DNA of 57,599 bases from a virus. Taxonomy: Duplodnaviria; Caudoviricetes. Each line of letters opens with the position of its first letter. Position 1 is the first letter of the stretch. Location: positions 1 to 57,599 of the IMG/VR virus record IMGVR_UViG_3300035136_000050; one strand, written 5' to 3'. Both the position numbers and the translations under genes were made by a program. This document shows positions 1 to 57,599 of the stretch, one piece after another. A model generated the notes under the pieces. It had not been told where the DNA came from. It did not search any database and saw only the letters and a list, made by a program, of their open reading frames with translations.

Positions 1-10
1 GCCGTGGCGG

Positions 11-2986
11 GTGGGGGGGGGGGGGGGGGCGGCGGCGAAGGTGGCCGGGGATTTTGAGGCCCAGATGGCGACGTTGAGCGTAGCAGCACGTGGGTCAAGC
101 GTGTCGCTGGAAACGTTGCGCGAGGCCGCGTTAAAGACAGGCGCGGACACATCGTTGGTGGGAATATCAGCGAGTGAGAGCGCCGAAGCTATTGAGAACC
201 TTTTTAAAGCGGGCCAGGATGCAACGGATATCTTTGGCGACTTGAATGGTTATTTAGATGGCACGGCTGAATTGAGCGGTTCGTTGCGGGCGGCGATTGA
301 TTTGCAAGCGGCGAGTGAGCTGGACCTGGCACAGACGAGCGAGCTGGTGGCGATCACGATGGCGACGTTTGGGTTGGAGGCGGACGACGCGGGGCGGATC
401 GTGGATAGTTTTGTGCAGAGCGCGGACGCGAGTGTGACGAGCGTGAGCGAGCTGGGGGACGCGATGGTGAACGTGGGGCCGCTGGCGAATTCGCTGGGCT
501 GGTCGTTGGAGGACACGAACACGGCGCTGGCGATCTTGAGCGAGCGGGGGATCAGGGGGGCCGAGGCGGGGACAAACCTCAAGAGCATGATGCTCAACCT
601 CATGAAACAAACGGACCCGGTGACGGACGCGCTGCGCGAGCTGGGCGTGGCGTTGTTTGACGCCGAGGGGAACATGAAGAGCTTGCCGGTGATCCTGGGG
701 GAGCTGGAAGGGGCGATGGCGGGGGCGACGCAGGAGCAACGCTCGTATTACATCCAGACGCTGGCGGGGTCATACGGCCAGGCGGCGATGAACACGTTGT
801 TGGGCGAGGGCAGCGCGGGCTGGGCGGAGATGGAGGCGGGGATTGCGAGCGCGGCGACGGCGGCGGACGTGGCCGGGGCGCGGACGGACACGTTCCAGGG
901 CGCGATGGAGGCGTTGCAGGGGACGATTGAGACGTTGTTGATCCAGGCGGGGACGCCGCTGATCAACGATTTTTTGCGGCCAGCGGTGGAGTGGCTGTCG
1001 GAAGTTGTTGGTTGGTTTACGGCGCTGAGTCCAGAGGTGCAGCAGGCGGCGATTAAATTCGGGCTGCTGGCGGCGGGGATGGGGCCGGCGATAAGGATTG
1101 GGAGCAGTTTGATTGGGACGTTTAGCGGGCTGGCGGGGGGGGCGTTGAAGATGGGGAGCGCGTTGACGGCGGCCCCGGGCCTGATACGGGATGTGGGGGC
1201 GGGGTTCCAGTTGTTGCGGGGTGGGGAGAGCGTGTTTGCGGTGGCCAGCAGTGGCGCGGCGGGGTTGACGGCGACGATGATCCCGCTGGCGGCGGCGGTG
1301 GGGGCGGTGTATTTGACATACAAGGCGTGGTCGGAAGTGCAAGGGAAGGTGGCCGAAGGAACGGCGCAGGTGCAGGACGCCTGGGGAAATTTCTTTGATG
1401 AGCAGGTGGAGAGCGGGGCGAGCGCGTCGGAGGTGCTGGAGGCGTACAGGGAAAAGCAGGCGCTGGTACGCGAGGAGCTGGATAAGGGCGGGGTGGCGGC
1501 GGATTTGTTGATCCGCAACCAGGGGGATTTGATCAACTCGGACAGGGACCTGGCGTTGGCGGTGGCGCGGACGGCAGAGAATTACGAGGAATTTCAGGAG
1601 ATAATGGCGCAGGCGGGGGTGGAGAGCGAGATTTCGGCAGAGACATTTGAACATTTGCAGGCGGGGACGAGCGCGCTGGGGCAGTCTATGAAGGGCTTGA
1701 CGGAGCGGGTGTTGGCGGCGGGGGAGAGTTATCAAGAAATGGGAGACGACGCGGCAGCGAGCGACGAGAGGATGCTGGCATTTGCGTCTAGTGGTAGAGA
1801 GGCGGCGGCAGCGGCTCGAGACGTGGGGACGGAGGTCGAGGTCGTGGTGGGGGCGATGATGGAGGTGAGCGACATCTTGGGCGTGACGGAGAGCGCGTTC
1901 GCGGCGGTGGGGCTGGAAGGAGACGCGCTGGACACGACGATGGCGGGGCTAGAGGTGAGCCTGGGGGCGGTGAGCGCGGCGGACGCGAAATTGCAGAGCG
2001 ACGTGAACCTGGTGGCGGCGGCGTTCGCGGAGGGGACGTTGAGCGCGGCGGCGTTCAACGATTACATGGGCCAGGCGGCGGATGGGACGTTGAATTTGAG
2101 CAACGCGCAGATCGCGGGGATTTCAACAGCGATGGAACACGCGCAGGCGCAGAGAGAGGCGGCGGCGGCGGCGGACGAATACCGGCTGGCATTGCTCTCA
2201 CAGAGCGAGGCGCTGCTGGACGCGACGGCGCAGCAGGCGGCGCAGATCGCGCTGCAGGGGTTGCAAAGTAAATTCGAGGATGGGTTGTTGTCGCTGGACC
2301 AGTACGAAACAGCCGTGATCTCGGTGCAGGATACATACGGGCTGGCAACGCCACAGAGCAGGGCGTTGGCCGAGGCGATCACGGTGCTGAATGATGGTTT
2401 GGCGTCGGGGGCATACGCGCCGGAAGAGTACGCGGCGGCGGTGGAAGCGGCGCGGGCGGCGGCGGAAGGCGGGGAGGATAGTGTTGCGGGGTTGATGACG
2501 GCGGTGGAGGAGGCGGTGGGGCCACTGGGCGAGGGCCGGGACGCGGTAGATGAGATCGGGGGTAGCGCGGATGCGGCGGCAGGGAATTTTGACCGGTTGA
2601 GCGAGTCGGTGGGACGGGCGCGGGATGACCTGAACAATTTGACTGCCGATGAATGGGTTGTACGTGTGGGAACGTCGGGGACGTTACCGCCAGGGGTGGA
2701 ACCAGTACACATGGCGGTGGGGGCGTGGAACGTGGACCAGGACACGCTGGCGATTGTCCACCAGGGCGAGATGGTGGTACCGGCGGCCGAGGCGGAGATA
2801 TTGCGCGGTTTGATCTCGGCGACGCCTCCACCAGTGTTCCCGGCGGCGACGGGAGCAGGGCAGATAATAAACGATTATAGGTCCTATCCGCCAGTGAACG
2901 TTTATGTTGATCGGGTGGGGGACGACGTGGACGTGGAAGTGCTGGCGTATCGGGTGGCGCAGAGGATCCAGGAGCGGATGAGATGA
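11..2986 (+). CDS. Tape measure protein (TP901-like), main part; true start at 57304 across the join
   Basis: Ala-rich helical protein with typical TMP core (ELGDAMVNVGP, GIRGAEAGTNLKSMM); lies after tail chaperones and before distal tail genes. Confidence 0.92.
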   Translation: MGGGGGAAAKVAGDFEAQMATLSVAARGSSVSLETLREAALKTGADTSLVGISASESAEAIENLFKAGQDATDIFGDLNGYLDGTAELSGSLRAAIDLQAASELDLAQTSELVAITMATFGLEADDAGRIVDSFVQSADASVTSVSELGDAMVNVGPLANSLGWSLEDTNTALAILSERGIRGAEAGTNLKSMMLNLMKQTDPVTDALRELGVALFDAEGNMKSLPVILGELEGAMAGATQEQRSYYIQTLAGSYGQAAMNTLLGEGSAGWAEMEAGIASAATAADVAGARTDTFQGAMEALQGTIETLLIQAGTPLINDFLRPAVEWLSEVVGWFTALSPEVQQAAIKFGLLAAGMGPAIRIGSSLIGTFSGLAGGALKMGSALTAAPGLIRDVGAGFQLLRGGESVFAVASSGAAGLTATMIPLAAAVGAVYLTYKAWSEVQGKVAEGTAQVQDAWGNFFDEQVESGASASEVLEAYREKQALVREELDKGGVAADLLIRNQGDLINSDRDLALAVARTAENYEEFQEIMAQAGVESEISAETFEHLQAGTSALGQSMKGLTERVLAAGESYQEMGDDAAASDERMLAFASSGREAAAAARDVGTEVEVVVGAMMEVSDILGVTESAFAAVGLEGDALDTTMAGLEVSLGAVSAADAKLQSDVNLVAAAFAEGTLSAAAFNDYMGQAADGTLNLSNAQIAGISTAMEHAQAQREAAAAADEYRLALLSQSEALLDATAQQAAQIALQGLQSKFEDGLLSLDQYETAVISVQDTYGLATPQSRALAEAITVLNDGLASGAYAPEEYAAAVEAARAAAEGGEDSVAGLMTAVEEAVGPLGEGRDAVDEIGGSADAAAGNFDRLSESVGRARDDLNNLTADEWVVRVGTSGTLPPGVEPVHMAVGAWNVDQDTLAIVHQGEMVVPAAEAEILRGLISATPPPVFPAATGAGQIINDYRSYPPVNVYVDRVGDDVDVEVLAYRVAQRIQERMR
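28..153. repeat. Terminal direct repeat (assembly overlap), left copy; circular genome
   Basis: 126 bp identical to 57474-57599; the tape-measure ORF reads through the join. Confidence 0.95.
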
Positions 2987-3026
2987 TGGGATATTGGGGC
3001 TTGGGGCCTGGGGCCAGGAGCGGGTT

Positions 3027-4427
3027 ATGATATTGCGACTGACGGACGGGACGACGACGGTGAATCTGACGGGTGGGGCAATCTCGCTGGCTGAACCGTA
3101 TATGCCGGCCGCGCCGGACGTGAGCACGGTGGAGTTTGTGGCGGAGAGCCAGGAGGACGGGGGGGAGTTGTTCGAGATCACCCGGCGGAACGTTACAGAG
3201 AGCGCGCTGGTGACGGTGACGGGGGCGACGGTGAGCACGGTGCAGGGGCTGGTGAATGGCATCGAGGAGCTGTTCAAGCAGGCCGAGGAACATCAACGGC
3301 GGGGAGTGGGGAGCAGGGTGTGGGTGGAATACCGGCCAGGATCGTCGGGGGATACGTATCGGTCTGAGATTTTATATGGGAAGGTGGAGCCGGTTGGAGA
3401 GACGGGACGGGCGGCGAATTGGGCGGACGTGGCGATACAGGCGCGGGTGATCTGGCGGCGGCGGTTTTATTGGGAGGGGAGCCTGACGGAGCTGGCGCTG
3501 ACGAACGGGGGGGGGAGCGGCACGGGGGGACGGACGATTTATAACCATGATGATGGTGGAACGGGGCACGATAATTACGTGGCGATTGACGGGGACGATG
3601 TAGAGGGGGTGTTGCCCGCGCCGATCCGGCTGGAGTTGTCGAACACGTACAACGTGTCGGAGAGGGATTATTGGCTCTACGTTAATTTGAATGCGTTTTC
3701 GTACCCGGGGTCATTGGACCACATTTTGGAGGCCGAGGACGCGGCGTACACGCTGGGCAGCACGGTGGCGAGCGGGGTGAGCAGTAACGGGGAATACGAA
3801 ACGCTGAGCTGGGGGACGGATAACGAGACGCTCCTGGTGCGCTGGGCGCTCTCGACGTCGCTGTTGAGCGCGTGCGCGGGGAACTATTTTAGATTACTGG
3901 CGCGGTTTACGGGGAATCCCACGGCGGGGATAAAAATCACGCCTAAAATTACGTTCCCAACGGGAACGCCGATCACGGTGGTGGGGGAGAGCCAGGAGGC
4001 GACGTTGAACACGCGGGAACTCCAAGACCTGGGGGCGTTGCAGATTCCGCCGTGGTTGGTGGGGGAGACGAGCCTGATGGGGCTGGATTTGTGCCTGTAT
4101 GGGCGCAACGAGGGGGGCGGCTCACTGAACCTGGATTTTGTGCAGTTGACGGCGCTGGATGGGTGGCGGCGGCTGGTTCCCAGGGGGTACGGAGCGCCTT
4201 ATGGGTATCGTGTGGTAGACGACGGCCTTGAGGGGAATTTGAGGATTGACACGGGGGGGAGCAGCGCGCGGGCGGGGTATTATATTGGGTATGGGCGACA
4301 GATTCACGTGTGGCCGGGGCGGGATCAGAGGATTCATGTGCTGGCAGCAAACGACGGGGGGGACTCGGAGATTGCGCGGACACACTCGGTGCGGGCGTAT
4401 TATAGGCCGAGGAAGTTGACGGTGTAG
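3027..4427 (+). CDS. Tail protein (distal-tail position)
   Basis: Directly follows TMP; beta-rich; ATG at 3027 after heptamer repeats. Confidence 0.65.
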   Translation: MILRLTDGTTTVNLTGGAISLAEPYMPAAPDVSTVEFVAESQEDGGELFEITRRNVTESALVTVTGATVSTVQGLVNGIEELFKQAEEHQRRGVGSRVWVEYRPGSSGDTYRSEILYGKVEPVGETGRAANWADVAIQARVIWRRRFYWEGSLTELALTNGGGSGTGGRTIYNHDDGGTGHDNYVAIDGDDVEGVLPAPIRLELSNTYNVSERDYWLYVNLNAFSYPGSLDHILEAEDAAYTLGSTVASGVSSNGEYETLSWGTDNETLLVRWALSTSLLSACAGNYFRLLARFTGNPTAGIKITPKITFPTGTPITVVGESQEATLNTRELQDLGALQIPPWLVGETSLMGLDLCLYGRNEGGGSLNLDFVQLTALDGWRRLVPRGYGAPYGYRVVDDGLEGNLRIDTGGSSARAGYYIGYGRQIHVWPGRDQRIHVLAANDGGDSEIARTHSVRAYYRPRKLTV

Positions 4428-4457
4428 TGGGGAAGTAGGGAGTAGGGAGTAGGTCAA

Positions 4458-6239
4458 GTGAGGATTGGGGTTGAGTTTGAGAAGCGGGATTTTTCGGCTC
4501 CGTTGACGTTTCCGAATTTGCGGTTTGAGGTGAACCGATACTCGCACGCGGCGATGGGGGGGCCGGAGGCGGCGAGTTTGACGGCTTATGGAAATGAGAT
4601 GGCATTGTGGGAGTTGTTGGAGTGGCTGCGAGCGCCGGTGTATTTGATTGACGAGACGGGAGAGCGGGTGTGGTGGGGAATGGTGAGCGAGGTGTCGGTG
4701 AGGGTGGGGGCGATTGCGATTGGGTTGTCGCTGGACCGGATGAGCAACAGGGTGGCGGTGGCGTATTCATACGTGGCCCCGGGGTCGTCGTCGGTAGGGA
4801 CGAGGGCGACGACGGACTGGGCACAGGACGACGATAGCGTGAGTGCGTACGGGACGCTGGAGTTGTTGTCGAGCGTGAGCGGGGCGACGACGGAGCTGGC
4901 CGAGACGGCGCGGGATAGGATATTGGCGGCGCAAAAGTATCCTGTCCCCACGCTGCGAGCGACGCCGGGGAGGGGGAGCTTGAGCGCGACGTTGAGTTGC
5001 CGGGGGTGGTGGGACACGTTGGATTGGAAGTATTACGCGCAACTGGCGGGGCTGGAGAGCCACGAGGACGGGAGCGCGAGCCAGGCGGTGGGTGAGACGA
5101 CGGATAACGAGGAAGCGGCACAGAGCGTGTCGCTGGCGGTGGACACGAGCTGGGAAGCCTCGCGGATTTGGGTGAAGGTGGGGAAAGAGGGCAGCCCAAT
5201 AGACACGTTTTACGTGCAGCTTTATAGCGACGTGGCGGGAGCGCCGGGGGCGCTGCTGGCGACGGGGAGCGCAGCGGGGAGCGCGATTGAGAGCAGCGCA
5301 ACGTGGACGGAGTTTGAGTTGGACGTGGCGGTGACGGTGGAGTATGGGACGACGTATTGGATCAAACTCTCCCGGAGCGGGGCGGTGGATGCGAGTAATT
5401 ATTACACGGTGACGGTGGACGAGGACCTGGGGTATAGCGGGGGAGTGTTCAGGACGTGGAACGGGGCGAGCTGGACGATTAGGAACGTGGTGACGGACGA
5501 GGACGTGACGAGCGATGAAGAGGCGTGGGTGAACCTGGATGGGGAGAGCATTACGGCGGGGTCGGTGGTGGTGGAGCCGGACGGGGGTGGGACGCCGTTC
5601 GTGGAGAACACGGATTATACGATTGATTATGACGGGGGGCGGCTATACACGCTGGCGGCAGGTTCGATTGGGGATGGAACGGCGCTAGACGTGAGTTACA
5701 CATACGGCGACGCGGACCTGGCGTTCAAACTGGCCGGGGTGTGGGAGACGACGCGGCAGATTGAGGAGGCGATTGACGCCGAGGCGGAGTTTATCACGGG
5801 GGTGGACCTGGTGGACGAGAGCGGGGTATGGTCGTCGCAGTACCGGAGCGGGGACGCGACGCTGGCGCAGGTGGTGAAGGAGTTGTTGGAGGCGGGGACG
5901 AGCAATGGTCTGCGATTGCTGGCGACGGTGACGCGGGAGCGAGAATTGAAAATCTACGAGGAACCGGAGGCGGATGACGTGGACGACGCGACGCTGTTCC
6001 TCAAGACTAACGGGCAGGTGGAGAGCCGGTTTGGGCGGCGCGTGAGCCACGAGTGCCCGGCGGGGGAGTGGTGCGCGTTGAAGGATGTTCTTCCGCCGAC
6101 GCTGGACGCGGGGTTGATGGCGGACCCGTCGTTGTTTTTTGTGGAGCGGGCAGAGTACGCGCCGGGGGAGGGGACGCTGGTGTTGGAGCCGCGAGGGGCG
6201 CGGAGTGTGTGGGAGATCGCGGGGATTGAGAAGGGGTAG
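4458..6239 (+). CDS. Tail tip/hub-type protein with inserted beta domains
   Basis: Synteny TMP-Dit-Tal; beta-rich insert; ends just before site A. Confidence 0.6.
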   Translation: MRIGVEFEKRDFSAPLTFPNLRFEVNRYSHAAMGGPEAASLTAYGNEMALWELLEWLRAPVYLIDETGERVWWGMVSEVSVRVGAIAIGLSLDRMSNRVAVAYSYVAPGSSSVGTRATTDWAQDDDSVSAYGTLELLSSVSGATTELAETARDRILAAQKYPVPTLRATPGRGSLSATLSCRGWWDTLDWKYYAQLAGLESHEDGSASQAVGETTDNEEAAQSVSLAVDTSWEASRIWVKVGKEGSPIDTFYVQLYSDVAGAPGALLATGSAAGSAIESSATWTEFELDVAVTVEYGTTYWIKLSRSGAVDASNYYTVTVDEDLGYSGGVFRTWNGASWTIRNVVTDEDVTSDEEAWVNLDGESITAGSVVVEPDGGGTPFVENTDYTIDYDGGRLYTLAAGSIGDGTALDVSYTYGDADLAFKLAGVWETTRQIEEAIDAEAEFITGVDLVDESGVWSSQYRSGDATLAQVVKELLEAGTSNGLRLLATVTRERELKIYEEPEADDVDDATLFLKTNGQVESRFGRRVSHECPAGEWCALKDVLPPTLDAGLMADPSLFFVERAEYAPGEGTLVLEPRGARSVWEIAGIEKG

Positions 6240-6262
6240 GGGATATTGGGGATTGGGTATTA

Positions 6263-6289
6263 GGGTACGTAAGCTGTTGTTATGTGCGC
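6263..6289 (+). other. dif/lox-like site A
   Basis: GGGTACGTAA-GCTGTTG-TTATGTGCGC. Confidence 0.8.
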
Positions 6290-6322
6290 AGACCCTAAAG
6301 GTCTAACAGACCTTTAGGGTCT
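6290..6322. repeat. Nested palindrome (REP-like)
   Basis: AGACCCTAAAGGTCT-AAC-AGACCTTTAGGGTCT; relatives at 37396, 43389, 56961, 57194. Confidence 0.85.
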
Positions 6323-6333
6323 AGGAGTGAGAG

Positions 6334-9300
6334 ATGAGGATATCGGAATTGCAGGAGATGTTAAAGCCATACGTGGTGGGGTGGATTAGCGAGGCGGGGG
6401 GCGGGGAGGGGCCGTTTGCGCCGAGTCCACACGATTTGGGGGGGGCGCATCACACGGGGAGCCTGGCGACGGCGCAGTACCCTGACGCGATTTTGAGGGA
6501 CGGGAGCCGGAGCCTGACGGGGAATTTGAGCGTGGGGAGCGGGGTGACGATAGATGGGGTGGATATTAGCGCGTTGGAGAGTGATTTTGAGGCGCACGAG
6601 CTGGCGACGGCGATGGCGGGGCATAGCGGGATTGGAGAGCACGATCACGAGGACGCGGCGGGGGGCGGGCAGCTCGACCACGGGCTGGCGCTGACGGGGC
6701 TGGGGGATGACGACCACACGCAATATTTGAACACGGCGCGGCACCTGGCGATTGGGGACGCCTCGCCGCACCACGCGGCGGCGACGGCGGGGGATGGGAT
6801 CGCGGTGACGGGGCAGCAGGTGGCGGTGGACCTGGCGACTAATTCGCTATTGGAGTTTAGCAGCGGCGGGGATTTGAGAGTGTCGGCGGCGGCGGCGGGG
6901 GATGGATTGACAGGAGGCGGGGGAGTTGCGTTGGCGGTGGACCTGCACGGGACGTGGAGCGGGTTGGAGATCAGCAGCGCGCAGTTGCGGGTGGACCAAG
7001 ACGCGGTGTTCACGTGGACGCACTTGCATACGTTCAACGCGGGGATTGACGTGGATGGAACGTTGGAATTCCAGGGTGCGGAGCAGATCACGACGACGTC
7101 GGGCAATTTGACGATTTTGCCGGTGGGGGATTTGGTATTGTCGCCGGCGGGGGAGGATGTGCGGCCCGGGACCACAGTGGGAGTGGACCTGGGAGAGTAC
7201 AATTATAAATGGCGGACGTTGTACGCGGCGGAATTGTACGTGGAGACCCTTGTTGCCCAGGATGTGATGGCCACGATTGGGGGACGGATATTGGTTGCAC
7301 CCACAACGAAATTGACGGCGGCAATGACAAATGTGCAAAATTTTATTTATGTGGAACACAATAATTTGGCGGTGGATGATTATGTGATGTTGGAGTCTGC
7401 CCCGGGGGGGGTGGCACAATTTGAGATTATGCAGATTCTAACGGATCCCTCGCCAGCCGGACCGCCATTTTTGTATACAGTGAGTCGAGATGAGGATGGG
7501 ACTGGAGCAAATACGTGGCAGAGTGGGGACGCGGTGGCGAACCTGGGGTATGCGGTGGGAGAGGGGTATTTGGAGTTGACGAGCACCTCGACGGTACACA
7601 CGGACCTGGGGCCGAACATGACGATTTATGCGAGAACGGGGACGGCGAACTGGGACGACGTGGCGGCGACGGTGGCGGTGGGGAACCTGGAGAGTTTTTT
7701 GGATTATTCAGCGGCTGAGTTTGGGGTGGCGGCAGGGGATGATTTGAGTTTGAATCCGGCGGCGGGCGGGGTTTCGGGATTTTCGATTGATCGAACGAAT
7801 GGGTTGAGGTTGTGGAACACGGGGGTGAAATTGTACGATGGGTCCGATTTGCGGATAGAGATGGACCCGACGGCGACGGGGACGGATGCGATGTTTTGGG
7901 CGGGGCCGTCATCGAGTGATAAGCGGTTTGTGGTGACTGGGGATGGGGACGTGTGGCTCTCGACGCTGGCGATTAGCGAGGGGATGGGGGAGTGGTTGTT
8001 TAGCCAGGCGGATGGGCTGTTGTTGCTGGGGCAGCCGCTGAAGGTGCTGAAAGAGGGTGGTGTCAATTACTGGGGAGGGACGAGGGGAGAGCGGGCGACG
8101 GTGAGTGGGGCGCTGCACACGGAGCAGGGGAGGTGGACGGGGAGCCGGGGAGTGGTGGTGGAGGAGGCTACGACTAATTTATGCACAAATCCCAGTTTTG
8201 AGATAGGGACGACTGGATGGGGTACAGGAGGATCAAATACAATTGCATCCTCGACGGTGTGGTCTATGCGAGGTAATCGCTCACTGAAATGCACATATCA
8301 GGATAATACTGTATTGGCGAGTGATTCGATTACAGTTCCTGCGGCAGGAGATTATACTCTGACTGCCTGGGTGTACGTGCCGCAGGATTGGGATGGTGGA
8401 ATTATATATTTATCGGATTCCGGTTTTACCGGTGCAACTAGAGAATATAGAGCGATTAGTGCGGATGTGATGGGGCAGTGGGTGAGGATAGAAACTGGCG
8501 TAACTGTAGATGCGGGCGACTTGAGTGGATCGTTTAGGGTGAATACAAATTCAGCGCCTTCAGCAGGTAAATTTATCTATGTGGACGCTGTGATGTGGGA
8601 GCAGTTGGATCATGCGACTAGCTATTGTGATGGAGACCAGGGGGATGGGTATGCCTGGAGCGGGACGGTGCATGCGAGCACGAGCGCGCGGACGGCGACC
8701 GGTGTGAATCTGGATGCGCTTGTGGGGCTGATTAGCGGAAACGATGCAATGAGTATTGTGGCGTGGGTACAGATGCCTTACGATTATGATGCCACATGGC
8801 CACATAGTACGAGTGTTTATGTAATGGATGCGTATGATGTGGCTGGACGCATCATTATGGAGTATCGAGCTGCAAACAATGTTTTCAGGGTGTTTAATGG
8901 GACAACATGGGTTGCCGCAAGCGAAATTCAATTTTCGGCGGGGGATTGGTTGTGTTTGGCATATACATTGGATTATGGCAATGATGAGTACTATTTGTAT
9001 TGTAATGGTGAATTGGTAGCATCTGATATTACTGCGGCATTGGCTGGAACGTTGTCGCAGTGGCGGCTAGGGAGCCGTTATTCGGGTAGCCAGATTGGCA
9101 ATTTTACGTTTGCAGAGTTTGCGACATTTGATCGGGTGCTCACGGCGGACGAGGTGGCGGGGATGTACGCGGGGCAGAGGCCGCTGGTGGACGGGGGGGC
9201 GATTGAGCGGCCTGGGATTTACATTCTGGATGGGGAATTCAGGTTGCAGTCGTCACAGACGGGCCAGCGGGTGGAGATGCTGCCAGAGGGGATTGGGATT

Positions 9301-9969
9301 TACGACGAGACGGGGTACACGGGGGTGGCGAGGCTGCTGGGGGGGCGGGTGGACACGACGGGGAAGACGCTGGACGCGGAAGGGGACGCGCTGGGATGGT
9401 TTGGGTATGACGGGGATGATGCTCTCCAGGTGGCGTGGTACGCGGCGGGGGACGACGCGGGGAAGATCGTGGCGGGAAGCGGGGCGCTTTGGCTGGATGA
9501 GGATGGAATTTCGATTGAGATAGGGTCCAGCAAAGCGAACGGCCGCGCCTATAAGTTTTTGGATAGCAGCGGCAACGTCGTGTCGGGGATATTTGGCTAC
9601 CTAGGGGTGCATAACGTTGTAGACATAGATGTTGAGCCAGTAGCATCTAAACAATCTGATCTGAATTTGACAGCCTCGGGAGGGTCTGGGGGATATTATG
9701 GCAGGATAGTTTTGAAGGCCGAGAGCGATGGAGATGCTGATACGGCTGAATTGGAAATTTACAGCGATGGTATATCCAGGTATGTGGATTCAAATGTGTC
9801 GATCATTTGTGATGATGATTTTCGGAGCGGGGGCGGTCTGGTCGTGGGCAACGCGAGTGTGAATCCGAATGCTGAGCAAATTCATTTTGGCTCGGCGACG
9901 TATAGGCTGAGGCGAAATGGGACGCACATCGAGTGGTACAATGGCGCTAGTTGGGTGCAGTTGGATTAG
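6334..9969 (+). CDS. Tail fibre/receptor-binding protein with CBM-like and LamG-like domains
   Basis: 1211 aa; TNLCTNPSFE CBM-type start; YLYCNGELV...FDRVLTADEV LamG-type end; mosaic base composition. Confidence 0.78.
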   Translation: MRISELQEMLKPYVVGWISEAGGGEGPFAPSPHDLGGAHHTGSLATAQYPDAILRDGSRSLTGNLSVGSGVTIDGVDISALESDFEAHELATAMAGHSGIGEHDHEDAAGGGQLDHGLALTGLGDDDHTQYLNTARHLAIGDASPHHAAATAGDGIAVTGQQVAVDLATNSLLEFSSGGDLRVSAAAAGDGLTGGGGVALAVDLHGTWSGLEISSAQLRVDQDAVFTWTHLHTFNAGIDVDGTLEFQGAEQITTTSGNLTILPVGDLVLSPAGEDVRPGTTVGVDLGEYNYKWRTLYAAELYVETLVAQDVMATIGGRILVAPTTKLTAAMTNVQNFIYVEHNNLAVDDYVMLESAPGGVAQFEIMQILTDPSPAGPPFLYTVSRDEDGTGANTWQSGDAVANLGYAVGEGYLELTSTSTVHTDLGPNMTIYARTGTANWDDVAATVAVGNLESFLDYSAAEFGVAAGDDLSLNPAAGGVSGFSIDRTNGLRLWNTGVKLYDGSDLRIEMDPTATGTDAMFWAGPSSSDKRFVVTGDGDVWLSTLAISEGMGEWLFSQADGLLLLGQPLKVLKEGGVNYWGGTRGERATVSGALHTEQGRWTGSRGVVVEEATTNLCTNPSFEIGTTGWGTGGSNTIASSTVWSMRGNRSLKCTYQDNTVLASDSITVPAAGDYTLTAWVYVPQDWDGGIIYLSDSGFTGATREYRAISADVMGQWVRIETGVTVDAGDLSGSFRVNTNSAPSAGKFIYVDAVMWEQLDHATSYCDGDQGDGYAWSGTVHASTSARTATGVNLDALVGLISGNDAMSIVAWVQMPYDYDATWPHSTSVYVMDAYDVAGRIIMEYRAANNVFRVFNGTTWVAASEIQFSAGDWLCLAYTLDYGNDEYYLYCNGELVASDITAALAGTLSQWRLGSRYSGSQIGNFTFAEFATFDRVLTADEVAGMYAGQRPLVDGGAIERPGIYILDGEFRLQSSQTGQRVEMLPEGIGIYDETGYTGVARLLGGRVDTTGKTLDAEGDALGWFGYDGDDALQVAWYAAGDDAGKIVAGSGALWLDEDGISIEIGSSKANGRAYKFLDSSGNVVSGIFGYLGVHNVVDIDVEPVASKQSDLNLTASGGSGGYYGRIVLKAESDGDADTAELEIYSDGISRYVDSNVSIICDDDFRSGGGLVVGNASVNPNAEQIHFGSATYRLRRNGTHIEWYNGASWVQLD

Positions 9970-9981
9970 CTAGGAGGAGAG

Positions 9982-10365
9982 ATGAAGGCGACGGATGTTT
10001 GCACGGAGTTGAAGGCGCTGCTGGGGGTGCGGCGGAACGAGGAGATCGCGCCGGCGGTGAGGGGTCTGTTGGATAAGCGAAAGCCGCGACAACCAACGGG
10101 GGTGTTGTTGGTGTTGGACGAGGGGACGTATTATCCAACGGTAGTGGGAATGAGGCAACCAACGTTGGGCCAGGTGGAGGCGCTCCGGGAGGCGTGTTTG
10201 CATTTTTCGGAGACGCAGTTGGGGAAGATCGGGAATGTGTTGCGGGAGAGGGAGATCGAGGCGCGGGTGCGCGCGGAGTTGAGACGAGAGGCGGGGGGCG
10301 AGGGGCGGGGGGCGAGGGGCGAGGGGCGAGGGGCGAGGGGCGAGGAACACGGGTCGGCGGAGTGA
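9982..10365 (+). CDS. Hypothetical protein
   Basis: GGAGGAG RBS, ATG; C-terminus extended by GAGGGGC heptamers. Confidence 0.65.
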   Translation: MKATDVCTELKALLGVRRNEEIAPAVRGLLDKRKPRQPTGVLLVLDEGTYYPTVVGMRQPTLGQVEALREACLHFSETQLGKIGNVLREREIEARVRAELRREAGGEGRGARGEGRGARGEEHGSAE

Positions 10366-10402
10366 GTGGATTGGGGGATTAGGTATTGGATATTGGGGAT
10401 TT

Positions 10403-10438
10403 GGCCCTGGCGGCCGGGATGGCCGCCAGGGCTTTTTT
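10403..10438 (+). terminator. Intrinsic terminator between convergent operons
   Basis: GCCCTGGCGGCC-GGGAT-GGCCGCCAGGGC then T6. Confidence 0.85.
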
Positions 10439-10447
10439 GTTGGGGTA

Positions 10448-10474
10448 GGGCAGGTAATGGTTTGTTATGTGCGC
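10448..10474 (+). other. dif/lox-like site B
   Basis: GGGCAGGTAA-TGGTTTG-TTATGTGCGC; its TTA is the stop codon of the - strand gene ending at 10465. Confidence 0.85.
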
Positions 10475-10833
10475 TGGTATTTGATGCTCCAGCCGCAGGC
10501 TGGACACGCGGCCTGATTGGAGTATTTGTGGTCGCCAGCGGGCTGGTAGGCGGTGGCTCCACAGGTGGGACAGATGAGATCAATGATCTCATCCGTGTCG
10601 GCCAGCCACCAGGCTCCCCAGAGATGGCGTGGAATTCCGAGGATGGCCCAGGCCTTCTGGGCGTCCATTTTAAGGGCGGTACGCTGGATATCCTCAATGG
10701 GATAGAGGGTGTAGCGACCGATTTTGTATTCGGTCCATTTGTCGCGCTGAGCGATTTTACTGATTCGCTCGTTGGAAATTCCGAGGATGGCAGCGATTTC
10801 TTTGCGGGTGTAGTAGCCAGGGATTTGAGTCAT
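10465..10833 (-). CDS. HTH DNA-binding protein with C-terminal Zn ribbon
   Basis: YTRKEIAAILGISNERISKIA; CPTCG...CPACG; ATGA overlap with upstream gene. Confidence 0.7.
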   Translation of the reverse strand: MTQIPGYYTRKEIAAILGISNERISKIAQRDKWTEYKIGRYTLYPIEDIQRTALKMDAQKAWAILGIPRHLWGAWWLADTDEIIDLICPTCGATAYQPAGDHKYSNQAACPACGWSIKYQRT

Positions 10834-11366
10834 TGTTCGTTCCGCTTGAAGAACGCATTGGCGTAGATGAATGAGCAACTTGCGGCCTCGGCGGCGAGGC
10901 GATCATCGTCGCTATCGCCGACCATGAGGGTTTCGGAAGGGATAACGTTGGCATCAGCGATGGCCTGCAGGAGCATTCCGGGGGACGGCTTGCGCCAATC
11001 TGACTGCCAGGATGAATAGTGTTCTCCTGGAGTATGAATAATTATGTCGGGCTGGTTTTCGGGAATGGGCGACCAATGGCCTTTTTTGCTCTGGTAGGCG
11101 AAGCTGACGTAGAGCCGGGCGTCAAGGCTACGAGCCAGTCGGATCAGCCGGTACATGGTTTCATTCTTGGTGGGGTATTTGTCTGGATTGCCAAAATTTT
11201 CTTTGTGCATCCAGTAGCCCAGGCCGACGCCGCCCTGATTGGTGGCGAGGGAGATATGAGGCAGGTCGTTGCGCTGGAAGTATTCTGCGACGCCTGGTAG
11301 CAAGTCGTCGGTCCACTTTTGGGTGAGGGTGGTGTCGATATCGAAGATGATTAGTTTGGGATTCAT
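10830..11366 (-). CDS. HAD-IIIA family phosphatase
   Basis: FDIDTTL, ATNQGG, RKPSPGML, MVGDSDDD motifs. Confidence 0.88.
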   Translation of the reverse strand: MNPKLIIFDIDTTLTQKWTDDLLPGVAEYFQRNDLPHISLATNQGGVGLGYWMHKENFGNPDKYPTKNETMYRLIRLARSLDARLYVSFAYQSKKGHWSPIPENQPDIIIHTPGEHYSSWQSDWRKPSPGMLLQAIADANVIPSETLMVGDSDDDRLAAEAASCSFIYANAFFKRNEQ

Positions 11367-11411
11367 TGGAGTTCCTTTGCCAGGATTGAAGCTCCTGGCG
11401 GGCCTTTCAAA

Positions 11412-11672
11412 TTATATGGAGACGCTGGTAGGCCAGCCCGTGCTCTCTTTCCATTCCCATCGGATATCTCGGATGCTTTCGCCATCAATGAGCCATCCTC
11501 GAATTGTGTCTCCGCCTTTGTTCTCGCCCTCGATCAGGCGGTCGGTGTCGCGGAGAGCGATTATCTTGCAAGTCTCTGGCTCCATTCCCTCATTGTCGAG
11601 GGTTTCAAGCTCCGCATCAATCAAATTGACCCAGTTGGCGAATGTGGCTTGATTTGTGTTGACTTTGGACAT
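11412..11672 (-). CDS. Hypothetical protein
   Basis: AAGGAG RBS; first gene after promoter at 11726-11753. Confidence 0.6.
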   Translation of the reverse strand: MSKVNTNQATFANWVNLIDAELETLDNEGMEPETCKIIALRDTDRLIEGENKGGDTIRGWLIDGESIRDIRWEWKESTGWPTSVSI

Positions 11673-11725
11673 TGGATTTTTCTCCTTTTGTTTTTTAGAG
11701 CGGGCCGTCCCGCTCAACTATTTAC

Positions 11726-11753
11726 AGTATACCACAATATTGTGATATATCAA
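11726..11753 (-). promoter_or_regulatory. Sigma70-like promoter with internal palindromic operator
   Basis: On - strand TTGATA-16-TATACT with TG extension; CACAATATTGTG palindrome (11733-11744) in the spacer. Confidence 0.65.
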
Positions 11754-11824
11754 TAGTGAAATTGGGAAAAAGGGGCGCTGGGGAGAATCTCTAATCTGGT
11801 GTTCTGTTTTGTTCTAGTTTGGGA

Positions 11825-11840
11825 TGTTTGCGTGCAAACA
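11825..11840. promoter_or_regulatory. parS-like palindrome
   Basis: TGTTTGCGTGCAAACA. Confidence 0.55.
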
Positions 11841-11932
11841 CGAGGGGAGGAACACGGAGCGGCGGAGTGAGCGGATTAGGGGATTTGGCGCGCCGGCGGA
11901 TGAAAGGGGATTTGGTGCGACGTCGGATGAAA

Positions 11933-13162
11933 TCAGGTTTGGGCTTGCTCCAGGGCGCGGGTGTAGTATTGGAGTTTTTGGCCAAGGTTGAGGCGGGCGG
12001 TGGGGATGGTGGTATGGCAGCCGAGGGTGGCCAGACGACGGGCGAGGTAGCGGGCGTAGGAGAGGGAGACGTGAAGCTCGATTAGATCGCCGCCCGTTAA
12101 AGTGTGTTTGGCCACCAGGTCGCGGGCGAGGGTGCAGGCGTAGTCCTGGCGCGCGCGGGCTTTGGCGTGATCGCCGGACCAAAGGGGGTTTGGCCCGGCG
12201 TTACCCTCCGGGCATAAACCGTCTTGGGTGAGGATGAGCACGTGGTTGTTGTTGAGGCGGGCGCAAGCGAGGGCCTTGGTGAATAGTTGTTGACCAGGTG
12301 ATGAATTTGGCCTTGGGGCCTGGACGATGGCGAAGCGCCGTTGCGGCCGTGGCCAATAGGGATTTTGGTTTTGGAAAACGAGGGCGGTCTCGTCCTCGAT
12401 GCGGGGATAGGATGGGTCGCGGGTGACGTGGATGTTGCGGAATTGGCTGGGGATGACGGCGCGTTGGTGAGTGGCTAGCAGGGTGAGGCCCTGAGCCTGG
12501 CAGAGGGCGCGGGTGTCGGCGGTGATGGGGACGCGGCGCTTGCGCCGGACACGGTCGCCAACGATTAAAACGAGAATACCGCCCGGGGTGAGAACGCGCT
12601 TACACTCACGGTAGGCGGCACGCATGACGCGCAGGTAGTGCTCGTAGACGTGGATGTTGCCGACCTGGGCCTTGGCGTCGCCGTAGCTGAGGCCGTGGCA
12701 AGGGTGGACGTGCTGGCCGTCCAGGGCGTGGCCACTTTTGCGGTTCCAGTTGGAGAACGTGTCGAAATAGGGGGGCGAGGTGAGGATGGCGGGGAAGGTG
12801 GCATTGGGCAACGGGAGGTGCAGCGCGTTCCATTGGCAGGTGAGGACGGGAGAGACGAAAAGCTGGCTTGAGCGGATATGGAGCGCGTTTTGGTTTTGAA
12901 GCGCGGCCCAGTGCGGCTCGACGTCGCCGGAGAGGACGGGTCGGGATTTGAGGGCGGCAAGCAGGATGGAGCCAGCGCCGCCAAAGGGGTCCAGGACGGG
13001 CTGGCCCTGGGCCGTGTAATGGTCGAGGAGCCAGGCGAGCCAGTAGAGGTTGACGCGGGCCTTGTGCTGGAAGGTGGTCGGGGTGAACAGGCGCTGGCGC
13101 AGGTGGTGGTCACGGCCGAAGGAATGTGGATTGGCGGAATAGGCGGATAGAGTAGTGAGCAT
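11933..13162 (-). CDS. Amino-DNA methyltransferase fused to a DUF6884-like domain
   Basis: Motif I DPFGGAGS then motif IV TSPPY; C-terminus aligns by eye to ORF 14949-15476. Confidence 0.8.
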   Translation of the reverse strand: MLTTLSAYSANPHSFGRDHHLRQRLFTPTTFQHKARVNLYWLAWLLDHYTAQGQPVLDPFGGAGSILLAALKSRPVLSGDVEPHWAALQNQNALHIRSSQLFVSPVLTCQWNALHLPLPNATFPAILTSPPYFDTFSNWNRKSGHALDGQHVHPCHGLSYGDAKAQVGNIHVYEHYLRVMRAAYRECKRVLTPGGILVLIVGDRVRRKRRVPITADTRALCQAQGLTLLATHQRAVIPSQFRNIHVTRDPSYPRIEDETALVFQNQNPYWPRPQRRFAIVQAPRPNSSPGQQLFTKALACARLNNNHVLILTQDGLCPEGNAGPNPLWSGDHAKARARQDYACTLARDLVAKHTLTGGDLIELHVSLSYARYLARRLATLGCHTTIPTARLNLGQKLQYYTRALEQAQT

Positions 13163-13323
13163 TAGTGTTTGTCTCTGATCTGGAGCAGGCGCAGGGCGAG
13201 GCCGCGATGGTTATCAGGCAGATCGCTATTAGTGTTAGCATGATTTTGTTCCTCGTGGGGGTGCAGGGGTGCAAAAGGGGCGCTGCACCCCGCTGCACCC
13301 TATGTGTCTGCACCCCTGCACCC

Positions 13324-14922
13324 CTAGTTGCGGCCCAGGAGTTGGTTAATGGCTTTGGCGCGCGAGCCGGATTTGCCGGTTGGTCCCCAGAGGTCTTTCA
13401 TGATGGCGGTGGTTGACGCGCCCTGGCGGCCGAGTTCGCGGACGCGCTGTTCTTCGTTGGGGGAGAGGCTGGCCGTGGGGCCGTCGTCGGTTGGGGGCGG
13501 CTCGACAGATGGCGCGGGCTGGCGCGGGCCGGATTGGCCGGCGAGGAGGGCGTCTATTTCGGCGCGGGTGATGACGGGGGCCTGGAGTTCGACGTCGTTG
13601 TTGTAGCCTCGAAGGCGGCAGATAGCGCGGCCAGCATCGAGGCCCTGGGCGCGGGTGTGACCCAGGAGGACACGGGCTTGATGCGGATCGGCGGCGTGGA
13701 ATTGGACGCGGGTGACGAGCTGGTTGCGGATCTCGCTGGCGGTGGAAGAGACCTTGAAATCCTGGCCGGCCAGGACGAGCCAGAGGCCGAAGGAACGACC
13801 GAGCAGCACCAGGTCCACGGCCTGGCTGGCGATTTGTTTGTCCCCCCGGAGCAGGATGGTGCCCTCGTCGAGCAGGGCCACGAGGGGGCGGAATTGGCCC
13901 GCGCCGTTGGCCCTGGCGTTATAGTCGGCGAGGCTCTTGGCCCCGCCGATGGATTCAAAGGCGGCTTTGCGGGCCTGGAGCTCTTCGTAGCAGGCGGCGA
14001 GGATGGCGCTGCCGTCGTCGCGGGCCGTGACGACGGGCCAGCGCAGGGCGGCGGCGTCCCGCCAGGCGACGAGTTCGCTCTTGAGATCCACGATGGCGAG
14101 GTCGCAGGCGTTGGATTTGACGAATTGGTAGAGTAATGATTCCAGGAAGGTTGTTTTGCCAAAGCCGGTGGAACCGGCGACGGCAAAGTGGACCAGGTCG
14201 TCCATGGCCATGGAGATGGGTTGTTGTTGGCCAGTGGCAGGGTCGCATGTGACGCCGAGAAAGACGCGGTCCAGGGATGCGCCGCCCTGGGCGTCGAGGT
14301 AGCGCGCGAGGGGGACGTAATTGGGCCAGTTCATGATGACGTCGCGGGTGGATTCGTCGGCGGCGGCCAGGGTAGGCGGGGCGTTGTTGGTGGTGTGAGT
14401 GGTGTAGGAGCGGGCTTGCTCGGCCTGGACACGCTGCGCGCCGGCGGTGACGAGGAATTGGGCTTGTTCCCAGCCGGGGGCGACGAGCACGTCTCCGTCG
14501 CTGAGTTGGGTGGTTGCGCCCACGGCACGGTTGGCGTCGAAGATGGTCCAACGGCCACCGGCCTTGGAGATGACGAGGGGGAACAGGCCACCGATGGGGG
14601 CGATGGTGGCAGCCCAGCGCCAGCCACGCAGGGTGAGGGTGGTGATGAGGCCGAGGCCGGCGGCGGTGATCAGGACCAGCGCCACGAGGCGGAGCAGGAT
14701 GTAGACGGCCAGGTCCACGGGTTCGCGGCGGGCGCGGTCGGCGCGGGCCTCGGCCCAGCGGGCCTGATTTTCCTCAAGGGTGGCTTGCTCGTGGGCGCGT
14801 TGCTCGGGGGTGAGGGCGGGGGGGTCGCAGCCTCGGAAGGCGACCCAGGATAGGGCGATGATGACGATGATGGCAAAGGGGGTTGGTGAGTTTAGAAATC
14901 TGGGGAGTGTTAGGTTGCGCAT
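13324..14922 (-). CDS. Membrane-anchored FtsK/SpoIIIE (TraB-like) ATPase
   Basis: Two N-terminal hydrophobic segments; AGSTGFGKT, IVDLK, LLDEG, GRSFG-LVLAGQ; C-terminal HTH-like end. Confidence 0.82.
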   Translation of the reverse strand: MRNLTLPRFLNSPTPFAIIVIIALSWVAFRGCDPPALTPEQRAHEQATLEENQARWAEARADRARREPVDLAVYILLRLVALVLITAAGLGLITTLTLRGWRWAATIAPIGGLFPLVISKAGGRWTIFDANRAVGATTQLSDGDVLVAPGWEQAQFLVTAGAQRVQAEQARSYTTHTTNNAPPTLAAADESTRDVIMNWPNYVPLARYLDAQGGASLDRVFLGVTCDPATGQQQPISMAMDDLVHFAVAGSTGFGKTTFLESLLYQFVKSNACDLAIVDLKSELVAWRDAAALRWPVVTARDDGSAILAACYEELQARKAAFESIGGAKSLADYNARANGAGQFRPLVALLDEGTILLRGDKQIASQAVDLVLLGRSFGLWLVLAGQDFKVSSTASEIRNQLVTRVQFHAADPHQARVLLGHTRAQGLDAGRAICRLRGYNNDVELQAPVITRAEIDALLAGQSGPRQPAPSVEPPPTDDGPTASLSPNEEQRVRELGRQGASTTAIMKDLWGPTGKSGSRAKAINQLLGRN

Positions 14923-14948
14923 GGTTGGACTCCTTCCTGTTGGCCCGG

Positions 14949-15476
14949 CTAAAGCCTGGACTCCAGGGTGGGCAGATAACTGTTTGTTATGTGAGCTGGA
15001 TGTTGGGTATTGGATATTAGGTATTCGATTTGTTGGTTGAGCCAGCGCAGTTGCTGGCCGATGCCCAGGCCCTGCATGGGGATTTCTATGGTGTAGCCCA
15101 GGGCTTGGAGCCAGCGGGCCAGGCAGGCGTGGTAGGGTTTGCCAGCCAGGATAGTGATTTGGTCCTGGAGAGTGATGTGGTGGATGAGGTCATGTAGGAC
15201 ATTGGCAGACCAGCGTCGCCGGTAGCTGCCGGACGCCTGGGCGAGGGTGAAATCGTAGGGCGCGATGATGGCGGCCGGGTCTACGAGATGGTGATGGGCG
15301 CTGAGGATGTACCAGCGGTCGGCGACTAGTTCGGCGTAGCGGCGGGCCTTTTTGAACCAGACGGATTGGTAGAGGTCGGCGGCGGGGGCGGGATGATCTA
15401 GTTTTTGGCCGACGCAGGCGACAAGGGCGATTTGCTCGGCGTATCGGACATTGATTGTGATTAGAGATTCGGTCAT
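14949..15476 (-). CDS. DUF6884-like protein
   Basis: LVACVGQK, AADLY-S-WF, WYILSA, PYD-TL, GLGIGQQLRWL pattern. Confidence 0.7.
   Translation of the reverse strand: MTESLITINVRYAEQIALVACVGQKLDHPAPAADLYQSVWFKKARRYAELVADRWYILSAHHHLVDPAAIIAPYDFTLAQASGSYRRRWSANVLHDLIHHITLQDQITILAGKPYHACLARWLQALGYTIEIPMQGLGIGQQLRWLNQQIEYLISNTQHPAHITNSYLPTLESRL
14970..14996 (+). other. dif/lox-like site C
   Basis: GGGCAGATAA-CTGTTTG-TTATGTGAGC; in the non-conserved tail of the DUF6884-like gene. Confidence 0.85.
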
Positions 15477-15817
15477 GGTAGCACCTCGGTGTTTTCTAGT
15501 AGGGGGTTGCGTTTTTCACGACGCCAGACGAGGCGGCCGTCCTGGCGGATGGCGTAGACGTAGTTGGAGACGTTGACCAGGCCGGCGCTGAAATAGCGTT
15601 GGACGTCGCGGACCTGGGCGCGGGTTAGTTCGCCGAAATATTTGATCTGGTCGGGCGGCAGGCCGAATTGGCGGGCGTAGCGTTGTTTGGCTGGAGAGCA
15701 CGGATTGGCAGAATGGAGGGATGATGCCCTGGGTGCAACCCGCTCGCAATCGTCTTCGACAGGCTCAGGCTGATTGCTCGCTATGCTCATTGTTCGTTGA
15801 GCTTTGATTTGGTTCAT
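15473..15817 (-). CDS. Hypothetical protein
   Basis: ATGA-coupled to both neighbours. Confidence 0.6.
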   Translation of the reverse strand: MNQIKAQRTMSIASNQPEPVEDDCERVAPRASSLHSANPCSPAKQRYARQFGLPPDQIKYFGELTRAQVRDVQRYFSAGLVNVSNYVYAIRQDGRLVWRREKRNPLLENTEVLP

Positions 15818-16686
15818 GAGAGCACCTCGATGCCGTTGCCGTTACGGCGGATTTGGCCGGATTCTTCGAGCTGGCCGAGGGTTAGTGTGACCCAGGATTT
15901 GGAGCGGCCAATGGCGTGGGCGGCGTCGCGGTGGGATGCGCCCGGGTTTTGGTCAAAGTAGTCTAGCAGGTCGGCGGTGGCCTGGGCACGGTTGCGTCGC
16001 CTGGCCCGGTTAGCGTGGTCAAGGTGGGCCTGGTTGGCCGATGGGGCGGCCAGGACGTGGGCAGGTTGGCCGGTTGGGGCCTGGTTATTGCCCGGTTTGT
16101 GACCGGGCAGTTGGCCGGTTTGTGACCGGGCAGGGGTGGTTAATTGGCCGGTTCCTGGCCGGTTATTGTCCGGTTTGTGAGCGGACAATTGGGCGGCTTT
16201 TGACCGGGCAGGGGTGGGCAATTGGGCGGGCAGGTCGCCGGTTTCGCGGCGGGTTTGGTTGGAGCGAATGGCCAGGTTTGTGGCTCCGACGACGGCCAGT
16301 ATGGGGAAAATGGCCGGGGCGACGGTGGACAGGCCGGGCCGGACTTCGAGTACAACGGTGAGGCTGATGGTGACGACGACGTAGACAGCGCCGGTGGTTA
16401 TGGAGAGCCAGAGCAGGCCGGGGGGGGCGAGGGTGCGGCCACGCTTGAGGTTGCCGGCGGGGGTGAGGCTGGATTGGTTCCAGTCGTAGAGACGCAGGGC
16501 GGTGGCGACGGTGGAGATACCGAGGGTCTCGATGACGGCGGCGATGATCAGGGCGATGGCCAGGGGCACGTCCAGGTGGGCGCGGGCGGCGCGGGCGACG
16601 AAAAAGGCGCTAGGCCCAGGGGCGAGCCAGGGGGCCAGGCGGGCGACGAGGTCCAGGGCGGTTTGTTCGAGATTGGGTGTTTTCAT
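15814..16686 (-). CDS. Multi-TM protein with Pro/Gln linker and C-terminal HTH (Spd-like architecture)
   Basis: About 4 hydrophobic segments, duplicated linker, ASHRDAAHAIGRSKSWV HTH. Confidence 0.65.
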   Translation of the reverse strand: MKTPNLEQTALDLVARLAPWLAPGPSAFFVARAARAHLDVPLAIALIIAAVIETLGISTVATALRLYDWNQSSLTPAGNLKRGRTLAPPGLLWLSITTGAVYVVVTISLTVVLEVRPGLSTVAPAIFPILAVVGATNLAIRSNQTRRETGDLPAQLPTPARSKAAQLSAHKPDNNRPGTGQLTTPARSQTGQLPGHKPGNNQAPTGQPAHVLAAPSANQAHLDHANRARRRNRAQATADLLDYFDQNPGASHRDAAHAIGRSKSWVTLTLGQLEESGQIRRNGNGIEVLS

Positions 16687-16919
16687 TGGATTAGTTCTCC
16701 CGGGGCGAGGTCCAGGCGGGGCAGGTAGGCGACGGGGACGTCTAGCTGGGCCTGGGCGGCGAGGGCGAGGGCGTGGAAGGCGGCGGCGATGGTTTCGAGG
16801 GCGTCGGCGTCTGGCCCGCCGGCCGTGGCTGCGGCGTCGCAGGCGCGGGCGAGCTGGCGACAGTCGGCGATGGTGAGGCTGAGGGTGACGAGGCCGAATT
16901 GTACCTGGTTGATCTTCAT
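16683..16919 (-). CDS. Hypothetical protein
   Basis: Coupled start/stop; AAGGAG RBS. Confidence 0.6.
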   Translation of the reverse strand: MKINQVQFGLVTLSLTIADCRQLARACDAAATAGGPDADALETIAAAFHALALAAQAQLDVPVAYLPRLDLAPGELIQ

Positions 16920-17222
16920 GATTTGGAAGCTCCTTTATGTGAGTTAGCAACACAAAGTCCCATAGCGACCGGTTGCAGCTTTCTCGGAGCTTCCAAACTC
17001 ACAAGAGGCAGCAGTTGCCGGTCACTATGGGACCTTGGGTGGGGTGCGCGATTGGGATATGGTAAAGCGACGCTGTTGGTTGCGACAAAAAAGCTGCGCT
17101 CTAGGTATGAGTTTGGAAGCTCGCTGATTATTGTATCATGGATGGCGTTCATAGTCAATAGCTCGTTTGTTCGTGAGAACACGGATTGGCGGAATGGACG
17201 GATGGTGGGGCGAGATCGGATT

Positions 17223-17918
17223 TTATTGGTCATCGTCGCTGGTCTCCTGAACACGGAGCGGCGGGATGGACGGATGAGGCCCGGCGAGGGCGTAACGCTC
17301 GCAGCGCCAGGAACGGATGGCCCCGGCGAGTTCGAGCTGGGCGAGGAGGCGGGCGACATCGCGCAGGGGGAGTTTGGTCTTCTGGGCGATGGTTTGGTAG
17401 TGGACGCCGAGGCCGTCGCGGTCGAGGGTGTGGATGGCGGCGAGGATATAGGCGCGCGGGTCAGGCGATTGGATGGGTTGGGCTGGTTTTGCGGATTCGT
17501 CGAATAGGACGTATTCGAGGACGTCGTTGGTAGCCTGGGCCAGGTCCAGGAGGGCGTTGTAGCCGTCCCATTGGCTGAGGCAGTAGGCGGCGTTGCGGGA
17601 GTGGGCCTCGGTAAAGGCGGCGAGGCCGTGGGGGCCGTAGTGGTCGGGGTGGGACCGGGCGGCGGCGATGAATTTGGCGAGGGGGGCCTGGAGCAGGAGG
17701 GAGCGGCAGTGGGGGCAGCAGGGTAGGGGGCCGAGGGGGGCGTCGTCGGTGTCGGGATGGCGGGCGATGTCGCTGGGGAAGGTGGTCCACCAGCAGCAGG
17801 CGGCGGAGTAGATGGCCCACTGGCCGCCGCCGTAGAGGGGGATGTCGGGGGATTGGGATTGGATTTGGGATAGGGTTATTTTGGATATTGGGTATTGGGT
17901 ATTAGATATTTGAGACAT
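17223..17918 (-). CDS. Hypothetical protein, Cys motifs and C-terminal winged HTH
   Basis: CCPHC; YQTIAQKTKLPLRDVARLLAQLELAGAI. Confidence 0.55.
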   Translation of the reverse strand: MSQISNTQYPISKITLSQIQSQSPDIPLYGGGQWAIYSAACCWWTTFPSDIARHPDTDDAPLGPLPCCPHCRSLLLQAPLAKFIAAARSHPDHYGPHGLAAFTEAHSRNAAYCLSQWDGYNALLDLAQATNDVLEYVLFDESAKPAQPIQSPDPRAYILAAIHTLDRDGLGVHYQTIAQKTKLPLRDVARLLAQLELAGAIRSWRCERYALAGPHPSIPPLRVQETSDDDQ

Positions 17919-17928
17919 TGGGTTGCTC

Positions 17929-18498
17929 CTATAGTGGGTCTATGCCGATTTGCAGGCAGTCATGGATCCAGCGGGCGAGGTCGTCGGGGGTTTGGGCGCG
18001 CTGGATGGCGGCGCGAAGTTGGGCGAGTTCGGCGGTGAAACCGGAGCCGTCCCAGCAGGGGGCGTTGATGTAGTGGACGAGGTAGGCTTGCAGGATGGCG
18101 AATTGGGTTGGAGTGGGGGGCGGGTTGGCTGGGTCCACGCGGTGGTCGAGGTAGGCGTTGACGGCGGCGGGGATTTGGCCGGTGAGTTCGTCACGCCAGT
18201 TGTAGGGTAGGCCCAGGGGGGGGCGGTAGAAACCGGGCAGATAGCCCTGGGCTGGGTTGGAGAGGGGGATCAGGACGTCGCCGGGGTTTTTGAGCAGGCC
18301 TGATTTTTGGAAGCAGGCTGGATGGAAGCGGGCCTCGATGTTGTTGGCGAATATTCTGATGGGGACGTCGGTGATGGGCTGGCCGCAGAGGCTGCAAGTG
18401 CAGCCGGGGTGGCCGGCGTCGGGGCTGGTGGTGTACCAGGTGATGGTTGGTTGGGTATTGGATATTGGAGATTGGGTATCGAGTAGTGTCGGGGACAT
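17929..18498 (-). CDS. Hypothetical protein with Zn-finger-like motif
   Basis: CSLCG...FHPACF; AGGAG RBS before ATG 18498. Confidence 0.55.
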   Translation of the reverse strand: MSPTLLDTQSPISNTQPTITWYTTSPDAGHPGCTCSLCGQPITDVPIRIFANNIEARFHPACFQKSGLLKNPGDVLIPLSNPAQGYLPGFYRPPLGLPYNWRDELTGQIPAAVNAYLDHRVDPANPPPTPTQFAILQAYLVHYINAPCWDGSGFTAELAQLRAAIQRAQTPDDLARWIHDCLQIGIDPL

Positions 18499-18508
18499 GA
18501 TTTTGCTC

Positions 18509-19396
18509 CTATTCGGTGGGCGTCCAGCCGAGGTCCTCGGTCTGGCGCGGGCGGATGTGGACGACCTCGGAGACGCCGGCGAGGTCGAGGATGAAATGGC
18601 CGGCGTCGAGGCGGGCGAGGTGGGCGAGGGGGATGTGGCGGGAGAGGTAGGGGCGGATGGCGTCGTAATCGTTGAGGATTTCGACACGGCCCAGAAGTTT
18701 GACGTTGACTTGGGCAAAGACGGATTTGGAGAGGTCGCCGGGGCGCTGGGTGGCGAGGACCCAGTTGATGCCGCGCTTGCGGCCCCGGCGGGCGAGGCGC
18801 TCTAGCCACTCGCGGGATTCAGCGGCCCCCCGTTGTTTGCGCTGGGGGGCGATCTCGGCGGCCTCGTCTACGAAGAGGAAGCAACGGCGTTTGACCTGGC
18901 CGGCGGTGGTGTAGAAGTCGAGGGCGAGGCGGCGGAAGATTTCGCGCTGGGCATCGAGGGTAAGCTCGCCGACGTCGAGGACGGCAGCGCCGCCCTCGTG
19001 GAGCACGAAGTTGACGATGCCAATATGTTCCCACCCGAGGTCGGGCACCTCGATGACCTCGACGCCGGGGAGGGCGGCGAGTCCGGCGAATTCGGATTCC
19101 TGATCGAAGACGAGGAAGGGGTAGCCGACGCGGTGGACCTCTTCGGCGATGACGGCGAGGGCGTAGGATTTGCCGGAGCCGCTGGAACCGATGAGGATGA
19201 GGCGGTAGCCCTGGGTGCGGAAACGCGCGCCGTCGAGGTCGAAGGTGACGGGACCGGTGACGGGGTGGTCGGCGATGTGCAGGACCGGGGGGATGCTGGC
19301 CCGGGGTAGGACTTCGGCGAATTTGACATGGCCGTCGTCGGTTTCGAGCAGGCCGAATTGGGTATTGGGTATTGGAGTTTGGGTATTGAGCGTCAT
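18509..19396 (-). CDS. HerA/DUF87-like P-loop ATPase
   Basis: GSSGSGKS, FDQESEF, FVDEA, RGRKRG-ATQRP. Confidence 0.85.
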   Translation of the reverse strand: MTLNTQTPIPNTQFGLLETDDGHVKFAEVLPRASIPPVLHIADHPVTGPVTFDLDGARFRTQGYRLILIGSSGSGKSYALAVIAEEVHRVGYPFLVFDQESEFAGLAALPGVEVIEVPDLGWEHIGIVNFVLHEGGAAVLDVGELTLDAQREIFRRLALDFYTTAGQVKRRCFLFVDEAAEIAPQRKQRGAAESREWLERLARRGRKRGINWVLATQRPGDLSKSVFAQVNVKLLGRVEILNDYDAIRPYLSRHIPLAHLARLDAGHFILDLAGVSEVVHIRPRQTEDLGWTPTE

Positions 19397-20094
19397 TGGT
19401 TCGAGTTCCTTTTGATTTGGGTGAGTGAGCGTGTGGACGTGGGGTGGTTTTTGTATTTACTACACGCAATGGCGCGCAGGGGGTTGGCCGGGCGCGAGTT
19501 TTGCCAGTCCTGGACCAGGGATTGTTTGAGGGAGCGAATGTAGAGGCCGCGTGGGGCGGCGTTGTGCTGGCGCAGGTATTGGTAGAGGACAGCTATGTAG
19601 AGATCGCGGATGGGCCTGGGCAGGATGGAGGCGGCGTTGAATTGGTGGTCGGTGTGGTACTCGCTGGTGTTGGTGTTGGATAGGGTCACGGGGAAGGCGA
19701 CGAGGTCCTCGGGCTGGTGCCAGATGTAGTGACGCCCGTGAACGTTGAAGACGAAGCAGATGAGGTAGTAGGTGCGATAGATGCCGGTGCCGTCGCATTT
19801 GTAGCAGTCGAGTTCGCCGGATCCCCAATAGTCGCCGGTGCCGTCGCAGGACCAGCATTCGAGGTGTTGGGCCTGGCGGCGGGCGGCGATGCAGTAGCCC
19901 TGTTCATAGAATGATTGAATGAGGGAGGTTTTGAGGGTGTAGATGGCGGCGCGGTGGGCGTAGTCGCAGTGGCGGGCGTGGCGATTGAGGTGCCAGAGGC
20001 AGCGGGCGACGAGGCGCTGGTCGTGGGCGTGGAGCCAGCGCCGGGCCTGGTGGAGGAGGTGTTGTTGGTGGAGGTAGAGTTTTAGGTATTTCAT
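19393..20094 (-). CDS. Hypothetical protein with CxxCxGxG zinc-finger repeats
   Basis: CWSCDGTG...CYKCDGTG. Confidence 0.65.
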   Translation of the reverse strand: MKYLKLYLHQQHLLHQARRWLHAHDQRLVARCLWHLNRHARHCDYAHRAAIYTLKTSLIQSFYEQGYCIAARRQAQHLECWSCDGTGDYWGSGELDCYKCDGTGIYRTYYLICFVFNVHGRHYIWHQPEDLVAFPVTLSNTNTSEYHTDHQFNAASILPRPIRDLYIAVLYQYLRQHNAAPRGLYIRSLKQSLVQDWQNSRPANPLRAIACSKYKNHPTSTRSLTQIKRNSNQ

Positions 20095-20129
20095 CGGTTT
20101 GTCCTTTGGGTATTAGGTATTGGGTATTA

Positions 20130-20156
20130 GGGCAGATAAGACGTTATTATGTGTCC
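20130..20156 (+). other. dif/lox-like site D
   Basis: GGGCAGATAA-GACGTTA-TTATGTGTCC. Confidence 0.85.
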
Positions 20157-20363
20157 TGGTTTTGAGTGTTGGGATAGGTGAGATGGATTGCTAGAAAGTC
20201 CAGGAACAATATGAGATAGGCTGGTTTTGTGTAGCCGGTCACGAATAGATAGACGGTTAGCAGACAAACCAGGGCGGTGATTAGTAGTTTTGTGTCGTCT
20301 TCGAGTAGCCATAGTAGTTTGTTCATGGTGCTCCTTAGAACGCGGAACGGCGGAATGGGCGGA

Positions 20364-21830
20364 TTAGAATGCTAACGGTTTGTGGTAGACCTCGGCGTCT
20401 ACGAATTGGGTTAGATGTTTGCGGAAGAAGAGTTGGACGACGCCGGTGGGGCCGTGGCGCTGCTTGGCGATGATGACGTCGGCGATGTTTTTTAGCTCGG
20501 TGTCTGGGTTGTAGAGTTCGTCGCGGTAGAGGAAAAGGACGACGTCGGCGTCTTGTTCCAGGGCACCGCTGTCACGTAGATCGCTCAGGATAGGGCGCTT
20601 GTCGTAGCGTTGCTCGACGGCGCGGGAGAGCTGGCTGGCGACGACAAGGGGCACGTGCAGCTCGCGGGCGAGTTGTTTTAGTTCGCGGCTGATTTCGGAG
20701 ACGGCCTGGACGCGGTTTTCGGTGTGACCGTCGCTGGTCATTAGCTGGAGATAGTCTACCATGATCAGGTCGAGGCCATATTCTGCGTGCATGCGGCGGG
20801 TTTTGGCGCGGAGCTGCAAGGGCGATATGCCAGGGGTGTCGTCAATGAAGATCAGGGTCTCTGACAAGCGCCCGGCAGCCTCGGTGAACTTGGGCCACTC
20901 GTCGTCGTGCAGGTTGGCGGTGCGCAGGCGCTGGCTATCAATGCCGGTTTCGGCGGAGACGAGGCGCTGGACGAGTTGTTCGTTGGACATTTCAAGGCTG
21001 AAAAAGGCGACGCGCTGCTGGTATTGGCGAGCGGCGGTGAGGGCCAGGTTGAGCAGGAAGCTGGTTTTGCCGACGCCGGGGCGGGCGGCGACGATGATCA
21101 CGTCTGATTTTTGGAGTCCGCCGAGGAGTTTGTCCAGGTCTATAAAGCCGGTGGGGATGCCGAGTGGCTCTCCCTGGTGGGCGTGCAGGTATTCTATGCG
21201 GTCGTAGTAGGCGGCCAGGAGTTTGTTTAGCGGGGTGAGGTCGTGCTCACGCTGGGTGTTTGAGACGGCGAATAGGGCGGCCTCGGCCTGGTCCAGGAGT
21301 TCCTCGACTGGGCGGTCCAGTTGCCAGGCGAGGGAGGCGATGTCGCTGGCGGCGGTGATCAGGCGGCGGCGCAGGGCGGCGCGCATGACGATGTGCGCGT
21401 AGGCGGGGGCGTGCAGGGCGGTGGGGACGGTGTTGACGAGGGTAGAGAGGTAGGCGGGGCCGCCGATTTTAGCGAGCTGGTCGCGGGCTTGGAGTTCGTC
21501 GCAGAGGGTGACGAGGTCGGGCTGCACGCGCTGGGAGTGCAGGTGTTGGATGGCGTCGTAAATCCAGCCGTGGCGGACGATGTAGAAATCGCTGGCGCTG
21601 AGGATGGGTTCGATTTCGTTGATGATGGTGGGGTCTATGAGGAGCGCGCCCAAGACGGACTCCTCGGCGTCCAGGTTGTGGGGGACGGATTTTTTGGGCT
21701 GGGTATTGGATATTGGATATTGGGTATTGTCGTCGTGCTCGGGTGGCGGTGATGTGTTGAGATCGAAGGGGGGAGCCTCGGGCACGGTTTGGGTTCCTTC
21801 GACAGGCCCAGGATGATAATTGTTGGTCAT
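20364..21830 (-). CDS. dnaB: Replicative DNA helicase
   Basis: PHNLDAEESVLG, AARPGVGKT, FSLEMS, VDYLQL, SQLSR, LRDSGALEQDAD. Confidence 0.97.
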   Translation of the reverse strand: MTNNYHPGPVEGTQTVPEAPPFDLNTSPPPEHDDNTQYPISNTQPKKSVPHNLDAEESVLGALLIDPTIINEIEPILSASDFYIVRHGWIYDAIQHLHSQRVQPDLVTLCDELQARDQLAKIGGPAYLSTLVNTVPTALHAPAYAHIVMRAALRRRLITAASDIASLAWQLDRPVEELLDQAEAALFAVSNTQREHDLTPLNKLLAAYYDRIEYLHAHQGEPLGIPTGFIDLDKLLGGLQKSDVIIVAARPGVGKTSFLLNLALTAARQYQQRVAFFSLEMSNEQLVQRLVSAETGIDSQRLRTANLHDDEWPKFTEAAGRLSETLIFIDDTPGISPLQLRAKTRRMHAEYGLDLIMVDYLQLMTSDGHTENRVQAVSEISRELKQLARELHVPLVVASQLSRAVEQRYDKRPILSDLRDSGALEQDADVVLFLYRDELYNPDTELKNIADVIIAKQRHGPTGVVQLFFRKHLTQFVDAEVYHKPLAF

Positions 21831-22555
21831 TTCCAGAGTCCTTTTTCACGGTGTTTGGGGGCGATCCAGGGGACGCCTAGTTCGGTGAAAACGTCTTGTT
21901 CGTCGGGGGTGGTGAGGCGACCGCCGTGTCGCCAGAGGCGACGGTCGCGGCAGCGCATGTTGCCGGGGAGAGCGCCGCCCTGGGCCTGGGGTGTGAACAG
22001 CCAGCGGGCAAAGTCGGCGCTGCCGGTGCGCTGGGTGAAAATGACGCCCCAGGAGTCGAGGTTGGTGATGAACAGGTCGAGCTGGACGTCGTAGGGGGGA
22101 ACGATGAATTTTTTATAGCGGTCGCCTTGCTTGTCGCCGGGGACGAGACGGCCGGCGGCGACGAGACGGTCCAGGGCAAAGTCGAGGCGGGACTGCTGGC
22201 CGTAGACCTCGCTGAATAGATTGGTTAGCGGGTCATAGTGAGGGATGGCGACGAGTTCGATGTCGCCGATGTAGGTACACTGGCGGCGGAGGCTGCCGGC
22301 GATCTGGAGACGGGCGCAGGCAGGGGCCAGGGCACGAGTGAGTTCCTGGGCCTGGGCCAGGGCGTCGTCGTAGGAGAGTTTGAGTTTCATCGGTTCACCT
22401 CGCAGGGTTTTGTAATACTCGGGGCGGGTGATGTGTTCGAGTTTGTTGATGCCCAGGTTGAGGGCGTCGAACAGGCCCGAGGGGAAGACGCGCAGGATGC
22501 GATAGAGGGCGCGGCCCTGGGTGCTATGAATGTAGGAGTGGGATTGGATGGTCAT
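21827..22555 (-). CDS. Minimal X-family DNA polymerase (alternative start 22390)
   Basis: IAGSLRR...GDIELV, LDLF, RTGSADF, EQDVF-ELG-PWI-P-R. Confidence 0.8.
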   Translation of the reverse strand: MTIQSHSYIHSTQGRALYRILRVFPSGLFDALNLGINKLEHITRPEYYKTLRGEPMKLKLSYDDALAQAQELTRALAPACARLQIAGSLRRQCTYIGDIELVAIPHYDPLTNLFSEVYGQQSRLDFALDRLVAAGRLVPGDKQGDRYKKFIVPPYDVQLDLFITNLDSWGVIFTQRTGSADFARWLFTPQAQGGALPGNMRCRDRRLWRHGGRLTTPDEQDVFTELGVPWIAPKHREKGLWK

Positions 22556-23376
22556 TGTCCCCCCCGGGCCCCCCCAGAGGGGGGGGAGATTTGAGCGCCG
22601 TAGGGCGGGGCGAGGATGGCTAGATGGATGCAGTGATTTTTATCTATGATGCGCGTGAAAAGACGCGGGTCGTGTTTTTCTAGCTCGTCGAGGGTGAGGG
22701 CGGTGGTGATGACGGTGGGCAGGTGGGCGACGTAGCGATGGTCGAGGAGCTGGTACAGCTTTTCCTGCGCCCAGGGCGTGGCGCTGTGCGCGCCCAGGTC
22801 GTCGAGGATGAGGAGAGGGGCGCAGCGGACGGCGTCAAAGCGGGCGTCGTAGGTGGTGTTGCTGGCGGGGTTGAAGGCGGCGCGCAGGTGGTCGAGCAGG
22901 TCGGCGACGGTGTAGAGCAGGGCGGGCTGCAGCTCGACGGCGACGCGGTGGTTGGCGATGGCGGCGGCGAGGTGGGTCTTGCCGCTGCCGTGGGGGCCGA
23001 ATAATAGGAGCCAGTCGAGCGGGTCGCGGGCGTAGGCGCGAGCACGGTCGAGGGCGCGGGATAGGCGGCGGCGCTCGTCGGGGGGGAGATCGGGACGAGC
23101 GGGCTGGAAGACGTCGAAGGTTTGGTCGGCGTGCAGGGGGAGAGTGCCAAAGGCGCTGAGGCGATGGGCGCGGCGCTGGGCCAGGGTCGCGGCCTGGCAG
23201 GTGCAGGGGATGAGTTTGCCAAAGTTTGGGTCGGTGGTGGGGAGGTCGGGGCGGAGGTAGCCCAGGCCGCCACAGGTGGGGCAAGTGGATATTGGGTCCC
23301 CTCGACTAGCTCGGGGTGATAATTGGGTATTAGGTATTGGGCGTTGAGCTAATTGCACATCTGTTTGTAGGTTCAT
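22552..23376 (-). CDS. DnaC/IstB-like ATPase (helicase loader)
   Basis: CxxC...CxC; GPHGSGKTHLA; LILDDLG; upstream of dnaB. Confidence 0.88.
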   Translation of the reverse strand: MNLQTDVQLAQRPIPNTQLSPRASRGDPISTCPTCGGLGYLRPDLPTTDPNFGKLIPCTCQAATLAQRRAHRLSAFGTLPLHADQTFDVFQPARPDLPPDERRRLSRALDRARAYARDPLDWLLLFGPHGSGKTHLAAAIANHRVAVELQPALLYTVADLLDHLRAAFNPASNTTYDARFDAVRCAPLLILDDLGAHSATPWAQEKLYQLLDHRYVAHLPTVITTALTLDELEKHDPRLFTRIIDKNHCIHLAILAPPYGAQISPPSGGARGGQ

Positions 23377-23401
23377 TGAATGTTCTCCATTTCGGCTAAC
23401 A

Positions 23402-23474
23402 TGTTACTTGTTACTTGTTTTTTTGGGTTTTCTCGTTTTGGGGCCAAAGTGAAAAAAACAAGTAACAAGTAACA
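23402..23474. repeat. AT-rich 23-bp inverted repeat, candidate origin/terminator
   Basis: TGTTACTTGTTACTTGTTTTTTT ... AAAAAAACAAGTAACAAGTAACA. Confidence 0.75.
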
Positions 23475-23489
23475 AGTTCGATATCTTTG

Positions 23490-24755
23490 CTAATCTGCCA
23501 AAGTCCAACAATTCTCTGGTGCATGTGGGTTGTCGGGTATGGTATTTATAATCAGTTCAGCCAGTTCTTGTTTAGCTTTGTAGACAGTACTGCGACTGTA
23601 GTTTTCCGGGTGTTCGTCGGCTAACTGGAAAATCTCGCTGGATTTGCGCGGCTTGCCGTCAGAGAGCAAATCCAATAACCACTCAGCGCAGGTCTGACGT
23701 TTGCTAGGCTTTTGGTATGGGTCGGGCGGCTCGACGAACTTGACCTGGGCGACGTCGCGGTTGGCCGGGTGGGGCACGAGCTGGACGCCTAGTTTGTCGG
23801 GATGGCGGGCGATGTTGTTTTTGAGGTGCCAGAATAAACGCGGCCCGTTAGGATCGGCTTGCTCGCTGGTGGGAATCCACTGCATACCCCAAACGATACT
23901 GGCCATGGATACGAGATGGGTCGAGCCGCGAACGCGGTCGAGGGACATGGGCAGGTAGCTGGCCTGGGCGGGCTTGTTGAGGTGATGGATGAGGAGCAGG
24001 CTCAGACCGAATTCCAGGGCGATCTGGTTGTAAAAGGCGACGGAAGGGTGGATATCTTCTTTGGAGTTCTCGCCGCGACTGGAGGCGCTGCCGAAGGAAT
24101 CCACAATGAGCAGGGCGGGGTTGATGGACCAGAGCATGTCCAGGAGCGTGGCCTGGTCGTCGGGCTGGTCGAGATGGATGTAGCCCCGGTCGGGACGGGG
24201 GATGAACAGGTATAGGTTTTCGAGGTCGGCGGCGGGCCAGACTGCAAAACGTTGTTTGTTGATGGCGGGGCGGTTCTCGGCGTCCACCCAGAGCACGCGG
24301 CCCGGGGGGACGGTGACGCCGTTGGGGAACTCGTCGCCCTGACAGACTATCTGGGCAATGGCCTGGGCCAGGTAGCTTTTGCCTGTTCCGGGAGCGCCGG
24401 CCAGGAGGGTCCAGAGGGACTGGGGAAGCCAGTCCTGCCAGAGCCAGGTGTAGTCTGGGAGCTGGTCGAGGATGGCGAGGGCGGAGCGGTAATCGGGCGG
24501 GTTGTCTATGGCGCGGGTGATGGCGGCGAGGTTGAGCATTTCGCGCTCGTCGCGCTGGCTGAGGAACGACGTGAACCAGGCCAGGTAGTGGTCCTGTTGG
24601 CCTGGAGAGGCGAGGATGTTGTTCAGGATGTATTGGTAGTAGTCAGTCCAGGGGGGAGTGAGGCGGGCCTGGATGTCGGGGGCGAGGGGAGTGGTGGAGC
24701 GCCCGGCGAGATAATCGGCTATTTTGCGGGTGATGAGTGGTAATGAGAGGTTCAT
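23490..24755 (-). CDS. RepA/AAA_25-type helicase
   Basis: WLWQDWLP, GAPGTGKS, VDAEN, IVDS, IHHLNK, RGS. Confidence 0.82.
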   Translation of the reverse strand: MNLSLPLITRKIADYLAGRSTTPLAPDIQARLTPPWTDYYQYILNNILASPGQQDHYLAWFTSFLSQRDEREMLNLAAITRAIDNPPDYRSALAILDQLPDYTWLWQDWLPQSLWTLLAGAPGTGKSYLAQAIAQIVCQGDEFPNGVTVPPGRVLWVDAENRPAINKQRFAVWPAADLENLYLFIPRPDRGYIHLDQPDDQATLLDMLWSINPALLIVDSFGSASSRGENSKEDIHPSVAFYNQIALEFGLSLLLIHHLNKPAQASYLPMSLDRVRGSTHLVSMASIVWGMQWIPTSEQADPNGPRLFWHLKNNIARHPDKLGVQLVPHPANRDVAQVKFVEPPDPYQKPSKRQTCAEWLLDLLSDGKPRKSSEIFQLADEHPENYSRSTVYKAKQELAELIINTIPDNPHAPENCWTLAD

Positions 24756-24771
24756 GATTTCTCCTGTGGCT

Positions 24772-24798
24772 GCGCATGTAATAAAGCGTTATGTGCCC
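24772..24798 (+). other. dif/lox-like site E
   Basis: GCGCATGTAA-TAAAGCG-TTATGTGCCC; its TTA is the stop codon of the ASCH gene. Confidence 0.8.
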
Positions 24799-25058
24799 TG
24801 GTGGGGAGTGGTGCGTTCTGGGTCGTGGACGATGTAGACGGCGTCGTACACGAGGATTTTGTCGGCGTCTACGATGGGGTAGATGGCGGCAAGGGTGGCG
24901 ATGGCGATGACTCTGCCGGCGGGGAGTTTGTAGGGCGAGTCGTAGCCGGCGGCGGCCAGGGGGCCACGGTAGGAGGCGGCCCAGGAGCGGGTTTCGATTT
25001 GTTTGGCTCCGAGGGCGACGAGGGTGGCCCAGGGCTGGTGGAGGGTGAGGGTTTTCAT
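24789..25058 (-). CDS. ASCH domain protein (short)
   Basis: MKTLTLHQPWATLVALGAKQIETRSW...YRGPLA. Confidence 0.8.
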   Translation of the reverse strand: MKTLTLHQPWATLVALGAKQIETRSWAASYRGPLAAAGYDSPYKLPAGRVIAIATLAAIYPIVDADKILVYDAVYIVHDPERTTPHQGT

Positions 25059-25510
25059 TGGGTCTCCTGGGTATTGGGTATTGGAGATTGGATATTGGGC
25101 TTGACAATGCACGGGGCTAAGGGGAAGTTGCTGTTTGTCCAATGTACGCAGTCAAAGGTTCCAGGTAATGATAGAATTGAGTTGGGAATGGCATAGGAGC
25201 CGTGGCGGATTTGGTATCCTTTGTCTTGCAAGTGTTCTTTGACTAGATCATGCATTTTAAACATACCGTCATAAATGCTTTGGTCGCGGGGTGTTATTGG
25301 TGCATTGTTGGCCCAGCCTATTGTTCGTTTGTATTTGAGCCAGACCAGGTGATTGTGTTTATTGAGTGCCTGTAATTCGAGAAATATGTGTTTTTCGAGT
25401 GTGCTCGTTGAGGTGACAGCGGAGAGATTTAGATAGGTGGTGTATATATCAAGTTCGTCTAGGAAATCGGCCAGATTGGTCATGCGTAGGACTGCGGGTA
25501 TGGAGTTCAT
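25055..25510 (-). CDS. Hypothetical protein (AT-richer)
   Basis: Coupled in operon; AAGGAG RBS. Confidence 0.6.
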   Translation of the reverse strand: MNSIPAVLRMTNLADFLDELDIYTTYLNLSAVTSTSTLEKHIFLELQALNKHNHLVWLKYKRTIGWANNAPITPRDQSIYDGMFKMHDLVKEHLQDKGYQIRHGSYAIPNSILSLPGTFDCVHWTNSNFPLAPCIVKPNIQSPIPNTQETQ

Positions 25511-26055
25511 GAGTGGTCTCCTTTGGAACACGGATTGGCGGAATGGGCGGATAGGTCCAGGGAGAGTTGGGTGTTGTGGGGGGAGGGCCTATCCAGGATC
25601 AGGGCGGCGAAATGCCAGGCGTTGTAAAAGATGGACCATTGGCCGGTGTAGTGGGCCGGGTTGGGGGTCCAGATAGCGATGTTGGTCGTGTGGGCGTAGG
25701 CGGCGGCGGGGATGATGAAATAGTGCAGCGCGATTTGGGCCTGGCAGGCGAAGATGAGCAGGTCGGCCTGGTGGTTGCGGATGGCGGCCTGGTAGCGGCC
25801 GGATTTGTAGGTGGCGGCTTTGATTTCGACGCGGTGGCCGTTTACGGTGAGGTCCCAGGGGGCGTTGTAGCCGTTGCGCTGGACGTGGTAGCCGGCGCGT
25901 TCGAGGCGGAGCTGGACGAGGCGCTCGACGCGGCCGGCGAGTTCTTTGCGTGGGTCGGTGGAGTTGGCGCGGGTGTGCGTGAAGCGACGACGGGCCAGGA
26001 ACTGGCGGAAGCGGCGGTGCATTTGGTAGAGGGGGTATTCGGGATCGTTGATCAT
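25507..26055 (-). CDS. Putative PD-(D/E)xK nuclease
   Basis: E...PWDLTVNGHRVEIKAA. Confidence 0.55.
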   Translation of the reverse strand: MINDPEYPLYQMHRRFRQFLARRRFTHTRANSTDPRKELAGRVERLVQLRLERAGYHVQRNGYNAPWDLTVNGHRVEIKAATYKSGRYQAAIRNHQADLLIFACQAQIALHYFIIPAAAYAHTTNIAIWTPNPAHYTGQWSIFYNAWHFAALILDRPSPHNTQLSLDLSAHSANPCSKGDHS

Positions 26056-28058
26056 TTCCCCCCCTCGGTCCCCCCCTGGGGGGGGGAAGTTTGGTCGCGC
26101 AGGGTTTCTAGTTTGGATTGCAGGGCGATGATGAGTGTGGCTAGAACTGAGTGTTGATCGCTGGGTGGACACTCGCGCAGTTCGTCCCGCAGACGTTGCA
26201 GGTTGGTGATGTTGCCCACGATGGCCCTGGGGTCAGGGTCGGGTGGGAGGGCGAGATACCATTCCCGGATGCGATCGAACTGGCGGTTGATTTTGTCGAG
26301 CGGGTTGGAATTGGGACCTGGTGCAGAATTATCGGCGCGTTCGATGGCGGCGACAAGGTCGGGAGTAATGGCGAGTTGAGTGTCGGCGTCGCAGCGGCGA
26401 TGGCGCGCGAGTTCTAACGCGGCTTCAATGCGGTTGGGGTCGTGAATGGCGCAGAAATGCCTGGACTCGGCGGACGTGCCGGATAGGATTTCGCGGATGA
26501 GGGCGATGGCATTGATGGGGACGTTTAGTTCGCTGGCGAGTTGCGCGTGGGTTTTGCGTACCGAGTCGGGCCAGGGCAGGGGGAGACCGAGTTCCTCGAA
26601 GGCGTGGGCGATGGTGGATTGGGCGGGCTTGGGTTGATCGTGTTGCCAGCGCAAGTTGGGGAGCAGCTCGCTGGCGATTTTATATTGGATGTAGTCCAAG
26701 TTCCAGTCCTGGCCCTTGCCGGTGTAGGCGTGGTTGAGTCTCGCCAGGAGCAGTCGCCAGACTCCGAGGTGGTTGGCGGCGAGGGCGTTGGCGAGAGCCT
26801 GGAAGGCCGGGTCCGCTAGTTGATGGACGAGCTTTTCGCGCTCGCGGCGGGCCTGGAGATCGGGGTCGCTGGCGTTGCGCTCGCGGGTTTGGGCGGCTTT
26901 TTTAGAGGCGATGCAGGTGCAACGCTCGCCCTCGCCATGGTGACAGACGACGCGGACATCCTCGAAACCTGGAATGGAGTCTGATTGGCGTCGGAATGGA
27001 TTGCGGTCGTATTCGAGACGCAGGCGCTGGTGTGGGCAGCCCTCGTCCAGGATTTCGGCGAGCAAGGTTGCCTCGTCGGCGCTGTAAAATGCGTGGCGAG
27101 TGTTATAGTTTGATTCTGCCGGGTCGAGACGCGGGATGCCGGAAGCGGCCTCGGCCTGGGTTAGACAAAGGTCAGCCCACAATTCCTGCTTGAGGTTGAG
27201 ACAGGATTCGTCAGGGCAGCGTTGTTGATTGCCGTGTTTGACGCGGATGGCGCAGTCCGCGCAGGCGTGTTGTTGCAGGCGCGTGGCTTGCTCATCGTCC
27301 ACCTCGAACCAGTGGTCGAGGGGGAATGGCACGTCTTTGAGGGAGGTGGTGGCGTTGGTGACAATGTTGTTGGCACGGTCGCGGATGTCGTTGGAGCTGA
27401 GGTCGTCGTTGATGGCGGATTCTAGCAGATCCCGGGGTTTAATGCTCCAGTGGGTGTTGGCCTTGGCCTGGGCCGGTTCGGGGAGGCTCAGGACGGGCAT
27501 GAGGGCGACGGCCTGGCGCTCGGAGAGCTGGCGCTGTTGCAGGGCGATCTGGACGTCGTCGGGGAGGCGCAGCAGGCGGAGTTTGTTGGCGATGGTGGAG
27601 CGGTCGAGGCCGAGGCGGTCGGCAAGTTGGGCCTGGGTCCAGGAAAACGATTCCAGCATGTGCTGGAAGGCCAGGGCTTCCTCAATGGGGGTGAGGTCTT
27701 TACGGGCGGCGTTTTCGGTCCAGGCGGATGTGGCCATTTCTTCGTCGTCAAAGGACACCAGGTCCAGGGGCATTTGAGCATAGTCGGGGTCGCCGGGGAA
27801 GGCGTCGTCGTCGCCCTGGGCCAGGAGGCGGAAGGCGGCGAGGCGGTTGTGGCCGTAGGCGAGCTGGACGCGCGCGCCGTCGCCGGATTGGCCGGGGACG
27901 AAGCGAGCGGCGGGGACCTGGAGCAGTCCGAGGGTTTCGGGGCGGCTGGCTTTGCGGCTGGCGATGTCCACGGCCAGGTCGCGGACGTGGAATTCGTCGA
28001 GAGACTGGCGGGTCTGCCAGGGGTTGGGTTCGATTTGGGAGAGGGGGATGTGGATCAT
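26052..28058 (-). CDS. parB: ParB/Spo0J-family protein with long C-terminal extension
   Basis: IEPNPWQTR, GHNR, ENAARKDLTPIEEA, HTH TQAQLADRLGLDRSTIANKLRLL. Confidence 0.88.
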   Translation of the reverse strand: MIHIPLSQIEPNPWQTRQSLDEFHVRDLAVDIASRKASRPETLGLLQVPAARFVPGQSGDGARVQLAYGHNRLAAFRLLAQGDDDAFPGDPDYAQMPLDLVSFDDEEMATSAWTENAARKDLTPIEEALAFQHMLESFSWTQAQLADRLGLDRSTIANKLRLLRLPDDVQIALQQRQLSERQAVALMPVLSLPEPAQAKANTHWSIKPRDLLESAINDDLSSNDIRDRANNIVTNATTSLKDVPFPLDHWFEVDDEQATRLQQHACADCAIRVKHGNQQRCPDESCLNLKQELWADLCLTQAEAASGIPRLDPAESNYNTRHAFYSADEATLLAEILDEGCPHQRLRLEYDRNPFRRQSDSIPGFEDVRVVCHHGEGERCTCIASKKAAQTRERNASDPDLQARREREKLVHQLADPAFQALANALAANHLGVWRLLLARLNHAYTGKGQDWNLDYIQYKIASELLPNLRWQHDQPKPAQSTIAHAFEELGLPLPWPDSVRKTHAQLASELNVPINAIALIREILSGTSAESRHFCAIHDPNRIEAALELARHRRCDADTQLAITPDLVAAIERADNSAPGPNSNPLDKINRQFDRIREWYLALPPDPDPRAIVGNITNLQRLRDELRECPPSDQHSVLATLIIALQSKLETLRDQTSPPQGGTEGGK

Positions 28059-28354
28059 GATAGCGTCTCCTTTCCTTCGACTAGCTCAGGATGAACACGG
28101 ATTTGCGGAATGGGCGGATTGTTTGCGCGCAAACGTCGCGCGGCGCGCAAACACCCGTTGCCGGGTTGGATGATGGATAGTGGAACGTAGACGAGCTGGT
28201 CGCTGGTGTTGCGTTGTAGCCAGTCGTCTAATAGTTGGCGCTCGTCGGATCCGTAGACCTGGGGGAGGGCGGCCTCGAGGAGGGCGACCAGGTCCACGCG
28301 GACGTCGAGCTGGGTGGGACTGGGTAGAGGCTGGCGGGCGATGATGGTGGTCAT
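28055..28354 (-). CDS. Hypothetical protein
   Basis: Coupled; C-terminal third is encoded by repeat elements. Confidence 0.5.
   Translation of the reverse strand: MTTIIARQPLPSPTQLDVRVDLVALLEAALPQVYGSDERQLLDDWLQRNTSDQLVYVPLSIIQPGNGCLRAARRLRANNPPIPQIRVHPELVEGKETLS
28120..28153. promoter_or_regulatory. parS-like palindrome plus half site upstream of parB
   Basis: TGTTTGCGCGCAAACG...GCGCGCAAACA, about 60 bp from the parB start. Confidence 0.6.
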
Positions 28355-28605
28355 TGGCCCCCCCTTTGTCCCCCCCTGGGGGGGGGAGATTGGGCCGCGC
28401 GCTGGTCGGCGGGGGTGGGTAGATTGAAGAGGCGTTGGTAGCCGGCGGCGGCTCCGTTGACGGGGCGGCCGTTGTGCTGGACGACGAGGCCGCAGGTGGG
28501 GCAGCGGCGGACGTGGAGCAGGCCCTCGCGGCTGGGTGGGAAGCGGTGGGCGGCGGCGGCGTGCTGGCAGTTGGGGCAGATTAGAGTCGGGATACGGGCC
28601 ATCAC
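28351..28605 (-). CDS. Small Zn-ribbon protein
   Basis: CPNC...CPTCG. Confidence 0.55.
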   Translation of the reverse strand: MMARIPTLICPNCQHAAAAHRFPPSREGLLHVRRCPTCGLVVQHNGRPVNGAAAGYQRLFNLPTPADQRAAQSPPPRGGQRGGQ

Positions 28606-28907
28606 GCCACCACCTGGATGTTGCGCTCGTGGGCGGAGCGGTTGAGCTGGCCGGGGACGGCGATGGCCCAGTAGCCGGGGATGTCCAGGGGGTAGAGGAC
28701 GTGACCGGGGATGCCGTGGACGGTGACGCTGTCGCCGGGCGTGATGGGCCTGGCGCTGGATGTCTCGGCGGATTGGGGCTGAGCGGCGTCTGGGTCTGGG
28801 ATATGGAGTGTTTGCCAGAGGGCGCGCAGATGGCCGGGCAGATCGCCGTGGGCGCGAGTGTCGGCCAGGGTGCTCTTGAGTTCGTGAATGGTTGCCAGGG
28901 GTTGCAT
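28602..28907 (-). CDS. Hypothetical protein
   Basis: AAGGAG RBS; coupled. Confidence 0.55.
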   Translation of the reverse strand: MQPLATIHELKSTLADTRAHGDLPGHLRALWQTLHIPDPDAAQPQSAETSSARPITPGDSVTVHGIPGHVLYPLDIPGYWAIAVPGQLNRSAHERNIQVVA

Positions 28908-28957
28908 TTTTTGGGTCTCCTTGTATACTAGGGACGAATGGAATGTTCGTCCGGGTT

Positions 28958-29200
28958 CTATTCGTCGCCGCTGGTGGCAGCCAGCGGCGTTTCTCTTGTT
29001 ACGATGCGCTCTAGTTCCTGGATGGCTTCCAGGTTCTCGGCCAGGGCTAGAGTGGCCTTGGTGAGCGCGATGCTCAACGCGCGGGAGTTGCCCGCGTTGT
29101 CGAGGATTTGTTGAATGGCTACCCGGGCGGCTCTATTCGCTCTCTGCGCCCGGTTGATCTCCTGCCGGAAGATGTAGCCCCCGATGATCGGTTTCGGCAT
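28958..29200 (-). CDS. Hypothetical protein
   Basis: AAGGGG RBS; helical. Confidence 0.55.
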   Translation of the reverse strand: MPKPIIGGYIFRQEINRAQRANRAARVAIQQILDNAGNSRALSIALTKATLALAENLEAIQELERIVTRETPLAATSGDE

Positions 29201-29576
29201 CAGTTTCCCCTTTTAGCCATTGGAGCCAAGACGGCAGCTCCTGGATTAGTGTGTTGGCGGCGCGCTCGTCTCGTTGGCGATGCTGAACGTGGCGGGTGAC
29301 GGAGCCCCAGATCATGGGCAGGCCGCTGGCGATGAAACAGGCCAGCAGGATCGCGCCAAAGGCGAGCGCGGTGGCCAGGTCGGTGAGCGCGGCCTGGATG
29401 ATGACGGCCCCGGTTCCTGTGACGGCGACGCCGGCGACGACGATAAAGGCCATGTAGCCCCGGTCGTGGCCGTAGCGTTCGAGCCAGGCAACAAAGCGGT
29501 TGTAAAATATGCCAAAGGCAAGCAGGAAAGTGCAAACGATACTACTGATGATCCAGAACGATTGATCTGTATTCAT
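29133..29576 (-). CDS. Membrane protein (about 3 TM)
   Basis: Hydrophobic segments; AAGGAG RBS. Confidence 0.6.
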   Translation of the reverse strand: MNTDQSFWIISSIVCTFLLAFGIFYNRFVAWLERYGHDRGYMAFIVVAGVAVTGTGAVIIQAALTDLATALAFGAILLACFIASGLPMIWGSVTRHVQHRQRDERAANTLIQELPSWLQWLKGETDAETDHRGLHLPAGDQPGAESE

Positions 29577-29836
29577 TGGCCTTTTGGTCTCCTTTTCTGG
29601 CCGCGATAGCGCGGGCCGGTTATAATAGAATCGGGCGTGGGGGGACATCGCTGCGTTTTTCAGCAGGGGCCACGTGCCCCGCTCGCGCACGGGTTTCTCG
29701 ACGTCCTGTGTGGATAGCCCCACGCCCGGGGCCCACACTGGTTGTTTTGCTTCGGCACATCTAGGGAACGGTGAGGCAGCAGGTTGGGGGGGGGAACGCT
29801 GCGACCTCACCGGCCCTTAGTTGGGCCGAAACGCCA

Positions 29837-29863
29837 GGATAGATAATTGGTTATTATGTACCC
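29837..29863 (+). other. dif/lox-like site F
   Basis: (CCA)GGATAGATAA-TTGGTTA-TTATGTACCC(TGG). Confidence 0.8.
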
Positions 29864-29887
29864 TGGTTTCGGCAATCTTCGATATGC

Positions 29888-30079
29888 TCAGGACGAACTA
29901 GATTTTTCCCCCACGTGATTTAAATAGAGACTGGTGACGCCGATGTTGGAATGATTCAGCATACGGCAAACTGTTTGTCTGGATTGAGCGCGACGAGTTT
30001 TCCGGCCAGCCAGATAACGCCTGGTGGTGATGAGGCTGGAATGGCCCAACGTCTGAGAGATGCGATTTTTTGTGTTCAT
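29888..30079 (-). CDS. 63-aa protein with two tandem tyrosine-recombinase C-terminal motifs
   Basis: ISQTLGHSSLITTRRYL and VCRMLNHSNIGVTSLYLNH; ATGA-coupled to the recombinase. Confidence 0.7.
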   Translation of the reverse strand: MNTKNRISQTLGHSSLITTRRYLAGRKTRRAQSRQTVCRMLNHSNIGVTSLYLNHVGEKSSSS

Positions 30080-31224
30080 GTGGTTTCCTCTTGGTCTGTG
30101 ATTAAATCGAGTTTGAGTAAAGCGGCGGCTTGACGCCAGGATTTGTCTGGAACGCCTTTGAGGTGGTCCAGGTAGAGCATGGTGATGTTGAGGCTGGAAT
30201 GGCCCAACATTTTTGAGATGGCGCGGATGTCGTCGCCAGAGGCGTCGCGCAGCATGGCGGCGGAGTGGCGCAGGATGTGGATGTGGATGCGGTCGGCGTC
30301 TAGCCCGGCGCGGCGGGCGTATTTTTTGAGCAGGCGGCCCACGGTGCCCGGGGCGAGAGGCCGCTGACGGTCCCAGGTGAGTTCGCTGACGTTGGCGAAA
30401 CGGGTGGCGTTGTCGGAATGCGGGATGAAGATGTAATCGTCTTCGGCCAGGTCATGGCGCTGGGCGGCCTTGAGGTATTTGCGGATGGCCGCCCAGACGG
30501 GGGGGGCCAGCTCGTTGCGCTCGCCTTTTTTGCCCTTGCCGTCCCAGACGTGCGTGACTTTTTTGCCCTTGAATTCCAGGTCTCCCCATTGCAATTCGCG
30601 CCATTCACTGTTACGGCGACCGGTGAAGACGTAGCCGAGGAATAGCGCGTAATCGCGCAGACCCTGGACCGAGTCTTGTTTGATGGCGTTCAGGAGCAGG
30701 AACAGGTCCGTGGGGGGGAGATAGTCGGCCTTTTCGGCGGGGGCGGCGCGGGGCAGGCGAACCGCAAGCGCAGGGTTGACGCCGTCGTGCAGGGCGCGCT
30801 CGCTGCCGTCGGGTTCGATGATGGTGTAGCGGGTTTGAACGAAGGTATAGAATGAGCTAATGGCGGCGCGGTATTGGGCGATGGTGGTGGGGGCGTAGCC
30901 AAAGCGGTCCTTGCGGCGGCCCTTGCGGACGAGGCCCTTGACGACGCCCTGGTCAAGCGGTCGCTGGCCGAGGTCCTGAATCCAGTCGCGGATATCGGGG
31001 GATGTGACGCGCCAGGGGTATTTTCCTGTGAACTCTAACAGGTCGCGCCAGGCGCGCTCGTAGGCGTTGCGGGTGTTGGCGGCGGTGAATTCGGCGAGCC
31101 ATTGAGTGTAGGCGCGGCTCCACTCGGCGGCACGGTCAAAGGGGGACCCCGCGAGGGGTTCCTCGACGACGACGATGGGTTGATCGCCGAAAAAGCCGTT
31201 GGGGACGAGGTCGGTGCTGGTCAT
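30076..31224 (-). CDS. Tyrosine recombinase (second, in early operon)
   Basis: RDYAL-TGRRNSE, GKGKK, HILRH, LGHSS...Y: full catalytic set. Confidence 0.93.
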   Translation of the reverse strand: MTSTDLVPNGFFGDQPIVVVEEPLAGSPFDRAAEWSRAYTQWLAEFTAANTRNAYERAWRDLLEFTGKYPWRVTSPDIRDWIQDLGQRPLDQGVVKGLVRKGRRKDRFGYAPTTIAQYRAAISSFYTFVQTRYTIIEPDGSERALHDGVNPALAVRLPRAAPAEKADYLPPTDLFLLLNAIKQDSVQGLRDYALFLGYVFTGRRNSEWRELQWGDLEFKGKKVTHVWDGKGKKGERNELAPPVWAAIRKYLKAAQRHDLAEDDYIFIPHSDNATRFANVSELTWDRQRPLAPGTVGRLLKKYARRAGLDADRIHIHILRHSAAMLRDASGDDIRAISKMLGHSSLNITMLYLDHLKGVPDKSWRQAAALLKLDLITDQEETT

Positions 31225-31547
31225 TGGCGGGCCTCTCCTTCGACAAGCTCAGGACGAGGAGAGCACGGCTCGGCGGAATTGACGGATGATGGCTCGACAG
31301 CGACGGATTCCTGGCAGATGAGGCAGTAGCGGATGCCGGTCATGCTGGGGTCGGGGTGGGGGATGGTGGGCCGGTCGCACTGGGGGCAGAGGTGGGGGAG
31401 TTCGCCGGCGGCTTGCAGGCCCTGGCGGATGAGGTTGGCGGCGACCTGGCGGGGGTCGTCGCACCCCAGGCGGTCTGTGAGACGGCCCAGGGCGCGACTG
31501 GTGGCCGGGGGGAGTTTGACGTAGATTCTAAGGGGGGTGTAATCCAT
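31221..31547 (-). CDS. Small regulator candidate (Cro position) with Zn ribbon
   Basis: Divergent from repressor; CPQC...CLIC. Confidence 0.5.
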   Translation of the reverse strand: MDYTPLRIYVKLPPATSRALGRLTDRLGCDDPRQVAANLIRQGLQAAGELPHLCPQCDRPTIPHPDPSMTGIRYCLICQESVAVEPSSVNSAEPCSPRPELVEGEARQ

Positions 31548-31703
31548 TGATAATGGCTCCTCATGCGCTATCCGATTGGTATGTAAATTATACCCGCAGG
31601 TATAGGTTTGAAATAGTACCAAATGTCACGTAAAAAAGGTGACAAATGTCACATCATTCCGCTTGGTATAGAAATTTGTCCCACGGGTTTAGCGCGTTGT
31701 GAT
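31548..31703. promoter_or_regulatory. Divergent immunity control region
   Basis: AT-rich; palindrome GTGACAAATGTCAC (31639-31652). Confidence 0.55.
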
Positions 31704-32099
31704 ATGCTTGCCGTTGTGAATGATTCCTTTGCCACGTGGTTAATAGAAGAACTTAAGAAAAAGGACTGGTCGCAGAGCGATTTGGCACGACGAGCCGGGG
31801 TGAGTCAGGTTACTGTATCTCGGGTGCTGAGTGAAACGCGCCAGCCTGGGCCTGAATTTTGCCAGGGGGTTGCGCAGGCGTTGCGCATTCCGCCAGAGCA
31901 GGTTTTTCGTCGCGCCGGATTGTTGCCACTAAAATCACAGCAGCAAGAGGGAATCGAGGAGTTGCTTTTTTATTATGAGCAACTGACGCCTGGCGATCAG
32001 GCGCGCGCGCTGACGTTGTTGCGCGCGCTGGCTGAGGAAAGGGTGGAGTATGATGCTGAGGCGAGTCCGAGATTACAGGGCAAGACGGCGACGGCGTGA
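31704..32099 (+). CDS. XRE-family repressor
   Basis: WSQSDLARRAGVSQVTVSRVLSETRQPG. Confidence 0.88.
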   Translation: MLAVVNDSFATWLIEELKKKDWSQSDLARRAGVSQVTVSRVLSETRQPGPEFCQGVAQALRIPPEQVFRRAGLLPLKSQQQEGIEELLFYYEQLTPGDQARALTLLRALAEERVEYDAEASPRLQGKTATA

Positions 32100-32295
32100 G
32101 TTTGTGGTAGGTTTTGGGGGTTTGGGGGGGCCTGAGCGCCGTTTTGTGTTGGATACGTTGCGGTTGTGGTGCGAGTGTCCGAGGCGGTGGTGGTTTGTGG
32201 AGGAGGTAGGGAAGGCGGTGGTGATCGGGGGATGAGGGGCGCGTAGGTTTCTATAGATTTGGTAGGATAAATCTATAGATTGAAGGGGAAGCAGG

Positions 32296-33129
32296 ATGGG
32301 CAAGGCAAAGAAACAACAGTCGGATATGTTCGCGTGGGTGATTTTGAGCCTCATTGTTATCATGCTGGGGGTGTGGGGGTTGGTGGAATGCGGGGGGAAT
32401 GATTCTGCAGCTCCTGCAACCAAGGAACCTACATTCACCAGGAGACCTACGGCTACAGTGACGCCATCCTCTACAGCTACTAGTATGCCTACCCAAACGC
32501 TGACGCCAACGTCTACGCCAACGTTTACGCCAACGCAGGGACCTACGGCGACGCGAACGAGACCCCCTAGAAGTACATTACGCCCGACACGTACACCGCG
32601 ACCGACAAGCACGTCACGCCCAACTAATACCCCGCTTTCCCTTGGCGCGGTTGAGGCGGCGACGGCTACGCAGCCGTCAGCACCGACTCAGCCACCACCG
32701 ACGTTAGTGCCGACTGAACTGCCGCCTACGCCCGTGCCGACTGAGCCACCACCGACATCTACGCCGACCGTGCCCCCACCAACTGAGCCGCCAACCCCGG
32801 CCCCGGCTAGTGTTGTGATCAATTATATATTTTATGATGGTGTAGTGGCACGTGTGGAGAGCGATGAATATGCTCAGATTGTAAATAACGGTGGGGTGGC
32901 AGTGAACTTGAGTGGATGGCGGTTAAATGCTGGCGATACTGGTCAAGATTTCTGGTTCCCTGTATTTGAGTTGCAACCGGGGGCATCCTGCCGAATTTTC
33001 ACGAATGAGATTCACGCGGAGAGTTGTGGTTTTTCGTTCGGCTCTGGACAAGCGTTGTGGAACAATGGCGGTGACTGTGGGTATTTGTTCAATGCCCAGG
33101 GTGAGCAGGTATCGGAGTTTTGTTATTAG
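32296..33129 (+). CDS. Membrane-anchored Pro/Thr-rich protein with lamin-tail domain
   Basis: N-terminal TM; PT stalk; DEYAQIVN-G-VNLSGWRL...LWNNGGD. Confidence 0.8.
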   Translation: MGKAKKQQSDMFAWVILSLIVIMLGVWGLVECGGNDSAAPATKEPTFTRRPTATVTPSSTATSMPTQTLTPTSTPTFTPTQGPTATRTRPPRSTLRPTRTPRPTSTSRPTNTPLSLGAVEAATATQPSAPTQPPPTLVPTELPPTPVPTEPPPTSTPTVPPPTEPPTPAPASVVINYIFYDGVVARVESDEYAQIVNNGGVAVNLSGWRLNAGDTGQDFWFPVFELQPGASCRIFTNEIHAESCGFSFGSGQALWNNGGDCGYLFNAQGEQVSEFCY

Positions 33130-33377
33130 TCTATCAGGGTATGGTGCGCATGGATGTGGGTTTGGGTCTGGGTTGTGTTTTGGCATTGGGGAGACCGTTG
33201 CAACGTCTGAGGCGCTCGATAATCAGTTCTGTTAGTTTTACGAGATCAACGTCAGGGGAAACATGAATCTCTTGAACTATCGTGATCTTGGGACAACGCT
33301 TTCGGAACATTGTCTCTCCTAGTGACTAAAATCTTATATTTAGTATAGCACGTTTGTGCGATTTGACAAGGAGTAGA

Positions 33378-33824
33378 ATGATGAGTGAGGAAGCTCAGAG
33401 CGATAAAGCTTTTGCGGATGGAAAAAACGAGGGTGTTGATAGAATACTCCAAATGTTTGTCTCGATTGCAAACGACAATATGGTGGAGACTGGGATAACC
33501 TTGAACGTGGGATGTTGCCTGGTTTCTGGGACAATGATTGGGTTCAAAAAGTATCTGGAGATACTGTTTTCTGATTTTGCGGGAGGATTTCGTGCTGAGG
33601 GACTTGCAGAGATAGCTGATGCCGTGGAAGAGAGAGCAAGAAAGGCACTTCAAGATATTGAAACAGAGCAAGATGCAAAGTCTTCCAAGCCTCGTTACAT
33701 TCATTTGAAAGATGCTCGATTTTTCTTTGGTAATGAGGCGGTTCCGCATAATCGAAAAGTTCTTTGGAGAGGTAAATTGTCGGCGGTTGAAGGATTTACG
33801 ATAGGTGTTATGAGTGTTAGTTAG
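33378..33824 (+). CDS. GvpU-like protein (AT-rich moron)
   Basis: GITLNVG-LVSG, YIHLKDA, LWRGKLSAVEGF. Confidence 0.65.
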   Translation: MMSEEAQSDKAFADGKNEGVDRILQMFVSIANDNMVETGITLNVGCCLVSGTMIGFKKYLEILFSDFAGGFRAEGLAEIADAVEERARKALQDIETEQDAKSSKPRYIHLKDARFFFGNEAVPHNRKVLWRGKLSAVEGFTIGVMSVS

Positions 33825-33839
33825 GTGGCGAGACGAGCA

Positions 33840-33866
33840 GGATAGATAAGTGATTATTATGTGCGC
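33840..33866 (+). other. dif/lox-like site G
   Basis: GGATAGATAA-GTGATTA-TTATGTGCGC. Confidence 0.82.
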
Positions 33867-34004
33867 AGGCCCTGGCGGGAGTATTTCCCGGAAATGGGAG
33901 TTTTTGGGAACCAGGGGGCGCACGGATTTAATGGACCGGAGGGTTCAGGGGTGGCTGTGGGGAGTAACCGTGGGGACCGGGGTGTGAGGTTTGATGGTGC
34001 ATAC

Positions 34005-34048
34005 TTCACATCCGTGAGGTCGTGAGTTCGAGTCTCTCCGCGCCCACC
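34005..34048 (+). other. attP core: 3' half of tRNA-Val(CAC)
   Basis: TTCACAT anticodon loop, AGGTC variable loop, GTGAG-TTCGAGT-CTCTC T-arm, CGCGCCC-A-CC; no 5' half; next to integrase. Confidence 0.82.
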
Positions 34049-34164
34049 TGACTACACTGGGGGCCGCAGGGGTAGGGAAATCTTCAACCCGTGCGGCCCT
34101 CGGTAGCGTGAATCCTCTCACTGGCGGTTGCAGGGTTGGTTTAAAAAAACCGCTCCCAGAAATA

Positions 34165-34197
34165 TTATGTGTCCTGAAATTCAAATTATGTGACCTG
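34165..34197 (+). promoter_or_regulatory. Two direct-repeat half-sites of the dif/lox-like motif
   Basis: TTATGTGTCCTG at 34165 and TTATGTGACCTG at 34186, between attP and the integrase RBS. Confidence 0.75.
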
Positions 34198-34223
34198 TAC
34201 CGGGGGGACTGGAGGTAGCACGG

Positions 34224-35165
34224 GTGAACCAGAACCAGGTAACGCTGTCTAAGGCGGTCGAGGGGTATTTGCTCTATGCTCATAGCAGGCGTTTGAGTGA
34301 GCACACGATCCGCGATTATTCTCATTCGTTTCGCAAGTTTGGGGAGTTTTTGGACTCTGATCCCGAGCTGGCGTCGGTGTCGGTGGAGCAGGTGGAAGGG
34401 TTCCTGGCCAGCCTGGGGCATTTGTCGAAAAAGACGGTGTTGAATTATCACGTGGGGTTGTCGGCTTTGTGGACGTGGGCGGTGCGGCGGGGAATCGCAG
34501 ACGAGCACGTGCCACGGCTGATTGACGCGCCCAAGCCTAAAAAGGCGGTGATTGAGATTTTTAGCGAGGATGAGGTGCAGAGGTTGTTGGATGCGTGCAA
34601 CCATTCCAGGGCATATAAGCGACCTCGGACGCGGAAGTGCTCGAACACGCGGCCCACGGCGCTGCGGGATAAGGCAATCATTTTGACGCTGCTGGATTCT
34701 ATGGTGCGCGTGAGTGAGTTGGGGGGTATGTTGCGGTCGGAAATGGATTTGCGACAGGGAACGGTCAAGGTGCTGGGAAAGGGGGCTAAGGAGCGGGTAG
34801 TGCCGATTTCGAGCGAGACGGCGGACGCGATCTGGCATTATCTAGCGGTGCGGCTTGACGCGAAGCCACAGTATATTGATCTGGTGTTTTTGACGACGGA
34901 GGGGCGGCCGCTGGATCGCAACGCGGTGGGGAAGTTGGTGAGACGGTTGGGGCGGAAGGTGGGAGTGGCGGCGAATCCGCATAAGTTCAGGCACACGGGG
35001 GCCACGCAATTTTTGCGCAACGGGGGGAATGCGTTCACGCTGAAGGAGATTTTGGGACATTCGACGATGGCGATGGTGGAGCGGTATATCCATCTGGCGC
35101 AGGTGGATATTGAGGAGGCGCATAAAAGAGCATCGCCGGTGTACAATTGGGATTTGAGGAGATAG
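34224..35165 (+). CDS. int: Integrase, XerC/D-like tyrosine recombinase
   Basis: RDKAII-RVSEL, GKGAKER, HKFRH, LGHS...Y; GGAGG RBS; adjacent to attP. Confidence 0.95.
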   Translation: MNQNQVTLSKAVEGYLLYAHSRRLSEHTIRDYSHSFRKFGEFLDSDPELASVSVEQVEGFLASLGHLSKKTVLNYHVGLSALWTWAVRRGIADEHVPRLIDAPKPKKAVIEIFSEDEVQRLLDACNHSRAYKRPRTRKCSNTRPTALRDKAIILTLLDSMVRVSELGGMLRSEMDLRQGTVKVLGKGAKERVVPISSETADAIWHYLAVRLDAKPQYIDLVFLTTEGRPLDRNAVGKLVRRLGRKVGVAANPHKFRHTGATQFLRNGGNAFTLKEILGHSTMAMVERYIHLAQVDIEEAHKRASPVYNWDLRR

Positions 35166-35201
35166 GGAGTAGGTGGATTAAAACAACCGTGGGGCCGGGT
35201 G

Positions 35202-35230
35202 TTGACGTGGTAGAATAATTGTGCTATAGT
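35202..35230 (+). promoter_or_regulatory. Sigma70-like promoter for lysis/late region
   Basis: TTGACG-17-TATAGT with TG extension. Confidence 0.7.
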
Positions 35231-35273
35231 TATGAGTGTTGTGGGGGATGGTTGAGACGTTGAATGGAGTGAG

Positions 35274-35492
35274 ATGGGCGCTCAACACTCGCAGCATAAC
35301 AAAAAAGGGATGGTTCCAGCGGTCAAGGGACTGCGCCGGTTGACGTGGGCGCAGTTGGAGATGCTGGATTTGTGCGTGGATCAGGTGTGCGAGGCTGGCT
35401 TTGGCTCGATAGTAGTGATTGTCGAGCGGGGCAAGCCTCTTTTTGTTTATCCGAAGCCGAGGCTGAGGTTGCAGCCAGGGCGGGGGGACTAG
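35274..35492 (+). CDS. Small protein, DUF2292/YezD-like
   Basis: GFGSIVVIVERGKP pattern; between promoter and terminator. Confidence 0.5.
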   Translation: MGAQHSQHNKKGMVPAVKGLRRLTWAQLEMLDLCVDQVCEAGFGSIVVIVERGKPLFVYPKPRLRLQPGRGD

Positions 35493-35545
35493 GCGATTTT
35501 GATCGCATAATTGAATAGCTGGCCCGACAGGGACAAGTGAAACCG

Positions 35546-35577
35546 GGGCAACGCCATAATGGCGTTGCCCCTTTTTT
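35546..35577 (+). terminator. Intrinsic terminator before lysis genes
   Basis: GGGCAACGCC-ATAAT-GGCGTTGCCC then T-run. Confidence 0.85.
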
Positions 35578-35593
35578 GTTTTAGGAGGTTGAC

Positions 35594-36037
35594 ATGAAAA
35601 AGTCGTTAGTTTGGGTGGTTGTGTTTGTTTTGGTGTTGGTGTTGGCAGGCGTGGCCAACGCGCAGGATGACTCTCCGTTACCAACTCCAACCAGCGTTCC
35701 TGATCCGAATTATCCACCACCGTCGCCGGGCGACGACGAGGCGTTGAAGATGGCGCTGTTGTGGATCGTGGGCGGCGGCGGAGCGGGCGCGATTGCGTAC
35801 TGGCTAATGGGCAACGTGTCCTGGTTGGGCGACCTGGCCTCGGATAAAAAGCGGTACGTGGCGCTGGGACTGTCGGGGCTGCTGGCCTGGCTAGCGCTTG
35901 GGGCAGCCGTGGGTCTGGAGTATTTGCCGGATCCGGGCAGCGGCCAGGCGTGGCTGGAACAGTTGTTTGCGATTGCGTTCGCGGCGGTGGCGACCAGCCA
36001 GAGCGTGCATGGCTGGCGGCAGTTGCGCGCTGAGTAA
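35594..36037 (+). CDS. Holin-like membrane protein with signal-peptide-like N-terminus
   Basis: AGGAGG RBS; ANA cleavage-like motif; 3 further TM segments; upstream of endolysin. Confidence 0.6.
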   Translation: MKKSLVWVVVFVLVLVLAGVANAQDDSPLPTPTSVPDPNYPPPSPGDDEALKMALLWIVGGGGAGAIAYWLMGNVSWLGDLASDKKRYVALGLSGLLAWLALGAAVGLEYLPDPGSGQAWLEQLFAIAFAAVATSQSVHGWRQLRAE

Positions 36038-36051
36038 CAAAATGGGTCGCG

Positions 36052-36477
36052 GTGAAGAATGTACTGCGTCAGTTTCTCAGAGACCATTTTGACGAGCAAG
36101 AGCTGCGCACGCTGTGTTTCGACCTGGGGGTTGATTATGATGATCTGCCGGGTGAGGGGCGCAGTGATCGAGCGAGGGAATTGGTCGCGTATTTTGAGCG
36201 GCGCGGACAGTCGCATTATCTGGCCGGGGCGTGTGTAATGCTCCGGCCAGAGGTGTGGGGACGGCAATCGCGGCAAAAATTCGGGCGGACGGGATTGACT
36301 GATAGGTTGTCGCCAGATGCGTTGGATGATGGCGGGCGGGAATACCGCGAGCTAGTTTTGCTAGTCATCGGGCGGCTTGAGGCTAGAGTGGATCGGATGA
36401 TGCTGGCGGTGGCGGCGCTTTTGGCGATGTCTGTGGCGAATACGATTTTTTGGGTGGCGCAGATGGTGGGGAGATGA
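36052..36477 (+). CDS. EAD7-like domain protein with C-terminal TM
   Basis: HFDEQELRTLCFDLGVDYDDLPGEG...ARELV-Y-ERRG...LRP. Confidence 0.7.
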   Translation: MKNVLRQFLRDHFDEQELRTLCFDLGVDYDDLPGEGRSDRARELVAYFERRGQSHYLAGACVMLRPEVWGRQSRQKFGRTGLTDRLSPDALDDGGREYRELVLLVIGRLEARVDRMMLAVAALLAMSVANTIFWVAQMVGR

Positions 36478-36478
36478 C

Positions 36479-36730
36479 GTGGACGAGAAAACAAGGTTGT
36501 TGGTGTTGGTGCCACACATGCGTCGTATCCCGGCCAGGGCGCAGGCGTTGTTAGAGCACGTCCTGGAGTTTCGCCAGTTGTTAATGGGAGAGACCGGGGA
36601 CCTGGGGCAATACGTGGAAGCCCTGGTGCAGGAGAGCGTGATGTTGGAGCAGGAGACGCGGGAACTGGTTCACGTGGCCGGCATGATTGAGAGACTGGTG
36701 GAGTGGTTGAGCAATGAGCAGTCAGATTGA
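36479..36730 (+). CDS. Hypothetical coiled-coil protein
   Basis: Coupled in lysis cassette. Confidence 0.55.
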   Translation: MDEKTRLLVLVPHMRRIPARAQALLEHVLEFRQLLMGETGDLGQYVEALVQESVMLEQETRELVHVAGMIERLVEWLSNEQSD

Positions 36731-37397
36731 TTTGCATTTGTTGGCGCAGGAAATTGCGCAGGCAGCCGAGGCGAACAGGCAACGGTCTGAGGCACTGGTG
36801 GCGCAGGCCACGCGGTTGCTGGCGCTCTTGGAGCGGCCCGAGGTGGAGCGACCAGTGGGCGAGGGGGCACGGCTGGACGTGCCGTGGGTTTCGCAGTTGG
36901 GGCCGGGGACGAATTACGCGCCGGGGGATTGTGGGATGGCGGCGCTGGCGATGTGGTTGCGTTACCTGGGCCACGACGTGACGGTGGATGACGTGAGCCG
37001 AGCGACGGGGTTGTCGATGGGGTTCAGGTTGTCGTCGTTTCAGCATTTGCAAAAGGCGGCGCGGGCCTGGGGGTTGGAGTTGGCGTGGGCGGCGCGGCAA
37101 TCGCTGGACGCGCTGCGGGCGGAACTGGCGACGGGGTCGCCGGTGATCGCGCTGGTGCATTATCTGAGTTTGCCGAAGCCGGTGCGTTATGCCGCGCAGT
37201 ATCCATATAGTCACTGGGTAACGGTAGTGGGATATTCGGCGGGGTTTGTGGTGTACCACGATCCGTATTTTCCACCGGAGCAGGATGACGGGGGGGCGTT
37301 TATCGAGATCCCGAACGAGGATTTTTTGACGGCCTGGGGGAACAATCACAAGGCCAAGAATTTCAACAGCGATTTTGCGATGATCAAAGGAGCGTAA
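36714..37397 (+). CDS. C39-like cysteine peptidase (probable endolysin)
   Basis: LDVPWVSQ, DCG-AALAM, HWVTVVGY, YHDP. Confidence 0.85.
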   Translation: MSSQIDLHLLAQEIAQAAEANRQRSEALVAQATRLLALLERPEVERPVGEGARLDVPWVSQLGPGTNYAPGDCGMAALAMWLRYLGHDVTVDDVSRATGLSMGFRLSSFQHLQKAARAWGLELAWAARQSLDALRAELATGSPVIALVHYLSLPKPVRYAAQYPYSHWVTVVGYSAGFVVYHDPYFPPEQDDGGAFIEIPNEDFLTAWGNNHKAKNFNSDFAMIKGA

Positions 37398-37525
37398 ATC
37401 CTTGAGGTCTGAGAGACCTCAAGGGTTTGTTGGTGTGCTGCGTGTAGTCAATCGAGTTGTCATGTTTAGTGTTAAATTTTTCTTTACTTTAAATAAAAAC
37501 GTCCGAATTGTCCGGTTGGGAGTGA

Positions 37526-38248
37526 GTGTGGGGGTGTGGGAGTGTGGGTGAGCAGAGGAAGTGGTGGTCGAGCGCGTTTGGGGCGCGGGGGAGTAGGGTA
37601 AAGGACGACCCGGCGACGGCGTTCCCGGCGAGCGAGGAGACGCCAGGGCAGGAGGAGAGCCGGACGGCGTACCAGCGGCTGAGGGACGTGGGGCGGAAGT
37701 ACCCGTGGTGGGAGGAATATCTGGAACTGCGGGCGGCGGGATGGACGTGGCGCAAGGCGGTGCTGATCGCGTGGCTGACGATGCCCAGCGACCGCAGGCA
37801 GCCGGAGACGAAGCAGGAATTGGCCGTGAACGTGTTGGCGCTACGGAGCGACCGGACGGTGCGGCGATGGCAGAGGAAGGACCCGCGCATTGACGAGACG
37901 GTGGCGGCGCGGCAGGCGGCGGCGCTGTTTCAGTATCGGGCGGACATCTTCCACGCGCTGGGGACGATGGCGGCGACGCCAGAGGCCAAGGGGTTCAATG
38001 ATCGAAGGCTGGCGTTGGAGATGATGGGGGATTACCGGCCCAGGAGCGCGGTAGAGGTGACGGGAGAGGATGGGGGGGCATTAGACGTGAAGGCGAGCCT
38101 GGTGGGGCTGGTGGGGGAGTTGGACGGCGAGGAGTTGCGCCAGCTCATCAGGAATTTGGAGACGGCGAGCGAGGGGCGAGGGGCGAGGGGCGAGGGACCG
38201 GGCGCGGGCCTGGAAGGGGACGCGCACCCGGCCGAGGTGGATCAGTGA
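37526..38248 (+). CDS. Probable terminase small subunit
   Basis: RQPETKQELA...DRTVRRW HTH; EVTGEDGG tail; position. Confidence 0.65.
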   Translation: MWGCGSVGEQRKWWSSAFGARGSRVKDDPATAFPASEETPGQEESRTAYQRLRDVGRKYPWWEEYLELRAAGWTWRKAVLIAWLTMPSDRRQPETKQELAVNVLALRSDRTVRRWQRKDPRIDETVAARQAAALFQYRADIFHALGTMAATPEAKGFNDRRLALEMMGDYRPRSAVEVTGEDGGALDVKASLVGLVGELDGEELRQLIRNLETASEGRGARGEGPGAGLEGDAHPAEVDQ

Positions 38249-38459
38249 ACGAGGTGAGGCAGGTTGGTTTGGGTGAGGCCAGAGTCGCGCAGGCGCTGGA
38301 CGTGGGCGGCGAGGTCGGGCAGGCGCATGTCGGCGTGGGCGCTGGCGGCGACGGCCAGGGCGAGAAAGGCCGCGCCGAGGGTCTCGATGCTGGCGGCGGG
38401 GGCCTCATGGCGCTCGCTGGCGAGTTCGCTTTGACTGGCGTCGCAGGCGAGGGTGCGCA

Positions 38460-38861
38460 GTGAGGACGCTGGCAGAAATTTTAGAAGCGGCCAAAAGTGG
38501 AAATAAGCCTGGCCACGAAGAGTGTTATTGGGCTATGTTGGCTCTCGGTGCGCTCAATCATTTCAATTTCGTTGCGCTGGAACGCCTGGCTGATTATGAG
38601 GGAATAGGGCGACCGTTTGGGCCAAAGTTCCAATTTGAGGAAGCGTTTGGACGGGAAAAAAAGGCTTTGGAACAATCTCCACGTGAATGGGTGGGAGAGG
38701 CGTATGATCCGGCTAATCCTGCATATCAGCAGTGGCGGCGGGTGGCCTTGTCGGTATTTGAGACTGTATTGATAGAGGCAGGCAGGTATGGGACGCAGGG
38801 TGAAACTACCAGAGACGAGGGCGGAAACTCCGTCACAAAAACTGACAGGCGGGGGAGTTAG
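38460..38861 (+). CDS. Hypothetical protein between terminase subunits
   Basis: Distinct, AT-richer ORF. Confidence 0.55.
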   Translation: MRTLAEILEAAKSGNKPGHEECYWAMLALGALNHFNFVALERLADYEGIGRPFGPKFQFEEAFGREKKALEQSPREWVGEAYDPANPAYQQWRRVALSVFETVLIEAGRYGTQGETTRDEGGNSVTKTDRRGS

Positions 38862-38927
38862 TCCGGTGGCCTATATTGGGCTGATACCGCTGCTCGTTGC
38901 GATTATCAGGGCGTTGAGGTAGGGAAA

Positions 38928-40691
38928 TTGGTGTTGGGTGCAGGCGTCCGAGGGACGGGAAACAGGGCACATAATAGAACCTTATCTGACCTGGATAGGC
39001 GGCGGGTGCGGGCGGCGGCGATGGTGGAGCAGCGGCTGCGGGCGGCGCGACGGGACCGGGCAAAAGTGGACCTGTTGACGTGGACAATGTTGCACCGGCG
39101 ACGGCTGGGGCCGGGACGGTTGTTTGACCTGACGCAGCACCGTTATTTGATGGAGATTTACCGCGACCAGGCTGAGGAGATAGTGGTGATTAAGGCGGGA
39201 CAAGTGGGAGTGAGCGAATACGCGATCTCCTGGGTGCTGTGGGCGGCGGATATGCGAGGGGCAACAGGGTTGTATGTGTTCCCGACCGACACGCACGTGA
39301 GTGATTTCAGTGCGGCGCGGCTGGGTCCGGCGATTGAGCCAGAGGTGTCGCCGTATCTGGCGGACCTGGTGGTGGCGGCGCAGGGGAATAGCAAGCGCGG
39401 CGCTGACCGAGTGGGACTGAAACGGGTGCGCAATCGGTTTATTTATTTCCGAGGCGCGAAGGTGCAGCCGGACGGGCGAGCGCCTCAGTTGCGCAGTATT
39501 GACGCGGACGTGCTGGTGCTCGATGAATATGACGAGATGGACCGGCGAGCGCCGGCCATTGCCCGCGAGCGGCTGGGGCATAGCGCCATCGCCGAGACGC
39601 GGCTGATTTCGACACCCACATTCGCAAACGTTGGCGTCCACGCGGAATACCTGGCCAGCGATCAGAGATCGTGGCACGTGCGATGTATGGCCTGCGGTCG
39701 TTGGCAGGATTTGACGATTGATGACCTGGTGGTGGAGTGGGATGACCTGGGCAGGCCAGTGGCGTGGCACGAGGACGGGGATGGCAAGCCGTTTTTGGCG
39801 TGTAGGGCCTGCGGGGGTGAGATGGACCGGCTGGGACGAGGGGGATGGGTGGCGGCGTACCCAGGCCGGGCGGCACATGGGTATCATTTGAGCCGATTGT
39901 TCGCGCCTCAGCGGGCACTAGTTGTTCTCCTGGATGCCCTAGGCAGCACGGATGAGAGCGAGCGGCAGCAGGTTTATAACCAGGGCCTGGGGCTGCCGTA
40001 TCGTTCGCCCACCTCGATGTCGTTGGATGACGAGACGTTGGACAGGTGCAGGCGAGAATACGGCCTGGCGATTGGGGACGAGGAACCGGTGATGGGGGTG
40101 GACGTAGGACGGGCGCTGCACGTGGTGGTGCGCGAGACGCTGGAAGGCGGGGAGCGCCGGGCGCGGTTCATTGGCGAGGTGCCGAATTTTGAGGACGTGA
40201 CGCAGTTGATGAACTTGCACGATGTGAGGCGGTGCGTGGTGGACGCGCTGCCGGAGACGCGGAAGGCGAGGGAATTCCAGGCCGAGCACGGGCGGGGCGT
40301 GGTGTGGCTGGCGTATTATAGCGGCCAGAGGGCGGGGAGCCAGAAGGAAGCGGCGGCGCGCTGGAACGAGGGCGAGGGGACGGTGACGCTGGACCGGACG
40401 CGGACGCTGGACGCGACGTTGGGACTTTTTGCGACGGCGGCGCGGGGAGAGGTCGGGAACACATTGCCTGCGAACGCGCGGGATTTGCGGGATTATTACG
40501 CGCATTTGAAGGCGATGGAGCGCGTGTTCCGCGACGGGACGGACGGAAACCAGGTGGCGGTGTACGTGGAGAGCGGGCCGGATCACTATGCTCACGCGGA
40601 GAATTATTGTATGGCGGCGGCATTGGCCCCGGGTCCTGTGAAGGTGCGGACGTCGAGCCGGGTGGTGAGCGCGCGGGGGATGTTTGACTGA
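38928..40691 (+). CDS. terL: Terminase large subunit, lambda GpA-like (start may be 39021)
   Basis: KAGQVGVSE, LDEYD, ISTPT, CxxC...CxxC, GVDVG, DHYAHA. Confidence 0.9.
   Translation: MVLGAGVRGTGNRAHNRTLSDLDRRRVRAAAMVEQRLRAARRDRAKVDLLTWTMLHRRRLGPGRLFDLTQHRYLMEIYRDQAEEIVVIKAGQVGVSEYAISWVLWAADMRGATGLYVFPTDTHVSDFSAARLGPAIEPEVSPYLADLVVAAQGNSKRGADRVGLKRVRNRFIYFRGAKVQPDGRAPQLRSIDADVLVLDEYDEMDRRAPAIARERLGHSAIAETRLISTPTFANVGVHAEYLASDQRSWHVRCMACGRWQDLTIDDLVVEWDDLGRPVAWHEDGDGKPFLACRACGGEMDRLGRGGWVAAYPGRAAHGYHLSRLFAPQRALVVLLDALGSTDESERQQVYNQGLGLPYRSPTSMSLDDETLDRCRREYGLAIGDEEPVMGVDVGRALHVVVRETLEGGERRARFIGEVPNFEDVTQLMNLHDVRRCVVDALPETRKAREFQAEHGRGVVWLAYYSGQRAGSQKEAAARWNEGEGTVTLDRTRTLDATLGLFATAARGEVGNTLPANARDLRDYYAHLKAMERVFRDGTDGNQVAVYVESGPDHYAHAENYCMAAALAPGPVKVRTSSRVVSARGMFD
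38965..38991 (-). other. dif/lox-like site I (inverted)
   Basis: GGGCACATAA-TAGAACC-TTATCTGACC; upstream of ATG 39021. Confidence 0.82.
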
Positions 40692-41971
40692 TGAGTCTGA
40701 TTAGCCGATTTACGGCGTTGTTTCGGCGCGAGGACCAGGGCCAGGCGCGGACAACGAGCGACGAGGTCCCACGCCCAGCGCGGCCCACGGCGGAGTTGCG
40801 GCGGTTCCAGGCGGAGAAGGGACGCCGGGAGATCGTGACAGTCTGCCGGCAGATGTATGACGAGGACACGCGGGCCGAGGGGGTGTTGAAAACACTGGCG
40901 CGGGACGCGACGCGAGGCGGGTTTCAGGTGCATGTGTCGGAGGGGACCGAGGTGCAGCGGGCGCAGGACGTGGCAGAGGCGTTGATACAACGACTCAAAT
41001 TGTTCCAACGGTTGGACGATTGGGCGCGGTTGTCGCTTCGAGATGGGGATTCGTTCCTGGAACTGTCGGTGGATGAGGCAGGGCTGGTGCAGGAGGTGAC
41101 CAGGAAGCCGACGTTGGAGATGCACAGGAACTCTAACGACCGCGACCAGTTCGAGGACGCGACGCGGGCGTTTTGGTGGGCAGACGGGGTATGGATGGGG
41201 CAGGAAGCGCCGCGAGACGCGACGTGGTTCGCGAAGTGGCAGATCATCCACGGGCGGTGGAGCCACGACAAGGAGAGCAGGTATGGGCGACCGCTGTTTG
41301 CGAGCGCGCGGGGGCCGTGGAAGCGGGTGCGCGAGGGAGAGTTGGACCTGGCCGTGAGGCGCAAAACACGGGCGGGGATGAAATATCTGCACACGCTGGA
41401 CGGAGCCGACTCGACTGCAGTGGAGCAATATAAAGAGGATAACAAAGACGCATTGAATGACCCGTTCGCGGCGGTGGCAGATTTTTTCACTAACAATAAA
41501 GCCTCAATTCAGGCGATTCAGGGCGACGCGCGGCTGGGGGAAATCGCGGACGTGGTGCATCATATTCGGACGTGGTGGGTGGCCTCGCCGGTGCCGATGT
41601 CTCTTTTAGGCTATGGCCAGGACCTCAATCGGGACGTGCTGGGGGAGCAGAAGGAGCAGTATGTTGAGACGTTGCCGGGGGTGAGCGATTGGGTGGGGAA
41701 TCAGTTCGTGGTGCCGTTGTTGGAGCGGCAGTGGTTACTGCAGGGAATCTGGCCCAAGGGGATGACGTACAAGGTCACGTGGGCAGTGAAGCAGGTGTTG
41801 ACGGCGGAGCGGTTGCTAAAACTGGCGCAGGCGCTGACGGCGATGCAGGCGACGACGTTGTTCGATAGCGAGACGTTGATCAGGATCGCGGCGCGGATTG
41901 TGCCAGGGCTGGACGTGGAGGCGTTGCTGTTGGCGATGGAGAAGGCACGGGCTGATAGACCGTACTATTAG
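40691..41971 (+). CDS. Portal protein
   Basis: Follows TerL; RDGDSFLE, IIH-R...RYGRP. Confidence 0.8.
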   Translation: MSLISRFTALFRREDQGQARTTSDEVPRPARPTAELRRFQAEKGRREIVTVCRQMYDEDTRAEGVLKTLARDATRGGFQVHVSEGTEVQRAQDVAEALIQRLKLFQRLDDWARLSLRDGDSFLELSVDEAGLVQEVTRKPTLEMHRNSNDRDQFEDATRAFWWADGVWMGQEAPRDATWFAKWQIIHGRWSHDKESRYGRPLFASARGPWKRVREGELDLAVRRKTRAGMKYLHTLDGADSTAVEQYKEDNKDALNDPFAAVADFFTNNKASIQAIQGDARLGEIADVVHHIRTWWVASPVPMSLLGYGQDLNRDVLGEQKEQYVETLPGVSDWVGNQFVVPLLERQWLLQGIWPKGMTYKVTWAVKQVLTAERLLKLAQALTAMQATTLFDSETLIRIAARIVPGLDVEALLLAMEKARADRPYY

Positions 41972-42003
41972 GGAGTAGGGGAGTAGGGAGTAGGGGAGTA
42001 GGA

Positions 42004-43167
42004 ATGGCCGAAATTAACGAGATTGCGCTAGAAAAATTACCAGAGGCGATCCAGGCGGCTCTTTTGAAGCTGCACCTGGTGGTGACGGGGGAAACGACGC
42101 GGCTGCTGGCCGAGTTTGGGACGAGCGCGCGGGGGGTGCTGCTGGGGGCGGCGGACGAGGACGGGAAGCTGGACGCAATACGCGGTTTTAGCGCGGTGGC
42201 CGAGGTGGAGCAGCGGTGGCGGGATATGTTCACGGCCTGGACAGCGATGTTTGAGGCGGCCAGGTGGCAGGCCGGGGCGCTGGCGTTTGGGGGGCTGGCG
42301 CGTCAGCACCAAGGGATGATGGGGCTGGGGGTGGACGAGGGGCGAGGGGCGAGGGGCGGAAAGCGGTTGTTGGAACAAGAGGACTCGTCGCCGGTGTTTG
42401 AGCCGCAGTTGCAGGCGGTGCTGGACGCGGCGAGCCAGCGGGTGTGGTCGGATGGGTTCCAGTTGAGCCAGAGGATTTGGCGGCTGGACCGGGAGAGCTT
42501 GGACGGGATTCGACGGACGCTGTTGAACGGGATTGCAAGCGGGGATAGCGCGTGGAAATTGGCGCAGGAGCTCGAGCAGTTCCTGGGAGCGGACGGGGAG
42601 TGCCCTCGATGGACCTCGACTCGGTTATACAAATTGACGCCCACGGAGCGGATGGTCAGCCGCAAGGGGTTGTTGTCGTCGGTGATGGGGACGCCGTGCG
42701 AGAGCAAGGGAGTGGCGTACAAGGCGTTGCGGCTGGCGCGGAACGAGATACAGATCGCGCACATGCGGGCGACGGACGCGATTTGGGGGAACGTGCCGTG
42801 GATTGAGCAGGAGCAGATCGTGCTCAGCCCGGATCACCCGCCGATTTCGTGCGAGTGCGAGGACGTGGTGGCCGGGGGGGAGAACGGAGACGGAGTGTAT
42901 CCGAAGGGAGAGATCACGCTGCCGCTGCATATTCAGTGAATGTGTTTCAAGGCGGCCGTGTTGATGCCGCCCGACGAGTTTGTGGGACGGCTGAGGGATT
43001 GGCTGGCGGGGGGAGTGTGGCCGGAGATGGATAGTTATGGGGAGTACGTGGGGGCAGAGGGAGAGGCGTTGGCGTCGCCGTCGCTGCTGGTGAGCTGGGG
43101 GGTGGAGCTGGTGACGTGGTTGTGGGGGGATGAGGCGGCGTTAAAGGGGGCGTTGGGTATTGGGTAG
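42004..43167 (+). CDS. MuF-like head morphogenesis protein with in-frame TGA at 42937
   Basis: RLARNE...H...CEC...PLHIQ*MC; ORF 42940-43167 continues in the same frame. Confidence 0.7.
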
Positions 43168-43293
43168 CGGATATTAGGTATTGGGTATTCTAGCCCGCTG
43201 GGTGCTGGGTTGGGATCGGGTACACCCCCCGGGTGTCCCCCCCGGGATCCCCCCCACCCTATCCCGCTCAGCACCGAGGGGGTTAGAACGGGG

Positions 43294-43327
43294 TGTTTGC
43301 GCGCAAACGTCGCGCGGCGTGCAAACA
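43294..43327. promoter_or_regulatory. parS-like palindrome plus half site
   Basis: Near-identical to 28120-28153. Confidence 0.55.
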
Positions 43328-43361
43328 TTAGAACGCAGAGCGGCGGAATGGGCGGATTTCA

Positions 43362-43388
43362 GGGCACATAATAGGGCATTATGTGAGC
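43362..43388 (+). other. dif/lox-like site J
   Basis: GGGCACATAA-TAGGGCA-TTATGTGAGC; followed by nested palindrome 43389-43420. Confidence 0.87.
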
Positions 43389-43437
43389 AGACCCTAAAGG
43401 TCTGACAGACCTTTAGGGTCGAGAGCAGGAGGGCAGG

Positions 43438-46086
43438 ATGAGCAAGCGAAAGGTTGAGCGCGGGAAGGCGTTGGAAGAGTTGGTGAAGGGATCGCTAAAT
43501 TATACGTTCTACGCGATCCGGCAGGCGTTTCGGACGCAGTTCCCCGATTTGAAATGGGATTATTGGGTGGAGGAGATTTTTGTTGATCACATCATCGTCA
43601 AAAATGAGGACCTCCCGGTTGACGAGTATTATTATGTCACCTATGCGCGCGACGGGGACGAATACGTGTTTGCCGACCGAGATGGTTGGGAGATCGTAGA
43701 ACTGACGTACCAGGTGCAAATGGCAGAGCGCCGGGAGCGGCCGGAGGGGGAGCGATTTACCGAGGCGATGGGGAGCGTGCGGCTGCTGGACGAGGGGAAG
43801 GACACGCCAGAGGGGCCGTGGCGCATCAAGGCCGTGGGAGTCACGGCGGACGTAGTGAATGAAAACGGGCGACGTTACCCGGCTCCGGTGCTCGATGCAG
43901 CGGTTCAGGAGCTGCGCTCTCATCTGCACGAGAGCGCGGGGCAGGGACGCGCATTACAGTTATATGGCGAATCGGAACATCCCAGCATGAAGGCGGCCCG
44001 GCGGCCGTTCCTTCCCGAGGTGGTCGTGAACTGGGACAAGGTGGCGTTCGACGGGCAGCAAATCCTGCTCGAAGGCAACCTGCTGGGAACGGCCAAGGGG
44101 AAGGACATCCGGGCGCAGATGGTGGGCGGCGTGGTTCCTGGCGTGAGCCAGCGCGCATACGGCGAGACGCACATTGTAAAAGAGGACGGCCAGCAAATCC
44201 AGGAGGCGGATTGGTTGATCATCACGGGCTATGACCTGACGGTTGAACCGAGCGATCCGGTTGCTGGCGTAACTATGTTTGAATCCAAGAAACGTCAGGA
44301 GGGCGAGATGGAACTGAATTTGGAGGTTTTGAAGGAGAAATACCCGGAGCTGGTGGCGGCGATTCTCCAGGAGGCGAATGAAAAGAAGCGCCGCGAGCTG
44401 GAGGAGGCGCTGGCGCAGAAGGCCGAGGAAGACGCGCACATCAAAAAGCTCGTCGCCGGGCGCGAGGCCGAGTTGCGCAAGGCGCTGGGGCTGGACGAGA
44501 CGGCGGACCTGGTGCAGGCCGTGGCGGGCCAGAAGGACCGGCTGGTGGAGCTTGAGGAAGCAAACCGGAAGCGCGCGGTGGCCGAGTACATCGAGGCGCA
44601 GATCGGGGAGATCAAAAACTACCCCGAGTGGTTGCGCAAACAGATGACCGAGGCGGTGCAGGAGCTGGCTCCGCAGACTGTCGAGGAAGCGAAAAAGGTC
44701 ATCCTGGCCAAGCGCAAGGAATACGACGGGATCATGGCCCGGGTGGAACTGGCGGCGCAGGGGCATCCGTCTGGTCTCCAGGTGCTGGGGCCGGTGTTGG
44801 AGCGGGAGACGGGTGTGCCAGCATACGCGGCGGCGTCGTGGCAGTTGCAGGAATCCATGCGGCGCAGCGGGATGGTGCGGACCTGGGACGCCAGGAAACC
44901 GGCCAACGTGAACGAAATGTTTGCCAAGTTGTACCTGGAGCGGTTCGACAAGGTCTACCAGGCGCATCTGGCCCGCGAACAGCGGGAATACGAGGAAGCG
45001 GAGCAGGCTAGTGACCTGAATCTGCCATACTCTGTGAGCCGGGCGGTGGTGGCCGAGGCGTTTCCTATGCTGGTGGCCACCAGCATTTTTGACTTTGGCA
45101 CGACGGACCAGGGTACGTTTCGATTGTATTACGAAACCTACGCGGGCGAGTCGGGCTATACAGGGACGGTGACGGACGAGGCCGTGACGGCGGATCACGA
45201 CGACTGGGTGGCGTTGGATTACAAGCGCGCCACGCCGGGGACGGTGGTGGTAACGAACTCGGGCGGGACCGTGACCTACACCGAGGGCAGTGATTACGTG
45301 GTGGATTACGCCAACGGGCAAATTATGGCTCTTTCGACCGGCAGTATCACCAACGCGCAGTCGCTCTTGGTGGATTACCAATACACGGCGATCCGCAAGG
45401 GCGAAATGGCGGCCATCGAGCGCGGGAAACTGACGTTGAGCTACCAGGTGGTGGACGCGGCGGCGGATCGGCTGGCGACGCAGATCAGCAGCGAGGCCAT
45501 TGTGTTCAGCCGCAGCCAGATCGGCTGGGACGCGGTGGCGCGGACGCTATCCAGCCTGGTGCGGCAGGTGCAGCGCAAGATTGACCAGGGCATCTTGTAC
45601 CTGGCCCTGGCCTCGGCGTTGCGCGTGGCGAACAACAGCGGCGGGACCTGGGATAGCGCGAACGACACCCTGGACGACCTGGTGCAGCTTCTGGGTCTGG
45701 CCAAGGTCAAAATCTACAATCGGTTCTATGAGCCGACATCATTCGTGATCAGCGCGACGAACGCGGATCGGTTGAGCAACTGGAGCGGGTTCAAGCGGGA
45801 CGGGTTCCCGGACGCGGTCCTGAACGCCAACGGGTTTGTGGGGCGCGTGAAAGGGTTGCCGGTGTTCCAGAGCACCGAGTTCAGCGACAGCTACGTTTTG
45901 CCGGTGAACCGGGAGCTGGTCATGCACCGCGTGTTCCAGCCGATGGTCATCAAGGGGCCGTATCCGTCCTACGACGTGAGCGGCGGGACCTCGAAGATCG
46001 TGGCGGCGGATCAGTATTACGCCGAGGAATACAACGTGAGCGCGGCTCCTGTGCCTGAGAAGGGCGCGTACATCGCGGTGATCTAG
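43438..46086 (+). CDS. Prohead protease-scaffold-major capsid fusion
   Basis: NENGRRY, GESEHP, GVSQRAYG, YDLTVEPS (T4 gp21-like); charged coil; capsid-sized C-terminus. Confidence 0.82.
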   Translation: MSKRKVERGKALEELVKGSLNYTFYAIRQAFRTQFPDLKWDYWVEEIFVDHIIVKNEDLPVDEYYYVTYARDGDEYVFADRDGWEIVELTYQVQMAERRERPEGERFTEAMGSVRLLDEGKDTPEGPWRIKAVGVTADVVNENGRRYPAPVLDAAVQELRSHLHESAGQGRALQLYGESEHPSMKAARRPFLPEVVVNWDKVAFDGQQILLEGNLLGTAKGKDIRAQMVGGVVPGVSQRAYGETHIVKEDGQQIQEADWLIITGYDLTVEPSDPVAGVTMFESKKRQEGEMELNLEVLKEKYPELVAAILQEANEKKRRELEEALAQKAEEDAHIKKLVAGREAELRKALGLDETADLVQAVAGQKDRLVELEEANRKRAVAEYIEAQIGEIKNYPEWLRKQMTEAVQELAPQTVEEAKKVILAKRKEYDGIMARVELAAQGHPSGLQVLGPVLERETGVPAYAAASWQLQESMRRSGMVRTWDARKPANVNEMFAKLYLERFDKVYQAHLAREQREYEEAEQASDLNLPYSVSRAVVAEAFPMLVATSIFDFGTTDQGTFRLYYETYAGESGYTGTVTDEAVTADHDDWVALDYKRATPGTVVVTNSGGTVTYTEGSDYVVDYANGQIMALSTGSITNAQSLLVDYQYTAIRKGEMAAIERGKLTLSYQVVDAAADRLATQISSEAIVFSRSQIGWDAVARTLSSLVRQVQRKIDQGILYLALASALRVANNSGGTWDSANDTLDDLVQLLGLAKVKIYNRFYEPTSFVISATNADRLSNWSGFKRDGFPDAVLNANGFVGRVKGLPVFQSTEFSDSYVLPVNRELVMHRVFQPMVIKGPYPSYDVSGGTSKIVAADQYYAEEYNVSAAPVPEKGAYIAVI

Positions 46087-46192
46087 TTTTACAAGCGCGG
46101 GGGCGGGGTGGCCTCGCCCCCTGTTGTTCCTTCCTTCGGCAAGCTCAGGATGAGACGCGGAGGGGCAGGACGGATTTTTGGGAGGTAGGAAG

Positions 46193-46867
46193 GTGAAATC
46201 GAAAATCAGGTTGTTGACGACGGTGGTTTTGAGCGCGATGCTGGCGCTGGTGTTGATCGGGGCGCTGGTGGCGTCGTCGCCGACGGCGAGGGCAGAGCCG
46301 GGAGCGCCGGAGCCGGGGACGGTGGCCGGGATACGGACGTTCGAGTTTTATCCGGCGACATACGTCAGTGGGGCGAGTGGGACGGCGTATTCGTCCAGTC
46401 CTCGATATTACTATGGCCAAGACATGACCTATTCGAGGAATTGGCACAGCGCGGACGTGTTTGTGACGGCGGACGTGAGCGGAACGGCCGCGGTTACGGT
46501 GACGGCGCAGTATAGCCCGGACGCGACGAACTGGACGGACGCAGAGTTTTTAAGCGAGGGCTGGGTGTTGCCGTTGACATACGAATCTACTGTCACGAAC
46601 ACCGCGACTATAACGAATAGCAGCGGGGTCACGAGTACGACGACGTCCACCTCGACGATGACGACGACGGCGACGCATTCGTTCAGCGGCTCGACGGCGA
46701 CGAGGTCCAGCGAGTGGGTGAAATACCAGACAAATCTTTCGACTGACGCCACAGAGTTTTTCCGGCTGCCTTTGGCCGGGGAGTACATGCGGTTCAAGAT
46801 CGAGTACGCGGCCAGTGTGACCGAGGGTGTTACTGTCACCATCAAGTCCACGTTGCGCAACGATTAG
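46193..46867 (+). CDS. Signal-peptide protein with Thr/Ser-rich insert
   Basis: Hydrophobic leader ending ARA; beta-rich body. Confidence 0.65.
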   Translation: MKSKIRLLTTVVLSAMLALVLIGALVASSPTARAEPGAPEPGTVAGIRTFEFYPATYVSGASGTAYSSSPRYYYGQDMTYSRNWHSADVFVTADVSGTAAVTVTAQYSPDATNWTDAEFLSEGWVLPLTYESTVTNTATITNSSGVTSTTTSTSTMTTTATHSFSGSTATRSSEWVKYQTNLSTDATEFFRLPLAGEYMRFKIEYAASVTEGVTVTIKSTLRND

Positions 46868-46948
46868 ACGAGCGGCGAGTCAGCGAGTCAGCGAATTGGC
46901 GAGGGGGGCGGGGTCTCCCCTCGCTTGTGGATATAGACGGAGGACGAT

Positions 46949-47278
46949 ATGGTTACGGTGACGTACATTGGAGAGAATCCGTTGCCGGTTTTTGGCCGGT
47001 TGATGCTGCCGGGGGAGCGGCGGGAGTTGAATCCGAAGCAGGCGGCCTGGCTGGACGAGGAATACCCGGGGCGGTTCGAGTTTGCTGTGGATGGCGAGGT
47101 ATTTGTTCAGGCGGTTCCTGACACGTCTGTGGACATAGACGCAACGGACGCGGCGACGCGGCTGGCTCAGGTTGCGGGGATAAAACTGGCCGACGTGGCG
47201 GCGGGGCTAGAGCCGGGAAAGCGCGTGGGGAAGCCGGACGTGGATACGTTTTTGAGGGAACACGGATTGGCGGAATGA
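46949..47278 (+). CDS. Small protein with E3-binding (PSBD)-like domain
   Basis: ATDAATRLAQVAGIKLADV...GKRVGKPDV. Confidence 0.6.
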   Translation: MVTVTYIGENPLPVFGRLMLPGERRELNPKQAAWLDEEYPGRFEFAVDGEVFVQAVPDTSVDIDATDAATRLAQVAGIKLADVAAGLEPGKRVGKPDVDTFLREHGLAE

Positions 47279-47285
47279 ACGGATA

Positions 47286-47312
47286 GGGCACGTAAGCGAT
47301 TATTATGTGATC
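47286..47312 (+). other. dif/lox-like site K
   Basis: GGGCACGTAA-GCGATTA-TTATGTGATC. Confidence 0.85.
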
Positions 47313-47326
47313 TGTGGAGAGTGCGT

Positions 47327-47590
47327 ATGGCAACATTAGCAGATGCAGATCGTTTGGCCATCTGGGCGGACGTGATGAGGGACCTCAGCCGGTCTCATAT
47401 AGAGATTCCTATCAATAACGTGGATTTGCGCTCGTTGATCAATTTCATGGACGTGCAGTTGGAGAGCGCCGAGACCAGTATTTTTACCGCGTTGCCGGCA
47501 GGCGAGGGCAAGGCCTGGTTGCTGGCGCATCCTGAACTGGGGCGGGAGTTGTTGGCGCGGATTGAGCGCAAACGACGGGAGACGTTGTAA
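47327..47590 (+). CDS. Hypothetical protein
   Basis: GGAG RBS; coupled to next gene. Confidence 0.6.
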   Translation: MATLADADRLAIWADVMRDLSRSHIEIPINNVDLRSLINFMDVQLESAETSIFTALPAGEGKAWLLAHPELGRELLARIERKRRETL

Positions 47591-48096
47591 TGGCCAGCGG
47601 CGATGCAGTGGTGCAGGTTCTGGAGATCATACCGCCTGGCGCGAACGGGGCGTTGTTCGATTTCCGCGTGGGCGGCAGCACGCCACCGGAGGCGGTGCCA
47701 GTTTATGATTTTCCGGCCAACGCGTATGCGTATCTGGATTTCAAATGCAGGTTGAGCGGGTACGATGGCAATGGATTAACGCTGGCTACGCCGTGGTCGG
47801 CGTCATCGGCAACGAGTGGACAGGTGCGCTGGGGAGCCGCTATCAGACGTATAGCTGATGACGCGGAGGATATTGATAATTCTCACACATACGATTACAA
47901 CGAGGTGAGCGACACTGCGCCGAGCGCCAGCGGCGAGGTGAGTTATCCAACGATTACGTTTGCGGATGGCGTGGACATGGACAATTGGGATGATGGGGAG
48001 CTGGCTATTGTGCGCGTGTACAGGCATTATGACCACGCAGACGATAACATGAGCGGGGACGCCGAGTTGTGGAATCTGAGTGGAATTGAGAGCTGA
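47590..48096 (+). CDS. Hypothetical beta-rich virion protein
   Basis: Coupled; structural region. Confidence 0.6.
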   Translation: MASGDAVVQVLEIIPPGANGALFDFRVGGSTPPEAVPVYDFPANAYAYLDFKCRLSGYDGNGLTLATPWSASSATSGQVRWGAAIRRIADDAEDIDNSHTYDYNEVSDTAPSASGEVSYPTITFADGVDMDNWDDGELAIVRVYRHYDHADDNMSGDAELWNLSGIES

Positions 48097-49880
48097 TGGC
48101 GCGGTTGTTTGACGACGCATCGAATGAGTATTTGCGAATAGCAGCATCGCCAGTGGCGGCAGAGCCGTTTGCGGTGGCAGCCTGGGTCAGGCCGGACGAT
48201 GCAGCACCAGATCAGCAGACAATCCTATCTATTGGCCATGCAATAGGATCCAGGTATTTTTGCTCGGCGTTGGATGGAGCTAGTGGTAAATTGGTTGCAT
48301 TGGCATACGATGGAGACGCCAGTTCGCTGGCAGTAACATCTACGTCGTTTGCGATTAATACCTGGCAGCACACAGTAGCTATTTTTGCGGACAACGGAGA
48401 CATCAGAGTATTACTAGATAATGCAGGCAGGGGGATCAACACTGATGTACATTCATCTATGACGAGTAATGCTGTTGCGATTGGTGTGTCTGCGGACAAC
48501 ACGCCATACGGATATATGTCGGGGAGAATTGCAGAGGCCGCCATATACGACCTGAGCCAGTTGCCAGGAGCGACTAATGGAGATAAAGCGGATGAGTTTG
48601 AGCGCATTGTTTTGCCGGCGTTGGCGGCGGGGTACTCACCGTTATTTTTTCGATTGGGATTGGTGGCATATTGGCCACTGGTGCGCGATAGAGACCTGGA
48701 TTGGGTTGGTGGTCATCACTTAACAGCATACAACACTCCTAATGTAGCCGAACATCTGCGGATTATTTATCCGCGTCCGAGGGCGACAATTATGTGGCCA
48801 TCGGGTCTGACACTGGTGCATGTGATTGGGGAGACGGCGCAGGCGGCAGAGAGCACAGGACGAACGCGAACATTGGCGCGATTACTGACTGAGAGTGTTC
48901 AAGAAAGCGAGAGCGCGGCCCGGATACGGACGCTGGCCCGGCTGGTGGCTGAGGCCGTCCAGGGGAGCGAGGGCGTGCTCAGGCCCCGGACGTTGGCCCG
49001 GCTCATTGGCGAGACGGCTCAAATTGGGGAAAGCCCCTCGCGGCTGAGGGGCCTGCTCAGAGCAATCGGCGAGACGGTCCAGATTGGGGAGAGCATAGCT
49101 AGAATCCGGGGATTGATGCGAGCGGCCAGCGAGACGGTGCAGGCGTCGGAGAGCGTGGCCAGGTTGATGGCGATGACGCGGACCATCGGCGAGACGGTGC
49201 AGGGTAGTGAGGGTGTGGTCCGGATACGGGCGCTGGCCCGGCTGATCTCGGAGAGCATCCAGATCAGCGAGGGCGCGGCGAGGGCCAGGGCGCTGGCCAG
49301 GGCGATTGGCGAGACGGTGCAGGCCGGGGAAGTGGGCGCTCGATTGAAGGGGATGGTGAGGGCAGTTGGCGAGACCATCCAGATTGGGGAGAGCTTGGCG
49401 CAGGTCCGGGGCCTGGTGCGAGCGGCCAGCGAGACGGTGCAATCCTCGGAGAGCGCAGCGAGGCTGATGGCGATGACGCGGACCATCGGCGAGACGGTGC
49501 AGGGTAGTGAGGGTGTGGCCCGGATACGGGCGCTGGCTCGGCTGATCTCGGAGAGCATCCAGATCAGCGAGGGCGTGGCGAGGGCCAGGGCGCTGGCCAG
49601 GGCGATTGGCGAGACGGTGCAGGCCGGGGAAGTGGGCGCTCGATTGATGGGGATGGTGAGGGCGATTGGCGAGACCATCCAGATTGGGGAGAGCGTGGCC
49701 CAGGTCCGGGGACTGGTGCGCGTGGTTGGGGAGATGGTGCAGGTGGTGGGAGGCGTGATCCGGGCGCTGGCCGTGATAGTAGCAGCAGTGCGGCGGGTGG
49801 TGGTGGAAAGCGAGAGCCGGCTGTTGAGCGTGAAGGGGGGCAGGATGGTGGTGGTAGATGAGGAAGATAGGACGATTTAG
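48096..49880 (+). CDS. LamG-like domain plus 20-aa repeat stalk (fibre/decoration)
   Basis: AWVRPD, WQH, GRIAEAAIY, LVAYWPL; about 16 repeats of IGETVQxxE...RL. Confidence 0.78.
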   Translation: MARLFDDASNEYLRIAASPVAAEPFAVAAWVRPDDAAPDQQTILSIGHAIGSRYFCSALDGASGKLVALAYDGDASSLAVTSTSFAINTWQHTVAIFADNGDIRVLLDNAGRGINTDVHSSMTSNAVAIGVSADNTPYGYMSGRIAEAAIYDLSQLPGATNGDKADEFERIVLPALAAGYSPLFFRLGLVAYWPLVRDRDLDWVGGHHLTAYNTPNVAEHLRIIYPRPRATIMWPSGLTLVHVIGETAQAAESTGRTRTLARLLTESVQESESAARIRTLARLVAEAVQGSEGVLRPRTLARLIGETAQIGESPSRLRGLLRAIGETVQIGESIARIRGLMRAASETVQASESVARLMAMTRTIGETVQGSEGVVRIRALARLISESIQISEGAARARALARAIGETVQAGEVGARLKGMVRAVGETIQIGESLAQVRGLVRAASETVQSSESAARLMAMTRTIGETVQGSEGVARIRALARLISESIQISEGVARARALARAIGETVQAGEVGARLMGMVRAIGETIQIGESVAQVRGLVRVVGEMVQVVGGVIRALAVIVAAVRRVVVESESRLLSVKGGRMVVVDEEDRTI

Positions 49881-50057
49881 GCGCGTCGTAGGTCGAATGA
49901 TAATCTGGATAGCATTGTTGATGTCCAGCCGATCAATCAGGCGGATGGCGCGGGCGAAATTGGGACCGGACGCCACGGTAGACACAGCAGAGCAGGTGGT
50001 GGCGGTTTTGAGCAGGAATGGAAACGGGGCGCAGCCCTATAAAAGGAGGGTTATTAG

Positions 50058-50666
50058 ATGAACTTTTTACGACTGAAATCGGATGCAGTGGCGCGCTATA
50101 AGGCGCGGTGGGGCCAGTATTGGATGGACAGGCTGGTGGAGGAAATTCAGCGGCGGCACCGCGACCAGGTGGCGGTGACGGGGACGGTGCTGGCGGTGTT
50201 GCGCGAGCCGAGACTGGGGTTGGAGTTGTGTGTCCCAGGGCTGAACATCGTGACGAACGACGGGGATACGTATTACGCGCAGAGCGCGGCCGGGGAGTCT
50301 GTGGACGACGATTTTGATGGGGCCAGCTCGGGCCTGCGACTGGGGGATGATAACACCAGCCCGACCAAAACAGACACGGACGTGACCTCGTTTTTGGCAA
50401 CATCAGGTCACGCCCTCGACGGTGGATATGAAAAAACGGACGACGACGACAGCGACAATACTGGGGCGGGGGTAGATGTAGTTACGTGGCGGTACTCGTA
50501 TTTGACGAGCGAGGGCAACGTAGCCGACATCATCGAGGGGGCGGTGGTGGACGACCGCACGACTCCCACGGCGGCGTTGACGCATTTCCTGTTTGCGGCG
50601 ACGTTCAGCAAAACGAGTTCGGACACGCTCAAGGTTTTTGTGAATCACACGATGAACGGGGTATAG
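50058..50666 (+). CDS. Virion-associated protein
   Basis: AGGAGG RBS; NIVTNDG...KTSSDTLKV. Confidence 0.6.
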   Translation: MNFLRLKSDAVARYKARWGQYWMDRLVEEIQRRHRDQVAVTGTVLAVLREPRLGLELCVPGLNIVTNDGDTYYAQSAAGESVDDDFDGASSGLRLGDDNTSPTKTDTDVTSFLATSGHALDGGYEKTDDDDSDNTGAGVDVVTWRYSYLTSEGNVADIIEGAVVDDRTTPTAALTHFLFAATFSKTSSDTLKVFVNHTMNGV

Positions 50667-50667
50667 C

Positions 50668-50934
50668 GTGGACACATTTTACAAGGACCCGAACGCTAAC
50701 CTGGATTACCAGATTGACTGGTCTTCGTGGCTGGGGAGCGACACGATCAGCAGCAGCGCGTGGACGGTGCAGAGCGGGCTGACGAAAGGGTCCGACTCGA
50801 AAACCGACACGACGACGACGGTGTGGTTGAGCGGGGGGACGGCGGGGCAGACGTACCGGGTGACGAACCGGGTGGTCACGGCGGGGGGACGGACGGATGA
50901 TCGTTCGTTCTGGGTGGTGGTGGAGGAAAAGTAG
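50668..50934 (+). CDS. Small fibre-adaptor-like protein
   Basis: KDPNANLDYQIDWSSWL...VWLSGG-AG-TY-VTN. Confidence 0.65.
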   Translation: MDTFYKDPNANLDYQIDWSSWLGSDTISSSAWTVQSGLTKGSDSKTDTTTTVWLSGGTAGQTYRVTNRVVTAGGRTDDRSFWVVVEEK

Positions 50935-50983
50935 GGCTGCGTGTTACGTGCTGCGTGTTACGTGCTGCGTGGTGCGTTTGGCA

Positions 50984-51010
50984 GGGCATATAATAGGGAG
51001 TTATGTGTGC
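50984..51010 (+). other. dif/lox-like site L
   Basis: GGGCATATAA-TAGGGAG-TTATGTGTGC. Confidence 0.85.
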
Positions 51011-51050
51011 TGGCTTTGAGAGCAGGATTTTCGGAATAGGCGGATAGATT

Positions 51051-51704
51051 ATGAGTGTTAGCCTGGCGGACCTGGTGGCGCGGCTGGAGGAGGATGTGCC
51101 AGCGCGGAATAGCGTGCCGACGGATCGGCAGTACCAGCGGTGCGTGAAGGATGCGGCGGCGGATTATAGCCGGCGGCGGTCGTTGCGGAAGCTGACGACG
51201 TTGAGCGTGGTTCGTGGGACGGCGGAATACGAGTTGCCGGACGATTTCCTGAAGGTGCTGTTGCTGGAGTCGTTGTCGTCACCGGATGGGGTGCTGGTGT
51301 CGGCGGCGGGGCTGATCCCGCTGGATGCGACGTATAAAGAGCGGTTTTACGTCGTGGGGACGACGCTGACGCTGGACCCGACGCCGACGTACACGCTGGA
51401 CCGGGATTTGTGGTATGCGGCGGGGTACGTGTTGGACGCTGACAGCGTGTACCAGGATATGGGCGAGGCCGAGGCGGGGGTGGTGTTGTTGAAAGCGGCG
51501 GCGCTGGCGCTGACGAGGCAGGCGAACAAGGCGGCGCAGGAGGCCTGGCAGTACGCGGTGGGGGATGAGCGGGTGAACAAGGAGCGGCTGGCGGAGGCGC
51601 TGCGCAAGCAGGCAGAGGCGAGCGAGGCGCAGTATTTGCGCGAGACGGCGGCGGAGACGGGGCCGGTGGGGATGAGGGCGCGGTATGACGCGCTGGGGTA
51701 TTGA
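51051..51704 (+). CDS. Probable head-tail adaptor
   Basis: G-AEYELPDDF motif; synteny. Confidence 0.6.
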   Translation: MSVSLADLVARLEEDVPARNSVPTDRQYQRCVKDAAADYSRRRSLRKLTTLSVVRGTAEYELPDDFLKVLLLESLSSPDGVLVSAAGLIPLDATYKERFYVVGTTLTLDPTPTYTLDRDLWYAAGYVLDADSVYQDMGEAEAGVVLLKAAALALTRQANKAAQEAWQYAVGDERVNKERLAEALRKQAEASEAQYLRETAAETGPVGMRARYDALGY

Positions 51705-51733
51705 GTAATACGTAAAGCGTAAAGGAGGGCGAC

Positions 51734-52195
51734 GTGAATAATCCGATTGGAGAGGGGGGGCTGACTGAACTCATTGGGGTGGATGAGCAGGTTGCTCAGA
51801 ACAAGTTTGGGGGGAGCGTGGGGGTAACGCTGGACGCGACGTTGAAACGGTCGGGGGAGATCGTGAGCCTGGCGTTGTATAGCACGGGCGGGGGAATTTT
51901 GACGCCGGCGGGGAAGCTGCTAGTGCTGGACGCGGACCCGGCCGTGGCGGTGGGCGACGCGGCGCTGGCGGCGGCGGAATGGGCGACTGTGTTGGGCGTG
52001 GTGGCGGTGGCGGCGGGGGACTGGGTGGCGGACGCGGCGGGGGCGGCCGTGTTCAAGGCGGACGTGGGGCTGGCGTTTCACGCGGTGCAGTCGTTGTATT
52101 TCGTGTGGCTGCACCAGGACGCGACGACGTTTAATAGCGACGCGGGGGATGATGAGTTGTTGCAACTCAATTTTTGGTACCGTAGGGATAGTTAG
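51734..52195 (+). CDS. Hypothetical virion protein
   Basis: AAGGAGG RBS. Confidence 0.55.
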   Translation: MNNPIGEGGLTELIGVDEQVAQNKFGGSVGVTLDATLKRSGEIVSLALYSTGGGILTPAGKLLVLDADPAVAVGDAALAAAEWATVLGVVAVAAGDWVADAAGAAVFKADVGLAFHAVQSLYFVWLHQDATTFNSDAGDDELLQLNFWYRRDS

Positions 52196-52256
52196 TTTTT
52201 TGGAAGCCGCATCGGGGATGCTCACTCCGCTTTAAGAGAAATAAGGAGTAGGGAGT

Positions 52257-52586
52257 ATGGGGTTGATTGGGAGCGATGATTTGGCGCAGATGGCGGCGGA
52301 TTTGGCCGAGGTGCGCGGCGATAATGAGGTGAGTGTGATCATCCGGCGAGGGGGGAGCACGCTGGCGGCGCAGAGCGTGCGCGTGGCGCGGACGGGGGGG
52401 CAGGGGATGGAGCGGGATAGCGAGGGAGCGCAGCAGGCGACGGGGCGGGTGGTGGTGCTGGGGGCGACGACGCTGGACATAGAAGCCCAGGATAGGTTTA
52501 GCGTGGCGGGAGTGTTGTACGAGGTGGTGCTGGTGCGGCCGAATAGGACGGCGGCGACGGTGGCCGAGGCGCGGTTGGTAGAATAG
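52257..52586 (+). CDS. Probable head-closure protein
   Basis: LDIEAQDRF-V-G-YEV pattern; synteny. Confidence 0.6.
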   Translation: MGLIGSDDLAQMAADLAEVRGDNEVSVIIRRGGSTLAAQSVRVARTGGQGMERDSEGAQQATGRVVVLGATTLDIEAQDRFSVAGVLYEVVLVRPNRTAATVAEARLVE

Positions 52587-52612
52587 GTATTGGATATTAG
52601 GTATTGGGGATT

Positions 52613-52963
52613 ATGAGTGTTCGATGGGTCAGGCCGCCGAGTGAATTGGAGAAAGCAATTGAGCAATACGCGGATAGGGTGCTGACGGCGGTCACGGCTG
52701 TTGCTGAGTATTCGGCGACGACGATGCAGAACGAGGCGCGGCGGAACGCGAGGTGGACGGATAGGACGGGGAACGCGCGCGGCGGGTTGTTTGGGTTGGC
52801 GGTTCGAGATGGGAAAGTGATCAAGATTGTGTTGGGACACACTATGTATTATGGATTGTATCTCGAAACGAGCTATGGGCAAAAATACGCGATCATCATG
52901 ACGACGATTGAGGCGCATTTGCCGGAGTTGGAGCGGATGTTGCGGGATTTGTTGAGTGGGTGA
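52613..52963 (+). CDS. HK97 gp10-like neck protein
   Basis: NARWTDRTGNAR...YGLYLE...KYAII. Confidence 0.75.
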   Translation: MSVRWVRPPSELEKAIEQYADRVLTAVTAVAEYSATTMQNEARRNARWTDRTGNARGGLFGLAVRDGKVIKIVLGHTMYYGLYLETSYGQKYAIIMTTIEAHLPELERMLRDLLSG

Positions 52964-53085
52964 GTCGTTGGGTGGGCGGGCGCTCCCGCTGGGGAGTGGG
53001 GAGCGCCCGCCCACCGAGGGGCTGACTCATTGCAGGCGGGCGGCGTTGAGGTCGGCGAGGTTTTTGATGAGGACGGCCAGGAGCA

Positions 53086-53112
53086 GGGCAGGTAATCACC
53101 TATTATGTGTCC
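53086..53112 (+). other. dif/lox-like site M
   Basis: GGGCAGGTAA-TCACCTA-TTATGTGTCC. Confidence 0.85.
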
Positions 53113-53176
53113 TGGCTTTCGACAGGCTCAGGATGAGAGCAGGATTTTCGGAATGGGCGGATGAGGGGATAGGGGA

Positions 53177-54208
53177 ATGAATTATTTTTTGAGCCATCAC
53201 CTGGACCGGGATGGGTATGGGTACGCGGGGTTGAAGATTCTCCAGGCGCTGGGGCGAGTGGCGCGGGGCGAGTGGCGGGGGGTGGATATGTGCGCGGATG
53301 GGGGGCGGGCAAGGCCGGGGGAGCGGGAATGGGTAGTGGAGAGGACGGCGGTGGTGATGACGACGCCGGAGTGGTGGCCGGACGTGCGAGCGGAGAGGTT
53401 GATTGGGTTCACGATGTTCGAGAGCACACGGATGCCGGAGAAACGGGTGGAGCTGATCAACGAGCACGCGGCGGCGTGCCTGGTTCCGTGCGAGTGGTGC
53501 AGGCGCGTGTTCGAGGAACAGGGGGTGAGGGTTCCTGTGCGCGTGGCGCGGTGGGGCGTGGACCAGGCTGATTATTGGTTCCTGGACCGGAGCGACCACG
53601 AGGGGCCGTATACGTTTTTGTGGAGCGGGACGCCGGATTTCCGCAAGGGGTGGGACCTGGTGTACAAGGCGTTCTGGGCGGCGTTCGGGGGGAGCGACGC
53701 GGCGCGGCTGGTGCTGCATTTCCGGGAGATGCCGAGGGGGGTGCGCGGGGTGGGCGACCGCAACGTGCGGTTCGTGGTGGGATACCTGGGACGGCGGGAG
53801 ATGCGGCGGTTGTTCCAGGATGCGGATTGTTTTGTGTTCCCCAGCCGGGGCGAGGGGTGGGGCCTCCCACCCAGGGAGGCGGCGGCGACGGGGCTGCCGG
53901 TGATTGCGACGGAGTGGGGCGGGCTGGCGGAGGAGATTTCGGATTGGGCGGTGTGCCCGCTGCGGGTGCGCGAGTTGCGGCCGGCGGCGTTTGGGTTTTG
54001 GAACGCGGGGGAGATCGGGGAGTGGGCGGAGCCGGAGTTTGAGCATCTGGTGACGTTGATGAGATGGTGTGCGGAGAATCGGGAGGCGGCGGTGAAAATG
54101 GGGGAGATGAAGGCAACGTGGATGGCGAGCGAGGGGACGTGGGAGAGGACGGCGAGGGGGATTAGAGATTGGGTATTGGGTATTGGTCCTTCGACAAGCT
54201 CAGGATGA
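53177..54208 (+). CDS. GT-B (GT4-like) glycosyltransferase
   Basis: RKGWD; FPSRGEGWGLPPREAAATGLPVI. Confidence 0.92.
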   Translation: MNYFLSHHLDRDGYGYAGLKILQALGRVARGEWRGVDMCADGGRARPGEREWVVERTAVVMTTPEWWPDVRAERLIGFTMFESTRMPEKRVELINEHAAACLVPCEWCRRVFEEQGVRVPVRVARWGVDQADYWFLDRSDHEGPYTFLWSGTPDFRKGWDLVYKAFWAAFGGSDAARLVLHFREMPRGVRGVGDRNVRFVVGYLGRREMRRLFQDADCFVFPSRGEGWGLPPREAAATGLPVIATEWGGLAEEISDWAVCPLRVRELRPAAFGFWNAGEIGEWAEPEFEHLVTLMRWCAENREAAVKMGEMKATWMASEGTWERTARGIRDWVLGIGPSTSSG

Positions 54209-54214
54209 AATGAG

Positions 54215-54694
54215 ATGAAATTGTTGCTGGGGTGTGGGGATGAGAATAGGGGTAAGGACTGGGTACACGTGGACCGGGTGGGGCTGGGGCACGTGGACGT
54301 GGTGTGGGATTTGAACGTCAGGCCGTGGCCGTTTGAGGAGGGGGATGTTGAGCGGATAGAGGCGGTTGACGTGTTGGAACACCTCGACGACACGGTGGGG
54401 TTTTTTGACGAGTGCTGGCGGGTGCTGAGGCCGGGGGGGCGGCTGGTGGTGCAGACGGTGCATTATGCCAGCGAGAATTGTTGGCGAGACCCGACGCATC
54501 GGCGGGGGTATCACCCGGATATGTTTTATTATTTTGATCCGTCGTCGCCGTGGTGGCAGACATTTGGGAAATTGTACACAGAACGGACGTGGCGGGTGTT
54601 GCGGGTGGTGCATTTGGTTGAGGATGGAAATATTTGGGCGGAGATGGAGCCGTTGAAGGAAGTGGGGAGTAGGGAAGTAGGGAGTAGGGAGTAG
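54215..54694 (+). CDS. Class I SAM-dependent methyltransferase
   Basis: LLGCG, WDLN-PWPF, VLEHL, ECWRVLRPGG, DPTH. Confidence 0.88.
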   Translation: MKLLLGCGDENRGKDWVHVDRVGLGHVDVVWDLNVRPWPFEEGDVERIEAVDVLEHLDDTVGFFDECWRVLRPGGRLVVQTVHYASENCWRDPTHRRGYHPDMFYYFDPSSPWWQTFGKLYTERTWRVLRVVHLVEDGNIWAEMEPLKEVGSREVGSRE

Positions 54695-54700
54695 GGGAGT

Positions 54701-55117
54701 ATGCGGGACGCGATTTTTGACGTGTTGGATGGGGATGTGACGCTGGGGGCGACGCTGACGGGTGGGGTCTACACGGGTGTAGAGATCAGCCGCCAGGGGA
54801 CGCCGGGGGCGTTTGACGCGAACGGGGAGATCGAGCCTTGCGGGTTGTTGCGGTTTTCGACGGAGACGCCGATTGGGCCGCACGATCACAGCGCGCGGTT
54901 GTTTTTTAGCGTGATGTTTTACGAGCGGGCGGGGTACACGAGCATCGAGGCGGCGCGGGCCAGGGTGTACGCGCTGTTGCATCGGCAGCGGGTGACGCCG
55001 GGGAGCGGGGGGTGCTGGGAGATCCGGCATAGCGACGACGTGCTGGATGTGGAGGACGAGGCGCTGGGGTGCAAGCTGGCGATTAGCCGGTTTTACGCGG
55101 TGGTGAATCGCGGATAG
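54701..55117 (+). CDS. Probable tail terminator
   Basis: Size, synteny before major tail. Confidence 0.55.
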   Translation: MRDAIFDVLDGDVTLGATLTGGVYTGVEISRQGTPGAFDANGEIEPCGLLRFSTETPIGPHDHSARLFFSVMFYERAGYTSIEAARARVYALLHRQRVTPGSGGCWEIRHSDDVLDVEDEALGCKLAISRFYAVVNRG

Positions 55118-55204
55118 GGCGTTTTTTGCGAGACCCGCATCGGGGATGCTTGCTCCTCATAGAGCATCGGGGATGCTGGCTCCTCATAGAGAGAGGTAGG
55201 GAAT

Positions 55205-55618
55205 ATGAGAATCAGGTATGTTGGTCCTGGAGAACGGATTTGGGGGAAGCATGTTTGGAACGTGACTGTCGGGATGGCGCAGGAGATTGACGACTTGGAC
55301 GCGGTGGTGGATTTGTTGACGTATCCCAGGGAGCAGTTTGTGGTGGACGGGGACGAGCCGCTGTTGCTGGTGGATGGGATAGAGGCGCGGACGGCGGCGA
55401 TGCTGGCGTTAGAGGGAATTGGGGACTTGGAGGCGCTGGCGGCGCTGGATAGGGAGGGGGTTGAGAAGTTGAGCGGGGCGATCTGGGTCAGCAAGCGGCA
55501 GATCGCGGGTTGGGTTCGGCAGGCCAGGAAGCTCCTGGACCTGATCGTCGAGACGGGCCAGGACGAGGCTGGTCCGGCGAGCACACAGGAACCAGGTGGT
55601 AGCCCTGGGACTGAATAG
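55205..55618 (+). CDS. Protein with helix-hairpin-helix domain
   Basis: VDGIEARTAAMLALEGIGDLEALA...W-QAR. Confidence 0.6.
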   Translation: MRIRYVGPGERIWGKHVWNVTVGMAQEIDDLDAVVDLLTYPREQFVVDGDEPLLLVDGIEARTAAMLALEGIGDLEALAALDREGVEKLSGAIWVSKRQIAGWVRQARKLLDLIVETGQDEAGPASTQEPGGSPGTE

Positions 55619-55632
55619 TTAGGAGGTTGGAT

Positions 55633-56157
55633 ATGTCTGGTTATGGTGACAAGCCGTTTGGATTGAGAGACGTAAAATTTACGGATATCACGGGCAGCAC
55701 GCAGGTAGACCTGCCGGTGGCGCGGACGCTTTCACTCAAGGAGCGACTGCGCACGGGGGAGTTGAGCGGCGATGACCAACTCCAGGCCGTGGTGGCGTTT
55801 TCCGAAGCGGTGGAGTGGAGCCTGGAGGAGGGCGGCATTTCGTTGGAGGCATACGCGCTGATCACCGGCCGCACGGTGAGCACGGCGGGCAGCTCGCCGA
55901 GCGAGACGACGACGCTAACGGTGGACGGGGCGGAGACGTTCCCGTATTTCAAAATCTACGGAAAGAGCATCGGCGACGGCGACGATGACGTTCACGTCAA
56001 ATTGTTCAAGGCGAAGGTTACGGGGGGCCTGGAAGGAACGTTGCAGGATGGTAGCTTTTTCGTGACCAAATGCTCCGGGATCGCGGTGGACGACGGCGTG
56101 AACGGTATCATGGACATCGTGCAGAACGAGACGGCGGACGATTTGCCGGCGACGTAG
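55633..56157 (+). CDS. Major tail protein
   Basis: AGGAGG RBS; FGLRDVK, L-GDD, PYFKIYG. Confidence 0.8.
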   Translation: MSGYGDKPFGLRDVKFTDITGSTQVDLPVARTLSLKERLRTGELSGDDQLQAVVAFSEAVEWSLEEGGISLEAYALITGRTVSTAGSSPSETTTLTVDGAETFPYFKIYGKSIGDGDDDVHVKLFKAKVTGGLEGTLQDGSFFVTKCSGIAVDDGVNGIMDIVQNETADDLPAT

Positions 56158-56229
56158 TGCGTGTTGTGTGATGCGTGTTGCGTGATACGTGTTGCGTGAT
56201 TACGTGTTGCAACGAAAGGGGAAAGTGTT

Positions 56230-56643
56230 ATGGACGAAAAGTATGTGCTGGGGGTGGAGGAATGGCGGCGGCGGCGGCAGGAGGGGGAGCTGGTGACGTT
56301 GCCGAGTGGGATGGTGGCGCGGCTGCGGCGGATCCACATCCTGGACCTGGTGGAGCAGGGGGAGATACCGGCTTCGCTGGCGACGCTGGCAAGCGAGCTG
56401 GTAAGCGCGAGCCGGACGAACTTGAACGCGGGGGCGATGAAGCGGTACGGGCAGATCGTCAACCGGGTGGTGCGGGCGGCGATGGTGGAGCCGCGCGTGG
56501 GGGATGAGCCAACGAAGGAGCAACTGGCGGTGGACGAGTTGGAAATGCTGGACAGGCTGGCAATTTTCAACTATGGCAACGTATCCACGCGCTCGTTGCG
56601 GCTTTTTCGTCCGGAGCAAAAGGAATCTGTGGAGTCTGCATAA
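56230..56643 (+). CDS. Tail assembly chaperone
   Basis: VTLPSG motif; between MTP and TMP. Confidence 0.75.
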   Translation: MDEKYVLGVEEWRRRRQEGELVTLPSGMVARLRRIHILDLVEQGEIPASLATLASELVSASRTNLNAGAMKRYGQIVNRVVRAAMVEPRVGDEPTKEQLAVDELEMLDRLAIFNYGNVSTRSLRLFRPEQKESVESA

Positions 56644-56914
56644 TCTGGCGGCGGCGTATGGTCAGCGGCCCTCGGCGATCTTGGAGATTGAGGATAGCTG
56701 GGCGGCGTACCAGTTGGACCTGGCGTGTTTGACGGTGGGGCGCTGGGTGGAGAACCGGCTGGCGCGGCGGGATAAAAAGGGCCGCCCAGTGTTCACGCTG
56801 GAAATGTTGCTGCACCAGGATGATGGCGAGGGCCAGCCTGGCGGCGGGGCGTTCAGGTCGCTGGCGGGGATGGTGCGGCGGAAGGCGCGGATTGATAGGA
56901 GCGGTGTTTGGTAG
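56606..56914 (+). CDS. Tail chaperone extension, probably reached by frameshift
   Basis: Overlapping +1 frame ORF (YGQRPSAIL...AYQLD-AC); CTT TTT CGT at 56602. Confidence 0.65.
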   Translation, partial: FVRSKRNLWSLHNLAAAYGQRPSAILEIEDSWAAYQLDLACLTVGRWVENRLARRDKKGRPVFTLEMLLHQDDGEGQPGGGAFRSLAGMVRRKARIDRSGVW

Positions 56915-56943
56915 TGTTTGCGCGCAACGTTTGCGTGCAAACA
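56915..56943. promoter_or_regulatory. Overlapping parS-like palindromes
   Basis: TGTTTGCGCGCAACGTTTGCGTGCAAACA. Confidence 0.55.
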
Positions 56944-57005
56944 TTATCAGCCGGAGAGCCGGACCCTTGAGGTCTATCAGACCTCAAGGGTCTAGGAGTG
57001 TAGCG

Positions 57006-57203
57006 ATGACGAGGATCAGGTACGTTGGCGGGGAGAGGCAGGCCGAGGTGCTGGTGCATACCAAGGGGCAGGGGTGGAGGGTGTACCAGTGGAATGCGGG
57101 GAATGGGTTTGTGGTGGACGTGGACGATGAGGAACTGGTGATGGAGTTTTTGGAAGAGCCGGATCAGTTTGCGCGAGCGGACGCGCCATTTATAGACCCT
57201 TGA
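57006..57203 (+). CDS. Small protein flanked by nested palindromes
   Basis: AGGAG RBS; RIRYVG start resembles ORF 55205. Confidence 0.6.
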   Translation: MTRIRYVGGERQAEVLVHTKGQGWRVYQWNAGNGFVVDVDDEELVMEFLEEPDQFARADAPFIDP

Positions 57204-57226
57204 GGTCTGGGAGACCTCAAGGGTCT

Positions 57227-57253
57227 GCTCATATAACCTGTTGTTATGTGTAC
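57227..57253 (+). other. dif/lox-like site N
   Basis: GCTCATATAA-CCTGTTG-TTATGTGTAC. Confidence 0.8.
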
Positions 57254-57303
57254 TGGATATTGGGGATTAGGGATTGGGAATGTCACATGTGGAGTGAGAG
57301 TAG

Positions 57304-57599
57304 ATGGCTGTTGAGCTAGGGTCGGCTTATGGACAGATAATCCTGGATGCCAGTGGAGTGCAACAGGGGGCGGGGCAGGCCAAGGGGGCGCTGGGGGGGT
57401 TGCAGGGCACGCTGGCGGGCGTGGGAGAGACGCTTACCAAGCGCGTGACGTTGCCGCTGGTGGGGGTGGGGGTGGCGGCGGCGAAGGTGGCCGGGGATTT
57501 TGAGGCCCAGATGGCGACGTTGAGCGTAGCAGCACGTGGGTCAAGCGTGTCGCTGGAAACGTTGCGCGAGGCCGCGTTAAAGACAGGCGCGGACACATC
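57304..57599 (+). CDS. Tape measure protein N-terminus (continues at window start)
   Basis: MAVELGSAYGQIILDASG...AAAKVAGDFEAQM. Confidence 0.9.
   Translation, partial: MAVELGSAYGQIILDASGVQQGAGQAKGALGGLQGTLAGVGETLTKRVTLPLVGVGVAAAKVAGDFEAQMATLSVAARGSSVSLETLREAALKTGADT
57474..57599. repeat. Terminal direct repeat, right copy
   Basis: Identical to 28-153. Confidence 0.95.

Follow-up and report, generated by a model that had tools for sequence, protein, structure and literature searches.

Introduction

On the Acinetobacter plasmids that carry pdif (dif) modules, many Xer-type sites with a variable short spacer lie on one replicon, where they flank gene modules that vary among relatives; in the excerpted accounts drawn on here, these sites have a 6-bp spacer and distinct XerC and XerD arms, are plasmid-borne and are thought to use the host XerCD. 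Chromosomal dif has two inverted arms, a short centre and conserved palindromic inner positions (excerpt of PMC3025954). Serving dimer resolution by XerCD or by a single Xer, dif occurs once per replicon, at the terminus, and is 28 bp long with a centre of 6 bp.

Temperate phages also carry repeated elements. In Cluster A mycobacteriophages, dozens of copies of a short motif, the stoperators, lie in intergenic gaps genome-wide (24 in L5 and 34 in Bxb1); as the excerpt of PMC3029335 describes them, they are 13 bp long and asymmetric, follow the direction of transcription and are recognised by an HTH repressor that acts as a monomer, and the motif tracks the repressor and varies between related phages. 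In SPbeta-like phages, a repressor with a tyrosine-recombinase fold, MrpR/SroF, binds the repeated element SPBRE at distant places in the phage genome; it has lost its catalytic residues and acts as a monomer on a 15-26-bp box, at about 10 promoter sites in 134 kb (excerpts of PMC10516654 and bioRxiv 2025.11.27.690993). The modular theory proposes short conserved intergenic sequences as targets of exchange between phages, and the excerpt of PMC3233612 presents such boundary sequences as evident in only some phages, with an unclear mechanism.

Here we analyse a lattice of sites in a temperate phage; the window is the whole stretch of 57,599 nt. Like pdif sites, the lattice sites are numerous on one replicon and mark the edges of gene modules that vary from relative to relative, but they are near-palindromic, have a 7-bp spacer, are spread evenly over a whole phage genome with some inside genes, and are accompanied by an adjoining gene for a phage-encoded Xer-like enzyme; alternation of site orientation is not seen in the window. 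Whereas dif is present once per replicon, the lattice comprises 13-20 sites per 55-kb genome. Unlike stoperators, the lattice sites are dyads of 30-31 bp whose spacer is free, and they show no tie to the direction of transcription; they are also regularly spaced, a feature that the excerpt of PMC3029335 does not mention for stoperators. Unlike SPBRE boxes, they are dyads that lie inside operons, in a phage whose two recombinases both keep their catalytic residues. Compared with the boundary sequences of the modular theory, they have the anatomy of recombinase sites, regular spacing, and a half-site shared with the integrase region.

Results

A preliminary description of this DNA listed 13 inverted-repeat sites, and the coordinates and spacers of all of them were verified in the window. 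The full register of each site is 31 bp (from 2 bp before the start first listed to 28 bp after it), made up of a 12-bp arm, a 7-bp spacer and a second 12-bp arm; the arms are near-palindromic, and usually one is strong and the other weak. On the plus strand, the sites lie at 6261-6291 (spacer GCTGTTG), separating a tail gene (4458-6239) from the gene for a 1211-aa fibre (6334-9969); at 10446-10476 (TGGTTTG), where plus-strand tail genes meet minus-strand genes; at 14968-14998 (CTGTTTG), in the gap between an FtsK-like gene and the next minus-strand gene; at 20128-20158 (GACGTTA), downstream of dnaB (20364-21830, minus strand); at 24770-24800 (TAAAGCG), 17 bp upstream of an AAA_25 helicase/primase-like gene (23490-24755, minus strand); at 29835-29865 (TTGGTTA), downstream of a 382-aa integrase gene; at 33838-33868 (GTGATTA), 135 bp left of the attP core; at 43360-43390 (TAGGGCA), upstream of a protease-capsid fusion gene; at 47284-47314 (GCGATTA); at 50982-51012 (TAGGGAG); at 53084-53114 (TCACCTA), upstream of a glycosyltransferase gene; and at 57225-57255 (CCTGTTG), upstream of the tape-measure gene. 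The remaining site (38963-38993) falls where the large terminase ORF begins; the inversion first ascribed to it is ambiguous, as either orientation fits with one mismatch.

The core RTAA-N7-TTATBT gives 20 strand-matches in the window, where 0.05 are expected (100 shuffles). These are the 13 sites, some of them matched on both strands, and one further match at 2862-2878, part of a fourteenth, degenerate site (2856-2886, plus strand) within the tape-measure gene; of its two arms only the left is perfect, the right being weak. A half-site weight matrix found three lone half-sites around the start of a XerA-like recombinase gene, at 34165 and 34186 (plus strand) and 34605 (minus strand; half-site 34607-34618, inside that gene). 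The earlier likening of the sites to tyrosine-recombinase cores is borne out by their geometry and by their co-occurrence with this recombinase. We take the inner arm letters, ATAA/TTAT, to be those of the dif consensus.

The sites fall at or near gene ends, as first described. On a heuristic ORF map, by which 14.4% of the genome is intergenic, 8 of the 13 are wholly outside called ORFs, 2 are partly outside, and 3 lie in the first or last codons of an ORF. In operons of both the early and the late regions they occupy the tight space that separates a stop codon from the following ribosome-binding site, and their orientation is independent of the direction of transcription. True hairpin repeats of other kinds adjoin some of them.

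The intervals first reported between the sites are correct for a circle of about 57446 bp, obtained by joining the record at its terminal overlap (a 96% match of 3-153 to 57449-57599). The spacing of the 13 sites has a mean of 4419 bp and a coefficient of variation (CV) of 0.219, far more even than chance: a CV this low was reached in none of 1,000,000 uniform random placements, none of 300,000 placements on intergenic bases and none of 100,000 placements of one site per gap. With the fourteenth site counted, the longest gap (6482 bp) becomes two, of 3076 bp and 3406 bp.

Four related uncultured phages (G006, G008, G010 and G014) carry evenly spaced dyads of their own, with arm letters that differ from those of the window and spacers of 6 or 7 bp; the lattice is a family trait. 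G008 has 17 sites (CV 0.28; 0 of 500,000 random placements as even), G006 has 20 (CV 0.42, P=5e-5), G010 has 13 hand-picked from a longer list as N7 dyads with at most one left-arm mismatch (CV 0.33, P=1e-4), and G014 has 11, against 1 for a reversed-motif control (CV 0.52, P=0.03). More widely, 27 of 80 loci with the conserved HTH protein hold at least three TAA-N6-TTA or TAA-N7-TTA, with a median of at most 1 at other spacer lengths, and the arms are visibly alike in most of the 22 loci inspected. The window's HTH protein (240 aa; 37526-38248, plus strand) belongs to no named family and is probably the small terminase; besides the recombinase, it is the sole protein common to all 10 related genomes compared.

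The largest gap is similarly capped, at 5160 bp in the window phage (counting the fourteenth site), 5043 bp in G008 and 4391 bp in G006. Site positions drift between G006 and G008 while density stays; for the genes that these two phages share, none of the five sites in or beside them holds the same position in both. Because positions are not conserved between these phages, and because some sites lie within long genes (2856 in the window, 30845 in G006 and 11730 in G008), the data point to selection on spacing itself.

The attP core (34005-34048, plus strand) reproduces a host tRNA-Val(CAC) without a mismatch over the stretch between its anticodon loop and its 3' end, and at this core contigs of three runs branch into the 5' half of a tRNA. 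To its right lie two direct half-sites of the lattice, TTATGTGTCCTG and TTATGTGACCTG (34165-34197, plus strand; starts 21 bp apart), preceded by an A-run and 26 nt upstream of the start codon of a 313-aa XerA/XerC-like tyrosine recombinase (34224-35165, plus strand). By its position, this recombinase is the integrase for the tRNA site; its best solved match is XerA (E=1e-27). A second tyrosine recombinase of 382 aa (30076-31224, minus strand) adjoins the gene for an XRE-family HTH protein, a candidate immunity repressor (31623-32099, plus strand); a homologue of this second recombinase is present in G008 and absent from G006. The catalytic residues of both recombinases align and are retained.

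The XerA-like recombinase has an orthologue, at 38-51% identity, in all 5 lattice genomes, and orthologues also occur in the lattice-free relatives G007, G013, G015 and G016. In each of G006, G008, G010 and G014, a lattice half-site recurs just upstream of the integrase gene, beside a tRNA-type attP, and across the five phages this motif covaries with that of the lattice: TTATGTG.. in the window, TTATCRG.. in G006 and G008, a dyad of its own type in G010, and TTGTSGGACG direct repeats in G014. For its own crossover core the integrase uses the tRNA anticodon stem-loop; the arm of this core, CCGTGAGGTC, is unlike that of the lattice, and the core is unchanged across phages with differing lattice motifs. 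A segment of the core-binding domain, SKKTVLNYH.GLSALWTW, is nearly identical in the window, G006, G008, G010 and G007, while the outer arms differ.

The preliminary description proposed checking whether identity breakpoints fall in the sites, and between close relatives homology breakpoints do tend to fall at them. Four pairwise comparisons, which cover two phage groups only and three of which share loci, gave 17 internal ends of homology; for 12 of these, one or both genomes have a site or half-site no more than 15 bp away, and for 10 of the 12 no more than 5 bp away. Only 1.8-2.9% of bases per locus lie this close. By our reading of the alignments these represent about six distinct events. 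Since the sites fill most of the short gaps that hold them, the fair null is the gene junction and not the base; against it we roughly estimate P at around 1e-3 to 1e-4. Gene gains and losses between close relatives also start or stop at sites. Among the window's own samples, run X2 has variant contigs that diverge from the window sequence at the outer edges of two sites (43358 and 47284). A single contig joins site edges (47285 to 51018), where no hybrid site is kept and the joint rests on 22 repeat letters. A contig from run X1 covers 34005-49194, including three sites, without a difference.

All 13 spacers do differ, as first noted, but this is expected by chance (P=0.995 for 13 random heptamers). 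Their proposed role as barcodes is not supported in the relatives: between loci L126 and L127 (79% identical overall, with an alignment continuous through three sites), the 6-letter spacers of homologous sites show 1, 2 and at least 4 differences, and between G006 and G008 the positions themselves are not conserved. We therefore reject designed barcodes, given chance uniqueness and unlike spacers at homologous sites.

Discussion

We tentatively favour the explanation that the sites are recombinase-type and act as preferred exchange joints, while granting it somewhat less than an even chance. The sites would be dyad binding sites of the recombinase core type, with 12-bp arms around a free spacer of 6-7 bp and a TAA|spacer|TTA centre. 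Their recogniser may be a phage-encoded protein of the integration module, the XerA-like recombinase being the first candidate. Kept at roughly equal distances genome-wide, sites bound by a recombinase would serve as preferred joints for exchange between related phages; either the enzyme would make at least the first strand exchange, or the conserved arms would act as short homology. Exchange tracts would thus get one fixed end at a site, even spacing would distribute exchange points over all gene blocks, and differing spacers might merely stop sites in the same genome from recombining with each other. In favour of this explanation stand the geometry and over-representation of the sites, their regular spacing here and in relatives, the wider set of loci with such dyads, the covariation of the motif near the integrase with the lattice motif, the recombinase orthologue in every lattice genome, arm complementarity that does not exceed that of independent arms, the sites inside genes, and the breakpoints and variant-contig departures at sites. 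We count several observations against it: a tRNA crossover core that is unlike the lattice arms and constant across lattice motifs, the near-constant core-binding segment despite differing outer arms, the recombinase orthologues in lattice-free genomes, the asymmetry of strong and weak arms, the X1 contig unbroken across three sites, the weakness of the 47285/51018 joint, the one-piece alignment of L126 and L127, and the small number of comparisons.

The main rival, which we consider possible but doubtful, is a genome-wide operator array in which an immunity or regulatory protein binds the sites, represses the integrase promoter and silences or blocks prophage transcription; on this view, breakpoints would coincide with sites as a side effect of having short conserved sequences where genes meet. 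Cluster A stoperators and SPBRE are precedents, and, like immunity specificities, the arm letters vary from one related phage to another. The likely integrase promoter is overlain by half-sites in the window, G006, G008 and G009 (a dyad in G010, direct repeats in G014), a motif for which evenly spaced sites of an organising or silencing protein, the alternative in the preliminary description, account equally well; the position of sites between stop codon and ribosome-binding site, in operons both early and late, also fits, as does the presence of XRE homologues near the integrase in 6 of 10 related genomes. However, no candidate repressor was detected in all five lattice genomes; at the thresholds used, XRE proteins were found in three of them (the window, G008 and G010) and were not found in G006 and G014, and the XRE recognition helices of G008, G009 and G013 differ while the half-sites are alike. 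Site orientation is unrelated to transcription, both recombinases keep the catalytic residues that MrpR/SroF lack, and silencing offers no obvious reason for even spacing, in-gene sites or breakpoints.

It is improbable, in our judgement, that the sites load or anchor a machine of limited reach, such as a looping protein, a sliding clamp, or an enzyme that modifies DNA processively or translocates along it. Full genome coverage would then need one site every few kilobases, consistent with the even spacing and capped largest gap, with sites built in long genes that lack intergenic DNA, and with a density kept while positions drift; the window phage encodes a ParB-like HTH protein and two FtsK/HerA-like ATPases. 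Yet of the 5 lattice genomes only G006 has a ParB N-terminal domain, which recurs in just one (G009) of the five other relatives; the lattice genomes have no other candidate machine in common, and both the half-sites at the integrase promoter and the breakpoints are left unexplained.

That these inverted repeats in intergenic DNA, some beside true hairpin repeats, form RNA or single-stranded DNA hairpins (terminators, processing or priming signals) or are copies of a small mobile or host repeat is very unlikely: they are protein sites, not hairpins, because the arms lack base-pairing covariation, with complementarity no higher than for independent arms (109 of 156 positions in the window against 112.9 expected, 120 of 240 in G006 against 145, and 123 of 204 in G008 against 131), there is no consistent T-run 3' of the sites and no Rfam family in the window, all spacers differ and the sites are therefore not copies of one element, and the exact motif is multi-copy in no other record (viral contigs gave 24 and 15 single matches, metagenome contigs 9 stretches, and 185,579 species genomes 2 single matches, with no BLAST match of the window to the 11 metagenome and genome stretches).

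If the sites are indeed exchange joints, DNA swaps bounded by them would bear on the origin of mosaicism in phage genomes.

Results

Anatomy of the sites

The lattice, 13 evenly spaced dyad sites along the window, was recovered in full: 13/13 of the sites are present at the positions, and with the spacers, that the preliminary description had claimed for them. Each is 31 bp long and consists of a 12-bp arm (CAGGGCAnRTAA), seven free bases and a second 12-bp arm (TTATGTGnnCTG); the 7-bp spacer and the 12-bp arms hold in 13/13. The two arms are versions of a single half-site, TTAT(G)TG(CC)CTG, and the core, RTAA-N7-TTATBT, has 20 matches on both strands of the window compared with 0.05 expected from shuffles. 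Judged by their letters, the sites have the geometry of a tyrosine-recombinase core, with inverted arms of about 11-13 bp and a centre of 6-8 bp. One of the core matches is new and marks a fourteenth, degenerate site within the tape-measure gene (2856-2886), whose left arm is perfect and whose right arm is weak. A half-site weight matrix trained on the 26 arms of the window also found lone half-sites, a direct pair at 34165 and 34186 and another on the opposite strand at 34605.

Given that the spacers all differ and that the likeness between sites ends at their arms, the arms are the conserved part, and we rejected the idea that the sites are copies of one element. The arms are complementary at 109 of 156 positions, compared with 112.9 expected for independent arms (permutation P=0.95), so the sites look like dyad protein sites rather than hairpins; arm complementarity is below expectation in G006 and G008, two related phage genomes with lattices of their own.

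Twelve of the 13 sites have the same orientation. The site at 38965, previously described as inverted, is present, but its orientation is ambiguous, either way fitting with one mismatch. The palindrome is broken at positions where the + strand would carry C. From end to end of the genome, and independent of gene direction, this strand has 40% G and 21% C; at third codon positions, G reaches about 60% in + strand genes and C about 65% in - strand genes. The asymmetry suggests a one-directional process acting genome-wide, e.g. replication or single-strandedness of one strand; L033, a related virus locus, is skewed to the same degree as the window (0.43 in L033). We infer that the uniform orientation of the sites is a by-product of G-rich mutational bias, and it is probably without function.

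Spacing and placement

The ends of the 57599-bp virus record repeat each other (3-153 and 57449-57599, 96% identical), which closes the genome into a circle of about 57446 bp, a length that fits the last interval of the preliminary description. The record, labelled linear and 55% complete, is probably complete and either circular or terminally redundant. It encodes tail genes, a GpA-type large terminase and a protease-capsid fusion; DnaB, a DnaC-like loader, a helicase/primase-like ATPase and a methyltransferase; a ParB-like HTH protein and two FtsK/HerA-like ATPases; and two tyrosine recombinases and an XRE regulator.

The 13 intervals have a mean of 4419 bp and a CV of 0.219, or 0.20 when the fourteenth site, which lies in the middle of the longest site-free stretch, is counted. 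The observed CV was reached by 0/1,000,000 uniform placements, by 0/300,000 placements on intergenic bases and by 0/100,000 placements of one site per intergenic gap, with genes called heuristically from the longest ORFs and wobble G/C bias. Two long homologous gene blocks are common to G006 and G008, and 0/5 of the sites in or beside these blocks are co-positioned. The G006 site at 30845 lies in frame within a helicase gene, where the G008 counterpart is ordinary coding sequence, and the G008 site at 11730 lies within a 3.2-kb primase gene. Because positions are not shared and sites occur within long genes, we read the pattern as selection that would favour one site every few kilobases, such that spacing is kept and position is not.

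The spacers themselves proved less informative. Their uniqueness had been taken for a barcode, a claim that does not survive since 13 random heptamers would all differ with P=0.995; for random hexamers the chance is P=0.955 with 20 and P=0.967 with 17. Nor are spacers conserved by position, a point that had been proposed as a check: at three homologous sites of L126 and L127, related loci that are 79% identical, they differ at 1, 2 and at least 4 of 6 bases and are conserved no better than the flanks.

Lattices in related phages

Scans of viral contigs, metagenome contigs and species genomes for the exact motif of the window returned no other multi-copy record and only unrelated single matches, so this motif is not comparable across genomes. 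The possibility that it is an abundant host repeat is not borne out either, with two single matches among 185,579 species, each species represented by one genome, in a scan whose pattern covers 6/13 of the window's sites and whose genome set may lack the phage host.

Relatives were reached through the XerA-like recombinase (G006 and G008) or through a conserved 240-aa HTH protein (G010, G014 and the loci counted below). G006 (54.5 kb) has 20 dyads of the form TAGAACCGATAA-N6-TTAYCRG.. (CV 0.42, P=5e-5; N6 in 19/20), and G008 (59.2 kb) has 17 (N6 in 16/17), with a CV of 0.28 that was reached by 0/500,000 random placements; in both, the strong arm is on the left or the right with no strict alternation. 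Among the HTH-protein loci, 27/80 have at least three TAA-N6-TTA or TAA-N7-TTA and at most one at other spacer lengths. In most of the 22 inspected, the arms are alike within a locus and different between loci. G010 has 13 N7 dyads, hand-selected from a match list (CV 0.33, P=1e-4), and G014 has 11 (N7 in 11/11) with the centre CAA-N7-TTG, compared with 1 for a reversed-motif control.

A regular lattice was not found in G001, G002, G007, G013, G015 or G016; a comparable dyad family is absent from two of these, the terminase relatives G001 and G002, of about 57 kb. The dyads of G009 are irregular only. They read AACnnCCGTTAA-N6-TTAACGGnnGTT and stand in pairs 85-86 bp apart (9137/9222, 26767/26853 and 45256/45342), and this genome encodes three tyrosine recombinases. 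L033, the closest terminase relative (73% identity, also G-rich), carries in the corresponding position an inverted repeat of another kind, 11-7-11, and a scan for this repeat returned its own record and one unrelated match only. The lattice is a family trait of a group of uncultured temperate phages. The relatives are metagenomic records, and the look-alikes of DnaB, considered as a host pointer, come from mixed phyla.

Half-sites at the attachment site and integrase gene

In three runs from the window's own wetland samples, two of DNA and one of RNA, contigs branch at 34005, where the alternative sequence to the left is a 5' tRNA half, anticodon CAC. This shared branch places the attP core at 34005-34048, identical to the 3' part of a tRNA-Val gene, and the phage is temperate. 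One RNA-run contig joins the host tRNA 5' half to phage sequence from 34005 and a second spans 34112-34473; thus that sample's RNA library contained both the prophage junction and the beginning of the integrase gene.

The gene for a 313-aa recombinase begins 176 bp beyond the attP core. Its best solved relative is XerA (E=1e-27), with which the catalytic residues align. The gene lies 350 bp from one lattice site, and a full site sits 135 bp from the attP core on the side away from the integrase. In the window, G006, G008 and G009, two direct half-sites, spaced 21 bp from start to start, are preceded by an A-run and stop about 25-30 nt upstream of the integrase start codon. At this position there is a dyad in G010, while G014 carries its own TTGTSGGACG motif as direct repeats. 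The letters upstream of the integrase are those of the genome's own lattice in the window, G006, G008, G010 and G014; in G009 the dyad letters differ from the integrase-upstream half-sites, and G015 has neither such half-sites nor a lattice. Since the lattice letters recur upstream of the integrase, one candidate protein of fast-changing specificity would serve both the attP/integrase promoter region and the lattice. There is no lattice site where the divergent XRE gene meets its neighbour (31622/31623), the nearest being at 29835 and 33838.

Homology breakpoints between relatives

The preliminary description had named in advance a comparison of homology breakpoints with the sites, and the outcome was positive. 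Twelve of 17 internal homology ends lie within 15 bp of a site or half-site, and ten within 5 bp, in at least one genome of the pair, where bases within 15 bp of a site or half-site make up 1.8-2.9% of each locus; the comparisons overlap, leaving about six distinct events, a small sample. As sites fill their short gaps, a fairer comparison is with the fraction of gene junctions that carry a site, possibly one in five, and even so the coincidence is unlikely, at a rough estimate of P ~1e-3 to 1e-4. Each distinct event has one edge at a site and the other elsewhere.

Between L121 and L122 (97% identical), both structural differences are small genes found only in L122, one directly right of the site at 2464 and the other directly left of that at 8721, with the junction within the arm; identity falls on the inner side of both sites. 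In the G014 group (L108, L110 and L112), the starting points of replaced segments are within the right arm of the site at 7837, at the site near 6830/10902/15528 and on a lone half-site. Across their three sites, L126 and L127 are structurally unbroken.

Within the window's own samples, variant contigs diverge where two sites have their outer edges, at 43358 and 47284, and a contig of X1, one of the three sequencing runs, continues unbroken through three sites. No hybrid site was found at contig joints among the assembled contigs of the three runs over 33001-53000, a range in which the RNA contigs of X3 leave parts uncovered. A joint of 47285 to 51018 in X1 and X2 was rejected as a site-to-site product: 15 foreign letters stand between its sides, and the short side is 22 matching letters within a repeat family. 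We take it to be another strain or a repeat.

Candidate binding proteins

The recombinase family and the 240-aa HTH protein alone are common to all ten related genomes compared. The recombinase is present in 5/5 lattice genomes, half-sites flank its gene and attP, and the site geometry, together with the centre TAA-N(6-7)-TTA, would favour it as the candidate binder. Counting against it, its crossover core in the tRNA, with the arm CCGTGAGGTC, is unlike the lattice arms and constant in phages of differing lattice letters, and its core-binding domain is nearly invariant. The XerA-like recombinase of the window has no extra arm-binding domain.

The other candidates were set aside. The 240-aa HTH protein also occurs in genomes without a lattice; its gene directly precedes terL whichever terL type the genome has, the HTH shows fair conservation, and it is a probable small terminase, with weak fold matches to such proteins (best E 0.33 in PDB and 1e-3 in BFVD). 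An XRE regulator lies near the integrase in 6/10 genomes, and its recognition helices do not track the motif classes, a comparison of six genomes only that is not decisive. A ParB clamp is disfavoured by the presence of the ParB N-domain in only 1/5 lattice genomes. A role of the second recombinase as a dead repressor does not fit, since its catalytic residues are retained and G006 has one recombinase only; in both recombinases of the window, the Arg, Lys, His-x-x-Arg, His and Tyr positions align with Xer proteins.

Other repeats of the window

Runs of a 7-base unit, TTGGGTA/TTGGATA (family D2), occur in at least 13 places, all on the + strand and near gene ends (10363, 14987, 17865, 18442, 19349, 20090, 21676, 25058, 43144, 52567, 57244 and others), and several adjoin lattice sites. 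A second family, ..CGGATTGGCGGAATGGGCGGAT (D7, D11, D20), stands directly before or after genes on the + strand (13120, 15693, 17174, 17246, 20326, 25514, 28090, 31258, 43319, 47255, 51017 and 53134), four copies being beside lattice sites. Runs of GGGGCGA units (family D3) lie at the 3' ends of + strand genes (10274-10363, 38159-38206 and 42311-42358).

A strong 14-3-14 hairpin, GACCCTAAAGGTCT..AGACCTTTAGGGTC and a variant, occurs at 6291-6322, 37395-37426, 43389-43420, 56962-56994 and 57195-57225, adjoining three lattice sites. The same hairpin has different flanks in many other contigs of the metagenome and therefore may be a repeat that belongs to the host or to other phages. In the 113-bp gap between the DnaC-like and helicase/primase-like genes, an inverted repeat of 27 nt that is rich in AT (23398-23478) could be a replication origin or a two-way terminator. 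Inverted repeats of about seven C, a few bases and seven G lie at - strand gene junctions (22559-22590, 26058-26090 and 28358-28390), and C-runs are unusual on this G-rich strand. The gene for the 594-aa LamG fibre contains three tandem 300-nt repeats (48891-49790), the latter two 75% and 67% identical to the first; contigs over 49165-49494 have about three to four times the neighbouring depth and variant letters.

Discussion

We tentatively interpret the lattice sites as recombinase-type dyads at which exchanges preferentially join, which is quite possible but short of probable. The events are one-sided, fixed at a site at one end and free at the other, and would arise by a first strand exchange followed by branch migration; alternatively, the conserved arms may act as short homology. 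Different spacers would keep the sites within one genome from recombining together, which fits the data and is indistinguishable from chance. The fuller scheme of a phage-encoded crossover lattice, in which an Xer-like recombinase would start exchange, relatives would swap blocks and mismatched spacers would prevent self-deletion, is one that we consider fairly unlikely; here the partners would be co-infecting or resident relatives and the sites would set the block borders.

The main rival, a genome-wide operator array like stoperators (PMC3029335) or SPBRE with MrpR/SroF (PMC10516654, bioRxiv 2025.11.27.690993), is somewhat unlikely. It accounts for the half-sites at the promoter and for motif turnover but leaves the even spacing, the sites within genes and the breakpoints unexplained. 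Like stoperators, the lattice repeats one motif many times over in short intergenic regions along the prophage. Stoperators, however, are asymmetric and oriented with transcription, whereas the sites of the window keep one orientation over the - block (12-31 kb) and the + blocks, and neither G006 nor G008 shows a link to the direction of transcription. The stoperator motif is the operator of the immunity repressor; in the window, half-sites overlie the integrase promoter region, and a role for a repressor is putative. MrpR/SroF, which binds SPBRE, has a recombinase fold without catalytic residues, while the recombinases of the window retain them. Site tables for stoperators and SPBRE might bear on the regularity of spacing in those systems. 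The operator array and the exchange joints are not exclusive, and both can hold.

Loading sites, which would explain the spacing and only that, are an improbable alternative. Hairpin elements (terminator, REP or attC-like) or repeats are highly improbable, the arms in the window, G006 and G008 having no complementarity beyond each arm's own consensus.

Returning to exchange joints, the nearest known systems, as represented in the portions of the sources available, are pdif modules of Acinetobacter plasmids, stoperators, SPBRE with MrpR/SroF and the boundary sequences of modular theory. Sites of pdif have distinct XerC and XerD arms in alternating orientation, whereas the window has near-palindromic arms and 12/13 sites one way; the pdif centre is 6 bp, unlike the 7 bp of the window (13/13), and G006 and G008 mostly have 6 bp, like pdif. 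In those same portions, none of these systems appears to combine recombinase-site anatomy, coverage of a whole phage, even spacing kept through turnover and a half-site shared with attP. The openly available full texts searched held no prior description of evenly spaced recombinase-type sites in phage genomes.

How phage genomes come to be mosaics joined at gene borders is a long-standing question. According to one model, exchange takes place at short conserved boundary sequences, found in few phages (PMC3233612). Lattice phages carry boundary sequences with the anatomy of recombinase sites, their spacing is apparently held by selection, and breakpoints between close relatives coincide with them, so that the question becomes testable with a defined site and a defined candidate enzyme. 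If the crossover lattice is true, it would parallel, in nature, engineered multi-site recombinase shuffling and would supply a concrete mechanism for the boundary-sequence model of phage mosaicism. If the lattice is instead a silencing array, it would still be a new form of genome-wide operator, one in which the distance between sites is conserved rather than their position.
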